Below, piece by piece: positions 1 to 64,000 of a stretch of 64,000 nucleotides of DNA. Within the stretch, counting starts at the first letter, position 1, and the number at the start of each line of letters is the position of its first letter. Source of the stretch: Paraspadella gotoi. Lineage: Eukaryota > Animalia > Chaetognatha. The notes beneath the pieces are model-generated. The model did no database searches. It was given only the letters and a program-made list of their open reading frames with translations, and had not been told where the DNA came from. Position numbers and translations under genes: made by a program. Location of the stretch: assembly GCA_051294375.1 (NCBI GenBank), contig CM119269.1, positions 17,718,265-17,782,264 of the forward strand. Direction: 5' to 3'.

Positions 1-197
1 CATATTCATTATTCAAAGCCACATATGTGATTGCTTATAAAAATAATTTTTTTCTTTTTAACCATTCCATTTGTCAAAACTTAGACATTTCTTAGAAACT
101 TGTATGCCAAATTTATTTTTAGTTCACGATAACGTTACGTATTCACTAGATAATTGTTAAAATTTCATCAACTTTAGTTTTTCAAAGCATTATATCT

Positions 198-498
198 TTG
201 TTGTACATTGCACAATGTATCTTTATTATTATTTATCCCTGTTGTCTCTCTCTCTCTCTCTAATAAGTTTCACTTTTTTTCATAACTTACTCAGTCTGTC
301 CTCACATCTGACCACTATTCTGTCTCACCACTTTGTTGGAAAACTTTTACCCCCTCTCTCTCTCACACCCTTCCTATGCACAAACTTCAACTCCATTTTC
401 CCAAACTGTTAAAACGCTGATGAATAAAATTCGTTGCAAACTAAAAACTTTGTCAATCTCTAAACATTTCAAACAACGAAAAAGAAAGGATCTTTATA
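198..498 (+). mobile_element. Penelope-like element terminal fragment with its hammerhead core deleted
   Basis: Colinear similarity to 18237-18595 (tacatt-cacaatgta, CT microsatellite, tgtcctcac..tgaccact, tgttggaaa, aacgctgatgaa, aaacaacgaaaa-gaaagga). About 41 nt covering hammerhead stems II-III are missing after CTGATGA. Confidence 0.7.
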
Positions 499-2745
499 TT
501 TAAGTTTTTAGAAAGATCAGAACAAATAAGAAAAAAACTACCTAAGATTTAAATATAGTTTAACTTGCTATATCGTTTGTTTTTGCGTTTTACCAGTTAC
601 AAATTCAGTCATAAATTATTACTTCAAATTCCATCATAAATTTGGCAGCTGTGCAGTAAAAACTTATATGTTTAACCAGCTAATTTAAGATTTTTTTTAT
701 AAAGAAAATTGAAACCAATTTATTTCGCAAACTTTTAAATATTAGAGGGTCGAGATTCAAAACTTTAAAATCCATATCACTTCCTTTTATCATTTGTAAC
801 GCATTGGGTTCGTTAAAATAAAAAATTTGAATTAAAAATACTTAACCAGACCTTATTCTATTTATGCAATGCGATAAGCACTGCTGCAAAAACCACTTCT
901 GCCACCGCACCCTAAAGAATCACAGCTGCTCTTCATAAACACTTCTGAAAGATTAAACAAACAGCTTGGAGACGGTTGACCATAGGCCATCGATAATTTG
1001 GTTTTAAGTCATATGGGTCTACCCCTTTAAGAAGCCCTACAGTTAAGGGGAATTAGATGTGGGTAATATCCAACACAAATCTTTTAGCCAAAAATGAAAA
1101 AGTTGCTGCAACTAAAATCTATATTTCTTTCAGCTGTATACAACAATGCCTTTTGGTGCAGCTATGCTTAATAACCCCAAGGGTATTGGCTCTTCATACA
1201 TATCAAGAAATGGAAGCTTACAACTCTATAATAAACTACAGCAATGGATTTTGCCCAGTAACAAAAATAAAAGTTTTTTTTTCCTGATGCTGCAGTTGAT
1301 TGAATCATGATATTAACTTGATATTTTATACAGAGAGTTATATAAATATATATATATATATATATATAAAGATCACACTCAGCCACAGAAGTCGGTACAG
1401 TATGAAATATTGCTTTTAATAATGACCACAGGGTAATAAAGATAAGATGTCCCAGTTAATATTTCTAAATTAATTTCTTCATTTGCTCGCTTTATTATTT
1501 CCTTATTAGCATAGAAATTAGAGACCATCACGCATATTGTTGGTTTTGGGTAAGATACAATTTTTGCCGGCAGCACTCTTGTATATGGATCTAATCGCCT
1601 CGGCTTGAGTGCACGTTTTCCCGACCTAGAATAGTTGTTATTACAATTCTTAAAAGCCTTCTTAATGATATAAAATACTGCTTGAGAAAGTTAATATATT
1701 TTAGTATTGTTTTAAGATGAAAATCGGCGCAGAGCATATTTAACCAACTTTGCATTCTTCTCTGTTACGCAGCTTATTGTACGAGCTTAAAAAAAAACCT
1801 ACCTCAGAAAAAGAAAACATCAATTATTGTTATTATGTAAAATCAAAATTATTGTTTGCCATTGAAAGCTAACGGTAAATCCTATTCTAAGTTTTGATTC
1901 CAAACCCTGTATATTCCATAGTCATTAGAAGGAAACTTGCACTTGGAATGTCCAATAACACAAGGATATGTTTCAGGTCAGGTTTACAGTAGAAAGCTAA
2001 TACGATTTAATGTTAATAGCTCAGATTTTATCCAAATTTGAATATACAAAACGTGCCAAAAATCTTTGCTTAAAAACGTCGTTGTGTAGTCGGGCATTGA
2101 GTAAGTTCACCACGCCTATTCCATTGCTGCTGAGGGGGCACAGAAAATACGGATAGAAGTCTTCACCCCACTTAGCGCCTTATTCACAGTTGCATTAATA
2201 ATAAGGGCTATGAAACATATAGAAACCTGAAGTAAGGTAGAAGTGAAAAAAAAAATTTGAATTTGCACTGAGAATGTCCAATAACAAAAGGATATTTCAG
2301 GTCATGTTTGCAGCAGTAAACTGAACAAAAAGATGCATTAGTTTATATAATGAGGTAGAATCTACAGCTATAAGCTTTTGCTAAGGAATAATAAAATAGC
2401 CAAAAATGACGCGTCACTTTTAATTACTCCAGGTCAGAAACTATTTTAATTTTTAAACACTATATTAATATAAAGAACAGTATTTTTTAAAAATGCGGTT
2501 TTGTTAGACTTCAGAGTATTGCGCTAATATTAGGAGGTGATTTTTTTTCATAGCTCTCGGCATAAAATACTCTTAAGAATATTATTCTTTTCAAACCCCA
2601 ACAAATCCATAAAGCAATGATTCCAAACTATCAAAAGGCTACAGTTTTGCGTTACAGTCTATTTGCTGTAAATATTTTTTATTTCAAATTTAGAGATCTT
2701 ACTTAATCTGAGCAAATCATTATTAAACACCAATTAATATAATAT

Positions 2746-3343
2746 TCTGGCGAATCCTAAATTCACCTCCCGTATAGCTTGGTGAAACTCAGCTAATCCC
2801 ATTAACTTGGACAGCTAAGTACTTGTTCACCAACCGTAAGTTCCAGGTTCAATCCCCTCACGGTCACGCTGGTTAAAGTGTGATGGTGTCAGCATAAACA
2901 CGCCAGTGACATGGGGTGGTCACTGCAGGTCCAAAGCCCTGAGCGACAGTTGTCAGATGTCTTACACCCCAGACATCACACATGTTTCCCTGTGAGAGGT
3001 GAACTCTACTATTGAACACGCAACCGCTGCCTACCGTCGCTCATTGCTTAAGGGTATGCATCCCACACTCTGTGGCAATGAGTCAGTCACTCTGGGTTTG
3101 GTGACCCCAGTATATCATCTTAGGGGCTCATGTGGCAAATCCTAAATTCGCCTCCCATAGAGCTTGGTGAAACTCAGCTCTTCCCATTAGCTTGGACAGC
3201 TAAGTACTCGTTCACCAACTCATGGTCACGCTAGTTAAAGTGATTGTGTCGGCATAAACACGCCACAGACATGGAGTGGTCACTACATAAGGCCTTGAGC
3301 GCAAGCTGTCAGGAGATGCCTCACACATGTCTCCCCGTTGCCT
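2746..3343 (+). mobile_element. TRIM-like non-autonomous LTR element, family A (twister ribozyme in LTR)
   Basis: Direct repeats start at 2746 (TCTGGCGAATCC) and 3131 (TGTGGCAAATCC). Between them lie the PBS TGGTGACCCC (3099-3108, complementary to the tRNA-Trp 3' end) and a short purine tract AGGGG just before the second repeat. B-box GGTTCAATCCC at 2846-2856. The second repeat carries internal deletions and is truncated. Confidence 0.75.
2863..2947 (+). ncRNA. Twister ribozyme, type P5 permutation
   Basis: P5 CGCT/AGCG; P2 GTGT/ACAC; conserved GA followed by T1 strand TGG; palindromic P1 TGTCAGCA; conserved U^AA at 2895-2897; T2 GC; P3 CAGTGAC/GTCACTG; P4 CAGG/CCTG; L4 TCCA-AAGC. All conserved twister core residues are present. 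Confidence 0.85.
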
Positions 3344-4252
3344 GAATATATTTTTAAAGTTTAAAAGAAAATCCTTCCAATCATTCAAATGTCTCACAAA
3401 GGCTCTTATTGGCTTTATACGCGCACCTAATCTTTAAGAACATCTTTTATTCCTTCACTTCATACAAATCAAACATTTAACATAAAAAAAATAAATAAAT
3501 AAATAAAAAAAAAACAAAAAAAAACTTCTGGTCCTACTGAAAATTTAACTCTTAACAAATCACGATCACCAAAAATTATAAATAGGAAACAAAGTTGATT
3601 TAGTACAATAATAAATATACATATTGTAATAAGTTATTTCTATCATACGGTATATAAATTTACTTTTAAATAATAAAATTATCATTTGTAATTAGGTTTT
3701 AAAAAATAAACAATCATCTGATTACAAGAAATAGTTTTAAAAAATTAAATACTATAGACACGATCCAAAGTCAGTAGGCAAGATGGCTTGTTTATTAAAT
3801 AAAAGGATAGTTTATATATTGGTAGTACCAATATGATTACCAATTAAAATAACTACAAAATATTTTTTTTAAAAGTCTATTTACAATTCGACGAATAAAA
3901 ATAAGATTCATGAGATTCCATGAATAGGAGAATTTACCTCATTTGCAGATGAAAGTTCTTGTGTTTTTGCTTTGTAAGTCCACATGAATGTTGAAACGCA
4001 TCGTCGCCGCTCGGTCGTAGTTTTGTTTTTATTTGTGGGGTAACCACAATCATACACTTTCAAATTTTTTTGTTTGGAAAATACTTTATAATAGTACTAC
4101 ATTCTTTTACCGAAGCAAAGAAAGATATTTTCCAAACAAAATTTGACTTGTCTGCTATTTTTTTTAGGGAATTTTTAAAATTCTAAGCCATTTTCATTTC
4201 TAAGATTTTTAGAAGGCATATCTATACATACCAAAAGCTTTTTCTTATATTT

Positions 4253-5623
4253 AAACAAGTTTGAGCAAACAATGTCGGATCTGCCTACGATAATTAATTA
4301 ATTAATAGATTAATTAATTAATTTTAATAATTATAATTTATATTCAGCTTGTCATCATCGATGTCCTTAAAATTGAGTCAGGACAGTTATTAAATGTTTT
4401 GTTTACATTTTATCATAACAAACAAATATTCTCTATTTTATTTTATGTCTCTCTCTCTCTCTCTCTCTCTCACTCTCTCTTACTCTATCTCTCTTTTTTT
4501 ATGCAATTACGACGATCCTTATGCTTTTAGGATTTTTTAAACTTACATCATTTTTTCAACTTGCATAATTTTTCAACTTGCATTCCGTCAAAACTTTATA
4601 TCTACCTTCTTTCACTCACCTTCCTACCGGCTCACAAAATTTCATCTCAATCTATCATGGGTTAAAATAAATAAAAAGATTCAAGTAAATGTGACTCATA
4701 TTTTTTTCATTTAAACTCATTTCCACTGGTACGTTTCCACCGAAACTTATATCAAGCTTCGTCACACATTTTCCTACCCACACACAAAATTTCAACTCAA
4801 TCTATCCATCCAATTATGATTAATTAGAGTATTTATTGGTTAAAAGAAGTAAAAATATTTTAGTAAATGCGACTTATGTTTTTTCCATTTAAACTAATTT
4901 CCACTCACACGATTCCATCGAACTTTATATCCAGCTTTATCACACACTTTCCTACCCACACACAAAATTTAATTCCAATCCACCAGCCAATCACGAGTTA
5001 TTGGAGCTTTTTGCTAAAGTGGGACGGATGGACAAATTGATTGACTAATTAATTAATTATGATTAATTAACTGATAATTATTTGATTTATTAATACATCC
5101 TGCATATACATTTATATATAAAAAGGAAAAAGAAGCATAATCAATAAAACAGGTTTTTGTTTTTTCCATTTAAACTCATTTCCATCGAAACTTGATTTCC
5201 TGTTCAATCACACACTTTCCTACCCACATACAAAATTCCAGGTCAATCAGCCCATCCAATCATGAGCAATTGGTGTTCAAGAGATGAATATATTTTTTGT
5301 TTTTTTCCATTTAAACTCATTTCCACTCAGACGATTCCATCGAAACTTCATATCCAGCTCAATCACACACTTACCTATCCACACACAAAATTTTATTCAA
5401 ATCCATCCATCCAATCGCGAGTAATTGGTGTTTTTTGCTAAGGTGGGACGGACGGACGCGGACAGAGACGGATGGACGGACATCATTTTTTTTGCATAAT
5501 TTATCATAATTCGATGTTCTGACATGATATAAGTTAGTGCCCGACAATATTGAGGGGTGGACCGGCGGACCGACAAAGTGAATTATAGAGTCGGGATCTG
5601 CTGATAAGCAGACCGACTAAAAA
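4253..5623 (-). mobile_element. Helentron-associated (HINE/DINE-1-like) non-autonomous element
   Basis: On the minus strand it starts TTTTTAGTCGGTCTGC..GCAGATCCCGACTCTATA (inverted repeat plus sub-TIR), has a GTCC microsatellite and several internal ~150-180 bp tandem repeats (tttaaactcatttccac..), a second GCAGATCCGAC near the end, and ends CTTGTTT. Confidence 0.7.
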
Positions 5624-6179
5624 TATTAAAATCAATAAATACGGTTAATACAAGCATTAAAATTTTAAAAAAATCATGGTTTTAAGATTGATGAATGTTA
5701 AGATATGAGGTCTATAATCATAGAAACAAAAACCATTTATATTTCATCAGGCAAAATAATAGAAGATTGCGTTAACTATACATTTATTCTTTTTATTGCA
5801 AAGGTTATTTCCATTTGATTTCATAACAAATTAGCGCTGAAGGTAAGCTGAAAAATAAACCCTCCTAAATATATTAAATTATAAAGATGTCTTGCTTTAA
5901 TAAAAAGATAATTATCTGTAAAAAATACTTTAAAGAACTTAAAGACGCTATATAAATTGCTTAAGATTTTATCAAGTTGACAAAGTGGGAAAGAATAAAC
6001 AAGGCTTCATAACAATTAAAGCTCAAATTTATGCCACAAATTCTCAGAACTAAAGTCAGAAAGTATATCAGGACGTTAAGAATTAAGATTTTACATACTA
6101 TACCGAGTGAAGAAGCTGAAACAACTTTTTAACTTATTAAATTGCTTGACTAATTTTGCCAGATCGACAAATGTTTTTT

Positions 6180-6950
6180 TGAAAATATCTCATAAATATT
6201 TTGAGTTTATAATATATGTAATAAAAAATAATTAAACTTCTTTTCAAAAAAAAAAATGTATAACAGTATCATTAATTGAATTTTCTTTATAATTAATATC
6301 CTTATTTGTTTCAGAGTCATGATTTTGGCAGAAGATTTAGTAGTTAATAGTTTGATTTGGTCTTTTCATGAATAATATAAAAGGAAATCCATTTCTCCTC
6401 ATTCAGCAAATGGAAGAGTAGAAACCTTCCTAAAACTGTTTTGTAAATTTTGTGTTAATTTGTTATGCACCTTTGAGGGAGACAGAAGTCTCTGAAGATC
6501 AGTGCTTATTTAAAAATAAATATTATGTTGCTTCCAGAAATAATTTGTTTTCCTTTTATATTATGGCATGAAAAGACCAAATCAAACTATTAACTACTAC
6601 TAATATCCTTATAAAATCATAAATTTTCAAAATCATATTTTTTTAATTATAAGAACAGTTTCGGATTCACCGGAAAAAACTGAAAACAATTTATAAAATA
6701 AGTTTCATGATATTTTGAGGGTAAAGCTACGAAACATGACAAAGGTTTTATCATGTAATAAGTTTCTACTTCAGAGCGTAAAAAAGTGGATAATTTCGAC
6801 CGTTTTTTTCATTTTTTGACGCTGAAAACATTAATTTTTAATAACCTTTTATATTTTTGATTTAACTTTTTATGAAGATTCAGAATCTTCCATAAAAATT
6901 TTGAAAAAAAAGATATTAATATAAATATATTGTATTTAATGATACTGTTC
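6180..6950. repeat. AT-rich fold-back / MITE-like inverted repeat
   Basis: gtagttaatagtttgatttggtcttttcatg (~6340-6370) is the exact reverse complement of ~6567-6597; weaker outer arms (aacagtatcattaa / ttaatgatactgtt). Confidence 0.55.
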
Positions 6951-9900
6951 CCCAAACAATATAGCAAAATATTTTTTGTATTCCTTAATCATACTATCTC
7001 CACATCTAAATATCTTTGTTCAAATAAAATTTATGTTCCCAGTGCTCCACTCTAATAAACATGGAATTGTTTTTTTTTTAAACAATATTTATTTTTGTGG
7101 AATTAATAAAGATTTTGACCATCATGGGAAAACAACACGAAAAATTATATAAAATATAATACAATATATAAGACAAATTAGTTAAACACCCTATTGCTAC
7201 TACAAAACTCAAAATACAGTTCAGCCAGATTTTACAATAGGATTTTTTTCAAGTGCTCTGAAAGAATTGAGCCTCCATTAAAAAATATATTACAAATTAA
7301 TCGAATTGCATCTAAAATAATATATATATATATTGTGGCATATTGAATTTTAGTTATAAAATTCGCTAATGTTTTAATATATCTTGAACTTCATCTAAAA
7401 CTTAGTTTAAACTACTATGTAAAAAAATATTACAACTATACCTATCATCTAAAAACATAAAAACAGAACAAATGTTAAAAAACATAAGTAGGCCTTTCTA
7501 CCATCAGTTTCTTGTATTCTCTTAAACCAACTTTTTCGTAAAAAAGAGTAAAATCTTTTGCCAAATTTAAAAATAGATTGAGGAATCGACTATACTATTT
7601 CTTTTATTCCCTGGACATGTCACTACCACAAAATATGAACAATTCTTGACCTAATTACCAAGTATTGAAACAAAACTATCACAGTCGCATTTTTTATTAA
7701 TATTTAAAAAGTAATGTTTTTTTTCAATTTTGAAAACAATTATCTTAACTTTGGACATTAAATTTGGAAAAAAATTATATATTTAGAATCTTTGAGTTGC
7801 CCTCTCTTCAATGATGCCCACTTTGAAAAAGTTAGCAGAATGCTTATTAAAATCATAATTTTTAATAATATTTAAAATATACTAAAATATTTAAAATTTA
7901 TTAAAAATTAGGTTTGATGGTATATTTTTAAAGGTTTGATGAAATATCTGTGAACCAAAAATTTTAAAAAATAGATTACTTTTAGGTAAAAAAAAATAAA
8001 AAATTCAAAATGCAACAATATGCAAATGTGTTTTTAAAAATGTTGAGAAAGTTTTTTGTTTTAGGGTTATTTTAAATATGTTTTGATTTATAGGCAAAGA
8101 ATAACATTATTTACAATAATTTTTTTTTACCTGTGCCAAAAAGTTTTTTAAAATGACTGAAATTTATATGTATTGCAGGACTACTCAAAGCCCACCTATT
8201 ACTAAAATTTAAAACCATAATATTCACAAATAAGGAAGTTATACATCATTGAAAAAAATCACCCATCTAAAATATCAGCACTGATAAATATGGCAAAAAA
8301 CTTTTTGATATTAAAAACATTTCTACACAAGTTTACAAGTTAGCAAAATTTATAAAAAAAATTTTAAAATATATTAGAGCTATGCAAGTTTTTTAAAACA
8401 AATTTTGACCTAATTTTTAAGTGGTTTAAAATTTTTTTGGAAATATTGCTTAAATGGGCAATAACCAGACATCCAGACAACTTCCTATAAAATCCTAAAG
8501 CCATTTATCCTATAATATATTTGTATATTTTTATTAATCCCCAAATTTATCCTTAAGACTAAAATTCATATTCTTACAAAATAATAATTTTTTTATAAGA
8601 ACATCTTTTTTATTAAAATTTTATTTTTTAATTTTTATTTTGAAAAAAATTGTTAAAAATATATCAAATAAAAAATATTGTTTTAATTTGTCCAATGGTT
8701 TTTAGTCATAGTTCTTTTTTTATTGGGACTTAATTTCTTTTTAATTTTTAAACAAGGGTCAATTCTTTTGTGGCATTTGAATAAAATCTTACAGTTTAAC
8801 TTATAAAATTGCAAATGAAGTTCATTACTATTTCTACTTGAACTCAGGTATATACAACAAACTCTTTGGCATCTGCAACTGTGGATATCACCGAATAATT
8901 AAACTGGGAAGTTGCATTATCATTTAAATGCTTGTTTAATCCAAGGTGTAAAGTAATAATGAATTTAAAAAAATAATTGAGAGAATGTGGGAAAATAATA
9001 ACTTCCTAAACCAAGAATGAGATTGGTCAACCTTAAAACTCCATTAATCGTTAAGAAAATATTCATTATGGCAGAAAATCATCATCTCAAACGGTACAAC
9101 TGAGGAGACAAGAATACCTGGACACATCACTTCAAAAACCTCATCTTTGATAAACTGCTATTAAGATTCATCGGTTACTAAGACAAAAGATTAAATGTAT
9201 TTACAATGATTGTAGAAGAAGAAAAGTCAACATTCCTGCTAGAAATAAATGTTCTAGTTCTGTTACCTTTATTTATCGTCAAACATAAATCTTGAAATCA
9301 ACTTCTCAGAAGGTACAACTGAGGAGACAATAATATCTGATCACATTACTTCATAAAGTCATCTTTTATAAACTGCTCTTCACAATCTTTCTTAAGATTA
9401 TTCATAACAAATATACCGAATTTTATAAACCTTTAGAGGGTAAATAATTCTTTCATGTAAAATTAAACGATACTAAGCATTTTCTCCTCAAACAAATACC
9501 GTATTTAATACAGTTACTTTAAATAAATACCTGGGATATTCGTTAAACAGCAGACAACCAATTCAATGGTTTACCAACAACAGAAAAAACGCAGCAACTT
9601 GACCATGATTTACAAAGTCAAGGAAAACAAAACACAAAACGCTTAAAAAAACAAAGTAAAATTAAACCGTTCTAAGAAGTAAAACAATTTTAAAACCTTC
9701 AAAAGATTATGTTAATGTTTACCAAATCCATTCCCGTTCAATACCTTTAAAGTATATTGTATAAATGTGTAAATGAATAAATATATAACGATTGATCACT
9801 CATACTACTTATATTGAATTTCCACCCTATTATTTCTTGACCTTTATCTTTTAGCTTTCCTATTAGAATATACCTAATCTCTAAAACGTATACATAAGAT

Positions 9901-10195
9901 TAATTTTTACTATAGAATATTAATGCAGAAATTTATAAATATGCTGAATAGCGAGAGACTTTAAAATATAATAATTAAGAATTGTTTTCTGATAGTGTGA
10001 AGTAATTGATAGAATTAATAAAATGGTTATATCAAAATTAATCTCAATCTAAAAGAAATATACATTCAAATGATAATTCTATAAAATACAACCCACGCTA
10101 TCAAAAGTATCATTTTATTGTCGAAAGAACGCTAAACAAAGGAATTCTAAGGTTGGAAAACACTTGAATAAATGGTCCATTTCGAAAACAGCAGT

Positions 10196-13100
10196 TTAGT
10201 TCCACCGAGGGCGTTTGAAATCAGAAGGTTCTCGAAAATCGGGGCCTCTTCTTCCAGAAATTCCGCGCGGAAATCCCCTTCCGGGAAAACCTCCCCGTTC
10301 CTCAAATTGAAAATTCCGCTATTGAATGGAGTGGGCCGAAAAAGAAAAAAATTCAAATAAATACATACATTGCTGATTTCTGTTTTCGCTTCAATTGTTA
10401 ACTTTTGCATTGCACATCTCAAACAATATGTTGAGGCGGCTTAAGACCATTGGAGATGACAGCTTATTTTTCTGATAACATTTTTTTTAATGCATTTAAC
10501 CATAGAACGGTTGCATTAAAAATCCTATAAGTTGAAAGTTACAATGGTACCACATAGCTGAAAAGTTATGTGCGAGATTATCGTTGAGAAATTTGGTCGT
10601 GAAATCTCGCGCACATCTGGTAGTAGAACCGGCGATTTACCTTCCGCCTCTTTCCCTCCCTTATCAAGAGACAGAAAATAAAAGCATAAAGAGAGATTTC
10701 AATTCCGTTTTTTCTTCAGCTTGCTTCGAATCCACAGTCGGAGGAACAGAATTATTTCACTTACTTTATTTTCCTCCTAAAGAGATAGAACACTGATGGA
10801 AGTACTAGAAAATAGTAATCAATTTAAATTGTATTGAAACTAGAATTATAAAAAAAATATTTAAAAATCCGAAACATGTTATGTAAGCTACAAAACGTCA
10901 TTAGTTAAAATTGAAATTATACTATCTAGGAAAAAAGTATATAACAATTCATTTATTCAATAAAAAGTATACATAATATGAGTAAAACATTCTCAATATT
11001 TGGTATGCCCTTCCTCGGCATTGACTACTGCCTACATTCATCTGGGCATGCTTTCATACTGCTAATTAAGTATGACAGTGAAATATTTTTCCACATCTTT
11101 AACGCAATTCTTTGTAGCCCCGATGTTGATGTTACGCATCTTTCCTTTTTTTCTGAGAGCTATAATAATAATTTTTTGAACCAAATGGCATATACTTTTT
11201 TCCCAGATAGTATGATCAATTTAATTTTTAATTTTTAGGCTTTTCTGGAGATTCTAGATAGAAACTAGTGAATTATTCTAAATCACAAAGACAACATAAT
11301 AAATATATATACTTCGTCGTCGTCATGTAACTTTGAAAGAAAACAGATCAGCATACATGAGAAGCATTGAGCGAGGATTCATTTCATTTTTTTTCATTTT
11401 CATTGGTTTAATTATTCTTTTCCTATTTTTTTCATTTTTCAAACGGAATTAAGTAATTTTCAATAATACCGGCGGTGTTGCCAGTGATAAACCGAAAACG
11501 AGTTATCTTACGTTAGGGGCTTTGGACCCTAGGCCACAAGCGGCTTTATTCTTGAACACTTTTTATATCTTTTAGTTCTCTCAAAAAAAAATTTTCCCCC
11601 TTATTATATTATACATATTACATAAATTATAGTCCGTCGGCGGAATTGAAACAAGAATACACGGTGGTCAAGAATTTTGCTAGGATATCATTTTGTGAAA
11701 GGTATTGAGGCTGTAAACCACCGTAGCCGTCGGTAGGTACTGAATATTTGGTCTCACTATTTCGTTCAAAGGATAAAATGGGTTTGGGTCACTTCTTGGG
11801 TCACTTTTCGTCAGAACTAAGAAATAAATCAAGGAATCGCATACCTATGAGTGTTTGAATTTATTTTTCTTTCTATTGCTTTCACAAGTCAAAGCTTCAA
11901 TGATGATGATAAAACTTTTGATGATCATAAAGACTTTTAAAGAGCCAAGTAAAGAAGAAACGGGGTTATCCGTATCGGGAAAGCCCAATAAGGGATACTT
12001 TTACTTTCGCTGACCGGGGTTAGGGTTAAGGGTGATTTAGGGGTGGTTTAGGGTTTTGGCTGGTTAGGGCGAGGAGGGTTTAAGGTTAGGGTAATTAGGT
12101 AATATTTTTTTAAAAACCGCGGTCGGCGAAAGTAAAATTTAGCCCCTAATAATACTTTTTGAGCCCACGATAACCATTAACCACAGTTCCTTTTCTGGTA
12201 GAGATATCTTTAAAATAAAACGATGACTAAAAAGTGTTTTAACACCAACAATGACAACGATCCAGAAAATCAGTTCCCGCACTAATGTTGCGTTTCCAGA
12301 CGTCGTCAGTTACCACATTCTACTAAATATTATTGTGGACAAATTGAAATTCTAAAAGTAAAACGATGAAAGTCGTAAGGAAATTATGAATATGATTTAT
12401 CCATAGTCCAAGAAAAATATTTAAAAACATGTCTGAATAAAACCGCTCCTTCCTGCGATAAATCTGACTTCCGCTTTAACCTCGATTTATAAATTAAACA
12501 AACCATTCTATAAAGCAAAGGTCATAAAATCCTCTCTTGTGATATTAAACTTTCGCTTTCAATAACAACCGAGTGGAAAGTTCCAAATTACTTAGGTCTT
12601 TTGCTTTTTTCTGAAAATATAATCAAATGATCAGCTTTTTTCATATCACTTTTTTCCAAGAGTGTTACGTACATATAGTTTCGTTAAATGCATGAAATCA
12701 TAAAATGAATTTTTTTTAATAAATGACATTAAAAAAATTGTTATCAGAAAAATTGGCAAAGGTCCACCCATCTTTGATAACCAGATCTATCATAATAACT
12801 GCTCGTAAAAATTTCCGAAGATATTTTGACAACGGCGCTTTTACTAAATTCTCTGTCGTCTGGACGTCAATAAGCATATTTGCTGTCATCCCTTTTCGCA
12901 CAATGAACGCGATTCATCTTTCCGTTACTTCGTTTGTTCTGTTTCATTTTTGCTTCCCCTTTCAAATTTCAAATTCTCTCTCCAGTGGTAGAATTAACAA
13001 TTATTAAAAATTAATTTACAAGGGGAAAATAGAAAAGTATAAGATTGATTAAAGAAATGATGTATCGAAAAAAGTCATAACTGACATATGTGCTTAATGG

Positions 13101-15641
13101 GAAAACGAATAAAGAGCGGATTAAAAGCTCACAAGAGAATTCTAGTGATAGTATCATGAAAAATTACATATTCCCAGTAGAAACAGGAGAAGAGAGGAAG
13201 AATAAAAAAATACCGGCAAGATATTCTATCAATAGAATGATCTTCGCTATCTTCCAACAAAATCATTCAAAACGAATGAAGGGCTTCGATCGATCATTAC
13301 TAATATGTTCGAGTTTCTCAAGTTATTTAGAATTTGTCTTAGGTATCAATAAAATTATATCAAATTTCTTTTTCATTCTTACCTTTATTATATCTGCCGG
13401 CGGAAGCGGCCTCTCTTTTGTTTCACCATCCTGCGAAAAAGATTTTTCCATTACCAAATACTTCCAAAAAAACTCATCACAACTAGAAAAAAGTGAATCA
13501 ATGACTTACTGCTTGCTCCTCCTTTTCCTCGGTCTTCTGATCAGGGGCGTTCCCACGATTCCACCCGCCCATTTCGCCACCGGGTCCGCCGCCGCCCGTA
13601 TTCCCGCCCATATCTTCACCGGGCCTTCCGCCTCCCTCCCCACCGGGGCGTCCCCGAATGCGGTCGTTCTGCCGCTGGCGAATTTCGTCGTCGCGTCGCA
13701 TCATCTCGTCGTGACGGCGGGTCTCTTCCTCTCTGTATCTCATCTGCTCTTCCAATCGCCTGAAAACAAAAATCAAATAGAGATTCAATAATAAGATAAT
13801 GACTTTAGAATTTCTGAATAGAGTTAGGACGTGCGTGACTCACCTTTTGTGCTCCTCCTCCCTTCTCGCCCGTTCCGCTGCCTGCCTCTCCTCCATCCTC
13901 TTCAACTCCGCCTGGCGCTGTTCCAATTCTAAGGAAAACGAAGCAACGGAGATCAATAACAAAAACCTAACAAAAATACAATAAAACTTTCTTTTCATGG
14001 CACCCCTTTCCTATGCTCACCCTGACGCAGCTGCTGCGCGTGCCATTCTTGAATGGCAAAGGACTCCTCGTCCTGAAGCCGCTCGCGAGCCTCCTTGATC
14101 TGGACCTCCAGCTGGTCGCGTTGCTGCTTTTCCAGCTCGTAGAGCTGCTTCCAACGCTGAGCAAAGTCAAATTCAAAGGTGTTGGGCATGGCGAACCGCG
14201 GAGGATGGTCGCGTTCCTTCATATACATGGGGTTTTTGGGGACGGACTTCTCCGGGAGTCCGTCTTCCTCGTCGCGGACTTCGATGCTCTCGACGAGGAT
14301 GGGGCGCGGCTGCGTCGACATTAGCATCACGCCTTCGTTGATCCTTTATTTCATAGGGAAAATGAGCGAAGTTAGATAATGAATCAGCTCTATTGGTCAC
14401 TTGCTATCATTAGTTATTTTTGACGGTATGTTTTGAACGGTTTCTTACTCAGCAGCCAGAATCATGTGCATAACTTGGCAATCGAGTTTTAAGCGAATTC
14501 TCTTATCAATTTTTTTCAGTATCTTCTCCCTCAGCCACACGAATAGTTTCAATTAACATTAGCTAATAACATTTCGCTTTCCTTAAAACGGCCGGCTGTA
14601 ACAACACCAGTCAAGCATCCCCCTACCTCCTCAGCGCCATCTGTGCCGACGACTTCCTAGCAAATTCGACGATCCCTTCGCCGAGAGACTTGCCGCGTTC
14701 GTCAACGTAGACGACGGCGCGCTCGACAGGTCCAAACTGGGAGAAGGCTTGCTCCAGGAGCTCGTTGGAAATAAACGTGCTCAAATATTTTATCTAGGAT
14801 TAAGAAAGGATCAAGACATTTTGTAAGAGAAGTCAATCTCAATAATATCAATTTCGATTTTTAAATATGATTTGGACTCACTTTGAGCGCGGCGCCATGG
14901 GAGGCGAACCTCACTCGGATGACTCTCCCCTTAACGTCGGTCCCGTCCAGCTTGCTCTTGGCGTGTTGAGCGTTGTGAAGAAAGTCAAGACGAACGAAGC
15001 CGAAGCCGCGTTGTTGATTGAGGAAGACTTCGGATGTCTCCCCGTAAGGTTTAAAAAGTTCTTCGAATTCCGTCTCTTTCATATCGTTGGGCAAATTCCC
15101 CACGAAGAGGCGACATCGACCGAGAAACTTTTTCGGCTCCTTGGATTTTTCTGCCTCAGCCTCCTCCATTAACTGGTGCATCAACTCGTCGTCTCCGAAC
15201 GAGCTGTTACCGTTTCCGGCGTGACCGTCGAACCCCCCGCGGCCACCGCGCCCTCCTCGGCCGGGCATGCCGCGACCGCGAGACCCGTCAAAGCCTCTCG
15301 GAGTGAATGAGCCGCGAGGGGGAGTGGGCCCTCCTCCGCGGGGTGTGTGGGAGCCGCCACCGCCGCGCGGTGTATTAGGTCCGCCACGATTGGAAGGGGG
15401 GCCGCCTCGGACGGCGGGAGGACCTCCACGACCTCGAGGTGTAAACCGTCCACGATCGCCGCCTCCTCCGGGTCCACCTATTTAGATAAAACATGATTAA
15501 GACCAGTACATAAGATTAACTAAAAAAGTAAGTTTCACCTCGGCCACCACGGCCACGATCCGCTCCAGGTGTCACTTCTGCTGCTCGCGGAGATTTAGCA
15601 TTTTCGCCGCCTTCTTTCTTCTCCGGAGCGTTTTCCGCCAT
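10196..15641 (-). CDS. DBHS-family RNA-binding protein (NONO/SFPQ/PSPC1, Hrp65/nonA-like): RGG N-terminus, 2 RRMs, NOPS domain, coiled coil
   Basis: GT-AG exons 15641-15539, 15477-14882, 14793-14627, 14343-14021, 13928-13844, 13759-13510, 13430-13383, 10318-10196. Motifs: [65 protein letters not shown]. The C-terminus ends in an NLS-like KRPRWN*. Assignment of the last exon is inferred from phase and motif. Confidence 0.92.
11992..12145. mobile_element. MITE with telomere-like internal repeats
   Basis: TIRs GGG..TTTTACTTTCGCTGACCG / CGGTCGGCGAAAGTAAAA..CCC enclose degenerate TTAGGG-like repeats; lies in the DBHS last intron. Confidence 0.65.
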
Positions 15642-16173
15642 TTTTGAATAGTTTCCGGTAAAATTAATGTATCAAATTTCGTAGAAATAAGCTTGAATAT
15701 ATAGAAGATTAAGAATAAAGTGCGATCCAAGATGGAAGAGCGCCGGAGATGTAGCGACAAGCCAAAGTCACGTGATCATGTGCAGCCTCCTTTATAAGGA
15801 ACTACTTTTTTAAATGTTTTATTTTTTCAGAGAAATCTCCGCTTTTCAAAATAATTACAACATTTAAATTTGTCGACTTATGCCGGAGGGTACAATAAAT
15901 TGAGGGTTTTATTATAAGATTCTAAAAATAAAAGCAAAATGTTTTTGCGCAGGAATACACCGCAGGATTTTGGCTTCCGCGGGAGATAAACACGGTTTTT
16001 CTAATACAATTCGATCCCAGACTAGAAAAGGTTTTTAAAGCCCCAGTCTAATCGGAAAAAATAAAATTCCATCTGCGGCCAAATATTCGATATAAAATGC
16101 TGTTCGGCTCAAGCAGCTGAAATAGTGATACTGAAAACAGTGAAGAGAAAACCATAGAAGTCCACTCTGAAGG
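15642..16173. promoter_or_regulatory. Probable bidirectional promoter between the DBHS and ZMYM genes
   Basis: Head-to-head start codons ~530 bp apart; E-box GTCACGTGA at 15767-15775. Confidence 0.5.
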
Positions 16174-18271
16174 ATGACTGAACCGTCAACTAAATCTGGA
16201 TTAGCCTCGGTATGTGTACTTATACGATGATTTTTAGAGATTTAACATTCATTAAAACAAAAGTGAAAATAAAAGTATATAACTTATCACAATTTTTCAT
16301 AAAATAGTAGTGTAATTTACAAATAATTATCAACATGCCCCTCTTTTCGAGATTTCTGCAGATTTTTAGACAAAAGATCATCCTTTCCATTCTCGAACCT
16401 TGTTTTAGTGGTTCCAGTTGAAACGGAGGGTCTCGTTGATAATTTTTTTCTCCTTTTTTACTTAAATTAAGTATTGTTTTTTTAATTGGTATAATAATAA
16501 AAATGTATTGTAATAATTTATTTATAACCCTTTTTCGCAAATATTTAATAATTATATAATAGAATAAAATCATTCATTTATCAATTATAATTATTAGGAT
16601 GAAGAGGAAGATCGAGCTTCAATAGATACTCCCGTAGTTTCACCTAAGGATGGCGCTTCAATTAACCAACCGGATGAGCAGGTGGTCCATACTCTTAATA
16701 TTTTAAATTTAATATATGCACATCAATCTATTTGGGTCTTGATGGACATGGTATTTCGTATAAATAATCGCAAATCGTTTCGTTACACTTTCTTAGGACG
16801 ATGATACGATGGCCTCAATCGCAGAAGTTGGTGGCGCTGTCGACGAAGCGTCGGGCGAGGCTGATGGTGACGATGATGCCGACGATGAGGAAAGGGTCAA
16901 AGTCAAGAAGGAAAAAGAGGGAGAAGAGGATGACGACGGCACTCGAATTAAACAGGTAGCTTTAACATGGCTTTTTCTTTGTTTTCCATTAATCGATTTA
17001 TTATTTATTTTATTATACTGTAATTTATAATAACCTTTCAGGAAAAGTTGGATCAACTATTGAGCGAATACGATAAGGAGTCCGATGGAATGGACGCCGC
17101 CATAAAAAAGGAAATGCAAAAAAATCAGGCGCAACGAACCGTCGCTCCCGCGTCCGCCTCAAATACTGCCACGCCTACCGCCCTTGCCGCTTCGAATTCA
17201 GGGTAGGTCCAAACGTAACTATTATTCCCCTCTAAAACAAATGCAGTAGTTATACTATTTTTCCCTTTTTCAAATCCAGCAAGTCCAAACCTTCGGCGCC
17301 TTCATCGAGCGGGTCGCCGAAATGCATAGTTTGCGGCAAAGAGGGGAAATGTAAGTACAACATCGTGCGCAACGGAGGGGTGCAGTATCTTTGCGATGAC
17401 GCTTGTTTCAAGACCTTCAAGCAGAGTCCATCTTCTTTTCTCAGCAAAGGTGAGCGGCAGAGAGTATAAGGAATTTACGTTGGTCCTTATTTTTATCACG
17501 TTGCAGTGGTTGCTTCTTTTTTCAACTAAATTGATTCTCTTTCTCAGGCGCCGCCTCTCCTTCATCTCGTCCTGCCGCTCGGCCTGAGTCGGGCAAGACC
17601 CGCCCCATCGCGGCTCCAACGGCTTCTATATCATCCTCCGCGCAGTCGTCGACGAGAGAGGCTTCTCCCTCCGCGTTGGCCTCGACTTCCTCCCCCGCAT
17701 CCGTCAAGCGGAAATGCCACGAGTGTCGCAAAGCGATTCAATCCATCGACAAGCATTTCTTGTCGTGGGAATGCGCGGAGTTTTGCAATGAGACTTGTCT
17801 CGCCAAGTAAATGGCTGGATTTAATTTGGAGGAAATCAAAATGAATCATTGTCCACCATTTTATTTTTTTCCTTCTAAGGTTTCAATCGCGTTTGAGCAA
17901 AGAGTGCGCTCAGTGTCGGGCTCAGGTCCCCGCCTCCATCGCCGCCAAACACACCGTCAGATGCCACAACGATTTTTTCGTATTCTGTTCCTCCTCCTGT
18001 CAGGTTCCGATGGGCGGGAAGCTGATCAATGTCGATGTTACTAATTTCTTGCCCATGCCAAGGGGGGCCAGCTCATTTTGAGCTCTATCTTTACTTTTCA
18101 ATTTCACTTTATTACTTATTAACTCATCTCTCAAATCTATCCTTTCAATTTCAAATTTCCTGTTCATTCTCACTAATTATTAAGTAGATTAATTGTTATA
18201 CTTCACTAATATTCATCAGTTAAAATTTTTCTTATTGTTATACATTACACAATGTAAAGATTTTGCACTGT

Positions 18272-18316
<45 letters not shown>

Positions 18317-21300
18317 CACAACTTACTCTGTCTTTTTCTCAACTTCAGCCTGTCCTCACCAATTGACCACTGTCCTTTCTAAACTCTGTGTTGGAAACTT
18401 TGCCCTCTCTCTCTCTCTGTTTATCTCTCTTTCTCTCTTCCTTTACACAAAAATATTTTCAAAGTTCACTAACGCTGATGAAGGCTTGAAATGAAGCCGA
18501 AACATGTCTGTTTTTGAATTAAATAAAATCGTTGTCAAAACTAAACTCAAACTGTCTCTAATCGTCCCAAACAACGAAAAGAAAGGATTTATATCACAAT
18601 AAATGTTACTAAATATACACAAATTAAAAAAACCTTGATCACTGTTCAGGAATCCTTCCGGGGTGCTTTGAAAGCTTGCGGCTTCTGCTCGAAGGACCTT
18701 CGTTCCTCCACCGACTCTTACAACAGCCCCGACTCATCTGGCAAGATCAAGGTAAATACTCGGATATGCACAAAAATTGTTTGTCTTTTGCTTCTTGTTA
18801 ATTTATTTTTGAACGAGACTCACTATTTTACTTTAATCGGCGAGTTTCCGTTCTTTGAACATATAGTAGAATATCTACATAGATGATGCTGAACTGCGAG
18901 TCTGTGCCCGGCTTTTTTGAATAGGAATTCTGTGCGCGATCATGTTATGTGGACTTCGACAAAAAGATGAAGCTTCGTGGCGACCCATTGGACATGTCCT
19001 CTTGCGGAGTTTGTAAAAAGGTTCTCCCGGTCAAATACAAAATCAAGCACAACGATAAGGTGACTCTTTTGATCCGTTTTGCGGGGGGGGACGACGTTAT
19101 TCTTAGAGATATTCTCTTAGCTACGTTTAAAAATAGGACAACAACCTCTGCTCTCCCGCTTGTTTCGCCGCCTTTCGCTTCGCGTCTAAAATACAAAATT
19201 CATCCTGTGATCTTTGCGGTTTCGCCTGCAACGACGCCGGAAATGGGGCCGCAGCCTCGCAGGTGACCACGATGGCGATTGGTATTCAACAATAGTTAGA
19301 GAACTACAAAAAAAAAATTATGTTGGTTATGATCAATTTTCCTACATAGGTTTTGGTTCAGTTTGAAGGGAAAACGATGCGATTCTGCTGTAGTCTTTGC
19401 GCCCATGATTACCGGAACAGTCATAAGAGGTACAGTTAATAATAAACTATTACGTGACACGATTTCTCATATATTATCTCAATAAATTTAATCATTGTTA
19501 GGGAAGTTCCGTGCACTTGGTGCAAGGCCCTAAAGAGCAACGTGGAAATGATCGAACGATTAGACGGCGACGGGTGAGTCTCCTTATGCGTTTTGGGTTC
19601 TCGAACATCCAAGATCTCACCGTATCCGTCTGTTCTATTTCAGATCCCCCCTGTCAGGAGGATGCCAGTATTTCTGCTCGCTTAATTGCATTTCTCTTTT
19701 CCGCGTCAATTTGAACGCGACGTCTAACAAAGCGGTGACTTGCGATCAGTGCAAAAAGGTGAATAGAAATCCGGGAATAGAAATAAGAGAATAGGCATTA
19801 AAACGTTTCTTTTTGCTGTAGGTTGCGCCGGCGCAATACCACCTCACCATGAGTGACGCCTCCGTGCGTAACTTCTGCTCTTACCAGTGCGTCATCCAAT
19901 TCCAGTTTCAGTTCACCAACAATCCTATGCAACCGTCTGACAAAACCAAAGACGTGAGCCTTCGACATGTTACATATTCTGTTTCTCATTCTTAATGTCT
20001 CGATTACATCACGTACCGTTTCTCCTTAGCGCGATCGCCTCACCGCTCGACAGCGGGACATGATGAAGAAATCCGGCGTCGATATTCCTGAGAAGAGACC
20101 GAGAGGACGGCCCGTGACGACGCGTGAGTCATTTTGTCATATTGAAAGGCCTTTCTTATTGTCAAATGTGTGATTGAACTTTATTTTAGCACGGGAGCCA
20201 CGCGAGAGTTCGCGCGAAGGACGCGAACGTGATGGGCGAATGCCAGTTATTTCAGGTGTCATGTCTTTGGCGCAAAAGGGGCGCCGCGGGGAAGAGAGAA
20301 GCTCCGAGGACGCCGGAACCTCGACGCCGGTAATTGCCGTAGTCTCCGTTAACCTTGACTATAATGCCCATTTATTTATTTTTAAAATGATCATGTCTAT
20401 CAAAGTAACCATTTCCCGACGAGATTTACCACCTTTCCGATGACATTTAAATCAATCAAACTGCTTGAAAACTTAATTTAAACGTGTCCTTTCTGCTCAA
20501 CACAGTCAATTCAAATTCCGCTGGCTCCGCCGACAAACGCTAAAAACAAAGCGACTCTATGCAAACCCTACGTCCAGACTAAAGCCACGTCTTGTCGTCC
20601 GCACTGCCAAACGAAAGAGACTCAAGTTGGTAAGTTTTACATATATCATTAATTAATTATATGATTCTTACCTGGTTTATATTTATCTAGTTTCGTTCTT
20701 ATAATGCATTGTTTTAAACAGGCGAAGGCGAACTGGTCACCAAGCAGGCGATATTCCCGGTTCCAATACCGCTCTTCGTTCCGGCGCCGCTGGCCATGTG
20801 GTCAGCACCGACTCCTTACCCAATATTCATGCCGATCCCAATCCCGGTGCCGATCTTTGTTCCAACGACGAAAAAGTCCGCCAGTTCTATCATGAAACAC
20901 GTCAAGGAGATCCAGGAGAAAGTCCCCGCTGGTGGGTAAAAACAATGTTACCCGCATTTGTTCATTATTTTCTATCTCTTTCGTATATATGTATATTGTT
21001 TAAGTACCTTCCTCAACTAAACGCCATTTTACCCTCACCCCAGACCCCTTCGAGGCGGAGCTCCTGATGATGGCGGAGATGGTGGCCAAGGCGGACGGAC
21101 AGGGCGACTCCAGCAGCGACGAGTCGGACGTTGAGGACACGACGGGCGTACCCAATCAGCACCACATTCAGGCCGTCATGCAGAACCAGACCGTCGGAGG
21201 CGCGGGCGAACTCTCCGGGGAGGATATGCTCCAGATGGCGCTGAGGATGGCGGAAATGAGCGAGGGCGCCGCGGCGACGCCGTCATCCGGAGCGCCGCAC

Positions 21301-23413
21301 TTGGATCTGGAGGACATCTCTCACGGGGGCGACATGTCGACAATGCTGGCTGCTCAGCAGCAGGTACTACTCGATAAACTGAGATTAAAAAGTGAGAGGT
21401 TTTGGTTTTGTCGAAAATTTTTTTCAAAAAAACTTTTATATTTTTTTATGAATTAGTCTCAATTTCTTAATTCAAAGGCGGCCCACGCCGAACTCTTGGC
21501 GCAACAGCAAATGGCGATGGTCAACAAAAAAGCTCGCGGAGCAGAGAAGCGTCAGCGAGAAGAGGCGAGAAACGCGGCCAAAAACAAGAGGACAAAGGTT
21601 AGAAATTACTGTATGTCGAATACTATAGTTTAAAACCACAAGAAGGGAACGAATTAACTTAAAGTTTCATTTATGTTCAGCTGGACGACCGGGGGAATTT
21701 GATCGGTGAGGCAGCCATGCAATCGGCTGTTCCCTCGGAGCCACCCGACGCCCATATGGTTCTCAAGTACACCTATGGCGTCAACGCCTGGCGCCATTGG
21801 GTTGTACAGAAAAATGCTGAGATCGAGGCGACGGCCAAAGCTGCAAACTTTGACAAGAAGCGCATTCGTCTCTTCAAGACGGACGTGTTGCAGTGTTCAG
21901 CCAGCGACCTCAACACTTCTCTCTGCCTTTTTTGCAAAGAGGTAATAACTAGTGCTCGATCTTTCAATATAATTTTATTTTAATCATTATTTAATCGTTA
22001 TTTCAATTTCACCCTGTAGGTCCGTAAGCCGAACGGCGAAGAGTACGCTGCTGACTCAATCTATTACCTTTGCCTCGGCATCCAACAATATCTTTACGAA
22101 AACGGACGCGTCGACAACATCTTCACCGACTCTTACTACGAGAAATTCACTCACGTTTTAAATGATTTGCTCAGAAATTATTCTCCCAGGCTGAACTCGC
22201 AAGGTAAGAACAAACGAAATCGGGTGGTTCCCATTTTTGTCCAATTGTCAATTAAGCTGTTGTGGCGTGCCAATCTGTTTACGTTTTCTTTACTTTCTTT
22301 GTAGGTTTACTAGTCTGTCGCATCGAAGAAGAAATTTTGTGGGAATCGAAACAACTTGGGGCACATTCTCCGCACGTCTTGCTGAACACGTTGGTGAGTA
22401 GCGATAGATATATAAATTGTATATAGAATGAGGGAATATGTAATATAGTGACTTTAGTGAGGCGACTTCTACAATAGTACTGATACGTAATTTTCTATCA
22501 GCTTCTCACTTTCCATTTGCACTTTAGGTATACTTTAACACGAAATACTTCATGCTGCGTTCGCCGGAAGAGCACGCCGCCCTTTCGTTTTCCCACGTGA
22601 TGAAGCACTGGAAGAAGACGGGACCACACTCAGGTATTTGTTGAGATCGGGTAGGGTTTTTAAGTTATAGAAGTGAAGCTAAAAAGTTAATCTTTCTTTA
22701 TCAGGCCCGATCAATCACAAGGGACAAACCACCGGAAGAAACGTTTATCTCCGTTATTATCCTCCCGTGGCTCAAAAAGACATCGGAAAGAAAAAGAGGG
22801 ACGATCTCCCGGTCTTCGAACAGGTGAGTTTTAATAACATGAATTTTGTACAACCAATATATGTTTTTATAAAATAATAATTTACATAAACATACCGTGA
22901 TATATCTTAGGCCGAAAACGTGGAGAACCCTTTACGATGTCCGGTTAAACTCTACGAGTTTTATCTTTCCAAATGTCCCGAAAGTATAAAGAACAGAACC
23001 GACGTCTTTTATTTGGTTCCGGAAAGGTGAGTGGGTCCTTTAAATTATACGTCCGTTTGTTCCTGTAAACCATGTATTGTCATGGGCAAAATAGGTTTTA
23101 AAAATTAGATTTTGTTTTTGCACATGAGTGTATATACTATTTTGTACTATAATCATGATTTAGCCTATTTACTTTCTTATAATTTTTTTTTCAGGTCTTG
23201 CGTGCCCGATTCTCCTGTGTGGTATTCCACAGCTTCACTTCAAGCGCCGCAGTTAGAAATCATGTTAAACAGGTGCTGTAATCAATAATCCCTTCGCTTT
23301 TGATAAACATTTTATTTAAAATTTTCTTGTTCCTTTTTTACAGACTTCGTATGGTGAGGGAAGTGACCGAGTCTCAACTCCAGTATCAAGCGTCGCTCGG
23401 AATGTACGGATAA
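16174..23413 (+). CDS. Zinc finger MYM-type protein (ZMYM2/3/4, Woc-like) with C-terminal DUF3504
   Basis: More than 20 GT-AG exons. Repeated CxxC..FCSxxC MYM/TRASH fingers ([19 protein letters not shown]), KNKATLCKP, a proline-rich PVPIP segment, [78 protein letters not shown]. Stop TAA at 23411-23413; start ATG 16174 is inferred. Confidence 0.93.
18045..18602 (+). mobile_element. Penelope-like element fragment in a ZMYM intron
   Basis: 558-bp insert flanked by a 10-bp direct repeat ATGTTACTAA (18035-18044 and 18603-18612); contains a minimal hammerhead; homologous to 198-498. Confidence 0.75.
18471..18512 (+). ncRNA. Minimal type I hammerhead ribozyme
   Basis: Stem I AACG/TGTT, core CTGATGA, stem II GGCTT/AAGCC, GAAA, palindromic stem III ACATGT, GUC cleavage triplet ending at 18508. 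Confidence 0.85.
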
Positions 23414-23699
23414 AAAAAGGAACCGCAGTGAAATGTTAGAATTTAATCCAATTGTCATCATCAAAATCTGGTCATTTACTTTTTTGCTCTTTTGTTTGAA
23501 ATTTTTTTCTCAGAGAGGTTGATCCATTATCATAATGATTGTTTAGTTCGTATGTATTCATACATAGCGCGTCAGCATTCCATCGATATTATTAATAAAA
23601 TAAAATATGCACTAGTGGAGCTCTTGAGAACAATTATTTTATTTGAGTCAATTAACTTGATTTTATGCAAGATAGTATGATTATCGAGTACAAAAAGTA

Positions 23700-24534
23700 T
23701 TTTGTTCACATTGTGTCGGGAGCAGAAAAGCAAAATACAATATATTTATAGTATTATCCTTCTAAAATAAGAAATTTTCAAAATAATTTTTAAAAAAATT
23801 TTATTAAAGATTCAGATTTCTCATAAAAAGTTAGATTGGTCTATTTTTCAATTCGAGTGTTTATAAAATGTAGTATAAATTTAGTCTAAATTTAGTCAGA
23901 ATTCAACTTTGTTTTCAAATCTGGTTCGCTTGTGACTGTTTTAAAAAATCATAATAGCGGTAGCTGACCAAATTCAAATTTTAATGGGAACTGCATAAAA
24001 CAAATCTATTATTGATATTAGTTATTGTGTTAAAATGTTCCGAACCATGAGTAATTCGCTAATTAAAATTATTATATTGCTTTATAATGTCAAAATTTTT
24101 TAGGATATTTTGAGTTTTTTTAATTGATTATGATAGAGCTCAAAAAGTTAAGCAAAAATGTTATTACAACTTTTGACAATTTTAATGTTTTATTACTGAT
24201 AATTAGCAAAAACTTAAAATTATTGGATGATGATGATAATTTTTAAAGGTTTTTTCTCAATTTTGATTCGCTTATCATCAAAATATTTAAAAAAGAATTA
24301 AACTTTGTATAAACAACTTTTCATAAGCTAACTGAATCTTCTTTTAAAAATATAATTTTTTTAAAAACATTTTTGACATTTCTTATCTAAAATAAATTAA
24401 TTATTAGTGCTTCTAGCCATTTTAGACAATTTTGGTCCATTGAAAGTTTTCTGTATGAATTGTATGAAGTTTCACTTGGGAAGGTTCCCAAATCAAACTT
24501 CTGACCCACCCCATTGACAAAGATTGGCCCTAGT
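23700..24534 (-). mobile_element. AT-rich non-autonomous DNA-transposon-like repeat
   Basis: End ACTAGGG..TCAATGGGGTG is shared with 59921+. Segment 23960-24140 matches 63805-64000 (ttttaatgggaac, aatgttccgaaccatgagtaatt, tgatagagct). Left boundary is approximate. Confidence 0.6.
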
Positions 24535-24539
24535 CATAA

Positions 24540-27500
24540 TTAAAATTCTTTCAATGACTCCGCCGCTTCTGTAGTTAAAGGGCCTCCGCAACCGGGATGG
24601 TTATTTTTATGGCGAAAGATATCGATTTCATAATCTAATCCGAAGCCGCTTTCTATTACCGTTTCAAATCCTTCTCGGGCGTTTTCTTCCATGTGATTCT
24701 CTATAGTTTTTGGATCTTTATTTTCAAAGACATTGTATTCGACGTGGTCATTCCCTCCACTCCCCGATTCTATCCCTAGCACCCTCGCCCCGCAAGCGGC
24801 CTCGAAAACGTCTGCCGCCGTCACGTAATCCACTGCTACGGGATTCCTCTTTACTTGCTTCAACGCGGCCTTCAATTCCAAAAGCAGACGACCGACCCTC
24901 GGCCGCTTCGATGGCTCCATCGCCCAGCAGCGACGCAGCATGTAGTTGATTGATTTTGGGCAACTGTCGGGCGGCGTTAGCTGATTTCCCTCGCAAACGA
25001 GATTCAAAACCTTCAGTGGAGTTGGAGAATAACGAAAGAATTATCATCGGAAAATCTACAAACGTTTGCCAAGGGTGCTCACTTCCTCGTTGGTTCTCCA
25101 GTCCCATGGACGAGCCCCGTAGGCGAAGATCTCCCAGACCGTGACTCCGAAGCTCCAGACGTCGGAAGCTAATGAGAAGCGTCGATAAAGCAAACTCTCG
25201 GGCGGCATCCAGCGAACGGGCAGGAGGTCGTTGACTTGGATCTGGTCAATGGTGGAGATTGGTCAGAGGATGCTTAACTTGTCAAATGTCTTTAAGGCTT
25301 CGAAAATCACCTTGTAATAGTCACCGCTGTGAATGTTCCTGCTCATCCCAAAATCTCCGAGTTTCACGTTTTTCCTTGAATCAACGAGACAATTCCTAGT
25401 CGCGACGTCGCGGTGGATGAACTTACGATCCGCCAAGAAGCTTAACGCCTCCGCGATTTGGCAGCAGATGTCGATCAACTCTTGCGTCGTTATCCCCGAA
25501 GCGCCCGCGGCGCCGCAACTGTTGCCAGCTGTCGTTTTTGATTCCGAATCTTTCTTGTGCCCGGACTGTCGGGCGTCGTTGCGAGTGACGCATCCTAGAA
25601 GTAAAGGCGTGTCGACTCGTGAAGACTCAGAATCGCCGGAGATTTGGTATAGGCCTTTTGTAGAGTGACGCCTATTCGAGTATTTTGGAGTTTGGGGCAA
25701 AAGAAAGTTTACTATTCGCTAAAATAAACAAGAGAACTTATATTCTATATTATGTCTACTAACTATTTTTTAACTCTAAAGTTTTTATTTAAAAAACTTT
25801 ACATCTGATAACAAGCTTTCCCTTCACCTCAATAAATCTTTACCAAAGATCTGTCTCACCTCAAAAAACTTTTTAGGTCTCCTTGATCCATATATTCAAA
25901 GACCATTAAGAAGGGGTCCACGTCAGTACAGATTCCGTACAGCTGGACGATGTTGCCGTGATTGAAGTTCGACATCATTCGAGCCTCGCGCTCGAAACTA
26001 GACCTAAAAGTTTGAGACTATATGAATAAATTTAAAAATTACTGCTTGTATAAATTTTAGTCGATTTTTAATGTTAATAATTCCGGCAATCTTTTTTCGT
26101 TTCCCGTTGTAGAAAGTGATGTTTTCATTAATTATCCTGTCCTAAATCTTAATAATACGATGGCGGGTTGCCTGTGACGCCCATTGGGATGGCTGATGGC
26201 TTTGGGGGCTTCCGACCCTTAGTGAAGCCTCCTGTCACTGACGCGGTTACCCTAGGACGGTCTCGCTTTGCCAACGCAGAGGGAAGTCGTTAGGGCTTTG
26301 TTTGGAACGCCACGCTTGTGGTGGTGTGTTTCCCCTCTGAGCCAATGGGATTGGCTGAACGACGGTGGATCTGAGGCGGTCTGAATATACCGCCACATTA
26401 TCACACTAATTTACAAACTAATATACATTATACAATATAGATGTATAACAAATATGTAAAACAATAATCATGTAATCATCCTCACTGGACATTTTCGCCT
26501 TTGAGAGTCTTAACGGCGACGTAAACTTCTTCATCGTCGATGCCATTGGCGCTTTCCTCGTCGTCGCCTCTGTCCTTCGCGACGCCCCAGCGCCGCCAGT
26601 GCTCGGCAGAGACACGACCCAAGAAGACGACGCCGAACGCACCCTCTCCGAGATCGCGGACGTGGACGATATCGTCGCGGGGAACATAGCGAGTCTCTTG
26701 AGAGGGAGATCTTTTAATTACTATCTTGGAAAATGAATAAGTCGCCGAAACCTTTTCTAGTTTCTGTAACTTTTATAGCTTTTAATTTTTATATTAAAAA
26801 AAATTATATCTATATAAAAAGTAAGTTTTTTTAATTCAAATAAATTTATTTCAATATGAAGAGAAATATCAGAGTGAGGAATAAAAAAAAGGAGGTATAT
26901 GAAAACATAGTGTTTTGAAATAAATTTTTTTTATATTTAGTTTATTTTTTAGATAAGTAACTATTTATTAATAAATTATAATTTAATACCAAAGTCAAAT
27001 GATGCATAGATCAAACCCCCTGCAGGTTATATTAAATATAAGTATAATAATATAGTAAAAAAATGATTAATATATAATAAATAATTATTTTTTAAAAAAT
27101 TATTATAAAATTAAATAGGTTTGAATTTTTATTCATCTTTTCTTTCATTAGAACTTTATACCTATTGCATTTTGACGAACAATAGCTCATTTGAATTACA
27201 AAAAGATAAATTTTTAAATTGATATTAAAAAAGTTAAAAGTTGTGGCGACCTACACTGCGACACGTATTGGATAGCTGAAATTTACAAAGATATAAAAAT
27301 AAAAAACAAAGTTTTTTAAAAGATGAAGCAATTGGTCCAAGTTCTAATAAAATCAAGAAAAGCGATCAAAAGTTATAGGACGTCAAAATCGATTGGTATA
27401 AAAAAAAAGAATTTTTTTTTTAGTCATTAAAATTAATAACTTTTTTTATTATAAAACCAATTTAGTCTAAAATATCTGTAAGTACAGGTGTCAACCATTT

Positions 27501-28407
27501 TTTACCTAAATCAAATTAAAATAAGTAAGGAAACTATATAAAAAAATAATTTTTTATCATCAGTAAAAAAAAAAGGATCATCAACTTCACCTTCAAAAAT
27601 AATTTTTTCCAGATTACATTTTCAGACTTTAAAGTATTGCTGTATTCTACTGCCTGAACCAATTAATTTTTTTATTGCACCAATCGATAGCTTTTTAAAA
27701 AATCTATACTTTTTTAAAAACATTTTTCAAAATTTAAAAAAAAAATAGTAGGGGTATTGAAAACTAACAAGTGACTATTTTTTTTTAATTCATTTTCCAA
27801 GATGGTATACTTCTTCTTATTTCGCAAAATTAACTAAGTAATCAATATTGTCTCACCGAGTATGTCTACATTCCTCCGTCCTTCCGTGTGTCCGTATATT
27901 TCATTATGGACCATGACGAGCTTTTCAGGGTCTCGATATAGAACCCCCTCGCTGATGTACTGCGACGCCGTCTTCAGCGCCGTCGAACGTCTGGTCGGAG
28001 TTCCTGTCGATGACGAAGTAAACTTGTGATTTCAATATCGAAATAGGAACTTTTTTTTCCTTATCTGCTTAGTACGTATTTCATACATATAGTAGTACAG
28101 GAGGCACCCTTTTCACCTTTGGTTGGTATTTTGTTTGATTAAACAATTTAACAAAATTGTAAATTTTTCGCTCGTGTCAAGACTGAAATCCGATAATAGA
28201 AAATGGATTGTCGGAAGGAATCGGACCGACGGGTCTTCGTCTTCGTTGTCCTTTAACGTCATCGATTCGCTCGATTTTCTTTCAAGTAACGCGATTCGTT
28301 TTCCGATGTCACCTTCCCTTCCTTCCCTTTCTTCTTCATCTCTTATGTACCATCAGATGGCTTCTTAATCTTCTTAAACTTTGTACTTTTGTCTGTCTGT
28401 CTGTCAG

Positions 28408-28499
<92 letters not shown>

Positions 28500-29171
28500 T
28501 TTTTCTTTCTTTCTAACTTTCCTTCTTTTTTTCTTTCTTTCTTTCTTCTACCTTCTGCTTCATTTTGACGCCGCTTTAATCTCCGGCGCCTTACGACGTC
28601 CACGCCGACGGAAACGACGCCAGCGACTATGATAACGACGATGACAACGATGACTACATCTTGCAGCAGGAGGCGTCTCCACTCGGCCACATCGCGGTGG
28701 TATGGCTGAGACGGGGGCGTGGCGTTAGCCTGAAACGGAAGTGGCGGAGAGAGTACTTCATAAAACTTAAAATTTTACTTTGGAGACAGATGTTTTCTGT
28801 TCCGAACTTCTTTACAAAATATCTTTTGGTATCTCTCTTCCCCTCAAAAGAGCGCCTATTTTTCTCGGCATCCGCTTTCTACTTTTACTGCATCTCCATT
28901 TCCCAGCAATCTCTTTTCCTGGCAAATTACCTTCTTCTCCTTTACTTTTTTTTGGGGTATCTTCCTATCGTGCCAATTCGCCATGTTTTTATTCAACCTT
29001 CCTTTCTGCAACCTCCTCTCTTTTTCTACATCTCCCTTACTCTGCACCTCTCTTTCTCTCTTTATCGCCGCGTCTCATAATCTTTCCCTATGACTTCAGC
29101 GGGAGATCGGTAAACGGTTTGTGTTGGTCTCTCTTGTGACGGCGAATCGTGCTGACTGAACATTATAAACA

Positions 29172-29238
<67 letters not shown>

Positions 29239-32030
29239 CGCTCCTCTTTAATTTTGACTTTACAAGGAAAATTAAGGATTGACGGTTTCTCGTCTCTTAA
29301 CCACATTCCAATTTAAACCACTTCGTTTCAAGGTTGTTGTTGTTTAAAATATGTTTTTGATTTTTTTGGGCCAGACGCCGACTATTTGTTCATCGTATTG
29401 TATCGTTTCTCTCATGACCACTTTAAAATACTGGAATATAAAAGTATAAATTAATTGAACCATGATCAAATATTCAAAATATCATTTGAATAAATACTGG
29501 TTCTTAAAGTTGAAATACGTTAATGCTACATACTGTATCCAGGAAATATAATATAGCAACGTATTCGCTTCTCCAGCATCATGCAAACGCATTTAACTTT
29601 CAGAAATGACGTAATTGTATAATGTAAATAAACTTTACAATTAAAGGGGTCGCATCATTGACCAATATTCCTACCAATCAGTTGACCACCCTCTACTCAA
29701 ATCCCTTATAAAGTCACGGTTAGATAAACATTATTAACACAACACCAAACTCGATTGGCGATGATGAACCGTCCCGGGGAATGTGCTGGGTTCAATTTGA
29801 TCTAGGTTTCCTCGATCTCAGCCAATCAGATCCACGCGTCCGCGTGATTCCCAGCCAATCAAAAAGCTTCGTTTTAAAATGTTCAACCAGAGAAAACTTG
29901 GATATGGATTTCGGTGAAGATCGACGAAAAACTAACGATCGGTCGACAACTCGATGTACAGCTGAGAAAAAGTCTGGTGGAAATTATTCAGTTCATTCTA
30001 CGAAATTAGTGGAAGTGAAATTATACCGTTGCTCTGCGAATCAAAGTCAGAGAGATGAAGTACTTTTGTAAGCCCGAGTGTTTCAATCTGTTTTAATTCG
30101 AAAGAGAGAGAGAGAAAGAGAGAGAGAGTGGCTCGATTATCACGCCACACGATCGCTGTATCGAACTTTGACTTTTTCTTCGCTGCGGAGTAAGGCGCGA
30201 ATCTTTGAATGTTCACCGAAATTCACTGGCCTCACTCGAAAATCAGTTCCAGCTCAAAATCCTTCTCTCTCTCTCTCTCTCGCCCATCGGTATCATCGCG
30301 ATCTTTGGATCTGTGAATCGCGATAAGGATCGAGAAAACGAATTTCTTTTTATTTCCACGTCCGCGACTTTCCTTTTTTTTCCCTATACGATCTCCTTCG
30401 CTCGTTCGATCCACTTCTCTCCCATTTTTTTTTCGCCGCTCGCATCAGGTGAGTCGTGAGTACAAGTATTGTTTTGTTTATGTCGTGCTATTCCTGTCGT
30501 CTACTGTGTTTGGCTTAAATGGCCTTAATGTGGCGATTATTTTTTCGTTTTCGTGATTAGTTTTCCCTGGTTTCCGTTATGTCCGTATGGAGAATTTGAT
30601 AGATTAGATTTCATATTGGAATTGCTTAATGAATTGATTATACATAACAAAATAAGTAACAAAATGATAGAAGCCGGCGAATCATGACCAGATCTGAATA
30701 AGAATTCGATGAACAAATTTTAATAGCCCGAATTAGTGAATGAAAAGTCTGATGCTGTCAGTGGCGCAGAAGGGTTAGCCGAAAGGAAATCCGAAACCCA
30801 TAAATAGTCGGCCGACGTAAAGTCAAAGGGAAGAGCGTTGAATCAGAGAAAGAGAGAGCAAAAAAAGAAAGAAAGAAAGAACCAAAGAAAGAGAGTAAGT
30901 ACGAATAATAAGCAAGAGAGAAAGAAAGAAACAAAAAAAAGAAGAAGAAAACCACAAGAAAAAATGAAAGGAATCCCCACCACGTCTCCCCAGTCCCCAC
31001 AGACGTCCACAATGGGCGTGGTCGGGGTCGTCGTGGGTTTCTTCGTCGCCTGGCTCGAAGTCCTCCTTCCCCTCATTCTCGGCTTCATTCTCATCGTCGT
31101 CATCGTCAACCGGTTGACGCGTCCGCCGCCCGTCACTCACGTCATTGATTACAACAACGTCTCGTTGCCGACGGGCGACGGGGATCTGTCCAGGTGGGCG
31201 ATGGCCGAGGGAAAAAGGGGTTCGTGGCTGCCATTTTGGGAGTGTCAGGGGGACCGCAGGTTTTACTGGGAGAACTAATTGTCTTGGGGATGAAGAGTTA
31301 GAATGATTTTAATTTTTTTAAATTTTAGAATGTGAATTGCGAAATATTATATTTCACGCCAGCGAATCTACCGTTTAACATGAAATAACTTTACTAAAAA
31401 TGTATAGACCATTCTTGAGTGTATTGTAACGTAATGGGAGGTTTCTCGGCTTGTTCCCACAATGTGTCTGCTTCTCGATTGTCACTTTATTTAGCACGAC
31501 TGATCAGTTATAATCGAACATGTCTTGTCCTTTATGATTCATTATTTTCATTTTTCTGGGGTAAAATGGTTTCGGTTTTATGTTTTGGTAATTTTTTTTA
31601 AAAGTAATTAGCGAAATGTCCGACCACTCAACCACCGTCGGTTTACAGGAGTGGTTAAAAACCGCGCAAAAAATCGATCAAAGTTCGTTTAAAACTTAAA
31701 TCTTACTTATGTCTTTTTAACTGTTATAATTCGGAAGCCAAATTAATCATTTCTCCAACTGAAGGTGAAGTGGGGTCCCTCGATACCCGGAGAGACGAAA
31801 AGATAAAAAAGAAAAGAGTTTTCGAGACAATTTTTTTTTTTTTTATTTGGACGAGAGTGACTGTAAAACGCTTCTCTGCCCGATGGCTGCCTGAATGTCT
31901 GTTTGGCTGACTAGCTCTTTAGATGTCTGTCTGTCAGTCCCTCCTTTTTAAAATAGGAAGAGAAAAAAAAAGAAAAAAGAAATTAAGAAAGAATGAATGA
32001 AAGAAAGAAAGAAAGAAGAGAAGAAAGAAA

Positions 32031-32063
<33 letters not shown>

Positions 32064-34384
32064 AAAGAAAGAAAGAAGGAAAGAAAGAAATACAATAAAT
32101 AAATAAATGATATAGTGTATATATAAGGCAATTTATGAAAGAAAGGATAAAATTATAAATGATTCGATGTCAAAAATGACACATAAAATTGAAGAATGAA
32201 TACATTCATTGGAAGTAACAGAGCTTCTTTATATCGTGAACCGTTTTTACGATCATTAGATTTTACTGTGATATCGCGTGAAATCGACACTAGAGGATTT
32301 TTCGAAATAGATTAAATGTGAGTACATCGACCATAAACACAGAGAGATTAGAGAGGAGAGATGAGAGAAAGAGAGAGAGAAGACAATAGACAATGGACAA
32401 TATTAATTACTTGCGGCTTTAGGCACCTTGAGGGCCTTTAAAAGCTACCTATTTCTCAAGAATATTTACAAATTGTAATTGACTTTGAAACAAAAGTGCA
32501 TCGCACTTCTAACTACACTCGGTTGAACAAACTTCATGAAACCTCTCTAATTGACAATGAACACAGATTCGCTCCTTTCCTAGTATTTCCCATCCCAGAA
32601 GTAGTTCTATCGGAGATATATTGGTTGGAATACGATTAAAGAAATTCGATCAATAATGTCATCAAAACAAATTATTAAAACGAATTATCCGAGATAGCAT
32701 TCTGTAGAAAAGTCCGCGTACATATTGCTGTAAGGGAATCATGTCTGCTGCATCTAATAAAATATCAGTAGGGGTATGGAGGTGAAATTTTGAAAAGTTC
32801 TTATGGCAAATACTGAAGCTTGTCAAAATTTTCCCAATGACATCTTGCAGCTGAAGCAAAACATGGTGATGAATACATAAATAATGAGACAACAAGACTA
32901 GAGAATAATTGGTAAAACAAGACGGTAGTTATCATTTGGTACAAATCTAGACAGGCGATTGATTGCTAAAATTTTTGATCTTGCTTTAGTAAATAGATCA
33001 TTTAAATGTAGAGTCCATGTTAATTTTTTATCTAAGTTACATCCATAAAAATTTAACTGTTTGACAAACAGGTATTTTACTACCAAAAAGAAATAGTTCT
33101 ATAGCATAATCATTATAAATATGAGTGCGAGTTAAAAGTAAGAGTTTGACTTATCGGGTAAAAGTTCTAAAAACCACTTTTTGCACCATCCTTCTAAACG
33201 ATTTAAAGTTTTTTGGAGACAAGTTACAGCCTAGCGGGATCCTTTGAGGTAGCCCAGACGGATGAATCATCTGCATATTGTGAGGCATTTTCCAAAACAT
33301 CTGTGCTGTTCCATCGCTGGAGTTGTTGTAGACTTGGTTTGGATTTTCTGTTTCGATTAGTGGAAGATCTTCTACATAGAAAGTAAAGATTTCTGGACTT
33401 AAGACGGCACCTTGTGGGGAGCCACAAATGATTTTTATGGTACGTGAAGTTTCACCTTTACTTATAACACAAAATGTTCGATCACTGATGAATGATACTA
33501 TTATTCGTAACATTTCCTTTGGAATTCCTGATTTTATTAATTTGTATTTTAGACCATCAAGCCAAATTGAGTCAAAAGCTTTTGCATAGTCGAGAGTCAC
33601 CAAAATTGTCACTCCTCTGATTTTAAATCCAAGATGAGCATCTTCTACAAGTCGTACTATGTTTTCTGGGGCAGATCGTCCTTTTTTGTAGCCTGATTGC
33701 AAATTATTCCGTTTACCTCTTAGTTCTAGCATAGATATTAAACCTGGAAGAATTATTCTTTCAAAGAGTTTCCAAGAACTGATAGTAAACTAATTGGCCT
33801 ATAGTTTCTGGATGATGTCCGCGTCTCGTCCTGGTTTTGCAATCATTCTGATGTGAGCGAGTTTCCATGATTTGGGAAAGTAGCCAATGTTTAGGCAGGC
33901 ACGGTATATGGCTAACAAGTGTTCAAGACCTTCTTTTGGCAGGTTTTTCAACATGCCATGAGTAATTCCATCTGGTCCTGCAGCTGATTTTGTTTTTAGA
34001 GATTTGATAAGTTCAACTAAATTTTTCATATTAAGATTTGATTTCATGTATTCTTTAAATTCTTCATTTGTGTGTTCTATTAAACCAGTATGGAATAAAG
34101 CTTCATTTTGTTTGACAAAACTTTCAACATGATTCGCCCACTCAATTCCATATTGTTGGACTGGACTGGTTCCAAGAATACCTTCCAATCTATCTGCAAA
34201 AATATTGAGATTGGCGGCATTGTCTTCAGCTTGAGTGCCGTCAGCTCGATAGACTAGTGCATCTGGTGGGGATGATGGCTTATAGTTTGTCATTCATTGA
34301 TTAATTTCCATTTTTTTGCGGAGTCTTTTTCTCTAGAATTTTTTTAACCTCTTTTTCATAGTAAGAATTTAAATCCTTTTTGTT

Positions 34385-34436
<52 letters not shown>

Positions 34437-37400
34437 TCTGATCAACTCTCTCTTTATCGATCCCAGAATAAGCGCTTTCTGCAAAGACGGCAAGCTCTTG
34501 GGTCTGCCTGCCTTTGATCATTGCTGGAACCTCCACCACTGTCTTCAAAGGGGATTTCGGGTCTCCGCCAATGGACCCTGTCTCGGTTACAGGTATTGGC
34601 CTTAACTTTACTGTATTATAATTTATTATTATAATCTTTAAGACATCTGAGATTTGGCGACCTGCATTATATATTTGCCCGCCCCCCCCTTTTATTGCCA
34701 GACCCGCCCCAAAAGCTCCCTATGTTTGGATCTCATACGGAAAGGTCGTGGAGAGGGCGACCAACTTCGGGGCGGGCCTCACGGCCTTGGGGATCGGCTG
34801 CGACGAGAAGACCACAGTGGGCATCAATGCAGGTGAGGAAGAAAGGGAAGGATAAGGAGAGAGGGGGTTAGGCTAAGGGTTAGGGCTAAAGCGGGGAAAG
34901 TAGAAAAGATCAAGAAAAAATAAAAAAGAGGAAAAAGAAAAATATAAAAGAAAGGAAAAAGAAAAAAAAGGACAGAGAGAAACTAACATTTAAAGGTTCT
35001 CCATCGATAGAAAACAGAATAAATGAAAAAGTAAGGAAGTTTTGATCAATCTCTGAGGGAACCGCGTGGAATGGATCATCGGAGAGCACGGGTGTTGGCG
35101 ATTCAGTCGCGTCGTCGTTCCGCTCTACGACACGCTCGGCCCCAACGCCTGCTCATACATCATCCGTCACGCCAACATCTCCACCGTCATTTGCGACACA
35201 GTTGCTAAAGGGTTGGAGATTCTCAAAGTGAGAGGCAGCTTTTAACTGAAGACGTAATGAAGTATAAATATTAAATTTTAAAAATAAAAAGCGATTTAAA
35301 CAATCTTTCGCCACCAACCACAGTTTAAAAATTTTCGATTTTATTACATATGTTTAGTAAACATTGTTTACTCATAAAAAAATTTCTTAGGGTATCAACG
35401 ATAACAAGCTTGATTTCTTCAAACACCTGATCGTTATGGACGGTCCTATCTCAGCGGAACTCAGAGCAAAGGCGGCGGAGGCCGGAGGACAGGTTTGTTT
35501 CTTTATTTCTTTATTTCTTTCTTTCTTTCTTTCTTTGTTTCTTTCTTTCTTTTTTTCTTTCTTTCTTTCTTTCTTTTTTATTTCTTTGTTTCTTTCTTTC
35601 TTTTTTCTTTCTTTCTTTCTTTCTTTCTTTCTTTATTTCTTTTTTTCTTTCTTTCTTTATTTCTTTTTTTCTTTCTTTCTTTATCACTTTTTTTCTCCGT
35701 TCTTTTTTCTTTTTACGAAATCAACCAGATGTCGCTTTTGACCTTTAAACGATCGCTGTAACTTCTGCACTTTGAGCCAGTGACGGAAACGGAAGAGTTG
35801 ACTCGAAAGTGTTGACAGTTGAATGTTGAGGGTTCGCCGCCTTGATGTTTAATGTTGAGGGTTCGCCGCCTTGATGTTTAATGTTGAGGGTTCGCCGCCT
35901 TGATGTTTAATGTTGAGGGTTCGCCGCCTTGATGTTTTATTTTAAAACTTTTTTTTTTTGGGGGTAACGCGAGTTCGATGATTTCATCTTTTAATTAGTA
36001 CACAGATGTCGGCAATTCATCTTTTTCTGGCTAAAATAAAAATATAAAATTCGTTAAATTAACAATGAAGACTCTTACTTTACTCTCATCTTCATTCTTC
36101 AGTGTGACGGTCATTGGCCACTGAACAATGACCATTGACCAGTTTAGTTAGTAGTTCCTCAGTCTCAATTATCCCCTGATCAATTCTTATAATCCTCAAG
36201 CAAGTTAACTTCATCCCCGACAACCCAACCAGGTACTCCTCTTCGCCGACGTGGAGCAACTCGGGGTGGAGTCGCCGCTTCCAGCGGTGGAGCCGTCCTC
36301 GGATAACCTGGCATTCGTCATGTACACCAGTGGAACGACGGGCGACCCTAAGGTTCGTTCATGAAAAGTGAACATCGGATTAACTAAGGTTCTTGTATTT
36401 AAGGTTACTGTAATATATATATTATGTAGATGTATATGTATATTAATTTCTTGTCAGTCACCCTGTCTTTCTTTCTATCTTCCTCCCACTCCCACACCAC
36501 TCAGGGCGCCATGATCACCCACGGCCAGTTCCTCTGCATGCTCAACGCCGTCTTCTCCAGCATCGTGGACGTTCTGAAGCCGACGCCGGAAGACTCCATC
36601 ATTTCCTACCTGCCGCTGGCCCACGGGTACGAGCAAGGGGTGTCCAACGCCCTCTTGGCTCTCGGCCTTCGCATCGGCTTCTTTTCCGGCGACATCCGGA
36701 CTTTGACGGACGACATCATGGCGCTGAAGCCGACGATGTTCCCGACGGTGCCGAGAGTACTCAACAGGATCTACGACGGAGTCATGAAAAAGGCTTCCAC
36801 GGGGAATCCGATGATGAAGGTGAGGTTGAGAGAAGGGTGATTGGCATCGGTGATAAGGAGGGTAATGTTTGCTTGGTTCAATTCTCTTTGTTTATCGTTT
36901 ACTTCCAAGGACAAAAAACGGGATGAATAATGTATGTTATGGGTTAATGAATGAAGATGAATTTCGAAACAAAGTCTTGGGGAGCAATACTCTAAAACTG
37001 TTAATATCAGTTTCTCTTTCTAAGGCCATTTCATTTGATTTTTTGTTTTCCATCGGGCAAATTTGATTTTTACTTAGTCTTAATTATAAATTAATAAAGT
37101 TATTTTCTCATTAATAAAGCTATTGTTATAAAGCTATTCTTACTCTGAAACTTGTGTCGCCCACTCTATTTTCTTAACTAATCATTCCTACAATCCAGAT
37201 CATACTCGATTGGGCCATCCAGCGCAAATACCGCGAAGTCCGCAAGGGCATCGCGCGATCGACCTCTTTCTGGGACTACGTGGCCTTCCGCCCGATTCAG
37301 CGCGCCCTAGGTGGCCGCGTCCGTGCCGTCCTCACGGGCAGCGCGCCGCTCGATCCCAAGGTCATGCAGTTTATCCGCTGCGCCACGGGGGCCTACGTCA

Positions 37401-39686
37401 TGGAAGGTGCGTCAACATAGTTTTTTTTTTTTTTTGCAATGGAGCTTAGAGATTATAACCCGGGACGATGCTAAAATCAATATCATGAAGGGAACATCCG
37501 GGAACATCCTTTCGGATGGCAAAGGAGAAGGACAAGTCGAAAGGCGGAATATGTTTCTTGGGTAACGGAGTGGGCCAGGGCCAGCCGACCTGGTCACCTC
37601 CCCCCTCTTCCTCCCTTTCCCAATCCTCTGCCCCCCTCTCCCTCTCTCCCTCTCTTTCTCTATCTTTCCCCACCCTTTTTAAACAACATTCTGGTCGCAG
37701 TCTCACAAGGCACTGTTGTTCGCTACCTAAAACAGCTTTAAGAGTGAGGTAGTCCCTTGTTGGACGAATGCCTTTCAAGTCAAGCAAGTCAAGGTCCCTC
37801 GCAACGGTCGGCCAATAACCGTCTTCCTTTTCCAGGCTACGGCCAGACCGAGAGCTCGGCCGTCCTGTCGGTGCAGCTTCCCGGCGAGTTCGAGCCGGGC
37901 CAAGTCGGCGGCCCGCTCTCCTGCTGCAAAGTCAAGCTCGTCGACGTGCCCGAGATGGATTACTACGCGGAGCAGGGATACGGCGAGATCTGCTGCAAGG
38001 GAGGAAACGTGTTTAAGGGGTGAGTTCAAAGGGAGAGGGATAATTAGAGAAGAGAAAAGAAGATGCAAAAAAAAAAAAAAATGCAAGAAAAAGAAAGGAA
38101 ATTAACACAGAGTAAATATAATGTCAGAATGTTGGGGGTATTTAGCAAAAAACTGACCACTTGTTTTCACAGAGACGAGAAAATTAGGTTAATCCCTCGA
38201 TCCACCTTCTCATCCACCATCTCCAACCCCCTCCAGCTACTTGAACGACCCTGCAAAGACTGCGGAAACGATCGACACGGAAGGGTGGCTCCACACCGGC
38301 GACATCGGCACCTGGGCCTCCAACGGTTCGCTCAAGATCATCGACAGGAAGAAGAACATCTTCAAATTGGCTCAGGGCGAGTACATCGCGCCGGAGAAGA
38401 TCGAGGCCGTCTACGGACGATCGCCCTACGTCAATCAGATTATGGTGCACGGGGAGAGCCTCATGTCCTGCTTGGTCGCGCTCATAGTGCCCGACGAGCG
38501 GAACGTCATGAAGTGGGCCGTCAAGCAGGTAGAAAATGTTTCGGTCCAGTTTTGAACATTTTTTCATCAGCTTAATTTTTAAGCATTTCACTATGAGAAA
38601 AAAGGTTTAATACTGTTTGTACATATTACCAGTTGTATTGTAAATTCACTTTTAGTGATAAAACCAGGTTAAACCTCATTGTAACAACTACTACATTTAA
38701 TTCCCAAAAAAACCGAATCTTGTACTAATAATTTTGCTCTCCCCGTCCTACCCCAAACTAAACCCCTCCGGAATCCACCCATAGGGCCTTTCCCAAGAAG
38801 ACGGCACGGGCCTCTCCTTCGACGACGTCGTCAAAACCGCGGAGGCGAAGAAGATGATCCTCGAATCTTGCGTCAAACTCGGAAAGGCGGCCGGACTCAA
38901 GTCCTTCGAGCAGACCAAGGACGTTCTCCTCCTCGCCGACCTCTGGACGGTGGAAAACGAACTCCTCACGCCGACGTTGAAGGTCAAGCGGCCCGCGCTG
39001 CGGAAGAAGTTCAAGGCGGAGATCGACGACATGTACTCGAAGCTGTTTTGAAGAAAGTCGATGGAAGAATAAAAGCTGCTTCCGAGGAGAGCGTTTGGGG
39101 GAAGAGAGATTGGGGGTTACGGGGGTGATTGGGAGGCATTTCTATTCTATTTTTAGTCAAAGGAAGTGAAATAACATCAGGGGTGAGGGTAGTTTTTTTC
39201 AACTTTAAGTTTTTAAAAATGGGCTTTTTACACTTGTTGTTTGAGGGGAAAAAGGATTAAGGGGTAAAAGAGGAAAGAGAGAGAGAGAAAAAAAAAGAAC
39301 CGAAAAATAAAAAAAAAGTGACGACAACAACCATCATTATCTCCAACTTCATCAACAACGAAAAACGTGATCTCTGCTTCTTCGTTGTCAAACAAACGGA
39401 TTACGATCACCGTGAAATAGCGACGTGAAAAAAATGGGAACGATGAGCAAAGTCAACAAATTTAAAAAAAAATTAAATCAAACAACAATCGATGAGGCGA
39501 CCTTAAGAATTTACTGACCTACCAAATTTTAAAGACGAAAAAAGTATTTTTCTTTTAGACTCCCCATTCCCCACGCCGCATCGAAAAAAAAGAAACAAAA
39601 ACCAACAAATAAACAGAATTTTAAAAATCGATTAGTGAATGAAGGTTAAGACTAGCGAATATCCGCAACACGTCCGAAAAAAGTCC

Positions 39687-39745
<59 letters not shown>

Positions 39746-42700
39746 AGATAATCTGACGACGTTATAGATTTAATAAAGGGAGAGTATCCCTAATGGGGAA
39801 TGGTTGGGGCTACTAGGCGGGGGTTTAAAGGGGGATTTGAAATTTAGAGTTGCGGACAAGTTGCGGACGAGTTGCGGACGAGTTGCGGACAAGTTGCGGA
39901 CGAGTTGCGGACGAGTTGAGGACGAGATGCGGACGAGTTGCGGACGAGTTGTGGACGAGTTGCGGACGAGATGCGGACAAGTTGCGGACTTTTAGAAAAA
40001 AATTTTTTTTTAATAAGAGTTGCGGACTCTTTGCGGACTCCTTATGATATTACATTTTATCTGACAAGGCAGATTAAATCTTATTTTAATCTGGCAAGGC
40101 AGATTATATCTGAGAGAGATTAAATTTAACTTTAATACAAGTCCGCAACGAGTCCGCAACGAGTCCGCAACGAGTCCGCAACGAGTCCGCAACGAGTCCG
40201 CAACGAGTCCGCAACGAGTCCGCAACGAGTCCGCAACGAGTCCGCAACAAACAAATAAACAGAATTTTAAAAATCGATTTGTGAATGAAATCAACACCTC
40301 GGCGATGACGGGTTTTAAGGGATGTGTGGGTTCAGTTGCTCGTAATTAACTCATTCCGATTACGATGTAGTGTTTTAGTCCGGGCTCTTTTTTACTCATT
40401 TCTTGTGCAAATTTATATGTAAATTCCCTGTTCTATTTCTTATCTGTCCAATAATAAACCAATATGCCATATCTTTTACATTCTTCGATATTATTTTACT
40501 TCCAATATCAAATTTCAACGATTTAGTTCCGAGTACATGGTTTAAATGAGTAAGATGCTTTCGTATTATTTAAAAACAAATTTTATTTTTCAATGGCAGT
40601 ACTTAGATTTAATTGAAAAAAAAAAAATTAACCGATAAGAAAACAATGGCCATTTATAGAGAGAAAATATATATACAATAATCTCATCGAAATTCTCTCA
40701 CGAAAAATTCAAGTACGTTTTTTTATTCACAAATCTTGATGAATCTGAAATTTTTTTCTTGTTACTTCTTTTCTTCATAATTTTTACTTTATCCTTACTT
40801 CTCCTCCAAACACTGATAATTAACTTGAAAGTAATCGTGGTGATCCACCTAGTGATGAAAAAGAAAAGAAATATGGCGCTGGCGATGGCTTACGGCAATA
40901 GTTAACGCAAAAAGAAAACCTGAGTGGAGAAAAGGTGGAAACCCCCGCAGTCATTGTGAGTGGAGCTTCGATTCACCTGCACGTCGCATGTTTGTCGTCC
41001 TGTGAAAATGGAAGAAAAGATGTTTTGAATGAAAAGAACCTTGTTTATGATGCAGTATTTTTATTTTTCTGTTGTATTTTTATTAATGAAAAATGTTTCA
41101 TTATAATTAAATATTTCATTTTTTATTCGAAATATTTACCTTTGTGAAGCTTGAAAAAAGCGTCCTTGGGTATCGAACTCTCGTATACTTATATATTTAT
41201 TATATATTTATTTATATTTCTTTCCTCAATCACTTGATTTCACTCTCTACCCCATGGTCCCCCAATCTATGTAAAATCCTTTTTTAGCCGTGGCTACCGT
41301 TGCATCGGAAGGCTCCCTGCGAAGCGACTTTGCAATCATCCTGGTGGAATCGACATCCTTGGTTGCGATTGTCTTTCCACCATCCGTAAAAAGCCTCGCG
41401 TACTCTGAGGAGGAAATAGAGAGGAAACAGAGAGGAAATATATGAGGAATGACAGATAATCGTCGCCATTGTTGAAATCGTCGTCATCGTCGTCGTCGTC
41501 GTCAGCGCTTATCTCTATCTTTTTTTTTTTTAAATTCGTGTTGTTTTCTATTTTCGTTCTCGCTGTTATCATAATTGATTTTATGATTTATTCGATTAAA
41601 AAAAAATAATAATAAAAAATAACGATTAATTATAATAATATTTATCTTTATTCTTTTTGGATATTGCCAAATCTTAAGAAATCGACCGTGTTACTATTTC
41701 TACTCGTTTTTAACCTATTCCATCTTTGTATTGTTTCGTATACTAAATAATTGACTATAAAGCTGTTCCCGCGTTCTGCTCCCACCTGATCTTCTGGTCA
41801 GGCGGGCACTCGAGCAAGAGGACGTGACGCAGCGGGTCGAGAACATTCTCCAGTCGCTCGTGAGGGGCTTCGTTGATCGTGTGGAGGTTAGTGCAGTCGG
41901 AGGCGACGATTGTGGCGCCGCGGGAGATGGCTTGGCAATGATAGATCACCTTCGAGTGGGATTACGGTTGAATTCTTTTTTATGGATATGATTTTGAAAA
42001 TCTGAGGTTAAACCCTGAGTATTGAGTGAGTATTGAGTAATGAGTGTATTCAGTATTCCGTATTCAATTTGATGTAGGAAAAAAAAAAAGGTTTTGGGAA
42101 AAATGGATCTCGACATAGGTAATAAATTCTTGCATTTAATTACCCAAATAAAAAGAAGGAGCTTCGCAATACATCGCGACCTCACCTCCATGTAATCAAG
42201 ACGATCGGTAAAGCTTCCGCACTTTTGGTTCCTGTTCGAATTCAAGAGCCACGACAGAGAATGAGACATCAAACTCTTCTCCACCGGAAACGAACAACGC
42301 GTCTTTCCGTGGCAGTGGGCGATGGCGATATGCATGGCGTCCTCGGTGCAGTCACCCTACAGAGGGCGCGCAGGGGGTAGAGGAATGGAAGGGAAGGAAA
42401 ATGACGGTTATCTCATGGATCTCAACAATTATCAAAATAACTTTTGGTATTATTTTTATAATATATATGCATAATTAATAAATCATTAAGGATTGACTTT
42501 ACTTTACTTTACTTAGCTTAGCAAACATAATTAAAACGTTATAGTACCGGAGTGTAGGAGCATTGTCTATCGGAGGAACTAGACTTTTGCCAGTAACCAT
42601 AGAATGCCTTGTCCACCACGACAGTGTGGGCAGCTGGGCAGGCAATTTCCAAGCGGTTGGCAGGAATTTGGTACCATCTGTGGAAAAAGAGAGATAGGTA

Positions 42701-42821
42701 TTGTGATTCAGTTGTTGCATTCCAAAAATAAATTACTTAATAAAATCCATTAGAGAAATTGTTAATGGATATTTGCAATAAAAATACGACTAAGAAATAC
42801 AAACTTGAAAGAGAGGGAAAT

Positions 42822-42852
<31 letters not shown>

Positions 42853-43889
42853 AAAGAGAGAGAGATAGAGAGACTACCTTGCGCAAGATGTGCTTCTATT
42901 TTCTGCGCTGGCGGCGACGACGAACGCCAAGAGAACAATCGCCAACTTCATCGCGAACGCAGATCAAGTTTAAGGATTTGGGTTCAGGTGTCCCTGGTGT
43001 CCGGGTTCGAATGTCAGAGTCCAACTCGCAAAACTGAGGAGACGATGTCCTTGATTATCTGCAAAAGAGACGGGTAAATGTATGCATGTATGTATGTATC
43101 CCTATAAGAACATACGATTCTACATGGTAGTTTTATCCCTATTGTTAAAAAAATCATATATAACTTTGGTCCCCCCTCAAAAAATTATCCATTCCCACCC
43201 CTTTCTGTTCAGCCTATTAGATATTATGATTTTTCATTAATGACTTTCTAACAGGAATGATGTGTGATATCTATTAGAAAATTAGGACAGATTGTAGTCT
43301 AACCTTGTATTGTATAGATGCTCCCACTATTTCCAGAAGACAACACTGACCCCAAAAAAATAAGTTATTAGATATAATAAGAAATTTTTTTAAAAATAGC
43401 AATATATATGTAATAAATAATATAGATTAGATATTAAAACCTTCATAAAATATAAAAATATAAGATAGTGAAACAAGTAATTTTGCAAATTTTCACACAT
43501 TTGATATTATCTAAATTTTTTTTTGCTAAAGTGCGCCAAATAAAAAATCCAAAATAATATAAATTACAACTCGATGCATATTTTATTTTGCCATATTTAC
43601 CCGTATATTTTTTACCGTTACTAAAACAAGCTTTAGTAAAACAAGCGTAACTTAAAACTATACTCACCCCTTTAGATCGTCCGCCGCTGGAGAAAAATCA
43701 CAAAATAAAAACAAAAGACGTCGAAGATAAAGTCGTGAACGAGTTTCTTTTTGAGTTTGAGATGAAATAAAATCAAATAAAAATGAAGTAAATTTGAGGT
43801 CAGTTTCCTTTCTAGTTCGCGATGGCAGGGGTCTCCGATTGAGACAAGAAGAGAGAGAGAGAGAGAGAGAGATGAGAGAGAGAAGAGAG

Positions 43890-43935
<46 letters not shown>

Positions 43936-46081
43936 GAGGACCCCTTTAGTTTTGTTTATTACTTCAAATTTAATTACCGCTTTTCCAATTCGATGGCAAA
44001 AACTGGCTTTAATTGGAGGGGGTGGCTTTGTGGAGGATGAGATGACGAGGATGGACAACAACAACGAAGAAGACGAAAACGACGAAGAAGACGATGACGA
44101 TGACGATTAGGATGCCCACAACGACGAAGATGTGAATGACGACAACGAGGGTAAATGACGGTAGTAAGAGACAAGTTGAAAGAAGGTGAAATCAACAAAA
44201 GTATATAATGACATAGACGGTACAAGAAGACAGGAAGAAGATGAAAATGATGACAAAACTGACGGTGATGAAAATACTTTAAAAAAATCGTGGCGAATTA
44301 ACCGCAGATATTTGAAGGGGGCGAAAGTTAAAACGAGAAAAACAAATCAGTTTTCTCACAACTAATTTTTGATCTCACGGAGGGGAGCGGTGGCGGATAC
44401 GGAAGCCATTTTGAAGGCGAGAATAAAAAGGAAAAGGCGAAAAAAAAAGAGAGGAAAGAAAAATGGGAAAATAAAAGGGATTATAGAAAAGAGCTTAAGT
44501 ACGGCACATTTTCATAGCAGGGGATTGCATTTATTTATAAACAATTCTCCCCTTAATGTTCCATTGAGATATATTTAGAAACTCAAGCTGGTATAGGGAA
44601 GAAGGCAAGACTGTCATCGGAGTGGCAGCTAACACCAGCTTACCCAGAACCTATCTATCAGGGGGAAAAAGTAGTGACGAGAAATGTCTACTCACAAACT
44701 TGTAAATCCTGGCATCGAATTCTCGCGCGTTTTACAAGTTTTGTTTGACTCGAATTCAGAGATCGAATCGAGGATCAATGAATCTGACGTCAACTTGGCG
44801 GGAAAGTGAATTAACGCCTTCCTCGGCGCTTCCTCGATCGAGTTTCATCATCGAACCACTTGATTTCGAACCAGGGATTTTTAAATAATGAAAACAAAAT
44901 GGCCGCGTTCACTGCCACGCCCTTCGGAGCTTAAACATTTTGAAAAACCAGATTGGGACTTTTGGGTCCGTCAGTCAGAGTAATTTAAATGCCGGAAGTT
45001 AATGAAACAATCCTTCAAAATCAAGAGATAAAAACAGTCGGATTTTTTTATTTCAAAATAATAAATACTATAAAATTTACTATGTGAATATAACTTCCTA
45101 ATTTATCGTCTAATCCAGGGGATTACTCATCCTCAATCGGAATATATGTGGAATTTTCAGAAACGGATTAACCACTTTTTTCCCTTTAAATTTGGGAAGC
45201 ACTATTTTTTTTCTCGAAAAGTTGAATGCCCAGGTTTCAATTACTAAAACGAGACTGGGAAAATGTTAAACTGATAAACAAAATCAAGAAGAAAGAAAAA
45301 AACACTCAAAAACATCGAGCCCCTCACTTAACTAAAACCACAGTCGATTACATTTTTAAGACAAAACAGGCTAGTCGAAAGAACTAGGGAAATTAATTTA
45401 TGGAATATATATATCTTTTTTACATCTAACGATAAATAAATTTTGGCCAAATCTTGGCCTCAACGAAAGCGTCCAGTCTTTACTTTCCTAAACGGAACCC
45501 GCAGTTTCGTTCGGATTAGATTTTCACGCAAGTTTTTACAAGACTTGAATAACCTTACAAAACTAACAACAATGAAGATCCCTTCTCAATGCAAAATGCA
45601 ATAAATCTTTAAATCTATCGTCTCCGATAAGTAATAGATATAAATAAAACTAAATTTCCTTCTCCTTGTTCTCGCGAACTTCGTCGTCAATCCGCTAATC
45701 GAAGACTTAATTTGATTTTCATTCTGACTTTTTTTTTTCTGTCGAGACGATGATTACCGTTGGCTGTTGTTGTCGTCGTCGTTGTTTTCGTCGCTGTTGT
45801 TGTTGTCCCTCTTCGAGACTGGCTCTTCTATTGTCAGCCGCTCTCTGCGAGCGACCAGTGGGTAAAATAGAAAAAAAAAATGAAGAAATTGATTTTTAAG
45901 TTTGTAAATCGATAATAGTTTTGAAATACAATAACTTTTCTCCGATTTTTTTTCTTTGTTTCTTCTTATATCCCTTTCGCCATCGCTGGGCTGATCGTTC
46001 GACGCGAAGGTTACATCCATCACGGAAATAAGTCGAAAAAATAACCCGTCCCTTCCAAAGTTGATTGTAGTCGCTCTGTAA

Positions 46082-46172
<91 letters not shown>

Positions 46173-47337
46173 CATCCCGATCCCCGGGCAAAAGTATTTT
46201 TACTTTTTTTTTAACGTAAAATGCTTGGCTTATCTCTTTCCGCCTCTCCCCACCCAGATTAAACCGCCCCTTAACCCTGGTCCCCCCACCATTTGCCGCC
46301 CGCTCCACCCCAGACTCCTCGCCCAACTCAGTGTTGCCCCATGGACGTTTCTTTTGCTCCTACGATCCTGCAACTGAACGGACCGAACGAGATAGAGATA
46401 GAGAGAGAAAAAAGAGAGAGAGCGAGAGATCGCCGAACATTGAACTCTTTCCGTCGATAACGGATAGTTAATACAAAAAGAAAATAAATTTAATAAGATT
46501 TTGTGTGTCCATTACTTAGGAACTGTTACTTAACGTCCTCTCTGGCAAAATAATGAAAAGAACAAAGAAAATATAACCTGGATCTCCTAAAAAGCTTCTT
46601 GAACGAAAAAAAAGGAGAAAAAAAAAATTAACGACGATCATACAACCATTACCGACTGTAATTCAGAATGTAAATAATGTAATAATTTTCCTCTCTTTTT
46701 TTGTTCTTTTTTTTTCAGAGTTGTTCGGTGATTTTTCTCGCGATGGTCCGTTGGCCGAATTGAATAACGTAAAAGAAAAAAAAATAAAACTGATAACATT
46801 TTGAAAAAAAAAAATTCTTTATAAAAAACCGTTGGATATTTGCGAAAAATCCGCGCTTAAATTTAAAAAAAAGGAATCAAAAATGGAGAAAGGAAATACC
46901 GCGCGAAACATCTCGGCCAACACCATAGACATACAGGGAAGTCGTTTTTTTACAAAAAAATGATATTAATTTGAGCAAAATCTAAAGAGACCTAATGAAA
47001 TACAATTCGATCTTTGCAGCCCGTTGGAACGTATCAAGGCGACGTGCCGATTAATTCTGTGCAACGTAAGAATTTGCGTGGGAGAGGAAAAAGGGTGGGA
47101 GAGTGGGTCGGAAAAAGAGAATGAGAAAGAGAGTGAGAAGGAGAGACATGAGAATTTAAAGAAAGGCGACTACAGCTCATTGTCATTATTCCTGGAACAC
47201 TTAAATTGAGAATCAATTTTTATATTGGTTGTACCAATTTCATTGAAATTAGTCAGGTTGAAAGTCTGAAAACAACAAATTGACAGTCAGAGTTGTGCCC
47301 ACATCTTCAATGCCAACAAGGACTTTTTCTGAACAAT

Positions 47338-47396
<59 letters not shown>

Positions 47397-49326
47397 AACT
47401 CAGCCCCCACCCTCTTTTCCTTTCCAGCGCCCAACTTCCGCGGCGAGCGCCCCCCTTCCCACTTTGGCATCGCCGTCTTCACTCTCTTCGGAACCTGCAA
47501 CTGTCTCTTCGGCGCCCTGGCCGTTCTCTTTGCCTCACTATCGGACAAGTCTTGGAACGCGGGTAAGCTTTTATGGCTGAGTGCAGCGGATAATTTAAGA
47601 CGGGTTAAATTATTCGGAAATATGATTCCTAGAAATTTATTTGAAAGTTACGTCCATTTTTGACCGCGTTTTAAATTTAGAAATAAAATGCAAAAAGCGT
47701 TTAATTACTGATTATAAATCTATTCAGTATTCGTGCATTTATTTATAAATCTAGATAGAGATATTTAAAAGACGATATATCGACTCGTTCAGGCGACCGC
47801 AACTCGGCCAAACGTCGCGGCACAATCGCTTTCTACTTCGGACTCCTCGGGACGCTTCTCTCCTTCGTCATCTCCCTCATTGTCATCGTCGCTTGGATGG
47901 CGTCGTTAAACTACTTCAACGTCGCCGTCGGGTGAGATGCAAGACAAAAAAAAATCACATTTGCTGTGAACTGTGTCATTGTAAAAAAATGTATCGTATG
48001 GTTCCTAATGATGGCATTTTTTTTCAAACGATTATTTCAGGACGCCACGAGATAACTTTTACATCTTATAGTTATTATCATCTTACGAAGTTAAAAAAAA
48101 CAGCAAACCCATTTTTCAATTTTAATCATGACATTTAATTTTATTTTATATTATACGCTTAATGGGGCTATTGTGACATTAAAGATTTTATCATTTAGCC
48201 TTTTCATTGAGTCCGATCACTTCCTTTCCTTTCTCGTAAAAATATTTTCAAACTGTTATTTCAGACTGTATTTTTTACGACAATTTAAAACTTTTTATAA
48301 TTCGATTTTAATTGCAAGATTGAATTTGATGACGCTATTTCAGAGCCGTGGCGCTTCTCGTCTTCTCCAACATCACCATCCATTTCCTCATCTACGCCGT
48401 CAAATGCGAATCGGTTCAAGACATGTTCGACTTCAATAAATTCGTACTCAAAAATTGAGGAAAAAGAAATGGCGAACTAATACTAATTATTCATGATATT
48501 AAAGACTTAATACAGATGCCGGACCTATCGCTAAATGAACCAGGACGGGCAAAGTTCAAAGGTACGAAGTTGTTTACTTTTCTCCGGGCTGAACGTCGTG
48601 TTTATTCTGGATGTCCTCAAGGAAAAAGGTCGTATCCCAGAGTATATAGATTAAAATATACATGTATTTAAATCAAAGGCCAAAACCATCAGAGTTTTTT
48701 TTTTTCCTTCGATTTTATCGCTCGTGTTATTTTATCGTTTCTCTGTTTTTTTTTTATTCGTATCGAATGAATTTTCCAAATTCGAAGCAGAAATTAAAAA
48801 GAATTTCTGACCGTAATTCGATTGTCGACGATTACGAGTCTTATTGTTGCCAAGTCACGGGGTATTTAGTTTTTTTCTGGGGGGGGGGGGTGGAGAGAGG
48901 GGGTAGCGAAGGAAAAGGGATTTGGCTTGGATCAGAAAAAAAAAACTACTTTTACGGATTAGTTACGACTTAATCTAAACTCCAATAGCAAAAAACCGAC
49001 TGCCACACATGGAGTTAATTTATATATATATATAAAATTTAATAAACGGAAAATTTTTTCAGTGTCTGTTTCATCTTCCAAAAAACTATCATTTTCTCTA
49101 TCATTGCCATTGTGTATTTATTTAATCCCCTATTAGACTTTGTGATAAAGAGATTTGAAATGAATTCAAAACATCAACATGGCTGTCAATTAATTTAAAA
49201 GGAGAAACTTAAAGCTTAAGTGAGCTAGGAAATGGTTTCTTAAGTTTATAGACCTTGCAAATTCAGTTACTTACGATTTTTCCACGATTTGTCTTTCCTT
49301 ATTTCTTTTTTTCCATATTTTTTTTT

Positions 49327-49418
<92 letters not shown>

Positions 49419-52400
49419 TCCCTACCTTTTGAGTGTCTTCTTTTCTCCGGTTAGTGTTAAACGGTGGGGGAAACCCGAAAGAAAAACCTGCAACAACAAA
49501 GGAATTTCTGACAGATATCACAGCTTCCTGTAGTATATATACTATATATACTATATAACGATCACTTCCCTATAATATCCTGGTCAAATCGAGAGACTCA
49601 CCGTCGTGACCGTCGACGAGAACGCTCCGGTTCGTGGATCCAAACTCGTTGGTCGCCGTCAGGGTGTACCAGCCCATGTGACCCGCTCCCTTGCGGAAGT
49701 TCAGCTGACCTGGATGGAATTAAAAATGGGTAAATAAAAACACATGCGGATAACGACGTAGATAGACAGATTCCAGGCTCCTTTTACCTTCAACGACGAA
49801 ATCGTCGTGATTATCGTCGTCAGCGGCGCAGTATCGTCGCTGCAAAGAGTAAGAGTTGAAAACGCCAACAACGTGGGACGAACAAGGAATCATTCTGAAT
49901 GAGAGAGCAATTTAAGCGAACCAAATTAAACATTTAAATAAATTACGCTAATCAAATCTTAGATTAAATATAATATAAATCAAAACGATCGAAAGTTTTA
50001 ATTAATCAAATGATTATTATCATTACCATTCTCGAGTTCGCGAAATAATGTTCGGAACAAGAGCAGCAATGATCACTAGCCATTCATCAATTCATACATC
50101 AAAGTCCAGCAATCTCTACCCCTGACCTCATCCTGAGCAAAGTGACGCCCCTCCGATCGAAATGGTCGAAGACATCGGCGATGACCTCCGGTGGCTGCAG
50201 GAACGGCCGACCGTTCTTCGCCCAGCGAAGCAGCGGTGTCGGGTGGCCGATGACGAGGAAGACGGCTGCTGGAAACGCTTGCCCGGCCGAGCGGAGTGTT
50301 TCGAGACGGAGGATCGCGGGAGGACCTGAAGAGTGGACAAAATAGGGAGGCCTCGAAACAGGGTAAAATGAAGAATGGTAGATAAAAGGCTAAACACGTG
50401 GTCTTGAGCTGATGGCTTTATCCATTTAAAGCCATCAGCTCATGACCACGAGGTACCGGGTTCGATCCCAACCCGATGTACATCTGCCTTACGGAAAGCG
50501 TGTGGTCGGCCGTAAGCCACGCCTGGTTCCAAGCCGATGTCATGTCTGCTATCTTCAGCCCACCTAGCATATTATCCACATGGAGTAATTTACATATTTT
50601 TTGTTTTTGTTTTAGACGTTTAAAAACATTAAGTAATCTCAAGTTATAGAACGGTTTTGACCTAAAAATAATTTTTAGTAAGCCAAATTGCATGGCGGAA
50701 AATAAATTACTAAAGAAAGAAAATTGGTCTCTTGTTTTATTAACCTTCGACGACAATGGTGGCGTAAGCGTCGAATTGGCCGACGACGCTCTCCGCTCGG
50801 CACGCGACGACGCCGGAGGCCGTCGACGAGATGTTGGGGACGAGGAGGGTCGACACGAGGCGAGTCGCGGTGTGGGACTGAGTTGGGGGGAGGGCCGGGG
50901 GCAAAGCGGATTTTTTTCAAATCGTGGTTATTAATAATTTATATTTTTATTTTTCCTGATTTGCTTGAATCCAAATAAAAAAAATAAAAACATTTTTTTA
51001 GATATTATTATTATTCAAAATTATTAAGAATGCATGTAAAAAGGAATGAAGTAAAAATTATTCCCACGCCCCAAAAAAGATCAAATAAGTTCTTCCAAAG
51101 TTTAAATTCTTGCATATAAGATTGGTTACTGTTTCTTCATTCTCACCCTCCTCACGACGAAGGGAGGCCCGGACACGCCCAAGTCCCACTCCAGCGTCAC
51201 TTCCGGTTCGACGCTTATGTCGACGTCGCACGAGACTTCCGCGACCTCACCCGCCCTTACGACGACGCGGGCGGACGAGAGGCGGGGGCGGGGAGACTCT
51301 AGAGGGGGAGAATAGGGAAGTGAGTCAAGGAAGACGTCGACGTGAAAATAGTTTAAAATATTATTAGTAATATTAAAAATACATTTAAAACTTTCGTTTT
51401 AATACGTTTTTGAAACGAAGATAAATTTTCAGAGACTCACGGCATTGGAGAAGTCGATCGAGAGCAGATTTAGATTCAGGCGGAATGCATTGGCTCAATA
51501 GTTTTTTCTTGCTTCCTTCAACGTCGAATCTAATCAGACATTTCACTGATTTTAAAAATTTATATTTTATCAATGGAATAATTTTCCTATACTAGTTTTG
51601 TTTTAACAATTTTGTCTATGGGCACTGGGCATTATTACGTACAAAGGGTACTCATTAAAATTGAAATTAATAACAAACCCCGCGGTTCTAGACGATTGCG
51701 TCCAAATGTTGGCGCAGACGCAGTGGAAAGGATTTTCCGCCACGATTCTTGGAAAAAAAAAGCGAAAGAGAAAAAAAGATCATTTTATGTTTGGGAGTAG
51801 AGAACGACGAAAAAACATCGACTTCGAGCATACTCACAGCGTCCTTAAAAATAAATTGCGAAATATCTCCCAACTGAGGACATTAATGGCATTGTGGCTC
51901 AAATGGCTGCAAGAAAAAAAATTGAATTTTAAATGAAGAAAATTTATTTCTTAGAGATTTTGACGGAACAAGCACGTGAATGAACATTAACATACATATC
52001 TGTCAAGGTGAGAAGATTGTCGAAAGCGTCAAGCGAAATCGTTTTGAGATTCGTGTGAACGACAGAACTGGCAATGACAAAATAGATATTCAATTTTTTG
52101 AGTAACTCAATATCATTTGCATACTGTGGTTGTTTTAAATTATTTCTATTTTTCTAATATCTTTTAACTAGGTTTTTATTCGATTCGATATGGATTAATT
52201 ACTATAAGTATTATTTTAATAAGCAAAAATAAATAAAAAAAGGCTATTCAACAATTTCATACATAAAACAAATTAAAAGGGCAACGCACATTTTTTCGAT
52301 TTTGACGAAGACTTCGATGTCTTTCCGTTCGAGCGATGTAATTCTCGGCTGATTAGACACGAGACTGTGAAAAAGACAGTTTGCAGTTAATTTAAAATCT

Positions 52401-53454
52401 ATTAAAAGCTAATAAAGTCAGAAAATACAAAGATCATCTTGAATAGATCAACCAAAATCCACCGTCTCTTACTAAGTCGACACTCGAATCGAGTCGAAGA
52501 ACTTCGGGTTCCGGACGACGTCCGCCAACTCGGCCAGGGAATCGAATCGTGTGCAGGAGACGATTCCCTCGCGGGCGTCACAAGAGCACGCGCGAGGGCA
52601 AGCGAGTCTGCTGTTTGATGTAGGGGAGGAGGAGAGAGTTGGACTCTGGCGCTGCATGTCAGACCTTTCCGCAATTTCGAAGAGCGAACTAATGGCATCA
52701 CTGGGAACGAACTGTGGACCTTCTTTTCCGTCGTCCTTGGCGACCTTGAAAGGAAATGGTTTTGCGGTTTTTATCCAAGTTTAGTCTAAACTTTAGAAAG
52801 ATAAACTTTTTTTTCGGGGGAAACAGTGAAACAGTTTTTTAACAAAATGTTTTTTTTTCAGATATTGATTTTTACAGATAACCTCGGAGATTAAGAAAAA
52901 GTCAAATGATTTAAAAAATTATTAAGTAAAAATTCATTAACAAACAAATTTGGCTCTTAAAAATTGTTTTTACTATAATTAAACAACTTTTAATATGTAA
53001 TTTTAACCAAATTTAATATTTTTTAAATAAATATTAGGTGTTTATTTACATAATATAAATTTATTTACTTAATTCTCGCATTCGTGCTACTCTTACTTTT
53101 CTCGTCGATTTAGCTGAGGTCCAAAGGACGAAATCCGTTTTCGCTTTTTTGCCAAAATATGAAAAAAAAAAAATCAAAAGAAGCTCATTTTATCTAAACA
53201 AGGTATATTTATTTTAGAGAAATTGCGTGAAGACTCGATAGATATTTCAAAGAAAATTAATTTAATTAATTACAATAATGGACGTGATTAATATAAAATT
53301 TAGCTAAATCTAGTGAACTAAGAAGTGACGCAAACGAAGTAAAAAAAAAAAACCTAGTAAAATTCTCATCAAAACTAAATTGAAGGTTAAACTTACCATA
53401 AGTTGTCAGCCAATAAATAACAATACTTCCCAACGTCATCGACGTCACAGTCAT
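24540..53454 (-). CDS. Trk (NTRK)-like receptor tyrosine kinase: LRRNT-3xLRR-LRRCT-Ig-Ig-TM-kinase
   Basis: Extracellular exons at 53454-49600 ([72 protein letters not shown]). TM exon ~28730-28552; juxtamembrane exon ~28003-27857. Kinase exons ~26697-24540 ([56 protein letters not shown]). Joining the two halves into one gene is inferred from Trk domain architecture. Confidence 0.8.
26161..26397 (-). mobile_element. Solo LTR of twister-bearing family B, in a kinase-domain intron
   Basis: 237-bp GC-rich island, TGTGGCGG...CCCGCCA. Has a 5' hairpin GGCGGT/ACCGCC, a CAGCCAATCCCATTGGCT hairpin homologous to family A, and an A-box-like TGGCTCAGAGG. No clear TSD. Confidence 0.65.
26199..26277 (-). 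ncRNA. Twister ribozyme, type P5 (a few mismatches)
   Basis: P5 GCGTTGG/CCAAAGC; P2 GCGA/CCGC; GA plus T1 CCG pairing with L4 TCGG; palindrome TCCTAGGG; U^AA (cut between 26249 and 26248); T2 GT instead of GC; P3 AGTGA/TCACT; P4 GGG/CCC; L4 TCGG-AAGC. Confidence 0.75.
28410..28545. repeat. (TTTC)n microsatellite
   Basis: Direct reading. Similar (TTTC)n or (GA)n tracts occur at ~29176, 32000, 34390, 35500, 43850, 46090, 47340, 49330, 56885, 57385 and 58495. Confidence 0.95.
30964..39051 (+). CDS. Long-chain fatty-acid-CoA ligase (ACSL1/5/6-like), nested antisense in the Trk intron
   Basis: N-terminal TM anchor, [21 protein letters not shown]-binding motif [74 protein letters not shown]; stop TGA 39049-39051. 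Start is ATG 30964 or 31012; a probable 5' UTR exon ends at ~30448. Confidence 0.95.
32381..34385 (-). mobile_element. 5'-truncated, decayed non-LTR retrotransposon (LINE, Jockey/I-group-like RT)
   Basis: RT motifs split by frameshifts and stops: [58 protein letters not shown]. 3' tail of ATTGTC(C/T) repeats; inserted in a GA tract within an ACSL intron. Confidence 0.9.
35822..35937. repeat. 29-bp minisatellite x4
   Basis: aatgttgagggttcgccgccttgatgttt repeated four times head-to-tail with no spacers. Confidence 0.95.
39644..40249. mobile_element. Insertion with inverted 11-bp repeat arrays, flanked by a 40-bp duplication
   Basis: (GAGTTGCGGAC)n at ~39847-39990 and its reverse complement at ~40141-40248; A-run at ~39689-39740; flanking repeat 39604-39643 matches 40250-40289 with one mismatch. 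Confidence 0.65.
40795..42951 (-). CDS. Secreted tandem SUEL/galactose-rhamnose-binding lectin (two domains)
   Basis: Signal peptide [16 protein letters not shown]. Domain 1: LEIACP..VDKAFYG..CHGKTRC..DYMEVIYHC. Domain 2: [37 protein letters not shown]. Seven coding GT-AG exons. Confidence 0.85.
46883..48443 (+). CDS. CD225/dispanin-family membrane protein (IFITM/PRRT/TMEM233-like); 3' end uncertain
   Basis: Exons ~47020-47065, 47428-47562, 47793-47931, 48344-~48443 read ..[58 protein letters not shown].., the CD225 pattern. The first exon needs a non-canonical donor. The stop codon was not resolved (possibly ~48540-48671). Confidence 0.7.
50425..50580 (+). mobile_element. Truncated Pol III-head element with a degenerate twister-like core (family D)
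   Basis: B-box GGGTTCGATCCC; AAAGCGTG-TGG-TCGGCCG-TAA-GCCAC-GCC..GGTTCCAAGCC aligns with the family A twister; ends CCACA. Confidence 0.5.
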
Positions 53455-54140
53455 CTTCTCAATTTAATATTTTCGTTTATTACTTATCATTTATACGAAT
53501 TTCATTACAATCAAATTGCAGATTTTCCACGCGATCGTGAGACGATTTTGCGCCTCTGCGCGTCGCGTCCTCATGGCAACGCGTTCTGAACGCGCTTTTT
53601 GGTAACGTCCTGCCATCTCGACGCGCGACGAACGAGCTGAGGCTGTGAAGTTTGAGGGAGCGAGCAGGACAGGGCAAGACGACAAATTGACGCAAAATTG
53701 GGGCAGATAATATAAATTTCTTTCTATCTCTTTGTCTATTTATCTATGTATCTCTATCTCTCTCTCACTATCTCTATCTCTATCTCTAGAGTCTAAGAAG
53801 AAAATCTGGCAACAAGAAACTTAAAAAAACTGAAATAGTTGAGCTATCTGCCAATGTTCCTAACACAGTTAGTCTAGTTTGCAGCATAGAACGTTTCAAA
53901 ATTGCAAGATCATCATTCATCAAGACACTTTAATAATCAATCTAACATTTATGAAATTAAAGAAAGTGAAGTCCAAATTTTAATAATAATCATAAGTCGC
54001 ATTTAAATAATCGACGAGTTCGTTCATCAATAACAAATAAGCAACATGTAAAAAGAAGATGACCATCAGTCGGAGATTTTATCTCGAAGAGAAAAGGCTC
54101 GAAATCGCATCCTTCCCCTCGCGCCGCGATCTTCTCCCTT

Positions 54141-55950
54141 TCACTCACAGTGAACGTCGTAAAAGTGGTCGAGCAGCTCGTGCTCTCGCGGAAAGGCGGC
54201 GATGCAGACTTCGCAGATGAACCGGGCCTCCATGTGACTCTCGTAGGCGTGGATCTTGAGCAGCGTCGCGTCGGCGAAGCTCAGTTCACAGATGGGACAC
54301 TCGGCGCCGAAACTCGCCGCCGCCGACGGCGCCAAGTCGCCCGTCAGCATTTTTGGCAACGCGAAGACTTCGACGTCGGCCAGCGGCGCCGACGACGACG
54401 AGGACGTCGACGCCAAGGCGCTCAAGTCGGGGAAGCCAGAGGCGTCGGCGAAAAGTGAGTCGGCCATCGTCATCGGCGGCGTCGACGACGCGTCGAAGGG
54501 AACATCGGAGGCATCGAAAGGGGCGTCGTAGGGGGCGTTGAATACGGCGGCGACGGCGTCGGCGACGCTAGAGCTAGTAACGGGAGGCTGAAAAAAAAAA
54601 AGAGGGTTAATACTGATTCTCGATCAACATTACAATCTATCCAATCTATCTATGCAACGCACCAAATTGTTTCTACCAATTCATCTATCGAAACATTTCC
54701 TAATGCGTCTCCAGGAACTTCTCTTCAACCACAATCCCAATATTCAGACCAATCACCTTGCTCGTTCTACTTCCATGTACTTCGGCCTCGTGTTGGGCCA
54801 GCGATTCTTTGTCAGCGAACAAAGTGTTGCACTTTCTGCAGCAGACGTAGCTGAGTCCAGCGTCGTCGTCGTCGTCGTCGTCATCCTCGTCATGACCGAT
54901 GTCGTCGTGTCTTTGGTCGGAAAGCCGCTGATTAGCCTTCCTTCTCGTCCTCGGGCCCAACGCCGATAAAGCCAAGGTCATTCCGTGGCGCCGACGGAGA
55001 TGAACCAACAACCGCGCCCTCCACCCTTCCCGTTTTCGGCCGAACCGGGTCGGACAGGAGGGGCAAATGCCGAGACGACACGCTCGTTCCTCGTAGGGCG
55101 TCGGCAGCGTCGGGCGTCGCCGTCGAGATAGTTTTCGTTTTGTCGCGCGATCCCGTAACGCCGAAAGCGTGAGCAGGCCAAGATCGGCCCCGTGTGCGGC
55201 TTCGACGTGAGAAACGAGGCGGCGTTGCCAAGGGCCGGCGTCGTCTATTAGTGCGTCGCAGATCGGGCACCGGCGCTGTTTTCTCCACGGACCGGCGCAG
55301 ACGAGAACTCGATGGCGACGAAAGACCCAATCGGAGGCGAAGGTTTGGTAGCAGTTGTTGCATGTCATCGAGGAAACGACGGGTGGTTCTGGAGAGCCTT
55401 GGAGGTTCGACGAATCTTCTTGTTCGGGGTTTTCTTCCTCATTCTCTTCTTCCTCCTCTTCCTCGTCGGAAGTAAGTTCATCGTCAGGAGGAGGCCGTTC
55501 GAGCAAAATGTGTTTGGAAGTTCGGAAAACGAGCCAACCGCCGTGAGCGAGTTCCGCCTGCAAGACTGTTGTAGTGGGGAACAAGGTAAAGAGTACAGGA
55601 CGTTGCAGTTAATTAGAGATTAAATGAGTGATGTAAAAGAGACTGTAGAGCATTCAATATTATTATATTTACTCATTATTAAATAAAAAAAATTATTTCA
55701 AAGGTAGAAAAAAACCCTTCCAGACGTCACCATTCTTGGTCTTCGCCAGCACGGCTTCTACTTCGAATAATTTCCGCACCGCCTCGTCGATTTCGCCGCT
55801 CGCTCCGTTGACGCCCCGGTCGAGCAGGATGTGACGCTTACTGCCCGAGAGGTCCCAGCCGCCCAGAGACAGTTCGATGGCCAAAACTGTCTCCAACTTC
55901 TTTGACACGGCGTCCAAGCTGGCGGCCTGTTGCTCGGAATGGGTCTCCAT
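54141..55950 (-). CDS. C2H2 zinc-finger protein (about 6 fingers)
   Basis: Three exons (55950-~55731, ~55565-54757, ~54587-54141). Fingers: CNNCYQTF..H, CPICD..HVEAAH, CPSC..HLRRRH, CRKCNTLF..HEAEVH, CPICELSF..HAYESH, CEVC..HFYDVH. Confidence 0.8.
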
Positions 55951-56880
55951 CGGGAGGACGTATTAAGAGAGATGATAAGAGAGATGAAACTTGTCAACAT
56001 GAGCGCACTTTAGTTCTTTAACAGATTAATGAATTTTTTTTTATGAATTTTTTTCCCAGCTTATCTTTAGAGACAAAAGAGCAAAACGGTTTAAAAAGCC
56101 CGAGAGAGCGCCATCACAATTGATGTACCAATTCGTTGTACCAATTTCATACAAGTGAACAAAAATTTATAACCTACTAATAACTAACTATGAATATAGT
56201 TAACCGTATTTACAAGGTATTTATAAATTTTTTTGTCATGTCAAAATTATAAACCACCAATTTAAAAAATTGAGACATAAAAAAATTATTTCATAGAAAA
56301 ATTATTTTAAGAACGGGCTGTTCTTTTGTTAAAATAACTCTTAAGAATAAGAGGTTTCTGACACCTTCAGGTACATAGCGCAAACTTGATCTTTTAACAA
56401 AAGATTAATTTTCTTATTAATACGATAATAATATTAATTATATTAAACATTCAAAACATTATTTCAAATTTCTTTTAACGCTTTTGCAAGCACCGAAAAT
56501 ACAGAATAAGTTAGATTATTTTTACAACACAGTTTCGTTAGCTTTTTATAGAGTATGTTTGTATGTTTGTTTTTTTCTTCGGATAGATTTCTGAAAGGTT
56601 TTTTTCTCGCCCAAGAATTGATTGCTCATTGCTCAAGCCGTTCCGATCATTATCAGTTTGAGCATTTTTAAAATGGTATTCAGGTGACCTGGATTTTGAT
56701 TACAAAAATTGAATTCTTATATCATCTGGATCAATTTTTTTCGTGATCATTTTGATTGTCCCAATACTCCACGACTTCATTCGTTTTATACTTAAAAATA
56801 ACTTTCACAAATATTAACGTATCGACCGAGCGGATTTTCAGCCACGCCCCTCAATCACAGTGAGAAACAGAGACCACGTG

Positions 56881-56916
<36 letters not shown>

Positions 56917-56930
56917 TCCTCTCATCTCTC

Positions 56931-56977
<47 letters not shown>

Positions 56978-57106
56978 GTCTTTGTGTCTCCGCTCCTTGT
57001 CTTCCGAGATTTCCCTTTCCGTCTGTCAGATTTCTTTTTCTTAAACCGAAGACAAAGTCGACTTCCTGCGCGGAACCCGGCCTTCCAGTTTCCAGCTGAT
57101 ACTTCT

Positions 57107-57154
<48 letters not shown>

Positions 57155-57382
57155 TCTCTCTCTTTTCTCTCTCTCTCTTCCATGTTATTCTTACCCTAAC
57201 CTTTCCCAACCCAATTTCTCCTCCCCATTTCCGTCAAAGATTCTCCAGAAATCTGTGAGAAATTTCTCCCGCGATTTAATCCTTTTTTCGACATTGATCC
57301 AGATTTTCTGAGTTTTGGATCGCAGCCTCACATTTTTTTATGCCCCCTTTCGTCTTACATTTTTCGCTCTAACTCGAAGGCT

Positions 57383-57448
<66 letters not shown>

Positions 57449-58488
57449 CGCTCGCTCGCTCTTGTTCAACCTCAAACACACAAATTTCCCGCCAGGGAGG
57501 AAATGGACCCTCGTGTTGAGTACAGTAGAATCGGTTTTGATCATCATCCTCAACTAATTCTCGTTTTTTAATATATTATTATTAAATAATAAATAATAAA
57601 TTAATAAGAGAATTTAGTTGCCTGTATCGATATATCGATATCAAATCAAAATAATTACCAAAAAAAGTATTGTGGATAATTACTAAAGTCAGCCAACAAA
57701 CTAACATAACATAACAAAATTTCCCATGAATTCTTATTATTTGGTTTTTACTGCAGAATAAAAAAAAAGAGTTAACCGTCGGAGATGCCATCGGCCTCGA
57801 TGCCATTGAAATGCCATTGAGATGCCATTCGGACGCCATTCAACAGCCGTTCGGTCCCGCGAGGATTTGCCACTGGGCCGTTCTTTGTTCGCCTTTCGTC
57901 ATTGTCGTTGTTGTTGTTGTCGCGGATAGCGTTCGGCGTTTCTGGCGACGACCTCACGGTCCAGCGATCTCACCACGTCGATTTCCTCGTCGTCACCGTC
58001 ACCGTCACCATCGTCACGGATCAGAAATTTGTCGGTGACACAGAATGAGAGGAATTCGTTCGACCAAATCGGTGATTAACGATAAAGTAAATTTACTTCT
58101 TTTCGTTGTTTTCTATATACAATTCTACATTTTAAACAAAACGCGACTAGGAAACGGCGGGAACTGGAAGGAGGTGTAAAGAAACGGTTTTGATTTCGCG
58201 AAGGAACGCTGATATATTTTATATTCTCAGTACTTAAGACGCCCAAATTTCTTTTTGACAAGCCTTACACTAAACCGACTTTTGATCGTTCGGATCGTCG
58301 GATTTCCGCGTGGTTACTCAAAATGCGGCGGCAGTTGTGGCAGCGGCGGCGGCGGCGGCGGCGGCCGCGGCGGCGTTGGTGACGTCCTTCGGGCTTTGTC
58401 TCATTTGTCGGTTACTGTAGCGCCATCGACCAATCAGGTGTTCAGCCCACGATCTCGACCAATAAGGAATGTCCAATTCGAAAGAAAG

Positions 58489-58558
<70 letters not shown>

Positions 58559-59920
58559 ATATCTTTGTCTCCTCTGAATTACATCATGACGTTCCTGGGA
58601 TCGCGGGACGTGAGTTTGAAAGAGAGAGAGAGTGAGAGTGAGAAAGAGTGAGAGAGAGAGAGGGAGAGAGAGGGAGATAGAGAAAGATGCCTTCGTAGCG
58701 GAAACAAAGACTGTGAACGCACAAAGAGTGAGAAGAAAAATGGTGAGAAAAAGTGGGGTAAAGTTTTACGTGCGGCCATCGAAAGATCTTTGGAGACCTG
58801 GCGAATGACGCCGACAACTATCGTTAGGGGAACTCATATAGTTTTCTATTTTTTCTCAACCGCTCTTTAAAATATCGAGTGGATTTAATTTTAGAAAGAT
58901 TAGTAATTGTTATCGGAGGACCGTGCCTGTTCCTAAAATAGACTTATTTTTCGTAGAGAAAGATTCGATATTCGTCAAAAAATATTCGCTTGTTGTTAAT
59001 CGAGACAATTGTTGATTTAGGCCATCTCATTTCCAAATTAAATTAAAGCGTTTTCCCAGGACAAGTAGGAGAATTAAAAACATATCTGAGAAAACTTGTG
59101 CTGACTTGTTACGCCAAATGAAATACGGCATGACGTTTCAAAAATGAAACTTCACCTCAGTACGCATCGTAAAACGAGCAAACGACAACTCACAGCTGAT
59201 AGAAGAATTATATCAAGGCAGAATTCTTTCCAAACCTTTTTTTTTTACCTTAATAAGCATGTAAATAATAAGCATGATATGATGATAATTAATTATAAAT
59301 TAATTTAATGAAATAAATTATCTTTATTTATTCGAAATGAAGGGAAACTAAAATTGTTCCTACCTTTCTATTTTTTTTCTTTCTTTGTTGGTTTCTTTCT
59401 TTTTCTCTGCATTAACGAATTTCTGCTATGAAATTACAGATAAAAAGTTTACATTTTAGAGAAACAATCAAAATGGCTGAATTTTTTAAAATTTTAAATA
59501 AAGAAATGAAAAATGGCGCGAAAGTTTAAAAACAAAAAAAATTCTGGCCTTTTTTTCCATCATGAAAGAAAAGAATAAATGAGTGAAAATTTAGGTAGAA
59601 GGTTACGTATAACTAGGGCACTTGTATTGAGAGAGAAAGAGAGAAAGAGAGAAAGAGAGAAAGAGAGAAAGAGAGAAAGAGAATAAGCGAAAGCGTTGAA
59701 TAAAATAAAGGAAAAAAAAAAGAACTAAGGATGGAATGAAAGAGAAAGAAAGAGAAAGTAGGCTATGAAAAGAATAATGTCGCAGAGGAAAAAGAGTCAT
59801 GACCAGAGGCTACGAGAAGTTAACGTTCGGAGCATCGCCAGTTTTTTTTTCCGAGTTTGCTCTTTATTGTTCAGAGAAAAAAAAATCGAATTTTTTCACG
59901 ATTAATATTTTAATATTTAA

Positions 59921-60490
59921 ACTAGGGGTAGCCCCACTCAATGGGGTGAGTCAAAAATTAGAATGATTACATGCTCAAACGAAAATTTATACATTTTTAA
60001 GTAAACTTTCAATGGACAAAACATTTCTTATATGGCTCTATACCCAAATAATTAATTTTTTAATATTTATTTATAAATAAGAAAGGTCAAAAATTTTTTT
60101 TCGAATTTTAAAAGTTTAAGACCAGATTCAGATAGCTCGTAAAAAGTTGTCTACTCAAAGTATAATTCTTTTTTAAATATTTTTATGATAAGTGAGTCAA
60201 AAATAAGAAAAACCGTAAAAAATCTTCATCATCATCTTTCGATGATTTTATCAGTTTTTTTATATTTTCTCTTAGAAAACATAGGAATTTTTAAAAGCTA
60301 TAATTATATTTCTTGTTTAACTTTTTATGCTCTATCAGAATCCATCAAACAATTTTAATATAATATTTAATGTATTAATCAAAACGTATAATGTAAATTT
60401 TTTTGAAAATGATTGCTTAAATATTTAGTCAAGACAACTAAAAAACTTTGTTAATAGTCGAAATTTTATATTATCTCCGGAGTTGGTCCC
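59921..60490 (+). mobile_element. Copy of the AT-rich transposon-like family seen at 23700-24534
   Basis: Starts ACTAGGGGTAGCCCCACTCAATGGGGTGAGTCA; shares aaactttcaatggac and gctctatca.aatc. Confidence 0.55.
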
Positions 60491-60491
60491 T

Positions 60492-60995
60492 ACTTAAACT
60501 GAAAGTCTTGATTGCTATATTTGTTAACGTCTTAGTATTATTAAGAATGGCCATTAAAATTTAGAAACATCATTATTTTAGATTATTTAGTTCTTTGAAA
60601 AGTTTTTATTAAAATTAAATCCATAAATTTTAAATATAATTATATACCTTTGAGAGACATTTCTCTGCCTAAACATTTAAATACTCTTTTGCTCGAGATA
60701 ATGATTATACAATTTAAAAATCGAATTTTTTTTCAAGTAATATTTAGTTTAATTTATGTTCTATGCCTTAAACTGAAAGTCTTGATTGCTATATTTCTTA
60801 ACGTCTTAGTATTATTAAGAATGGCCATTAAAATTCAGAAACACGATTATTTTAAATTATTTAGTTTTTTGAAAATTTTTTATTAAAATTAAATCCTTAG
60901 ATTTAGAATAAAACTAAATATATACCTTTGAAAGACATTTCTCTGCCTAAACGTTTAAATTCTCTTTTGCTCGAGATAATGATTATACAATTTAA
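60492..60995. repeat. ~275-bp tandem duplication
   Basis: cttaaactgaaagtcttgattgctatat...gagataatgattatacaatttaa occurs twice in tandem. Confidence 0.85.
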
Positions 60996-62641
60996 TCAAG
61001 AAAAAAATTCTGATCGTGGTCTTCATATGCTTTAGTGTCGAATATAACGCGGCATATTTTTTGGTAACGCAAGTTCACTGGATGCCAACCTCCATCATTT
61101 AACTTTTATTTATTTAACTTTTATTTATTTAACTTCATCATTTAAGTTTTATGCTTCTAATGAAGGATTTTTTAATTTCCACTTCACTTACACCTAACTT
61201 TACTTTAGGTCTCACAAACTGGGCAAATACTCCTTTAAACTCTTGATTCTGAAAAATAAGTAAACTGTCTCGTGAGCGGCGTAAGTTCTTAATATTTATT
61301 TTTATTATTTTCTCTTTTATTTAGGTTTTGAAGTCAGGTCGACTATTTTCTAATTTAGTGACGCATAAAAAATTCTTAAGGTAACAACAGCAATAAATAA
61401 GGGTTTTCAGAGCTATATAAGAGATATGAGATATGAGATATGAGATATGAGACTGTCATTATGCATTATCTGTGCCATCAATGTACAAAGATATCGCTCG
61501 TGCCAATTTGTCTCTTATCTTAGGTAGAAAACAGGAAATAAAGTAAGGGTAGGCATTAGGTAATATAGGGTGGCGAATTACGACTTGCCCCCCCTCAAAA
61601 CAATTAACATTAGACAAGAAAGGCGATGATTAAGAACCTGTTGACCCTCAACTCAAAACGAGATCCTCGAAATAAGTTGGTCAGTTTCCGCGCATTTCGG
61701 TCGCAAGGGGGCGATTAGGGGCAACTGGGGTCGACTGCTGGGCGTGGTTGACACGGATTATGAAGGACGAGTTCGGAATTTGGTTTCCCCAAAGGAAGGC
61801 GCAGAGGCGTTGGGGCCTTTAAAAGTGATTGACGTTAGCGCGCTGTACCCGAGCACTAGACGTAAAAAGAACATAAGTTCTTTAAGTTTAAAAAAAAAAC
61901 AACAACAAAAAAACAAGAACGGTAATTCCAATGTGTTGCGCCGCAGTGACTGCCTTTTCGAGTGATAACGTGACTCCCGTGACTCGCACTGCATCGGAAT
62001 TCGATCTTTTTTTCATATTTCTTTAGATACAAAAGGTAGCGCTAGCAGTCGCTCAGATTCCAGGTTCAGCAAAATTAACAAAATGTCCCAAGTGTCTCGA
62101 ATGTTGCGAACTAGTAACTACTATTCTACAGGGTAGTGATTCAAAACTTTGAAAATCCCTAACACTCGTGACGCATTAAATATTTCTAAAGAGATTTATT
62201 CATTTGTTCTCTTTAGAATTTTTCTTTTAGCATAGAAATGAGCATAATATTAGTTTTGGGTATATGACACTTGTTGCTTGCAGCACATTTAAATTATTAA
62301 TTTTATAGAACTACCGGAAAGATAAATTCATATATTTTGCTATCTCCTTTATCATGTTTATTTATATTTTTATTGACACAATGCATGCAAATTTCAAATG
62401 AGGAGGGATTTTTATTTTGAAAATCGATCAAAAAAATTAGTTGATAATGAATTTATAATAATGAACTGCTTTAGGTAAAAAAATTAATTGTCCATTAAAG
62501 CGTAGAAAAAATATTAAAATCAATTAGAATCAAAATTCGAATAGTGGATCATGCTTGTACCTGTGAACATTTTTAAATAAAAAATATTTTGAAGAGACAG
62601 TAATTATTGTTATATGTTAGTGACAGAACCGTTCAATATAA

Positions 62642-62715
62642 GCAGTCCCTGAGCTTCGGATCAGGCTGTAACACCATGTTACAGGCGGGTTAAGCGCCCC
62701 GTCCCTCTTAACTGC
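62642..62715 (-). ncRNA. Twister ribozyme, type P5 (3' LTR)
   Basis: P5 GCAGTT/GACTGC; GA plus T1 CGGG pairing with L4 TCCG; palindrome GGCGCT; U^AA (cut 62692/62691); short P2; T2 GC; P3 CTGTAACA/TGTTACAG; P4 CCTGA/TCAGG; L4 TCCG-AAGC. Confidence 0.8.
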
Positions 62716-63060
62716 CAGACGACCACCGGGCAAGAACCCCGGACCTTTGGGTTGGGAGGCGAATGACTTGCCTCCGGCACCAATGGCCGCTGTGAACGGT
62801 TGGTGGATTTTTAGTCCACCATACATCCCCCCTCCCGTAGGGAGAAGTCTGTTGCGTCTCTTCAGTGAATTGTTGTTGTTGTGGAAAGTTCGTCACCAAG
62901 TTGAGGCATGTCGCCTGATGTGTTGTGGGCGGAAAGTGCATCACCAGGTTGAGGCATGTCGCCTGAAAGTGTTGTTGTTGCTGTTGTGTTCGGAAGTCGG
63001 GCTCACAATGAAGAGACAGTAATTATTGATATATGTTAGTGACAGAACCGTTCAATATAA

Positions 63061-63134
63061 GCAGTCCCTGAGCTTCGGATCAGGCTGTAACACCATGTTA
63101 CAGGCGGGTTAAGCGCCCCGTCCCTCTTAACTGC
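63061..63134 (-). ncRNA. Twister ribozyme, type P5 (5' LTR)
   Basis: Identical 74 nt to 62642-62715; cut predicted between 63111 and 63110. Confidence 0.8.
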
Positions 63135-63379
63135 CAGACGACCACCGGGCAAGAACCCCGACCTTTGGGTTGGGAGGCGAAGACTTGCCTCCGGCACCAA
63201 TGGCCGCTGGATGACGGTTGGTGGATTTTAGTCCACCATAATTTATTATTTTTTTTCAATTTTTGCATATGCCTATATTTATACCTAGTACTCACCATAA
63301 AAAATGCTAAAATTTTAAAATGTTTTTTTCCTATTTTTGAAAGCAGAATTGAATTCCTCACAAAAAGTTGACTACAATA

Positions 63380-64000
63380 TAACTCTTTTTAAAAAAATAT
63401 TTCATTAAGTAGGTCAAAATCATAAAAAACTATTATAGTTAACCTATAATTTAATTTTAGTATGAATAATATAGTTTTTTTTACTTTTAGCTAACTTAAT
63501 AAAATGATTTTTTATTAAAACTTATATTTTCCTATATCAACTTTTAATAAAGAATTCGAATCTGCTTTCAAAACTAAAAAAAATATTTTTTAATTTTAAT
63601 AATTTTAATGGTTTCTACTAAGTATAAATAATTAAAATATGCGTTTTATTTCGAATTCAACAAGGTTGATTCAGTACATACATGAGCAGCAAAAAAAGCT
63701 AAGATTAAAGACAAAACAAAGTTAAAGATTGCATGACACTACCACTATAGACTAAACAAAGTTAAAGTTATAGATTAAAATATTTCTATCATTAAAGTTG
63801 CAGTAGCCAACCAAATTTTAATTTTAATGGGAACAACATTAAACGAATCCATTATTGATAGTAGTTATTGTGTTAAAATATTTTTTTGCAAAAATGTTCC
63901 GAACCATGAGTAATTAGTTAACTAAAATTATAATATTGCTATTTAATGTCAAAATTTTTTTTAGATATTTTAAGTTTTTTTAATTGATTCTGATAGAGCT
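63380..64000 (-). mobile_element. Third copy of the AT-rich transposon-like family (runs off the window)
   Basis: 63805-64000 aligns with 23960-24140 in the same orientation; left boundary is approximate. Confidence 0.55.

Follow-up and report, generated by a model that had tools for sequence, protein, structure and literature searches.

Self-complementary P1 words in permuted twister folds of animal repeats and their possible pairing between ribozyme copies

Three repeat families (A, B and C) in the 64-kb window, that is, the whole stretch of DNA analysed, have twister folds of the circularly permuted kind (type P5), whose T1 strands covary and in which P1 is only 6-8 nt long (UGUCGGCA in A, UCCUAGGG in B, GGCGCU in C) and self-complementary. 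This word probably lets two ribozyme copies share one helix, which would speed cleavage where two copies are present; we hold this reading with moderate confidence. Dependence on the second copy is expected to be partial, not absolute.

Twister folds in three repeat families

The fold is established in A, B and C (Table 1); the source study for the type-P5 twister is reportedly that of Roth et al. 2014. L1 with U^AA and GA, which hold the catalytic A and G, is present in the first A copy, in B and in both C copies, and is the majority state of family A by contig depth. T1 pairs as CCA/TGG (A), CGG/CCG (B) and CCG/CGG (C), exactly the covariation claimed in the first-pass annotation. An L4 of the form U-NNN-RAGC with T1 and T2 pseudoknots was found in all three families, T2 being GC/GC in A and C and GU/GC in B. 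P2 and P4 are paired at 4/4 bp each in A and at 3/4 each in B; in family C, P2 has 2-3 bp with a 3-nt strand and P4 has 5 bp. P5 is present in A, B and C. These three families, two of them related, make up the evidence base.

Between families T1, P2, P3, P4 and P5 covary, and the conserved core bases are complete in the family forms of A and C. Both observations argue against the folds being inactive or near-inactive relics that hitchhike on successful repeats, an explanation that we consider very improbable; what speaks for it is the lack of an Rfam match at gathering score, the shortened P2 of C with a mispair in its predicted minimum-energy fold, and the decay of B and of the second A copy. 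Site-specific self-cleavage at U^A is a prediction for A, B and C.

An independent profile (model R1), built solely from viral and prokaryotic sequences, placed the first A copy (22.9 bits, E 9e-4) and the two C copies at its top ranks; on B its match was confined to the L4 part (6.1 bits). No Rfam match at the gathering threshold was obtained for A, B or C, nor any hammerhead match, and the Rfam twister-P1 model gave a weak match on the first A copy (22 bits, against a gathering score of 67.2).

The second A copy keeps the P1 word TGTCGGCA but lacks the half with L4 and T1, together with 2 nt of P2. The B repeat lies in sense orientation inside an intron of a tyrosine kinase gene; its fold has intact GA, UAA, L4 and T1, with a single change in each of P2, T2, P3 and P4. 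Fragment E, which was absent from the first-pass annotation, has a perfect P4/L4 and is without P2', GA, T1' and P1. A, B and E have a common TGTGGCG start, with indistinct 3' ends and TSDs, and may have originated as pseudo-LTRs or tandem repeats.

Table 1. Coordinates of repeats, twister folds and associated features in the window. The descriptor has a maximum of 22 points, and its relaxed version is uninformative below about 20 points.
Feature	Position	Strand	Remarks
A, first repeat unit	2746-3130	+	385-bp spacing; 3' end approximate
A, B-box-like word	2846-2856	+	within first repeat unit
A copy 1, type-P5 twister fold	2867-2945	+	22/22 descriptor points, sole such match
A copy 1, parts of the fold	P5 2867-70/2942-45, P2' 2878-81, GA 2882-83, T1' 2884-86	+	from the fold
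A copy 1, P1 word TGTCAGCA	2887-2894	+	minority variant of TGTCGGCA
A copy 1, predicted cut	after U2895	+	from the fold
A, TGG-starting PBS-like word	3099-3108	+	within first repeat unit
A, second repeat	3131-3345	+	decayed; right end approximate
Fragment E	11490-11548	-	3' half of a further twister-bearing repeat; 11.1 bits, E 0.46 (model R1)
B, solo repeat	26155-26397	-	homologue of A; ends approximate
B, twister fold	26200-26274	-	19/22 descriptor points; P1 word TCCTAGGG 26250-26257
"Family D", SINE-like repeat	50395-50585	+	B-box-like word 50459-50469; CGGCCG-TAA within; ends approximate
C, TSD ATTT	62586-62589 and 63241-63244	-	4-bp, on either side
C, two-LTR non-coding element	62590-63240	-	LTRs 62590-62823 and 63009-63240, 97% identical
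C, twister of 3' LTR	62642-62715	-	P1 word GGCGCT 62693-62698; 17.3 bits, E 0.017
C, polypurine tract	62824-62836	-	precedes 3' LTR; clear in sequence
C, PBS-like site	62990-63007	-	adjoins 5' LTR
C, twister of 5' LTR	63061-63134	-	P1 word GGCGCT 63112-63117; 17.3 bits, E 0.017

The two-LTR element of family C

Family C is a high-copy LTR element with a short, non-coding interior and one ribozyme fold in each LTR. In run X1, 214 contigs pass from the element into unrelated sequence at 63009, and 41 do so at 63240; since many contigs end at these two positions, the ends of the element are fixed. Predicted cuts lie at 63111/63110 in the 5' LTR, where the 5' strand of P2 has just 3 nt, and at 62692/62691 in the 3' LTR. 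Of the 64 differences recorded among family C contigs, none of the strongest 40 lies within 63097-63134. The PBS-like site acquires a TGG start through a one-base insertion in 52-95% of contig depth and may resemble the 3' end of tRNA-Trp.

Self-complementary P1 words

The first-pass annotation had proposed that P1 is replaced by a different palindrome in every twister family. All five words on which this was based occur where they were reported: TGTCAGCA, TCCTAGGG and both GGCGCT words (Table 1), TGTCGGCA at 3247-3254 and CGGCCG at 50507-50512, the last two on the plus strand. The generalisation stands for the three readable families (3/3, A and B being homologous) and breaks down for the fourth, D. 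The CGGCCG repeat has no catalytic GA before the T1 strand, its P4 is paired at 2/4, and it scores at background level, with 15-16/22 descriptor points (shuffled sequences yield 350-450 such matches per window) and 6.6 bits with model R1 (E 5.1). It may derive from a decayed twister; no tRNA gene was found anywhere in the window.

The term "palindrome" is apt in that the P1 words of A, B and C pair with themselves from end to end, provided that G·U pairs are allowed (2 of 8 pairs in A, and the terminal pairs in B and C). In each family the word fills the slot from GA-T1' to U^AA exactly. The copy at 2887 departs from this pattern, the middle of TGTCAGCA not being self-complementary. It is a minority variant: the G at 2891 of the self-pairing form is found in 96.9, 93.4, 96.4 and 88.9% of summed contig depth in four runs, and the self-pairing word is the majority form of family A (89-97% of contig depth).

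An intramolecular P1 hairpin, which has at least 4 bp in the controls, is limited to 1-2 bp at most in A, B and C, and any hairpin form costs +2.7 to +5.7 kcal/mol, against -9.5, -11.0 and -8.3 kcal/mol for the duplexes of the words. Because P1 is conserved but reported to be dispensable, its lack of a hairpin marks these ribozymes as a variant. Duplexes this stable are reached by just 1-2% of length-matched random words. Given an outer stem, three words that all self-pair in their inner 4 nt would arise by chance with a probability of 0.003 for random letters and 0.13 for letter permutations; by themselves these figures are suggestive but do not decide the matter.

Between the homologous families A and B most P1 positions differ while pairing is kept, and the innermost pair shows a compensatory change from C-G to U-A; no hairpin can form that pair. 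In family A contigs, changes at P1 positions amount to 0.3-2.7%, similar to the catalytic G (0.8%), and contig depth gave no compensatory P1 variants within the family; copy-level data comprise contigs of families C and A. The P1 palindrome is probably under selection.

Control sequences

Permuted twisters of viruses and prokaryotes were used as controls. In one set, 63 of 114 viral loci yielded 35 distinct P1 segments, which are hairpins of 15-35 nt; in a further set, 19 distinct segments of 12-22 nt among the matches listed for 151 viral and prokaryotic loci are hairpins as well. Their loops are mostly UUCG, GNRA or other ordinary types. Full self-pairing was seen in none of the 54 control segments among the matches listed, and a self-pairing centre in none of the 20 even-length segments of the first set. 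Every control pattern held some of P2 or T1 constant, so the controls are samples and not a census.

Patterns of the A/B type gave no match in viral and metagenome contigs. A scan of viral contigs for short P1 returned 97 loci, three of which passed a loose filter and none of which was convincing: one is a misparsed 21-nt P1, and two (6 and 9 nt, with imperfect P4) are chance-like. The metagenome scan (at least 121 loci) held just type-P1 twisters and chance matches among those listed.

Cleavage might also proceed in the monomer, P1 having shrunk to a dispensable, vestigial hairpin or linker of 1-2 bp and its self-complementary centre being due to chance or inheritance. Such an origin, which we judge unlikely, agrees with the reported dispensability of P1 and the tolerance of P1/P2 imperfections, and 6-8 nt can be closed as 1-2 bp with a 4-nt loop. 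Any hairpin would explain the outer pairs, the permutation null leaves the centre within reach of chance, and the ribozyme would presumably fold locally before the second LTR is made about 400 nt later. It is opposed by the random-letter null, by the finding that no credible P1 of the permuted twisters listed from viruses and prokaryotes is shorter than 12 nt, and by a self-pairing centre that survives changes between families and in clam Naiads.

Shared P1 helix between two copies

A P1 shared by two copies, in the manner of double hammerheads, is in our analysis the best reading of the P1 words. Hammerheads with a short palindromic helix III work as dimers (PMC4209133, PMC7229834). Where a transcript spans the two repeats, P5', P2', GA and T1' of one ribozyme, its 5' half, would dock on UAA, P2, P3 and P4/L4 of its partner, the 3' half, and the two P1 words would pair into a helix of 6-8 bp with an active site at either end, as in a double hammerhead. 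Two cuts would release a unit of 419 nt in C, which could be closed into a circle by a host ligase and reverse transcribed, starting at the PBS, by an autonomous LTR element, plant retrozymes offering a precedent for both steps. Slower cleavage would be expected of any circle or solo repeat that has a single ribozyme.

No pairs have to cross in a drawing of the swapped two-copy fold. When the ribozyme is modelled in isolation, a swapped dimer is predicted to be better than two active-type monomers by 11.7 (C) and 13.4 (B) kcal/mol, and by 5.5 kcal/mol for the mismatched A copy. In the whole C element the swapped state is better than two monomers by just 2.2-2.4 kcal/mol, the free MFE is 17-19 kcal/mol lower than either state, and the unconstrained ensemble contains no X:X pairing. 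The predicted fold of C includes a competing T1'/P2 mispair. The circular C monomer is predicted to retain P3, P4 and P5; it is therefore not switched off by refolding. The small energy gap in the whole element is one more point in favour of monomer cleavage.

That the LTR copies build each other's P1, as first proposed, gains from the self-pairing words and the drawable swapped fold, and is weakened by a gain of only about 2 kcal/mol in whole C. The first-pass annotation also supposed that solo LTRs in host introns would stay quiet; B is such a solo copy, sense-oriented in its kinase intron, but several decay changes are present in it as well. The proposed obligate dimer is not upheld, given that P1 is reported to be dispensable and that the swapped form leads by so little. 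A review gives near wild-type twister rates without P1 (PMC5408937); cleavage of P1-less twisters is elsewhere described as inefficient, yet natural P1-poor variants are active (PMC8501958). According to PMC11662667, P1 length and stability of natural twisters are unrelated to cleavage, the literature set being of type P1.

The palindromic words may also owe their selection to RNA-RNA kissing or dimerisation, at the packaging or the reverse transcription step, catalysis being independent of them. Retroviral dimer-initiation loops are a palindromic precedent for RNA dimerisation, the words sit in an apical loop of the predicted C monomer fold, and C is an LTR element that needs LTR-type copying machinery. 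We nevertheless hold this to be quite improbable: in 3/3 families the word occupies exactly the P1 slot, extending from T1' as far as the base that precedes U^AA, it has none of the unpaired flanks of a kissing loop, and Naiads, which do not belong to the LTR elements, have palindromes in this slot as well.

Implications

A bolder reading would be that animal retroelements evolved an obligate two-copy twister independently of the double hammerhead, so that only two-LTR RNA is cut, circles and intronic solo LTRs are spared, and the device recurs in clam Naiads; we regard it as rather doubtful. Dimer-gated cleavage as such is already known for hammerheads (PMC4209133, PMC7229834). If a P1 shared by two copies is real, be it obligate or not, two unrelated ribozyme classes would have converged on one copy-counting trick in retroelements, and there would be a reason for the natural conservation of P1 despite its dispensability in vitro. 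It would also account for Rfam missing a high-copy ribozyme family, and would amount to a compact, concentration-dependent RNA switch.

Comparison with known systems

A, B and C have in common with the type-P5 twister (PMC5408937, PMC6765202; Rfam clan CL00120) the order P2'-GA-T1'-P1-U^AA-P2-GC-P3-P4/L4 with ends in P5, the conserved core and a covarying T1. They differ in that P1 is a self-complementary word of 6-8 nt and not a hairpin of 12-35 nt, in lying in animal repeats and in scoring under Rfam thresholds; family C further differs by its 3-nt P2 strand and 5-bp P4. No published dimer-gated twister was found in our literature search, and type-P5 alignments (Roth 2014, Eiler 2014, Lünse 2017; PMC11662667 supplement) may hold short-P1 cases. 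The T-variant twisters of Perere-3 (RTE) in Schistosoma mansoni (PMC8501958) are likewise animal retroelement twisters with a weak or missing P1, but they are of type P1, lie once per element at the 5' end of a non-LTR element, take P1 from the insertion site and have no palindrome.

Two clam Naiad consensus sequences (supplement of PMC8557442) show, by eye, a P5-type fold with compensatorily differing palindromic P1 blocks, and are alone in matching the L4 words in that supplement. Their P1 segment has about 23 nt with two palindromes, against 6-8 nt here, and they differ by a changed T2 pair, a U·U in T1 and an autonomous Penelope-like element; the available part of PMC8557442 describes no twister in clam Naiads.

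Plant LTR retrozymes (PMC4918200) resemble C as non-coding two-LTR elements with a ribozyme in each LTR and a 4-bp TSD; they have PBS, PPT and solo LTRs, and C has a clear PPT and a PBS-like site. They carry a type III hammerhead where C carries a twister, and C is smaller (LTR about 232 bp, unit 419 nt). Its host is an animal, whereas the animal retrozymes described are without LTR, PBS and PPT; our literature search found no twister reported in an animal non-autonomous element of LTR type.

In the double type I hammerheads of newt and axolotl retrozymes and of Penelope-like elements (PMC4209133, PMC7229834), dimer activity has been demonstrated and helix III is needed for activity, whereas for A, B and C dimer activity is a prediction and twister P1 is reported to be dispensable. 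Like A, B and C, they have a closing helix by the cut site that is reduced to 1-2 bp and carries a palindromic loop, and, as in A and C, the copies lie in direct repeats.

Permuted twister folds in the window

The repeat families A, B and C share a type-P5 permutation of the twister fold, in the order P5', P2', GA, T1', P1 word, U^AA, P2, GC, P3, P4/L4, P5, the P1 word being a self-complementary segment of 6-8 nt. As proposed in the first-pass annotation, T1 covaries (CCA/TGG, CGG/CCG and CCG/CGG in A, B and C), and the five words it reported were all found at their positions. No Rfam match was obtained in the window at gathering scores; below these, a weak twister-P1 match was found at 2891-2962 (22 bits). 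When the window was ranked with a covariance model trained solely on 20 viral and prokaryotic permuted twisters, A1 (the first copy of A) came out on top with both C copies (22.9 and 17.3 bits), followed by a new fragment, E (11.1 bits). B was matched through L4 only, and was accepted as a twister on account of its intact core bases and the alignment of its repeat with A. In family C, the 5' strand of P2 has 3 nt (63107-63109 and 62688-62690, minus strand) opposite GAGG and P4 has 5 bp, with no common insertion in the short P2 strand among the aligned contigs; this is either a structural variant that is fixed in the family or a ribozyme that has weakened.

The claim of a palindrome in every family was retained for A, B and C (G·U pairs being needed) and abandoned for D, a SINE-like repeat lacking GA and a paired P4, which scored 6.6 bits, among background matches, and was not counted as a twister. 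Its T1-like pair (GGT/TCC) is the same as in clam Naiads, so that D could be a twister that is unusual or has decayed.

Among the matches listed, P1 is a hairpin of 12-35 nt in the permuted twisters of prokaryotic genomes and viral contigs, and none of 54 distinct P1 segments (35 from 63/114 loci, 19 from at least 151 further loci) was self-pairing throughout. The search patterns prescribed some of the T1 or P2 sequence. The count leaves aside two weak candidates, of 6 and 9 nt, which are not palindromic and whose P4 is imperfect, as well as an 8-nt reading of a locus that parses better at 20 nt. In many viral and prokaryotic permuted twisters (L335, L338, L343, L344, L350, L356 and others) a 3-5-nt linker replaces P3 and P5 pairing is not evident. 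Two metagenome loci (L113, L152) carry the UAA-P2-GC-P3-P4/L4 half of a twister, but P2'-GA-T1' is absent from the 60 nt flanking it on each side.

Elements carrying the folds

Positions of twister-bearing repeats and other features
Feature	Position	Strand	Details
A1 fold	2867-2945	+	P1 word at 2887-2894
A, second copy		 	P1 word at 3247-3254
B, solo repeat	in tyrosine kinase gene (PF07714) intron, 26004-26486	-	homologue of A; sense orientation; ends approximate
C element	62590-63240	-	two LTRs of ~232 bp, 97% identical; 4-bp TSD, PPT, PBS-like site
D, SINE-like repeat	50395-50585	+	54-nt near-perfect hairpin at 50397-50450; twister-like L4 word
E, fragment	11490-11548	-	3' half of a further twister-bearing repeat, related to A/B
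Word TATTGAAC, 3' of ribozyme in A	3010-3017	+	sequence
Word TATTGAAC, 3' of ribozyme in C	63050-63057, 62631-62638	-	sequence
Presumed B-box-like Pol III word	2846-2856	+	upstream of A ribozyme
Presumed B-box-like Pol III word	50459-50469	+	in D
LINE-type reverse transcriptase fragment (PF00078)	33154-34293	-	
11-bp tandem arrays	39847-39989 and 40140-40248		inverted pair

In four sequencing runs, 10,276, 1,823, 2,372 and 835 contig records aligned to C (depth not being equal to copy number), and contigs of one run (X1) departed from it at shared points, 214 at 63009 and 41 at 63240; C is thus a high-copy element with fixed ends. A is a direct repeat pair, 385 bp apart, whose second copy is decayed and has an approximate right end; A may carry a Pol III promoter itself. 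Homology of E to A/B starts at about the predicted cut site, which could reflect insertion of a cleaved RNA or chance truncation. Words resembling TATTGAAC were seen at the ends of B and E. The window, which is animal DNA, also contains spliced genes (RRM protein, tyrosine kinase, AMP-binding enzyme, C2H2 zinc fingers), and the inverted array pair is of the kind usually seen at the end of a DNA transposon or foldback element.

Pairing and variation of the P1 words

With G·U allowed, UGUCGGCA (A), UCCUAGGG (B) and GGCGCU (C) pair with themselves end to end, with duplex energies of -9.5, -11.0 and -8.3 kcal/mol, the hairpin forms being at +2.7 to +5.7. Between A and B most positions of the word differ and pairing is retained, including the innermost pair. 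The chance of the inner four bases self-pairing in all three families is 0.003 with random letters and 0.13 by letter permutation given the outer stem, the post hoc choice not being corrected for.

The pairing form of the A word makes up 89-97% of contig depth in four runs (three samples); the word at 2887 has a broken centre. No compensatory variation within families was seen in the aligned contigs, nor any P1 change in C among the best 40 of 64 difference rows. Change rates among A copies were 0.3-2.7% at P1 positions versus 0.8% at the catalytic G; the within-family data therefore reflect decay of copies, not selection.

A proposed P1 helix shared by two copies

In a type-P5 twister, P1 forms the tip of one large hairpin, and a palindromic tip would allow two copies to exchange halves and share one P1 (swapped form). 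For isolated ribozymes, the swapped form was better than two active-type monomers by 11.7 (C) and 13.4 (B) kcal/mol, and by 5.5 kcal/mol for the mismatched A1. In the whole C element the gain was 2.2-2.4 kcal/mol, within model error (pseudoknot energy lying outside the model), and in the same model both states lay 17-19 kcal/mol over the unconstrained minimum, in which T1' is mispaired with P2. We favour the two-copy P1, by a modest degree of belief, as the best reading.

This keeps the dimer ribozyme of the first-pass annotation and leaves its strict obligacy unsupported, against which stand the small whole-element gain and reports that P1 is dispensable (PMC5408937, PMC11662667). According to a review (PMC5408937), twisters without P1 cleave at near wild-type rate. 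In a screen of 1,948 scored natural twisters (PMC11662667), whose literature set was of type P1, cleavage was unaffected by how long, stable or imperfect P1 was, and P2 was tolerant; in PMC8501958, P1-less cleavage is called inefficient, yet P1-poor natural variants are active. The passages covered from these three sources include no test of a permuted ribozyme with a short tether. A putative strictly obligate dimer is accordingly doubtful. The activity of P1-less twisters would also suit plain monomer cleavage by each twister, which we regard as unlikely.

P3, P4 and P5 remain formed in the predicted 419-nt C circle, so that circles, should they occur, would have to be restrained by something other than refolding. 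Dimer dependence, if the two-copy P1 is correct, would be such a brake.

Comparison with known systems

In double hammerheads, helix III is common to both copies (PMC4209133, PMC7229834, PMC6765202); the analogy is incomplete since helix III is needed and P1 may not be. The literature searched at title and abstract level, with Roth 2014, Eiler 2014, Lünse 2017 and Košutić 2015 outside its scope, yielded neither a twister dimer nor a twister-bearing LTR retrozyme. C shares its anatomy with plant LTR retrozymes (LTRs, TSD, PPT, candidate PBS; PMC4918200), whereas described animal retrozymes are without LTR, PBS and PPT (PMC7761336, PMC7229834). Inspection by eye of part of the Naiad consensus file (PMC8557442) indicated a P5-type fold in Naiad_Mmer and in the preceding consensus (Naiad_Scon by file order), with two palindromic blocks in the P1 slot; one element has a perfect 12-mer, and in the other the block is changed yet palindromic. 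The architecture of clam Naiads differs from that of the Paraspadella gotoi families, and, as judged from their consensus sequences, they are independent evidence that palindromes accompany the P1 slot in animal retroelements.

Follow-up and report, generated by a model that had tools for sequence, protein, structure and literature searches.

The window is a 64-kb stretch (64,000 nucleotides) of AT-rich animal DNA with small introns. It carries a splicing-factor gene, a tyrosine kinase, an acyl-CoA ligase and zinc fingers. No tRNA was found in the window by ARAGORN at default settings, and no Rfam family matched it at the gathering threshold. Four elements, A to D, were found by locating the words quoted in the original prediction, every one of which lies where it had been placed. 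No Gypsy gene was identified among the 33 of 147 window ORFs scanned. The window also holds a broken fragment of a non-LTR retrotransposon reverse transcriptase (33151-34293, minus strand; Pfam RVT_1, E 6e-16), two inverted arrays of an 11-nt unit on either side of a 130-nt core, an arrangement characteristic of fold-back DNA elements (39847-39989 and 40141-40248), a 150-270-nt unit in five diverged tandem copies (4582-5457), and direct and dispersed AT-rich repeats unrelated to the LTR elements (60493-60717/60767-60995; 24116-24517/60352-59938; 23957-24140/63800-64000). The features of the four elements are as follows.

2746-3343, plus strand: family A element, two repeats, 598 bp, LTRs 75% identical
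2746-2997, plus: A1, the 5' LTR; older and partly decayed, 75% identical to A2, 3' end approximate
2749-2767, plus: A1 terminal (U3-end) hairpin, from folding; the family majority completes the stem
2790-2803, plus: A1 CAGC...CCATT, putative Pol III start region with a remnant of the 5' acceptor strand
2803-2814, plus: A1 A-box remnant, TAACTTGG in the window copy, TGGCTTGG in the family majority
2846-2856, plus: A1 B box GGTTCAATCCC, 44 nt after the A-box T
2867-2945, plus: A1 predicted type-P5 twister, predicted cut 2895/2896 (Rfam, descriptor, pair counts)
2998-3130, plus: A internal part, with a degenerate primer site and a weak purine tract
3131-3343, plus: A2, the 3' LTR; B box deleted, ribozyme loops L1 and L4 damaged, 30.8 bits with model R1
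26165-26397, minus: family B, solo-LTR-like; single copy in a tyrosine-kinase intron, on the gene's strand, 3' end approximate
26394-26375, minus: B hairpin, from folding
26344-26334, minus: B A box, word located
26308-26300, minus: B degenerate B-box core GTTCCAAAC, 36 nt after B's A box
about 26275-26199, minus: B predicted twister, from the descriptor
50399-50594, plus: element D; fold-back 5' end, incomplete twister-like motif, ends TTACA, membership uncertain
50459-50469, plus: D B box, word located
63240-62590, minus: family C element, 651 bp; LTRs of 232 and 234 nt, 97% identical, internal part 185 nt
63009-63240, minus: C1, the 5' LTR, 232 nt
63237-63220, minus: C1 hairpin, from folding
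63199, minus: C1 A-box word, located
63157, minus: C1 B box, word located
63207-63137, minus: C1 tRNA-like part (ARAGORN, geometry)
63134-63061, minus: C1 predicted twister, predicted cut 63111/63110
62590-62823, minus: C2, the 3' LTR, 234 nt, ends CA
62820-62802, minus: C2 hairpin, from folding
62782, minus: C2 A-box word, located
62790-62718, minus: C2 tRNA-like cloverleaf remnant, 73 nt
62738-62728, minus: C2 B box, word located
62715-62642, minus: C2 predicted twister, predicted cut 62692/62691
62996-63008, minus: C primer-binding site (PBS); the window copy is short of one G, the majority begins T-TGGTGAG
62826-62836, minus: C polypurine tract (PPT), abutting the second repeat
63241-63244 and 62589-62586, minus: left and right copies of the C target site duplication (TSD) AAAT, 4 bp; chance 4-mer match 1.2% per register

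Families A and C were checked against contigs from public runs, and B and D are described from their window copies alone. The contigs on the C copy comprise 17416 (run X1), 2826 (X5), 1035 (X9) and 2 (X10) records, with variants scored from 10% of depth (40 of 45 listed); those on the A copy comprise 1969 (X1), 1835 (X2), 1053 (X5) and 190 (X9) records, with variants scored from 35% of depth, all of them listed. Family percentages are shares of summed contig depth and not copy numbers. Contigs were admitted at a likeness of at least 80% to the window copy, which biases the result toward apparent conservation. Because of this threshold, and because young families are uniform anyway, majority conservation in the contigs is no proof of selection, and the comparison of A with C is more telling than the majority within either family.

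The family C element is almost certainly a complete TRIM, with all the parts of an LTR element. Its 3' end is fixed at 62590 (CA), where 99, 53 and 22 contigs (X1, X5, X9) run into unrelated flanks, and this fixed end has no tail. An extra base at 63005, present in 54%, 56% and 96% of depth in the same runs, gives the majority a primer site TGG one base after CA. The site agrees at 12 of 13 positions with the published tRNA-Trp site (Fig. S2 of PMC10886601), the comparison being with that site and not with host tRNAs. The C LTR starts TATGG, and this register yields the 4-bp TSD, which is seen in one of the three elements; a TG start for C leaves no TSD and was rejected. The original prediction had all three families start with TG. 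This is so for A2 and B, which both start TGTGG, but C starts TA and A1 reads TCTGG.

Nearly all differences between the two C LTRs (63240-63158 versus 62823-62740, minus strand) are small indels, five in number, that lie upstream of the predicted cut, with one substitution downstream. Some of them match variants segregating in the family, and recombination or assembly error may have contributed. The internal part of C contains two direct repeats (62960-62885, minus strand), which include a small hairpin CAGGCGACATGCCT flanked by CAA-rich spacers and may serve as a packaging or dimerisation signal. Seven metagenome loci matching a 19-nt C motif were taken as chance, as all seven match the motif alone (19-24 nt) within GC-rich flanks.

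Family A is an older, decayed copy, and the damage to the A2 ribozyme belongs to this general decay (75% LTR identity). Family A contigs stop matching at 2748, and the loose letters there end in TG. The LTR end reads CA followed by TGGTGAAC in seven family A contigs, with loose ends before 2998 in four (X2), one (X5) and two (X9). The A2 B box was lost through a 23-nt deletion. A Trp-like word at about 3100-3110 was rejected as the A primer site, since a primer site belongs at the other end of the internal part, and the word sits inside a hairpin. No TSD was found for A or around B.

Element D differs from the others at its 5' end (50399-50452, plus strand), where a near-perfect fold-back of about 25 bp stands in place of the 5' half of the tRNA-like head. 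Its twister-like motif has L4 and lacks the GAnnG strand, and it is not recovered by model R1. The fold-back looks as if made by template switching. Since the 5' part of D is a fold-back with no shared head, D contributes a B box only.

A colinear head is shared by A1, A2, B, C1 and C2. It opens with T(G/A/C)TGG, followed by the hairpin, CAGC and CCATT, and CAGC..CCATT(A/G) is present in all five. The terminal hairpin, the CAGC..CCATT motif and the quoted box words are where the original prediction had them in A, B and C, and its A stem, pieced together from both A copies, was right: position 2765 is G in 91-98% of depth in four of four runs and completes the stem. The joint pattern of hairpin, CAGC and CCATT occurs at four places in the window and at none in 60 shuffles, a post hoc count with a pattern written from these copies. 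The folding z-scores of the hairpin are -3.3 (A1), -1.1 (A2), -3.9 (B), -4.3 (C1) and -4.2 (C2). Two of its five pairs are changed on both sides between families, and the covariation score was reached by 17 of 500 shuffles.

The box words by themselves are not above chance in the window (strict B box, 2 against 0.73 expected; A-box word, 350 against 348), so that their value lies in position and spacing across three diverged families. The A and B boxes are 43-45 nt apart in A and C and 36 nt apart in B. Counted from the A-box T to the B-box G, the distance is 44 in A1, 45 in C2 and 43 in C1; in a standard tRNA it is 45. Between the A and C heads blastn finds nothing that exceeds 12 nt, yet both keep GGTTC-n-A-nn-CC 43-45 nt after the A-box T. 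The words themselves are TGGCT-TGG and GGTTC in the A majority, TGGTG (for TRGCY) and GGTTC in C, and TGGCT and only GTTC in B. In B, where a B box had been described as not evident, the degenerate core GTTCCAAAC is present.

The contigs treat the two boxes differently. The family A B box GGTTCAATCCC has no alternative letter at 35% or more in any of four runs, and the majority B box of family C is GGTTCTAGCCC, with the invariant A in 91-99% (3' LTR) and 89-100% (5' LTR) of depth. Positions 2804 and 2805 are G in 94-99% of depth in four of four runs, which gives the majority A box TGGCTTGG. The family C A box stays TGGTGCCGG, with the canonical A (position 14) in 4-13% of depth. This A is missing from the A box in the majority of both A and C, and the A boxes are non-canonical. 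At the level of family consensuses, the proposed B box stands, being canonical or near-canonical in most A and C sequence, and the proposed A box is imperfect. The head feature is real in A, B and C with these corrections, and the original prediction is in this respect partly confirmed.

There is little doubt that the shared head is tRNA-derived. The head of C, 73 nt long, has the geometry of an acceptor stem and a T stem, and ARAGORN weakly calls it tRNA-Gly(CCC) at a threshold of 80%, where 19 of 200 shuffles also give a hit. The A and B heads give no ARAGORN call down to 60%. The cloverleaf of C is far from its minimum-energy fold (-17 versus -33 kcal/mol), and G-C replaces two of its acceptor-like G-U pairs in 41-67% and 17-20% of depth. 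Tandem SINE-like units moved by a non-LTR enzyme, or a tRNA-like part kept as an RNA fold and not as a promoter, would be another account of the repeats. Precedents exist in the tandem units of Schistosoma, which join a Pol III promoter to a ribozyme (PMC6765202), and in the twisters of RTE-type non-LTR elements (PMC8501958, PMC7761336), and the acceptor-stem variants in C favour pairing. But the A head forms no cloverleaf fold, and C has a TGG primer site one base past CA, a purine tract at the second repeat, a tailless fixed 3' end and a 4-bp TSD. We regard both forms of this account as very improbable. A tRNA-derived SINE would be a single unit with a LINE-like or A-rich tail and neither PBS nor PPT, whereas C has LTRs, PBS, PPT and a CA end.

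Downstream of the head, where the original prediction had placed a twister, a predicted twister fold is present in A1, B, C1 and C2. Rfam recognizes it poorly: the twister-P1 model scores 22 bits on A1 (E 0.056; gathering cut-off 67.2), and up to E 10 no twister is matched in B or C. No hammerhead was matched by Rfam in these elements. The strand that complements L4 is absent downstream and present upstream of the U-A site in the three families; the P1-type twister suggested by Rfam was rejected, as the GAnnG strand precedes the U-A site in all of them. The L4/L1 pairs are TCCAAAGC/GATGG in A, TCGGAAGC/GACCG in B and TCCGAAGC/GACGG in C, the strand changing with the loop. A short closing stem P5 was identified by eye (CGCT/AGCG, TTGG/CCAA and GCAGT/ACTGC). 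All the type-P5 features tested are present: the U-A site, the L1 G-A, L4, T1, T2, P2, P4 and P5 closure. This permutation of the twister is known (PMC10085705, PMC6765202).

With T1 pairing as a requirement, a descriptor search picks out A1, B, C1 and C2; shuffled sequence gives 0.12 hits on average (100 shuffles). In the MAFFT alignment 35 of 39 cells pair, and slid controls reach at most 51%. The paired cells amount to 9/9 in T1, 6/6 (100%) in T2, 11/12 in P4 and 9/12 in P2. Five of 13 pairs are changed on both sides, with a covariation score reached by 1 of 500 shuffles, a comparison of three distinct sequences against a structure drawn from the same sequences. Positions and residue roles in the twister follow the Rfam consensus and PMC8501958. 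B and C have an imperfect P2, and P1 is reduced to 2 bp or almost missing. The C1 and C2 ribozymes are identical, and the A ribozyme core differs from the family majority at a single position (2891), in the P1 loop. In the twister P1 is dispensable. We consider it very probable that the family carries an active twister. The permuted twister here is missed by Rfam, and the predicted type-P5 form in each LTR, with its covarying pseudoknots, is the new part of this analysis.

Model R1 recovers no further full copies in the window beyond its four training sequences and A2. An isolated twister-like P4/L4 hairpin GGGTCCAAAGCCCC lies at 11515-11545 (minus strand; E 0.052 with model R1) with the rest of the motif missing, and is possibly a remnant copy. 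The B ribozyme is mismatched in P2, P3 and P4, and the kinase pre-mRNA may thereby be spared from being cut.

No run of four or more T occurs on the sense strand of any of the four elements, so the internal Pol III terminators that would have counted against the original prediction are absent. Such absence is rare in the window, where 24 of 2538 and 16 of 2534 stretches of the same length are T4-free. Shuffles that keep the composition give each element a P of 0.14-0.90 (product about 0.02-0.03), which for a single element is weak significance. Judged from sequence, the head is likely to be a working Pol III promoter. The boxes could instead be vestigial, the LTR having captured a tRNA-derived SINE together with its twister. 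In this explanation the ribozyme pair excises the unit from Pol II read-through or intron RNA, or from RNA started by a Pol II promoter close to the AT-rich loop of the hairpin. The imperfect A boxes of A and C would fit such a relic, as would the sense orientation of B in the kinase intron, the AT-rich hairpin loops 21-36 nt upstream of CAGC and the frequent lack of a promoter in ribozyme-bearing elements, which depend on co-transcription (PMC6765202). A relic would not be expected to keep the B-box core and the 43-45-nt spacing in A and C despite diverged surroundings, or to avoid sense-strand T4 in all four elements, and we find it unlikely.

If the promoter is active, TFIIIC would bind the boxes and Pol III would initiate in the vicinity of CAGC, some 10-13 nt ahead of the A box. 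With no sense-strand T4 to stop it, the polymerase would read on past the 3' LTR as far as the first T run of the flanking DNA. We explain A, B and C best as kindred LTRs of Helenus-type TRIMs with a predicted ribozyme in each LTR, and such a read-through RNA is predicted to be cut once in each. In C, cuts by both ribozymes at U-A would release a 419-nt unit (63110-62692, minus strand) made up of U5, PBS, internal part, PPT, hairpin and the 3' copy of the promoter; the 5' copy would be lost, and no terminal repeat would remain. By analogy with plant LTR retrozymes, a host ligase may close this unit into a circle, a Trp-like tRNA may prime reverse transcription round it, and both LTRs may be rebuilt from the single copy. 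The copying itself would fall to a Gypsy-type helper. In the 5' LTR the U3 hairpin would precede the likely start, and in the RNA it would directly follow the PPT; its role, speculatively, would most likely be in plus-strand priming or end recognition. Folded as a circle, the unit has an energy of -126.5 kcal/mol, a mild excess over that of 60 shuffles (-110.6 +/- 7.9 kcal/mol).

The original prediction held that the twister removes the promoter leader. One half of this agrees with the present model, in that the 5' ribozyme follows the head; it is incomplete in that the 3' LTR carries an identical ribozyme, for which a second cut is predicted. Spelled out as a model, the earlier proposal would have Pol III start in the 5' LTR and the 5' ribozyme alone trim the leader, leaving a linear RNA for ordinary LTR reverse transcription, with the stretch from the cut site to the LTR end as its repeat. 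Such a course would need no ligase, and in the A copy the A1 ribozyme is intact and the A2 ribozyme broken. The CAGC strand can also pair at or beside the P5 strand and could inhibit cutting in some molecules. The A2 damage, however, is part of the general decay of an old copy. In C the ribozymes are identical and no T4 precedes the 3' LTR end, and therefore nothing in the sequence spares the second site. A second cut would then set the 3' end and yield a unit without terminal redundancy. A single 5' cut seems to us quite unlikely, and a circular RNA intermediate, proposed by analogy, rather likely. The whole scheme of Helenus-type LTRs with a tRNA head (likely used by Pol III), a type-P5 twister, a double cut, probable circularisation and copying by a Gypsy helper lies, in our estimate, just on the probable side.

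Among known elements, Cassandra and Ajax are TRIMs with a small-RNA-derived Pol III promoter, composed of 5S-derived A, IE and C boxes. Cassandra had been named as the parallel; it likewise has its promoter in a TRIM LTR, but the promoter here is of the tRNA type with a B box, and Rfam gives no 5S match at E 10 or below. The nearer class is the tRNA-derived Helenus/TRIMp3 group, and a tRNA-type promoter head is therefore already known. Helenus elements (Kojima 2024, PMC10886601) are TRIMs with tRNA-derived A and B boxes in the LTR, described from six animal phyla. They are shorter than 1.3 kb and have a PBS for a tRNA 3' end, a PPT and, in animals, a 4-bp TSD, and both a Gypsy helper and the use of Pol III are inferred for them (PMC10886601). 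C shows paired LTRs, PBS, PPT, 4-bp TSD and tRNA-derived LTR sequence, with a weak PPT in A. As C has every sequence feature tested, its promoter head is a member of the Helenus kind, and the head by itself is ordinary Helenus biology.

What sets the elements apart from known Helenus is the conserved terminal hairpin and the predicted permuted twister in each LTR. In most listed Helenus LTRs little sequence follows the B box, and many close with a T run, whereas here a further 120-150 nt with a twister fold and no T4 follow; C also starts TA, unlike Helenus. The main text of PMC10886601 makes no mention of a twister, a hairpin or self-cleavage, and the matches listed for twister loop words in its DataS1, where line breaks may split words, include no twister-like context. 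On inspection by eye, two gall-wasp elements in DataS1, Helenus-2_SyJa and Helenus-2_SyUm, show the same layout: TG leads directly into a hairpin, CAGC stands just ahead of the A box, and a B box is present. They show no T4 in the LTR and a tRNA-Trp primer site, and their internal parts do hold T4 runs. The same inspection gives an apparent hammerhead core (CTGATGAG...GAAAC) 3' of the B box in place of the twister found here. This apparent hammerhead has complementary loops, also by eye, and is absent from the description in PMC10886601.

Plant LTR retrozymes are non-coding and carry a self-cleaving ribozyme in each LTR, a PBS and a PPT, with a Gypsy helper inferred (PMC4918200, PMC9695139). 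Double cleavage gives them an R-less unit that is circularised (PMC4918200), and in the Nicotiana retrozymes the LTR promoter lies upstream of the ribozyme (PMC9695139). In vitro, RtcB ligates the retrozyme units of animals (PMC7229834). Each C LTR has a predicted ribozyme, as in a retrozyme, but not the hammerhead by which retrozymes are defined. The plant elements have type III hammerheads and circles of 600-1000 nt, with no tRNA-type promoter mentioned in these sources; the present ones are animal, with a predicted twister and a predicted unit of 419 nt. As modelled here, the element resembles a retrozyme in its mode of action, but we do not class it among them. It would carry LTR retrozymes into animals and to a second ribozyme class, and would unite two separately described classes, the TRIMs with Pol III promoters and the ribozyme-bearing LTR retrozymes. 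It is possible, if not quite probable, that these are animal 'Pol III retrozymes', a self-promoting and self-circularising branch of LTR elements with an exchangeable ribozyme, copied from a circle of about 400 nt. The LTR would then consist of a tRNA-type promoter, a terminal hairpin and a ribozyme (twister here, hammerhead in the gall-wasp Helenus-2), with the ribozyme taking the place of the Pol III terminator as well as of the R repeat. This offers an answer to how a Pol III LTR element sets its RNA ends without a terminator or a poly(A) site. Elements of this sort would be abundant and would stand in catalogues as SINEs or tRNA pseudogenes, overlooked by Rfam.

In RTE/Perere elements with twisters and in the Schistosoma hammerhead SINE, a ribozyme processes the retroelement RNA (PMC8501958, PMC7761336, PMC6765202). 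These are non-LTR elements, while the ribozyme here has a permuted strand order (GAnnG before the U-A site) and lies in an LTR. The literature searched, with most subscription journals and Repbase outside its scope, describes no twister in an LTR and no ribozyme in a Pol III TRIM, and an earlier description is possible. The present elements would supply natural eukaryotic permuted twisters undetected by Rfam. A last parallel is the engineered tandem-twister system for circular RNA expression, which reportedly uses a Pol III promoter. In that system two twisters free the RNA and a host ligase joins its ends (PMC7229834). It is synthetic, whereas the elements described here would be its natural and mobile counterpart, nature's own version of the twister-based circular RNA expression of biotechnology.

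Follow-up and report, generated by a model that had tools for sequence, protein, structure and literature searches.

A compact animal LTR element with a predicted type-P5 twister ribozyme fold in each LTR

Retrozymes have been divided into plant LTR elements with type III hammerhead ribozymes and animal non-LTR elements that carry neither a primer site nor a polypurine tract (PPT) (available text of PMC7761336, PMC4918200, PMC7229834, and bioRxiv 10.64898/2026.07.22.740005). Plant LTR retrozymes, as described in the available text of PMC4918200, are non-coding, have a ribozyme in each LTR, a primer site, a PPT, and a 4-bp duplication, are presumed to rely on a Ty3/gypsy helper, and have a monomer ribozyme that is predicted to be blocked. 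The element described here, which we call E1, resembles them in all of these properties, with a ribozyme fold in each LTR and a putative 4-bp duplication. It differs in its ribozyme, primer, and host (a type III hammerhead and a Met primer in the plant elements; a twister fold, a Trp primer, and an animal host in E1), as well as in size, with LTRs of ~235 nt and a predicted monomer of 419 nt compared to LTRs of 300 to 400 nt and a monomer of ~700 nt in plants. Furthermore, cleavage and circles are reported for the plant elements, whereas for E1 both are predictions.

Three groups of animal elements resemble E1 in other respects. Animal non-LTR retrozymes and Penelope-like hammerhead elements also reside in animals and have a small predicted circle, but unlike E1 they form tandem arrays with type I hammerheads and have no LTRs, primer site, or PPT (available text of PMC7229834, bioRxiv 10.64898/2026.07.22.740005, and PMC6765202). 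Animal TRIMs such as Helenus (PMC10886601, available parts) are, like E1, <1 kb long, with two LTRs, a Trp primer site behind a 1-nt spacer, a 4-bp duplication (putative in E1), and gypsy-type priming (predicted in E1); their LTRs contain a tRNA- or 5S-derived promoter, whereas the E1 LTR contains a ribozyme fold. Finally, the twister T-variants of the RTE element Perere-3 from Schistosoma mansoni (PMC8501958, available parts) occur in an animal retroelement and have a P3 start similar to that of E1. However, the Perere-3 twister is of type P1, single, and located at the 5' end of a non-LTR element, while those of E1 are P5-permuted, paired, and within LTRs. According to a figure legend in the available part of the same paper, some S. 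mansoni twister variants have LTR-type RT domains downstream, although these variants are not shown to lie within LTRs.

The original prediction for this locus was a twister-based LTR retrozyme, of which it knew no described case. The literature searched likewise yielded neither a twister LTR retrozyme nor an LTR retrozyme from an animal; such elements may be present in supplements, in repeat databases, or in subscription journals. The available parts of PMC10085705 and PMC9901934 contain no twister LTR retrozyme either, and the word "twister" occurs 0 times in the available text of bioRxiv 10.64898/2026.07.22.740005. E1 departs from both printed retrozyme classes (plant LTR with hammerhead, and animal non-LTR); it is predicted to function like an LTR retrozyme, outside the plant family as defined and, by score, outside Rfam P5.

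E1 is a non-autonomous mini-LTR element of 651 nt on the minus strand (62590-63240) of the window, i.e., the whole stretch of 64,000 nucleotides that was analyzed, and it was delimited by repeat comparison and by its dispersed family in sequencing runs. Its GC content is 52%, compared to 20 to 26% in the flanks. The description of a 651-bp non-coding element with two LTRs of ~235 bp proved accurate: the 5' LTR (63009-63240, minus strand) is 232 nt and the 3' LTR (62590-62825, minus strand) 236 nt long, and the pair, compared as 62590-62823 and 63009-63240, is 97.0% identical over 236 columns at a spacing of 419. The 3' LTR runs from TG to CA and ends at a sharp family boundary. The 5' LTR also ends in CA and begins with TATGG, 2 nt short of the TG, so that the terminal TG is absent. 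Between the LTRs lies a non-coding internal region of 183 nt (62826-63008, minus strand) with no long ORF, in which a 48-nt unit is present in two tandem copies (62883-62966) and a segment (62864-62855) is predicted to pair with the 3' end of the LTR. No open frame runs around the 419-nt circle, and a word search found no AATAAA, TATA, or box A/B words in E1.

Both junctions of the internal region carry the expected priming sites. The PPT (62836-62826, minus strand) consists of 11 purines, is the longest purine run within the 419-nt unit and, as originally noted, directly adjoins the TG (62825-62824) of the 3' LTR. The primer-binding site (62996-63007, minus strand) begins 1 nt (a T) past the CA of the 5' LTR. 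Its assignment to tRNA-Trp held for the common variant of the family, which matches the tRNA-Trp 3' end at 12 of 13 nt, but in the E1 copy one base of the initial TGG is missing; Gypsy-32-I_NVi has an identical T spacer of 1 nt (both comparisons with the available supplement of PMC10886601). On both sides, E1 is flanked by the putative 4-bp target-site duplication ATTT (62586-62589 on the 3' side and 63241-63244 on the 5' side), seen for one copy in flanks of 74 to 80% AT. The runs also contained joints of 62584/62590 to 63252, representing the host repeat without the element, at 80% likeness and with short sides, which by themselves do not fix the duplication length. Features of a TRIM that are present in E1 are a length of <1 kb, the absence of a protein, a pair of LTRs, both priming sites, and copies that are dispersed. 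So is the layout of a plant-type LTR retrozyme, with two LTRs, each with a ribozyme fold, around a non-coding region and with a primer site, one base short, and a PPT at the LTR junctions.

Evidence for a family came from contigs of public sequencing runs, four of which were mapped (X1, X5, X9, and X10). The E1 stretch was found whole or partial in 12 of 14 runs, 8 of which contained at least half of its words. In X1, 21,225 contigs mapped to the 2-kb stretch around E1, where there are other repeats too and depth does not equal copy number. Unlike flanks joined E1 at 62589/62590 in 175 (X1), 88 (X5), 22 (X9), and 1 (X10) contigs. The primer-site variant with the full TGG accounted for 54% (X1), 56% (X5), and 97% (X9) of the depth, in 36, 14, and 6 contigs, respectively, and was also found in the single contig from organism B. 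We further examined where pieces run off the element, using the 28 listed of 26,540, of which 26 were within E1. Among these listed pieces, 10 of 13 low-end stops fell at 62583-62592, while the high-end stops were distributed over 62823-62827 (3 of 10), 62792-62811 (4 of 10, adjoining two frequent indels), and other positions (3 of 10). These positions imply that the 3' end of the family is fixed and that its 5' end probably is as well. E1 is therefore a member of a dispersed, many-copy family with a fixed 3' end. A T-A at flank positions -3/-2 was seen in 5 of 5 loose-end lines with multiple contigs and was absent from the single X10 contig; this suggests a preference for a palindromic 4-bp target, in lines that are not independent and in AT-rich DNA. 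As a separate observation, the depth of E1 relative to neighboring repeats in X5 greatly exceeded that in X1, run types being guessed, so that this is a measure of neither expression nor copy number.

A 3' end much sharper than the 5' end, with 3 of 10 high-end pieces ending far inside, could also be produced by a Penelope-like (Naiad-type) non-autonomous element or a non-LTR retrozyme, in which a 419-nt unit together with a 5'-truncated copy would form a pseudo-LTR pair and spread by target-primed reverse transcription. The missing 5' TG of E1 fits such an origin, and there is a precedent in MRC1, which was formerly mistaken for a non-autonomous LTR element because partial tandems give pseudo-LTRs (PMC8557442, available parts). 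However, animal non-LTR retrozymes have neither a primer site nor a PPT, and their duplications are longer (available text of PMC4918200 and PMC7229834), whereas in E1 a TGG-type primer site follows the CA and the PPT adjoins the TG. The 5' copy also starts at most 2 nt from the PPT junction, which we estimate would occur in ~1% of cases under random truncation, and a second element of the window, E2 (see below), starts at a hairpin homologous to that of E1. In the Naiad/Chlamys supplement of PMC8557442, the motif occurs 13 times, and none of the 4 occurrences listed with their surroundings showed a twister context. We consider this origin improbable.

Each LTR was predicted to hold an identical type-P5 twister, and this was borne out by a 76-nt stretch (62716-62641) without any difference between the two LTRs, whose fold goes beyond that of shuffled sequences. 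In the 3' LTR, the fold (62641-62716, minus strand) is enclosed by P5 (62716-62710 with 62647-62641) and comprises the L1' strand (62703-62699), the P1 linker (62698-62693), the P2 (62689-62687) and T2 (62686-62685) strands, and L4 (62660-62653), with P3 and P4 also present. The identical fold in the 5' LTR occupies 63060-63135 (minus strand). The putative U^A cleavage sites, 62692^62691 and 63111^63110, are where the original prediction had placed them. The parts were assigned against a published twister table (PMC8501958, available part) and Rfam consensus lines. They follow the order of type P5, with P5, P2', GA-C-GG, a 6-nt linker, U^AA, a 3-nt P2 strand, and GC, followed by a 7-bp P3, a 5-bp P4, and an 8-nt L4. 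The core is complete, with the UAA loop, the GA-x-GG strand with the catalytic G, the GC/GC T2, and L4 on P4 all present. In twisters the catalytic G lies in the 3' strand of L1 (PMC8501958, available part), here 62703 and 63122, and the G of L4 that had been suggested as a mutant control is thus not the catalytic one.

The T1 pseudoknot between L4 and L1' can form three Watson-Crick pairs, the middle one of which is C-G in E1, U-A in E2, and G-C among the published twisters of S. mansoni (PMC8501958, available part), i.e., exchanged on both sides in E1 compared to that set. That three different pairs occur at one T1 position is the strongest indication of selection on the fold. P2 is imperfect, the 3-nt strand forming 2 Watson-Crick pairs and a C.A mismatch or bulge. 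In rice twister mutants, T1 pairs could be exchanged without loss, and mismatches in P1, P2, and P4 were often tolerated (PMC5113685); P1 is dispensable, with slower cleavage (PMC6154101 and PMC8501958, available parts). It had also been pointed out that the LTR differences all fall outside the ribozyme. This is true, but with 5 to 7 events and a ribozyme covering 76 of 234 nt it is not significant (P 0.06 to 0.14), and we dropped it as a sign of selection.

To assess the fold against chance, we used a descriptor, a lenient twister pattern that was written after the sequence had been seen. At its full level it gave 3 sites in the window, compared to none in 150 shuffles of the window and none in 20,000 shuffles of the element, while one shuffle of each kind reached the level below. 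The notion that the twister-like pattern merely reflects chance hairpins in a GC-rich LTR could draw on the design of the descriptor after inspection and on the absence of an Rfam match for E1, but the result of the full-level shuffles argues against it, as does the fact that the same descriptor picked up E2, which Rfam weakly recognizes as a twister. Chance is very unlikely to explain the pattern. With high probability, E1 is an LTR element whose twister fold is real, and the twister is likely active as a ribozyme.

The original prediction had named the lack of a covariance-model match as refuting. The Rfam twister models indeed gave no match for E1, neither at the gathering score nor at E<=10, and E1 stays below the threshold of 37.6 bits of the Twister-P5 model (RF02684). 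On viral type-P5 twisters, used as a positive control, this model recognized 6 of 8 loci, with 44.5 to 59 bits. The likely reason for the miss is the shape of the model, which includes a P1 hairpin of 8 bp but lacks P3, while E1 has the reverse. The type-P5 twisters of RF02684 share with E1 the order P2'-GAxGG-P1-UAA-P2-GC-P4/L4, the core nucleotides and, in some members, a 3-nt P2. E1 differs from them in that a long P1 hairpin is missing, P3 is present, the T1 middle pair is swapped, and P2 has one mismatch. Viral twisters above the Rfam P5 cut-off also included some with a 3-nt P2 strand (L248, L258, L267, and L249), in which all three positions are paired, unlike in E1. Rfam scans found no hammerhead in E1. 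Given that Rfam misses the twister form of E1, others have probably gone unnoticed in repeat libraries of animals.

Reference scans for canonical P5 twisters returned 2 of 120 and 4 of 121 loci that passed the filter, among the matches listed, and one of these six (L186) was set aside as a tandem type-P1 twister. A metagenome scan with the family motif gave a single match, which we rejected as a chance hit inside a bacterial ORF that is dissimilar to E1. In a viral scan, the compensated motif had 94 matches, 8 of them with a stem of 3 to 4 bp under L4, and on inspection none was a full twister.

The third descriptor site (2882-2937, plus strand) led, independently of E1, to E2 (2746-3337, plus strand, boundaries approximate), an older relative with an E1-like layout. 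Its repeats, ~2746-2990 and 3131-3337, are 75% identical and begin at a hairpin homologous to the 5' hairpin of E1. The first repeat contains an intact-looking type-P5 twister (2862-2948, plus strand), with the catalytic G at 2882, the predicted cut at 2895^2896, L4 at 2930-2937, a 4-bp P2, and U-A as the variable T1 pair; Rfam twister-P1 scored it at 22 bits (E 0.044), compared to a gathering score of 67.2. The twister in the second repeat (3228-3305, plus strand) is decayed and has an 8-nt P1 linker that is fully self-complementary. By blastn, E1 and E2 are similar only around the twister (63% over 89 nt, E 0.02), and blastn and nhmmer found no further copies of either in the window. E2 as a whole is decayed, and no clear primer site, PPT, or duplication can be assigned to it. 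E2 is a second family with an E1-like layout and another T1 pair.

We then considered the energetics of the fold. Within one LTR, P4, P5, and most of P3 were predicted to form with a probability near 1. However, a rival 4-bp helix (62701-62698 with 62689-62686) had a probability of 0.99, and an active-ready fold would cost ~8 kcal/mol per E1 core and 11.9 kcal/mol for the first twister of E2, pseudoknot energies excluded. In the predicted 419-nt circle (z -2.2, with 1 of 100 shuffles as stable, and z -1.3 for the opposite strand), the ribozyme adopts this rival fold, and the stability of the circle is modest.

The 6-nt P1 linker of E1 is predicted to disfavor a hairpin (+5 kcal/mol) and to favor a self-duplex (-8.3 kcal/mol). 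Self-pairing is also full for the 8-nt linker of the second E2 repeat (-9.5 kcal/mol), but not for that of the first (-2.3 kcal/mol). When the linkers are permuted, self-complementarity arises in 24 of 60 cases for E1 and in 192 of 1680 for the second E2 repeat, so that this property is weak evidence for a dimer. A strand-swapped pair within one transcript would be nested and 2.2 to 2.4 kcal/mol better than two monomers, yet 17 to 18 kcal/mol above the free ensemble, and the energy model leaves the choice between monomer and dimer undecided. If the E1 twister is active, we regard the chances that it works as a dimer as roughly even. Palindromic short-stem hammerheads of Penelope elements and of the axolotl act as dimers (PMC6765202 and PMC7229834, available parts), while no twister working as a dimer was found in the literature searched.

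The imperfect P2, the absent P1 hairpin, the competing helix with its cost to the active-ready fold, and the missing Rfam match could all be accommodated if E1 were an ordinary TRIM that spreads by the standard LTR route, with a linear RNA and R-mediated transfer, and that had inherited a twister which is slow, dead, structural, or involved in end trimming only. Among animals, TRIMs that combine a Trp primer site with a 4-bp duplication are indeed known (PMC10886601, available parts). Double cleavage would, moreover, cost the standard route its terminal repeat. On the other hand, all core nucleotides, T1, T2, P3, P4, and P5 are intact in E1, and the T1 pair is altered on both sides in two families. 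Among the family variants listed, 0 of 40 substitution rows and 0 of 12 indel rows fell inside the twister, with 157 and 39 more rows existing beyond these. We regard the ordinary-TRIM explanation as unlikely, though it is the most serious of the alternatives.

We favor, with some reservation, the reading of E1 as an LTR retrozyme that spreads via the whole circle route. Transcription of the minus strand would start within or upstream of the 5' LTR, and the transcript would cut itself at both U^A sites, releasing a 419-nt piece (62692-63110, minus strand, as given by the cut positions). As the P1 linker of 6 nt pairs with itself and does not close a hairpin, cleavage may be carried out by two ribozymes that swap strands. 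A host ligase would then join the 5'-OH and cyclic-phosphate ends into a circle, in which the rival helix would hold the lone ribozyme off. In LTR elements, the first strand transfer needs a terminal repeat, and double cutting would take that repeat away. Without it, a full copy can be made only if the RNA is circular or the enzyme jumps between ends. Reverse transcription could be primed by tRNA-Trp with the enzyme of a gypsy helper, and one pass around the circle would yield the complete minus strand, making the usual first transfer unnecessary. The PPT would prime the plus strand, and the integrase of the helper would insert the product with a 4-bp duplication.

The most likely helper, judged by analogy, would be a member of the CsRn1 gypsy lineage, in which a Trp primer site goes together with duplications of 4 bp (PMC3630058, available parts), with an example in a crustacean (PMC3587641, available parts). 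E1 has a Trp-type primer site and a putative duplication of this length, the Trp site not being exclusive to CsRn1. Overall, the reading of the original prediction is partly supported: the family data and E2 support the anatomy, and cleavage, the circle, and the Ty3/gypsy helper are what we infer. More tentatively, a general scheme may be proposed in which animal LTR retrozymes, with at least two families in this genome, depend on an obligate pair of twisters, avoid recutting, and use the circle in place of R-mediated transfer as a template for CsRn1 enzymes; this extended version we consider doubtful.

If the reading of E1 as an LTR retrozyme is true, the LTR-retrozyme strategy is independent of host kingdom and ribozyme class and arose or spread more than once, and eukaryotic type-P5 twisters would have a concrete job. 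With its 651 nt, E1 would offer a compact system for RNA-circle replication of LTR elements, a step that is still inferred for plant retrozymes.

With respect to its surroundings, a reading of 61450-62050 as rRNA was dropped, as there was no match, and a scan for tRNA genes over the whole window was negative. The surrounding animal DNA is rich in introns; an exon at 14861-15481 has its best match in NONO/PSPC1/SFPQ proteins (E 1e-27), and another exon codes for a tyrosine-kinase-type domain.

The window contained a second twister-bearing element, E2 (2746-3337, plus strand), an older element with the same layout as the mini-LTR element E1 (62590-63240, minus strand) and a twister of its own. 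The predicted twister fold was intact in the first E2 repeat (about 2746-2990) and decayed in the second (about 3131-3337). Because a Trp-type primer-site word (3099-3110) was found close to the second repeat, and not directly behind the first, the boundaries of this element are open to two readings.

E1 itself was inserted within an AT-rich, MITE-like host repeat (63276-63630 and 62500-62589), whose two arms are inverted relative to each other and match imperfectly over a long stretch (73% across about 360 nt). Further copies of this host repeat were without E1. The E1 internal region carried 48-nt tandem copies (62966-62883, minus strand), each unit corresponding to 16 codons, inside a short stop-free frame encoding a 31-residue peptide with an ATG start. 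These copies may be what is left of a gag gene, or else a pair of packaging hairpins.

Broken reverse-transcriptase fragments were detected at 33151-34293 on the minus strand (Pfam RVT_1, E 6e-16). We take these to be LINE-like, judging by their motifs, and they were rejected as the helper of E1, i.e., the hypothetical autonomous gypsy element supplying its reverse transcriptase. An AT-rich 274-nt unit was also present in two copies at 60493-60995 (92% identity over 229 nt).

A half twister was seen at 11550-11514 (minus strand), consisting of UAA, 4 nt, GC, and a 5-bp P4 with an L4 loop of twister type. No GA-x-GG partner was found in its vicinity, and the Rfam twister models gave no match there. 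It could perhaps be a leftover of a third family.

Among the matches listed in the reference scans, one viral contig (L186:39-138) carried a tandem pair of type-P1 twisters separated by a short linker, and another set of viral loci (L248, L121, and L249) comprised at least four type-P5 twisters inside about 2 kb of one contig.
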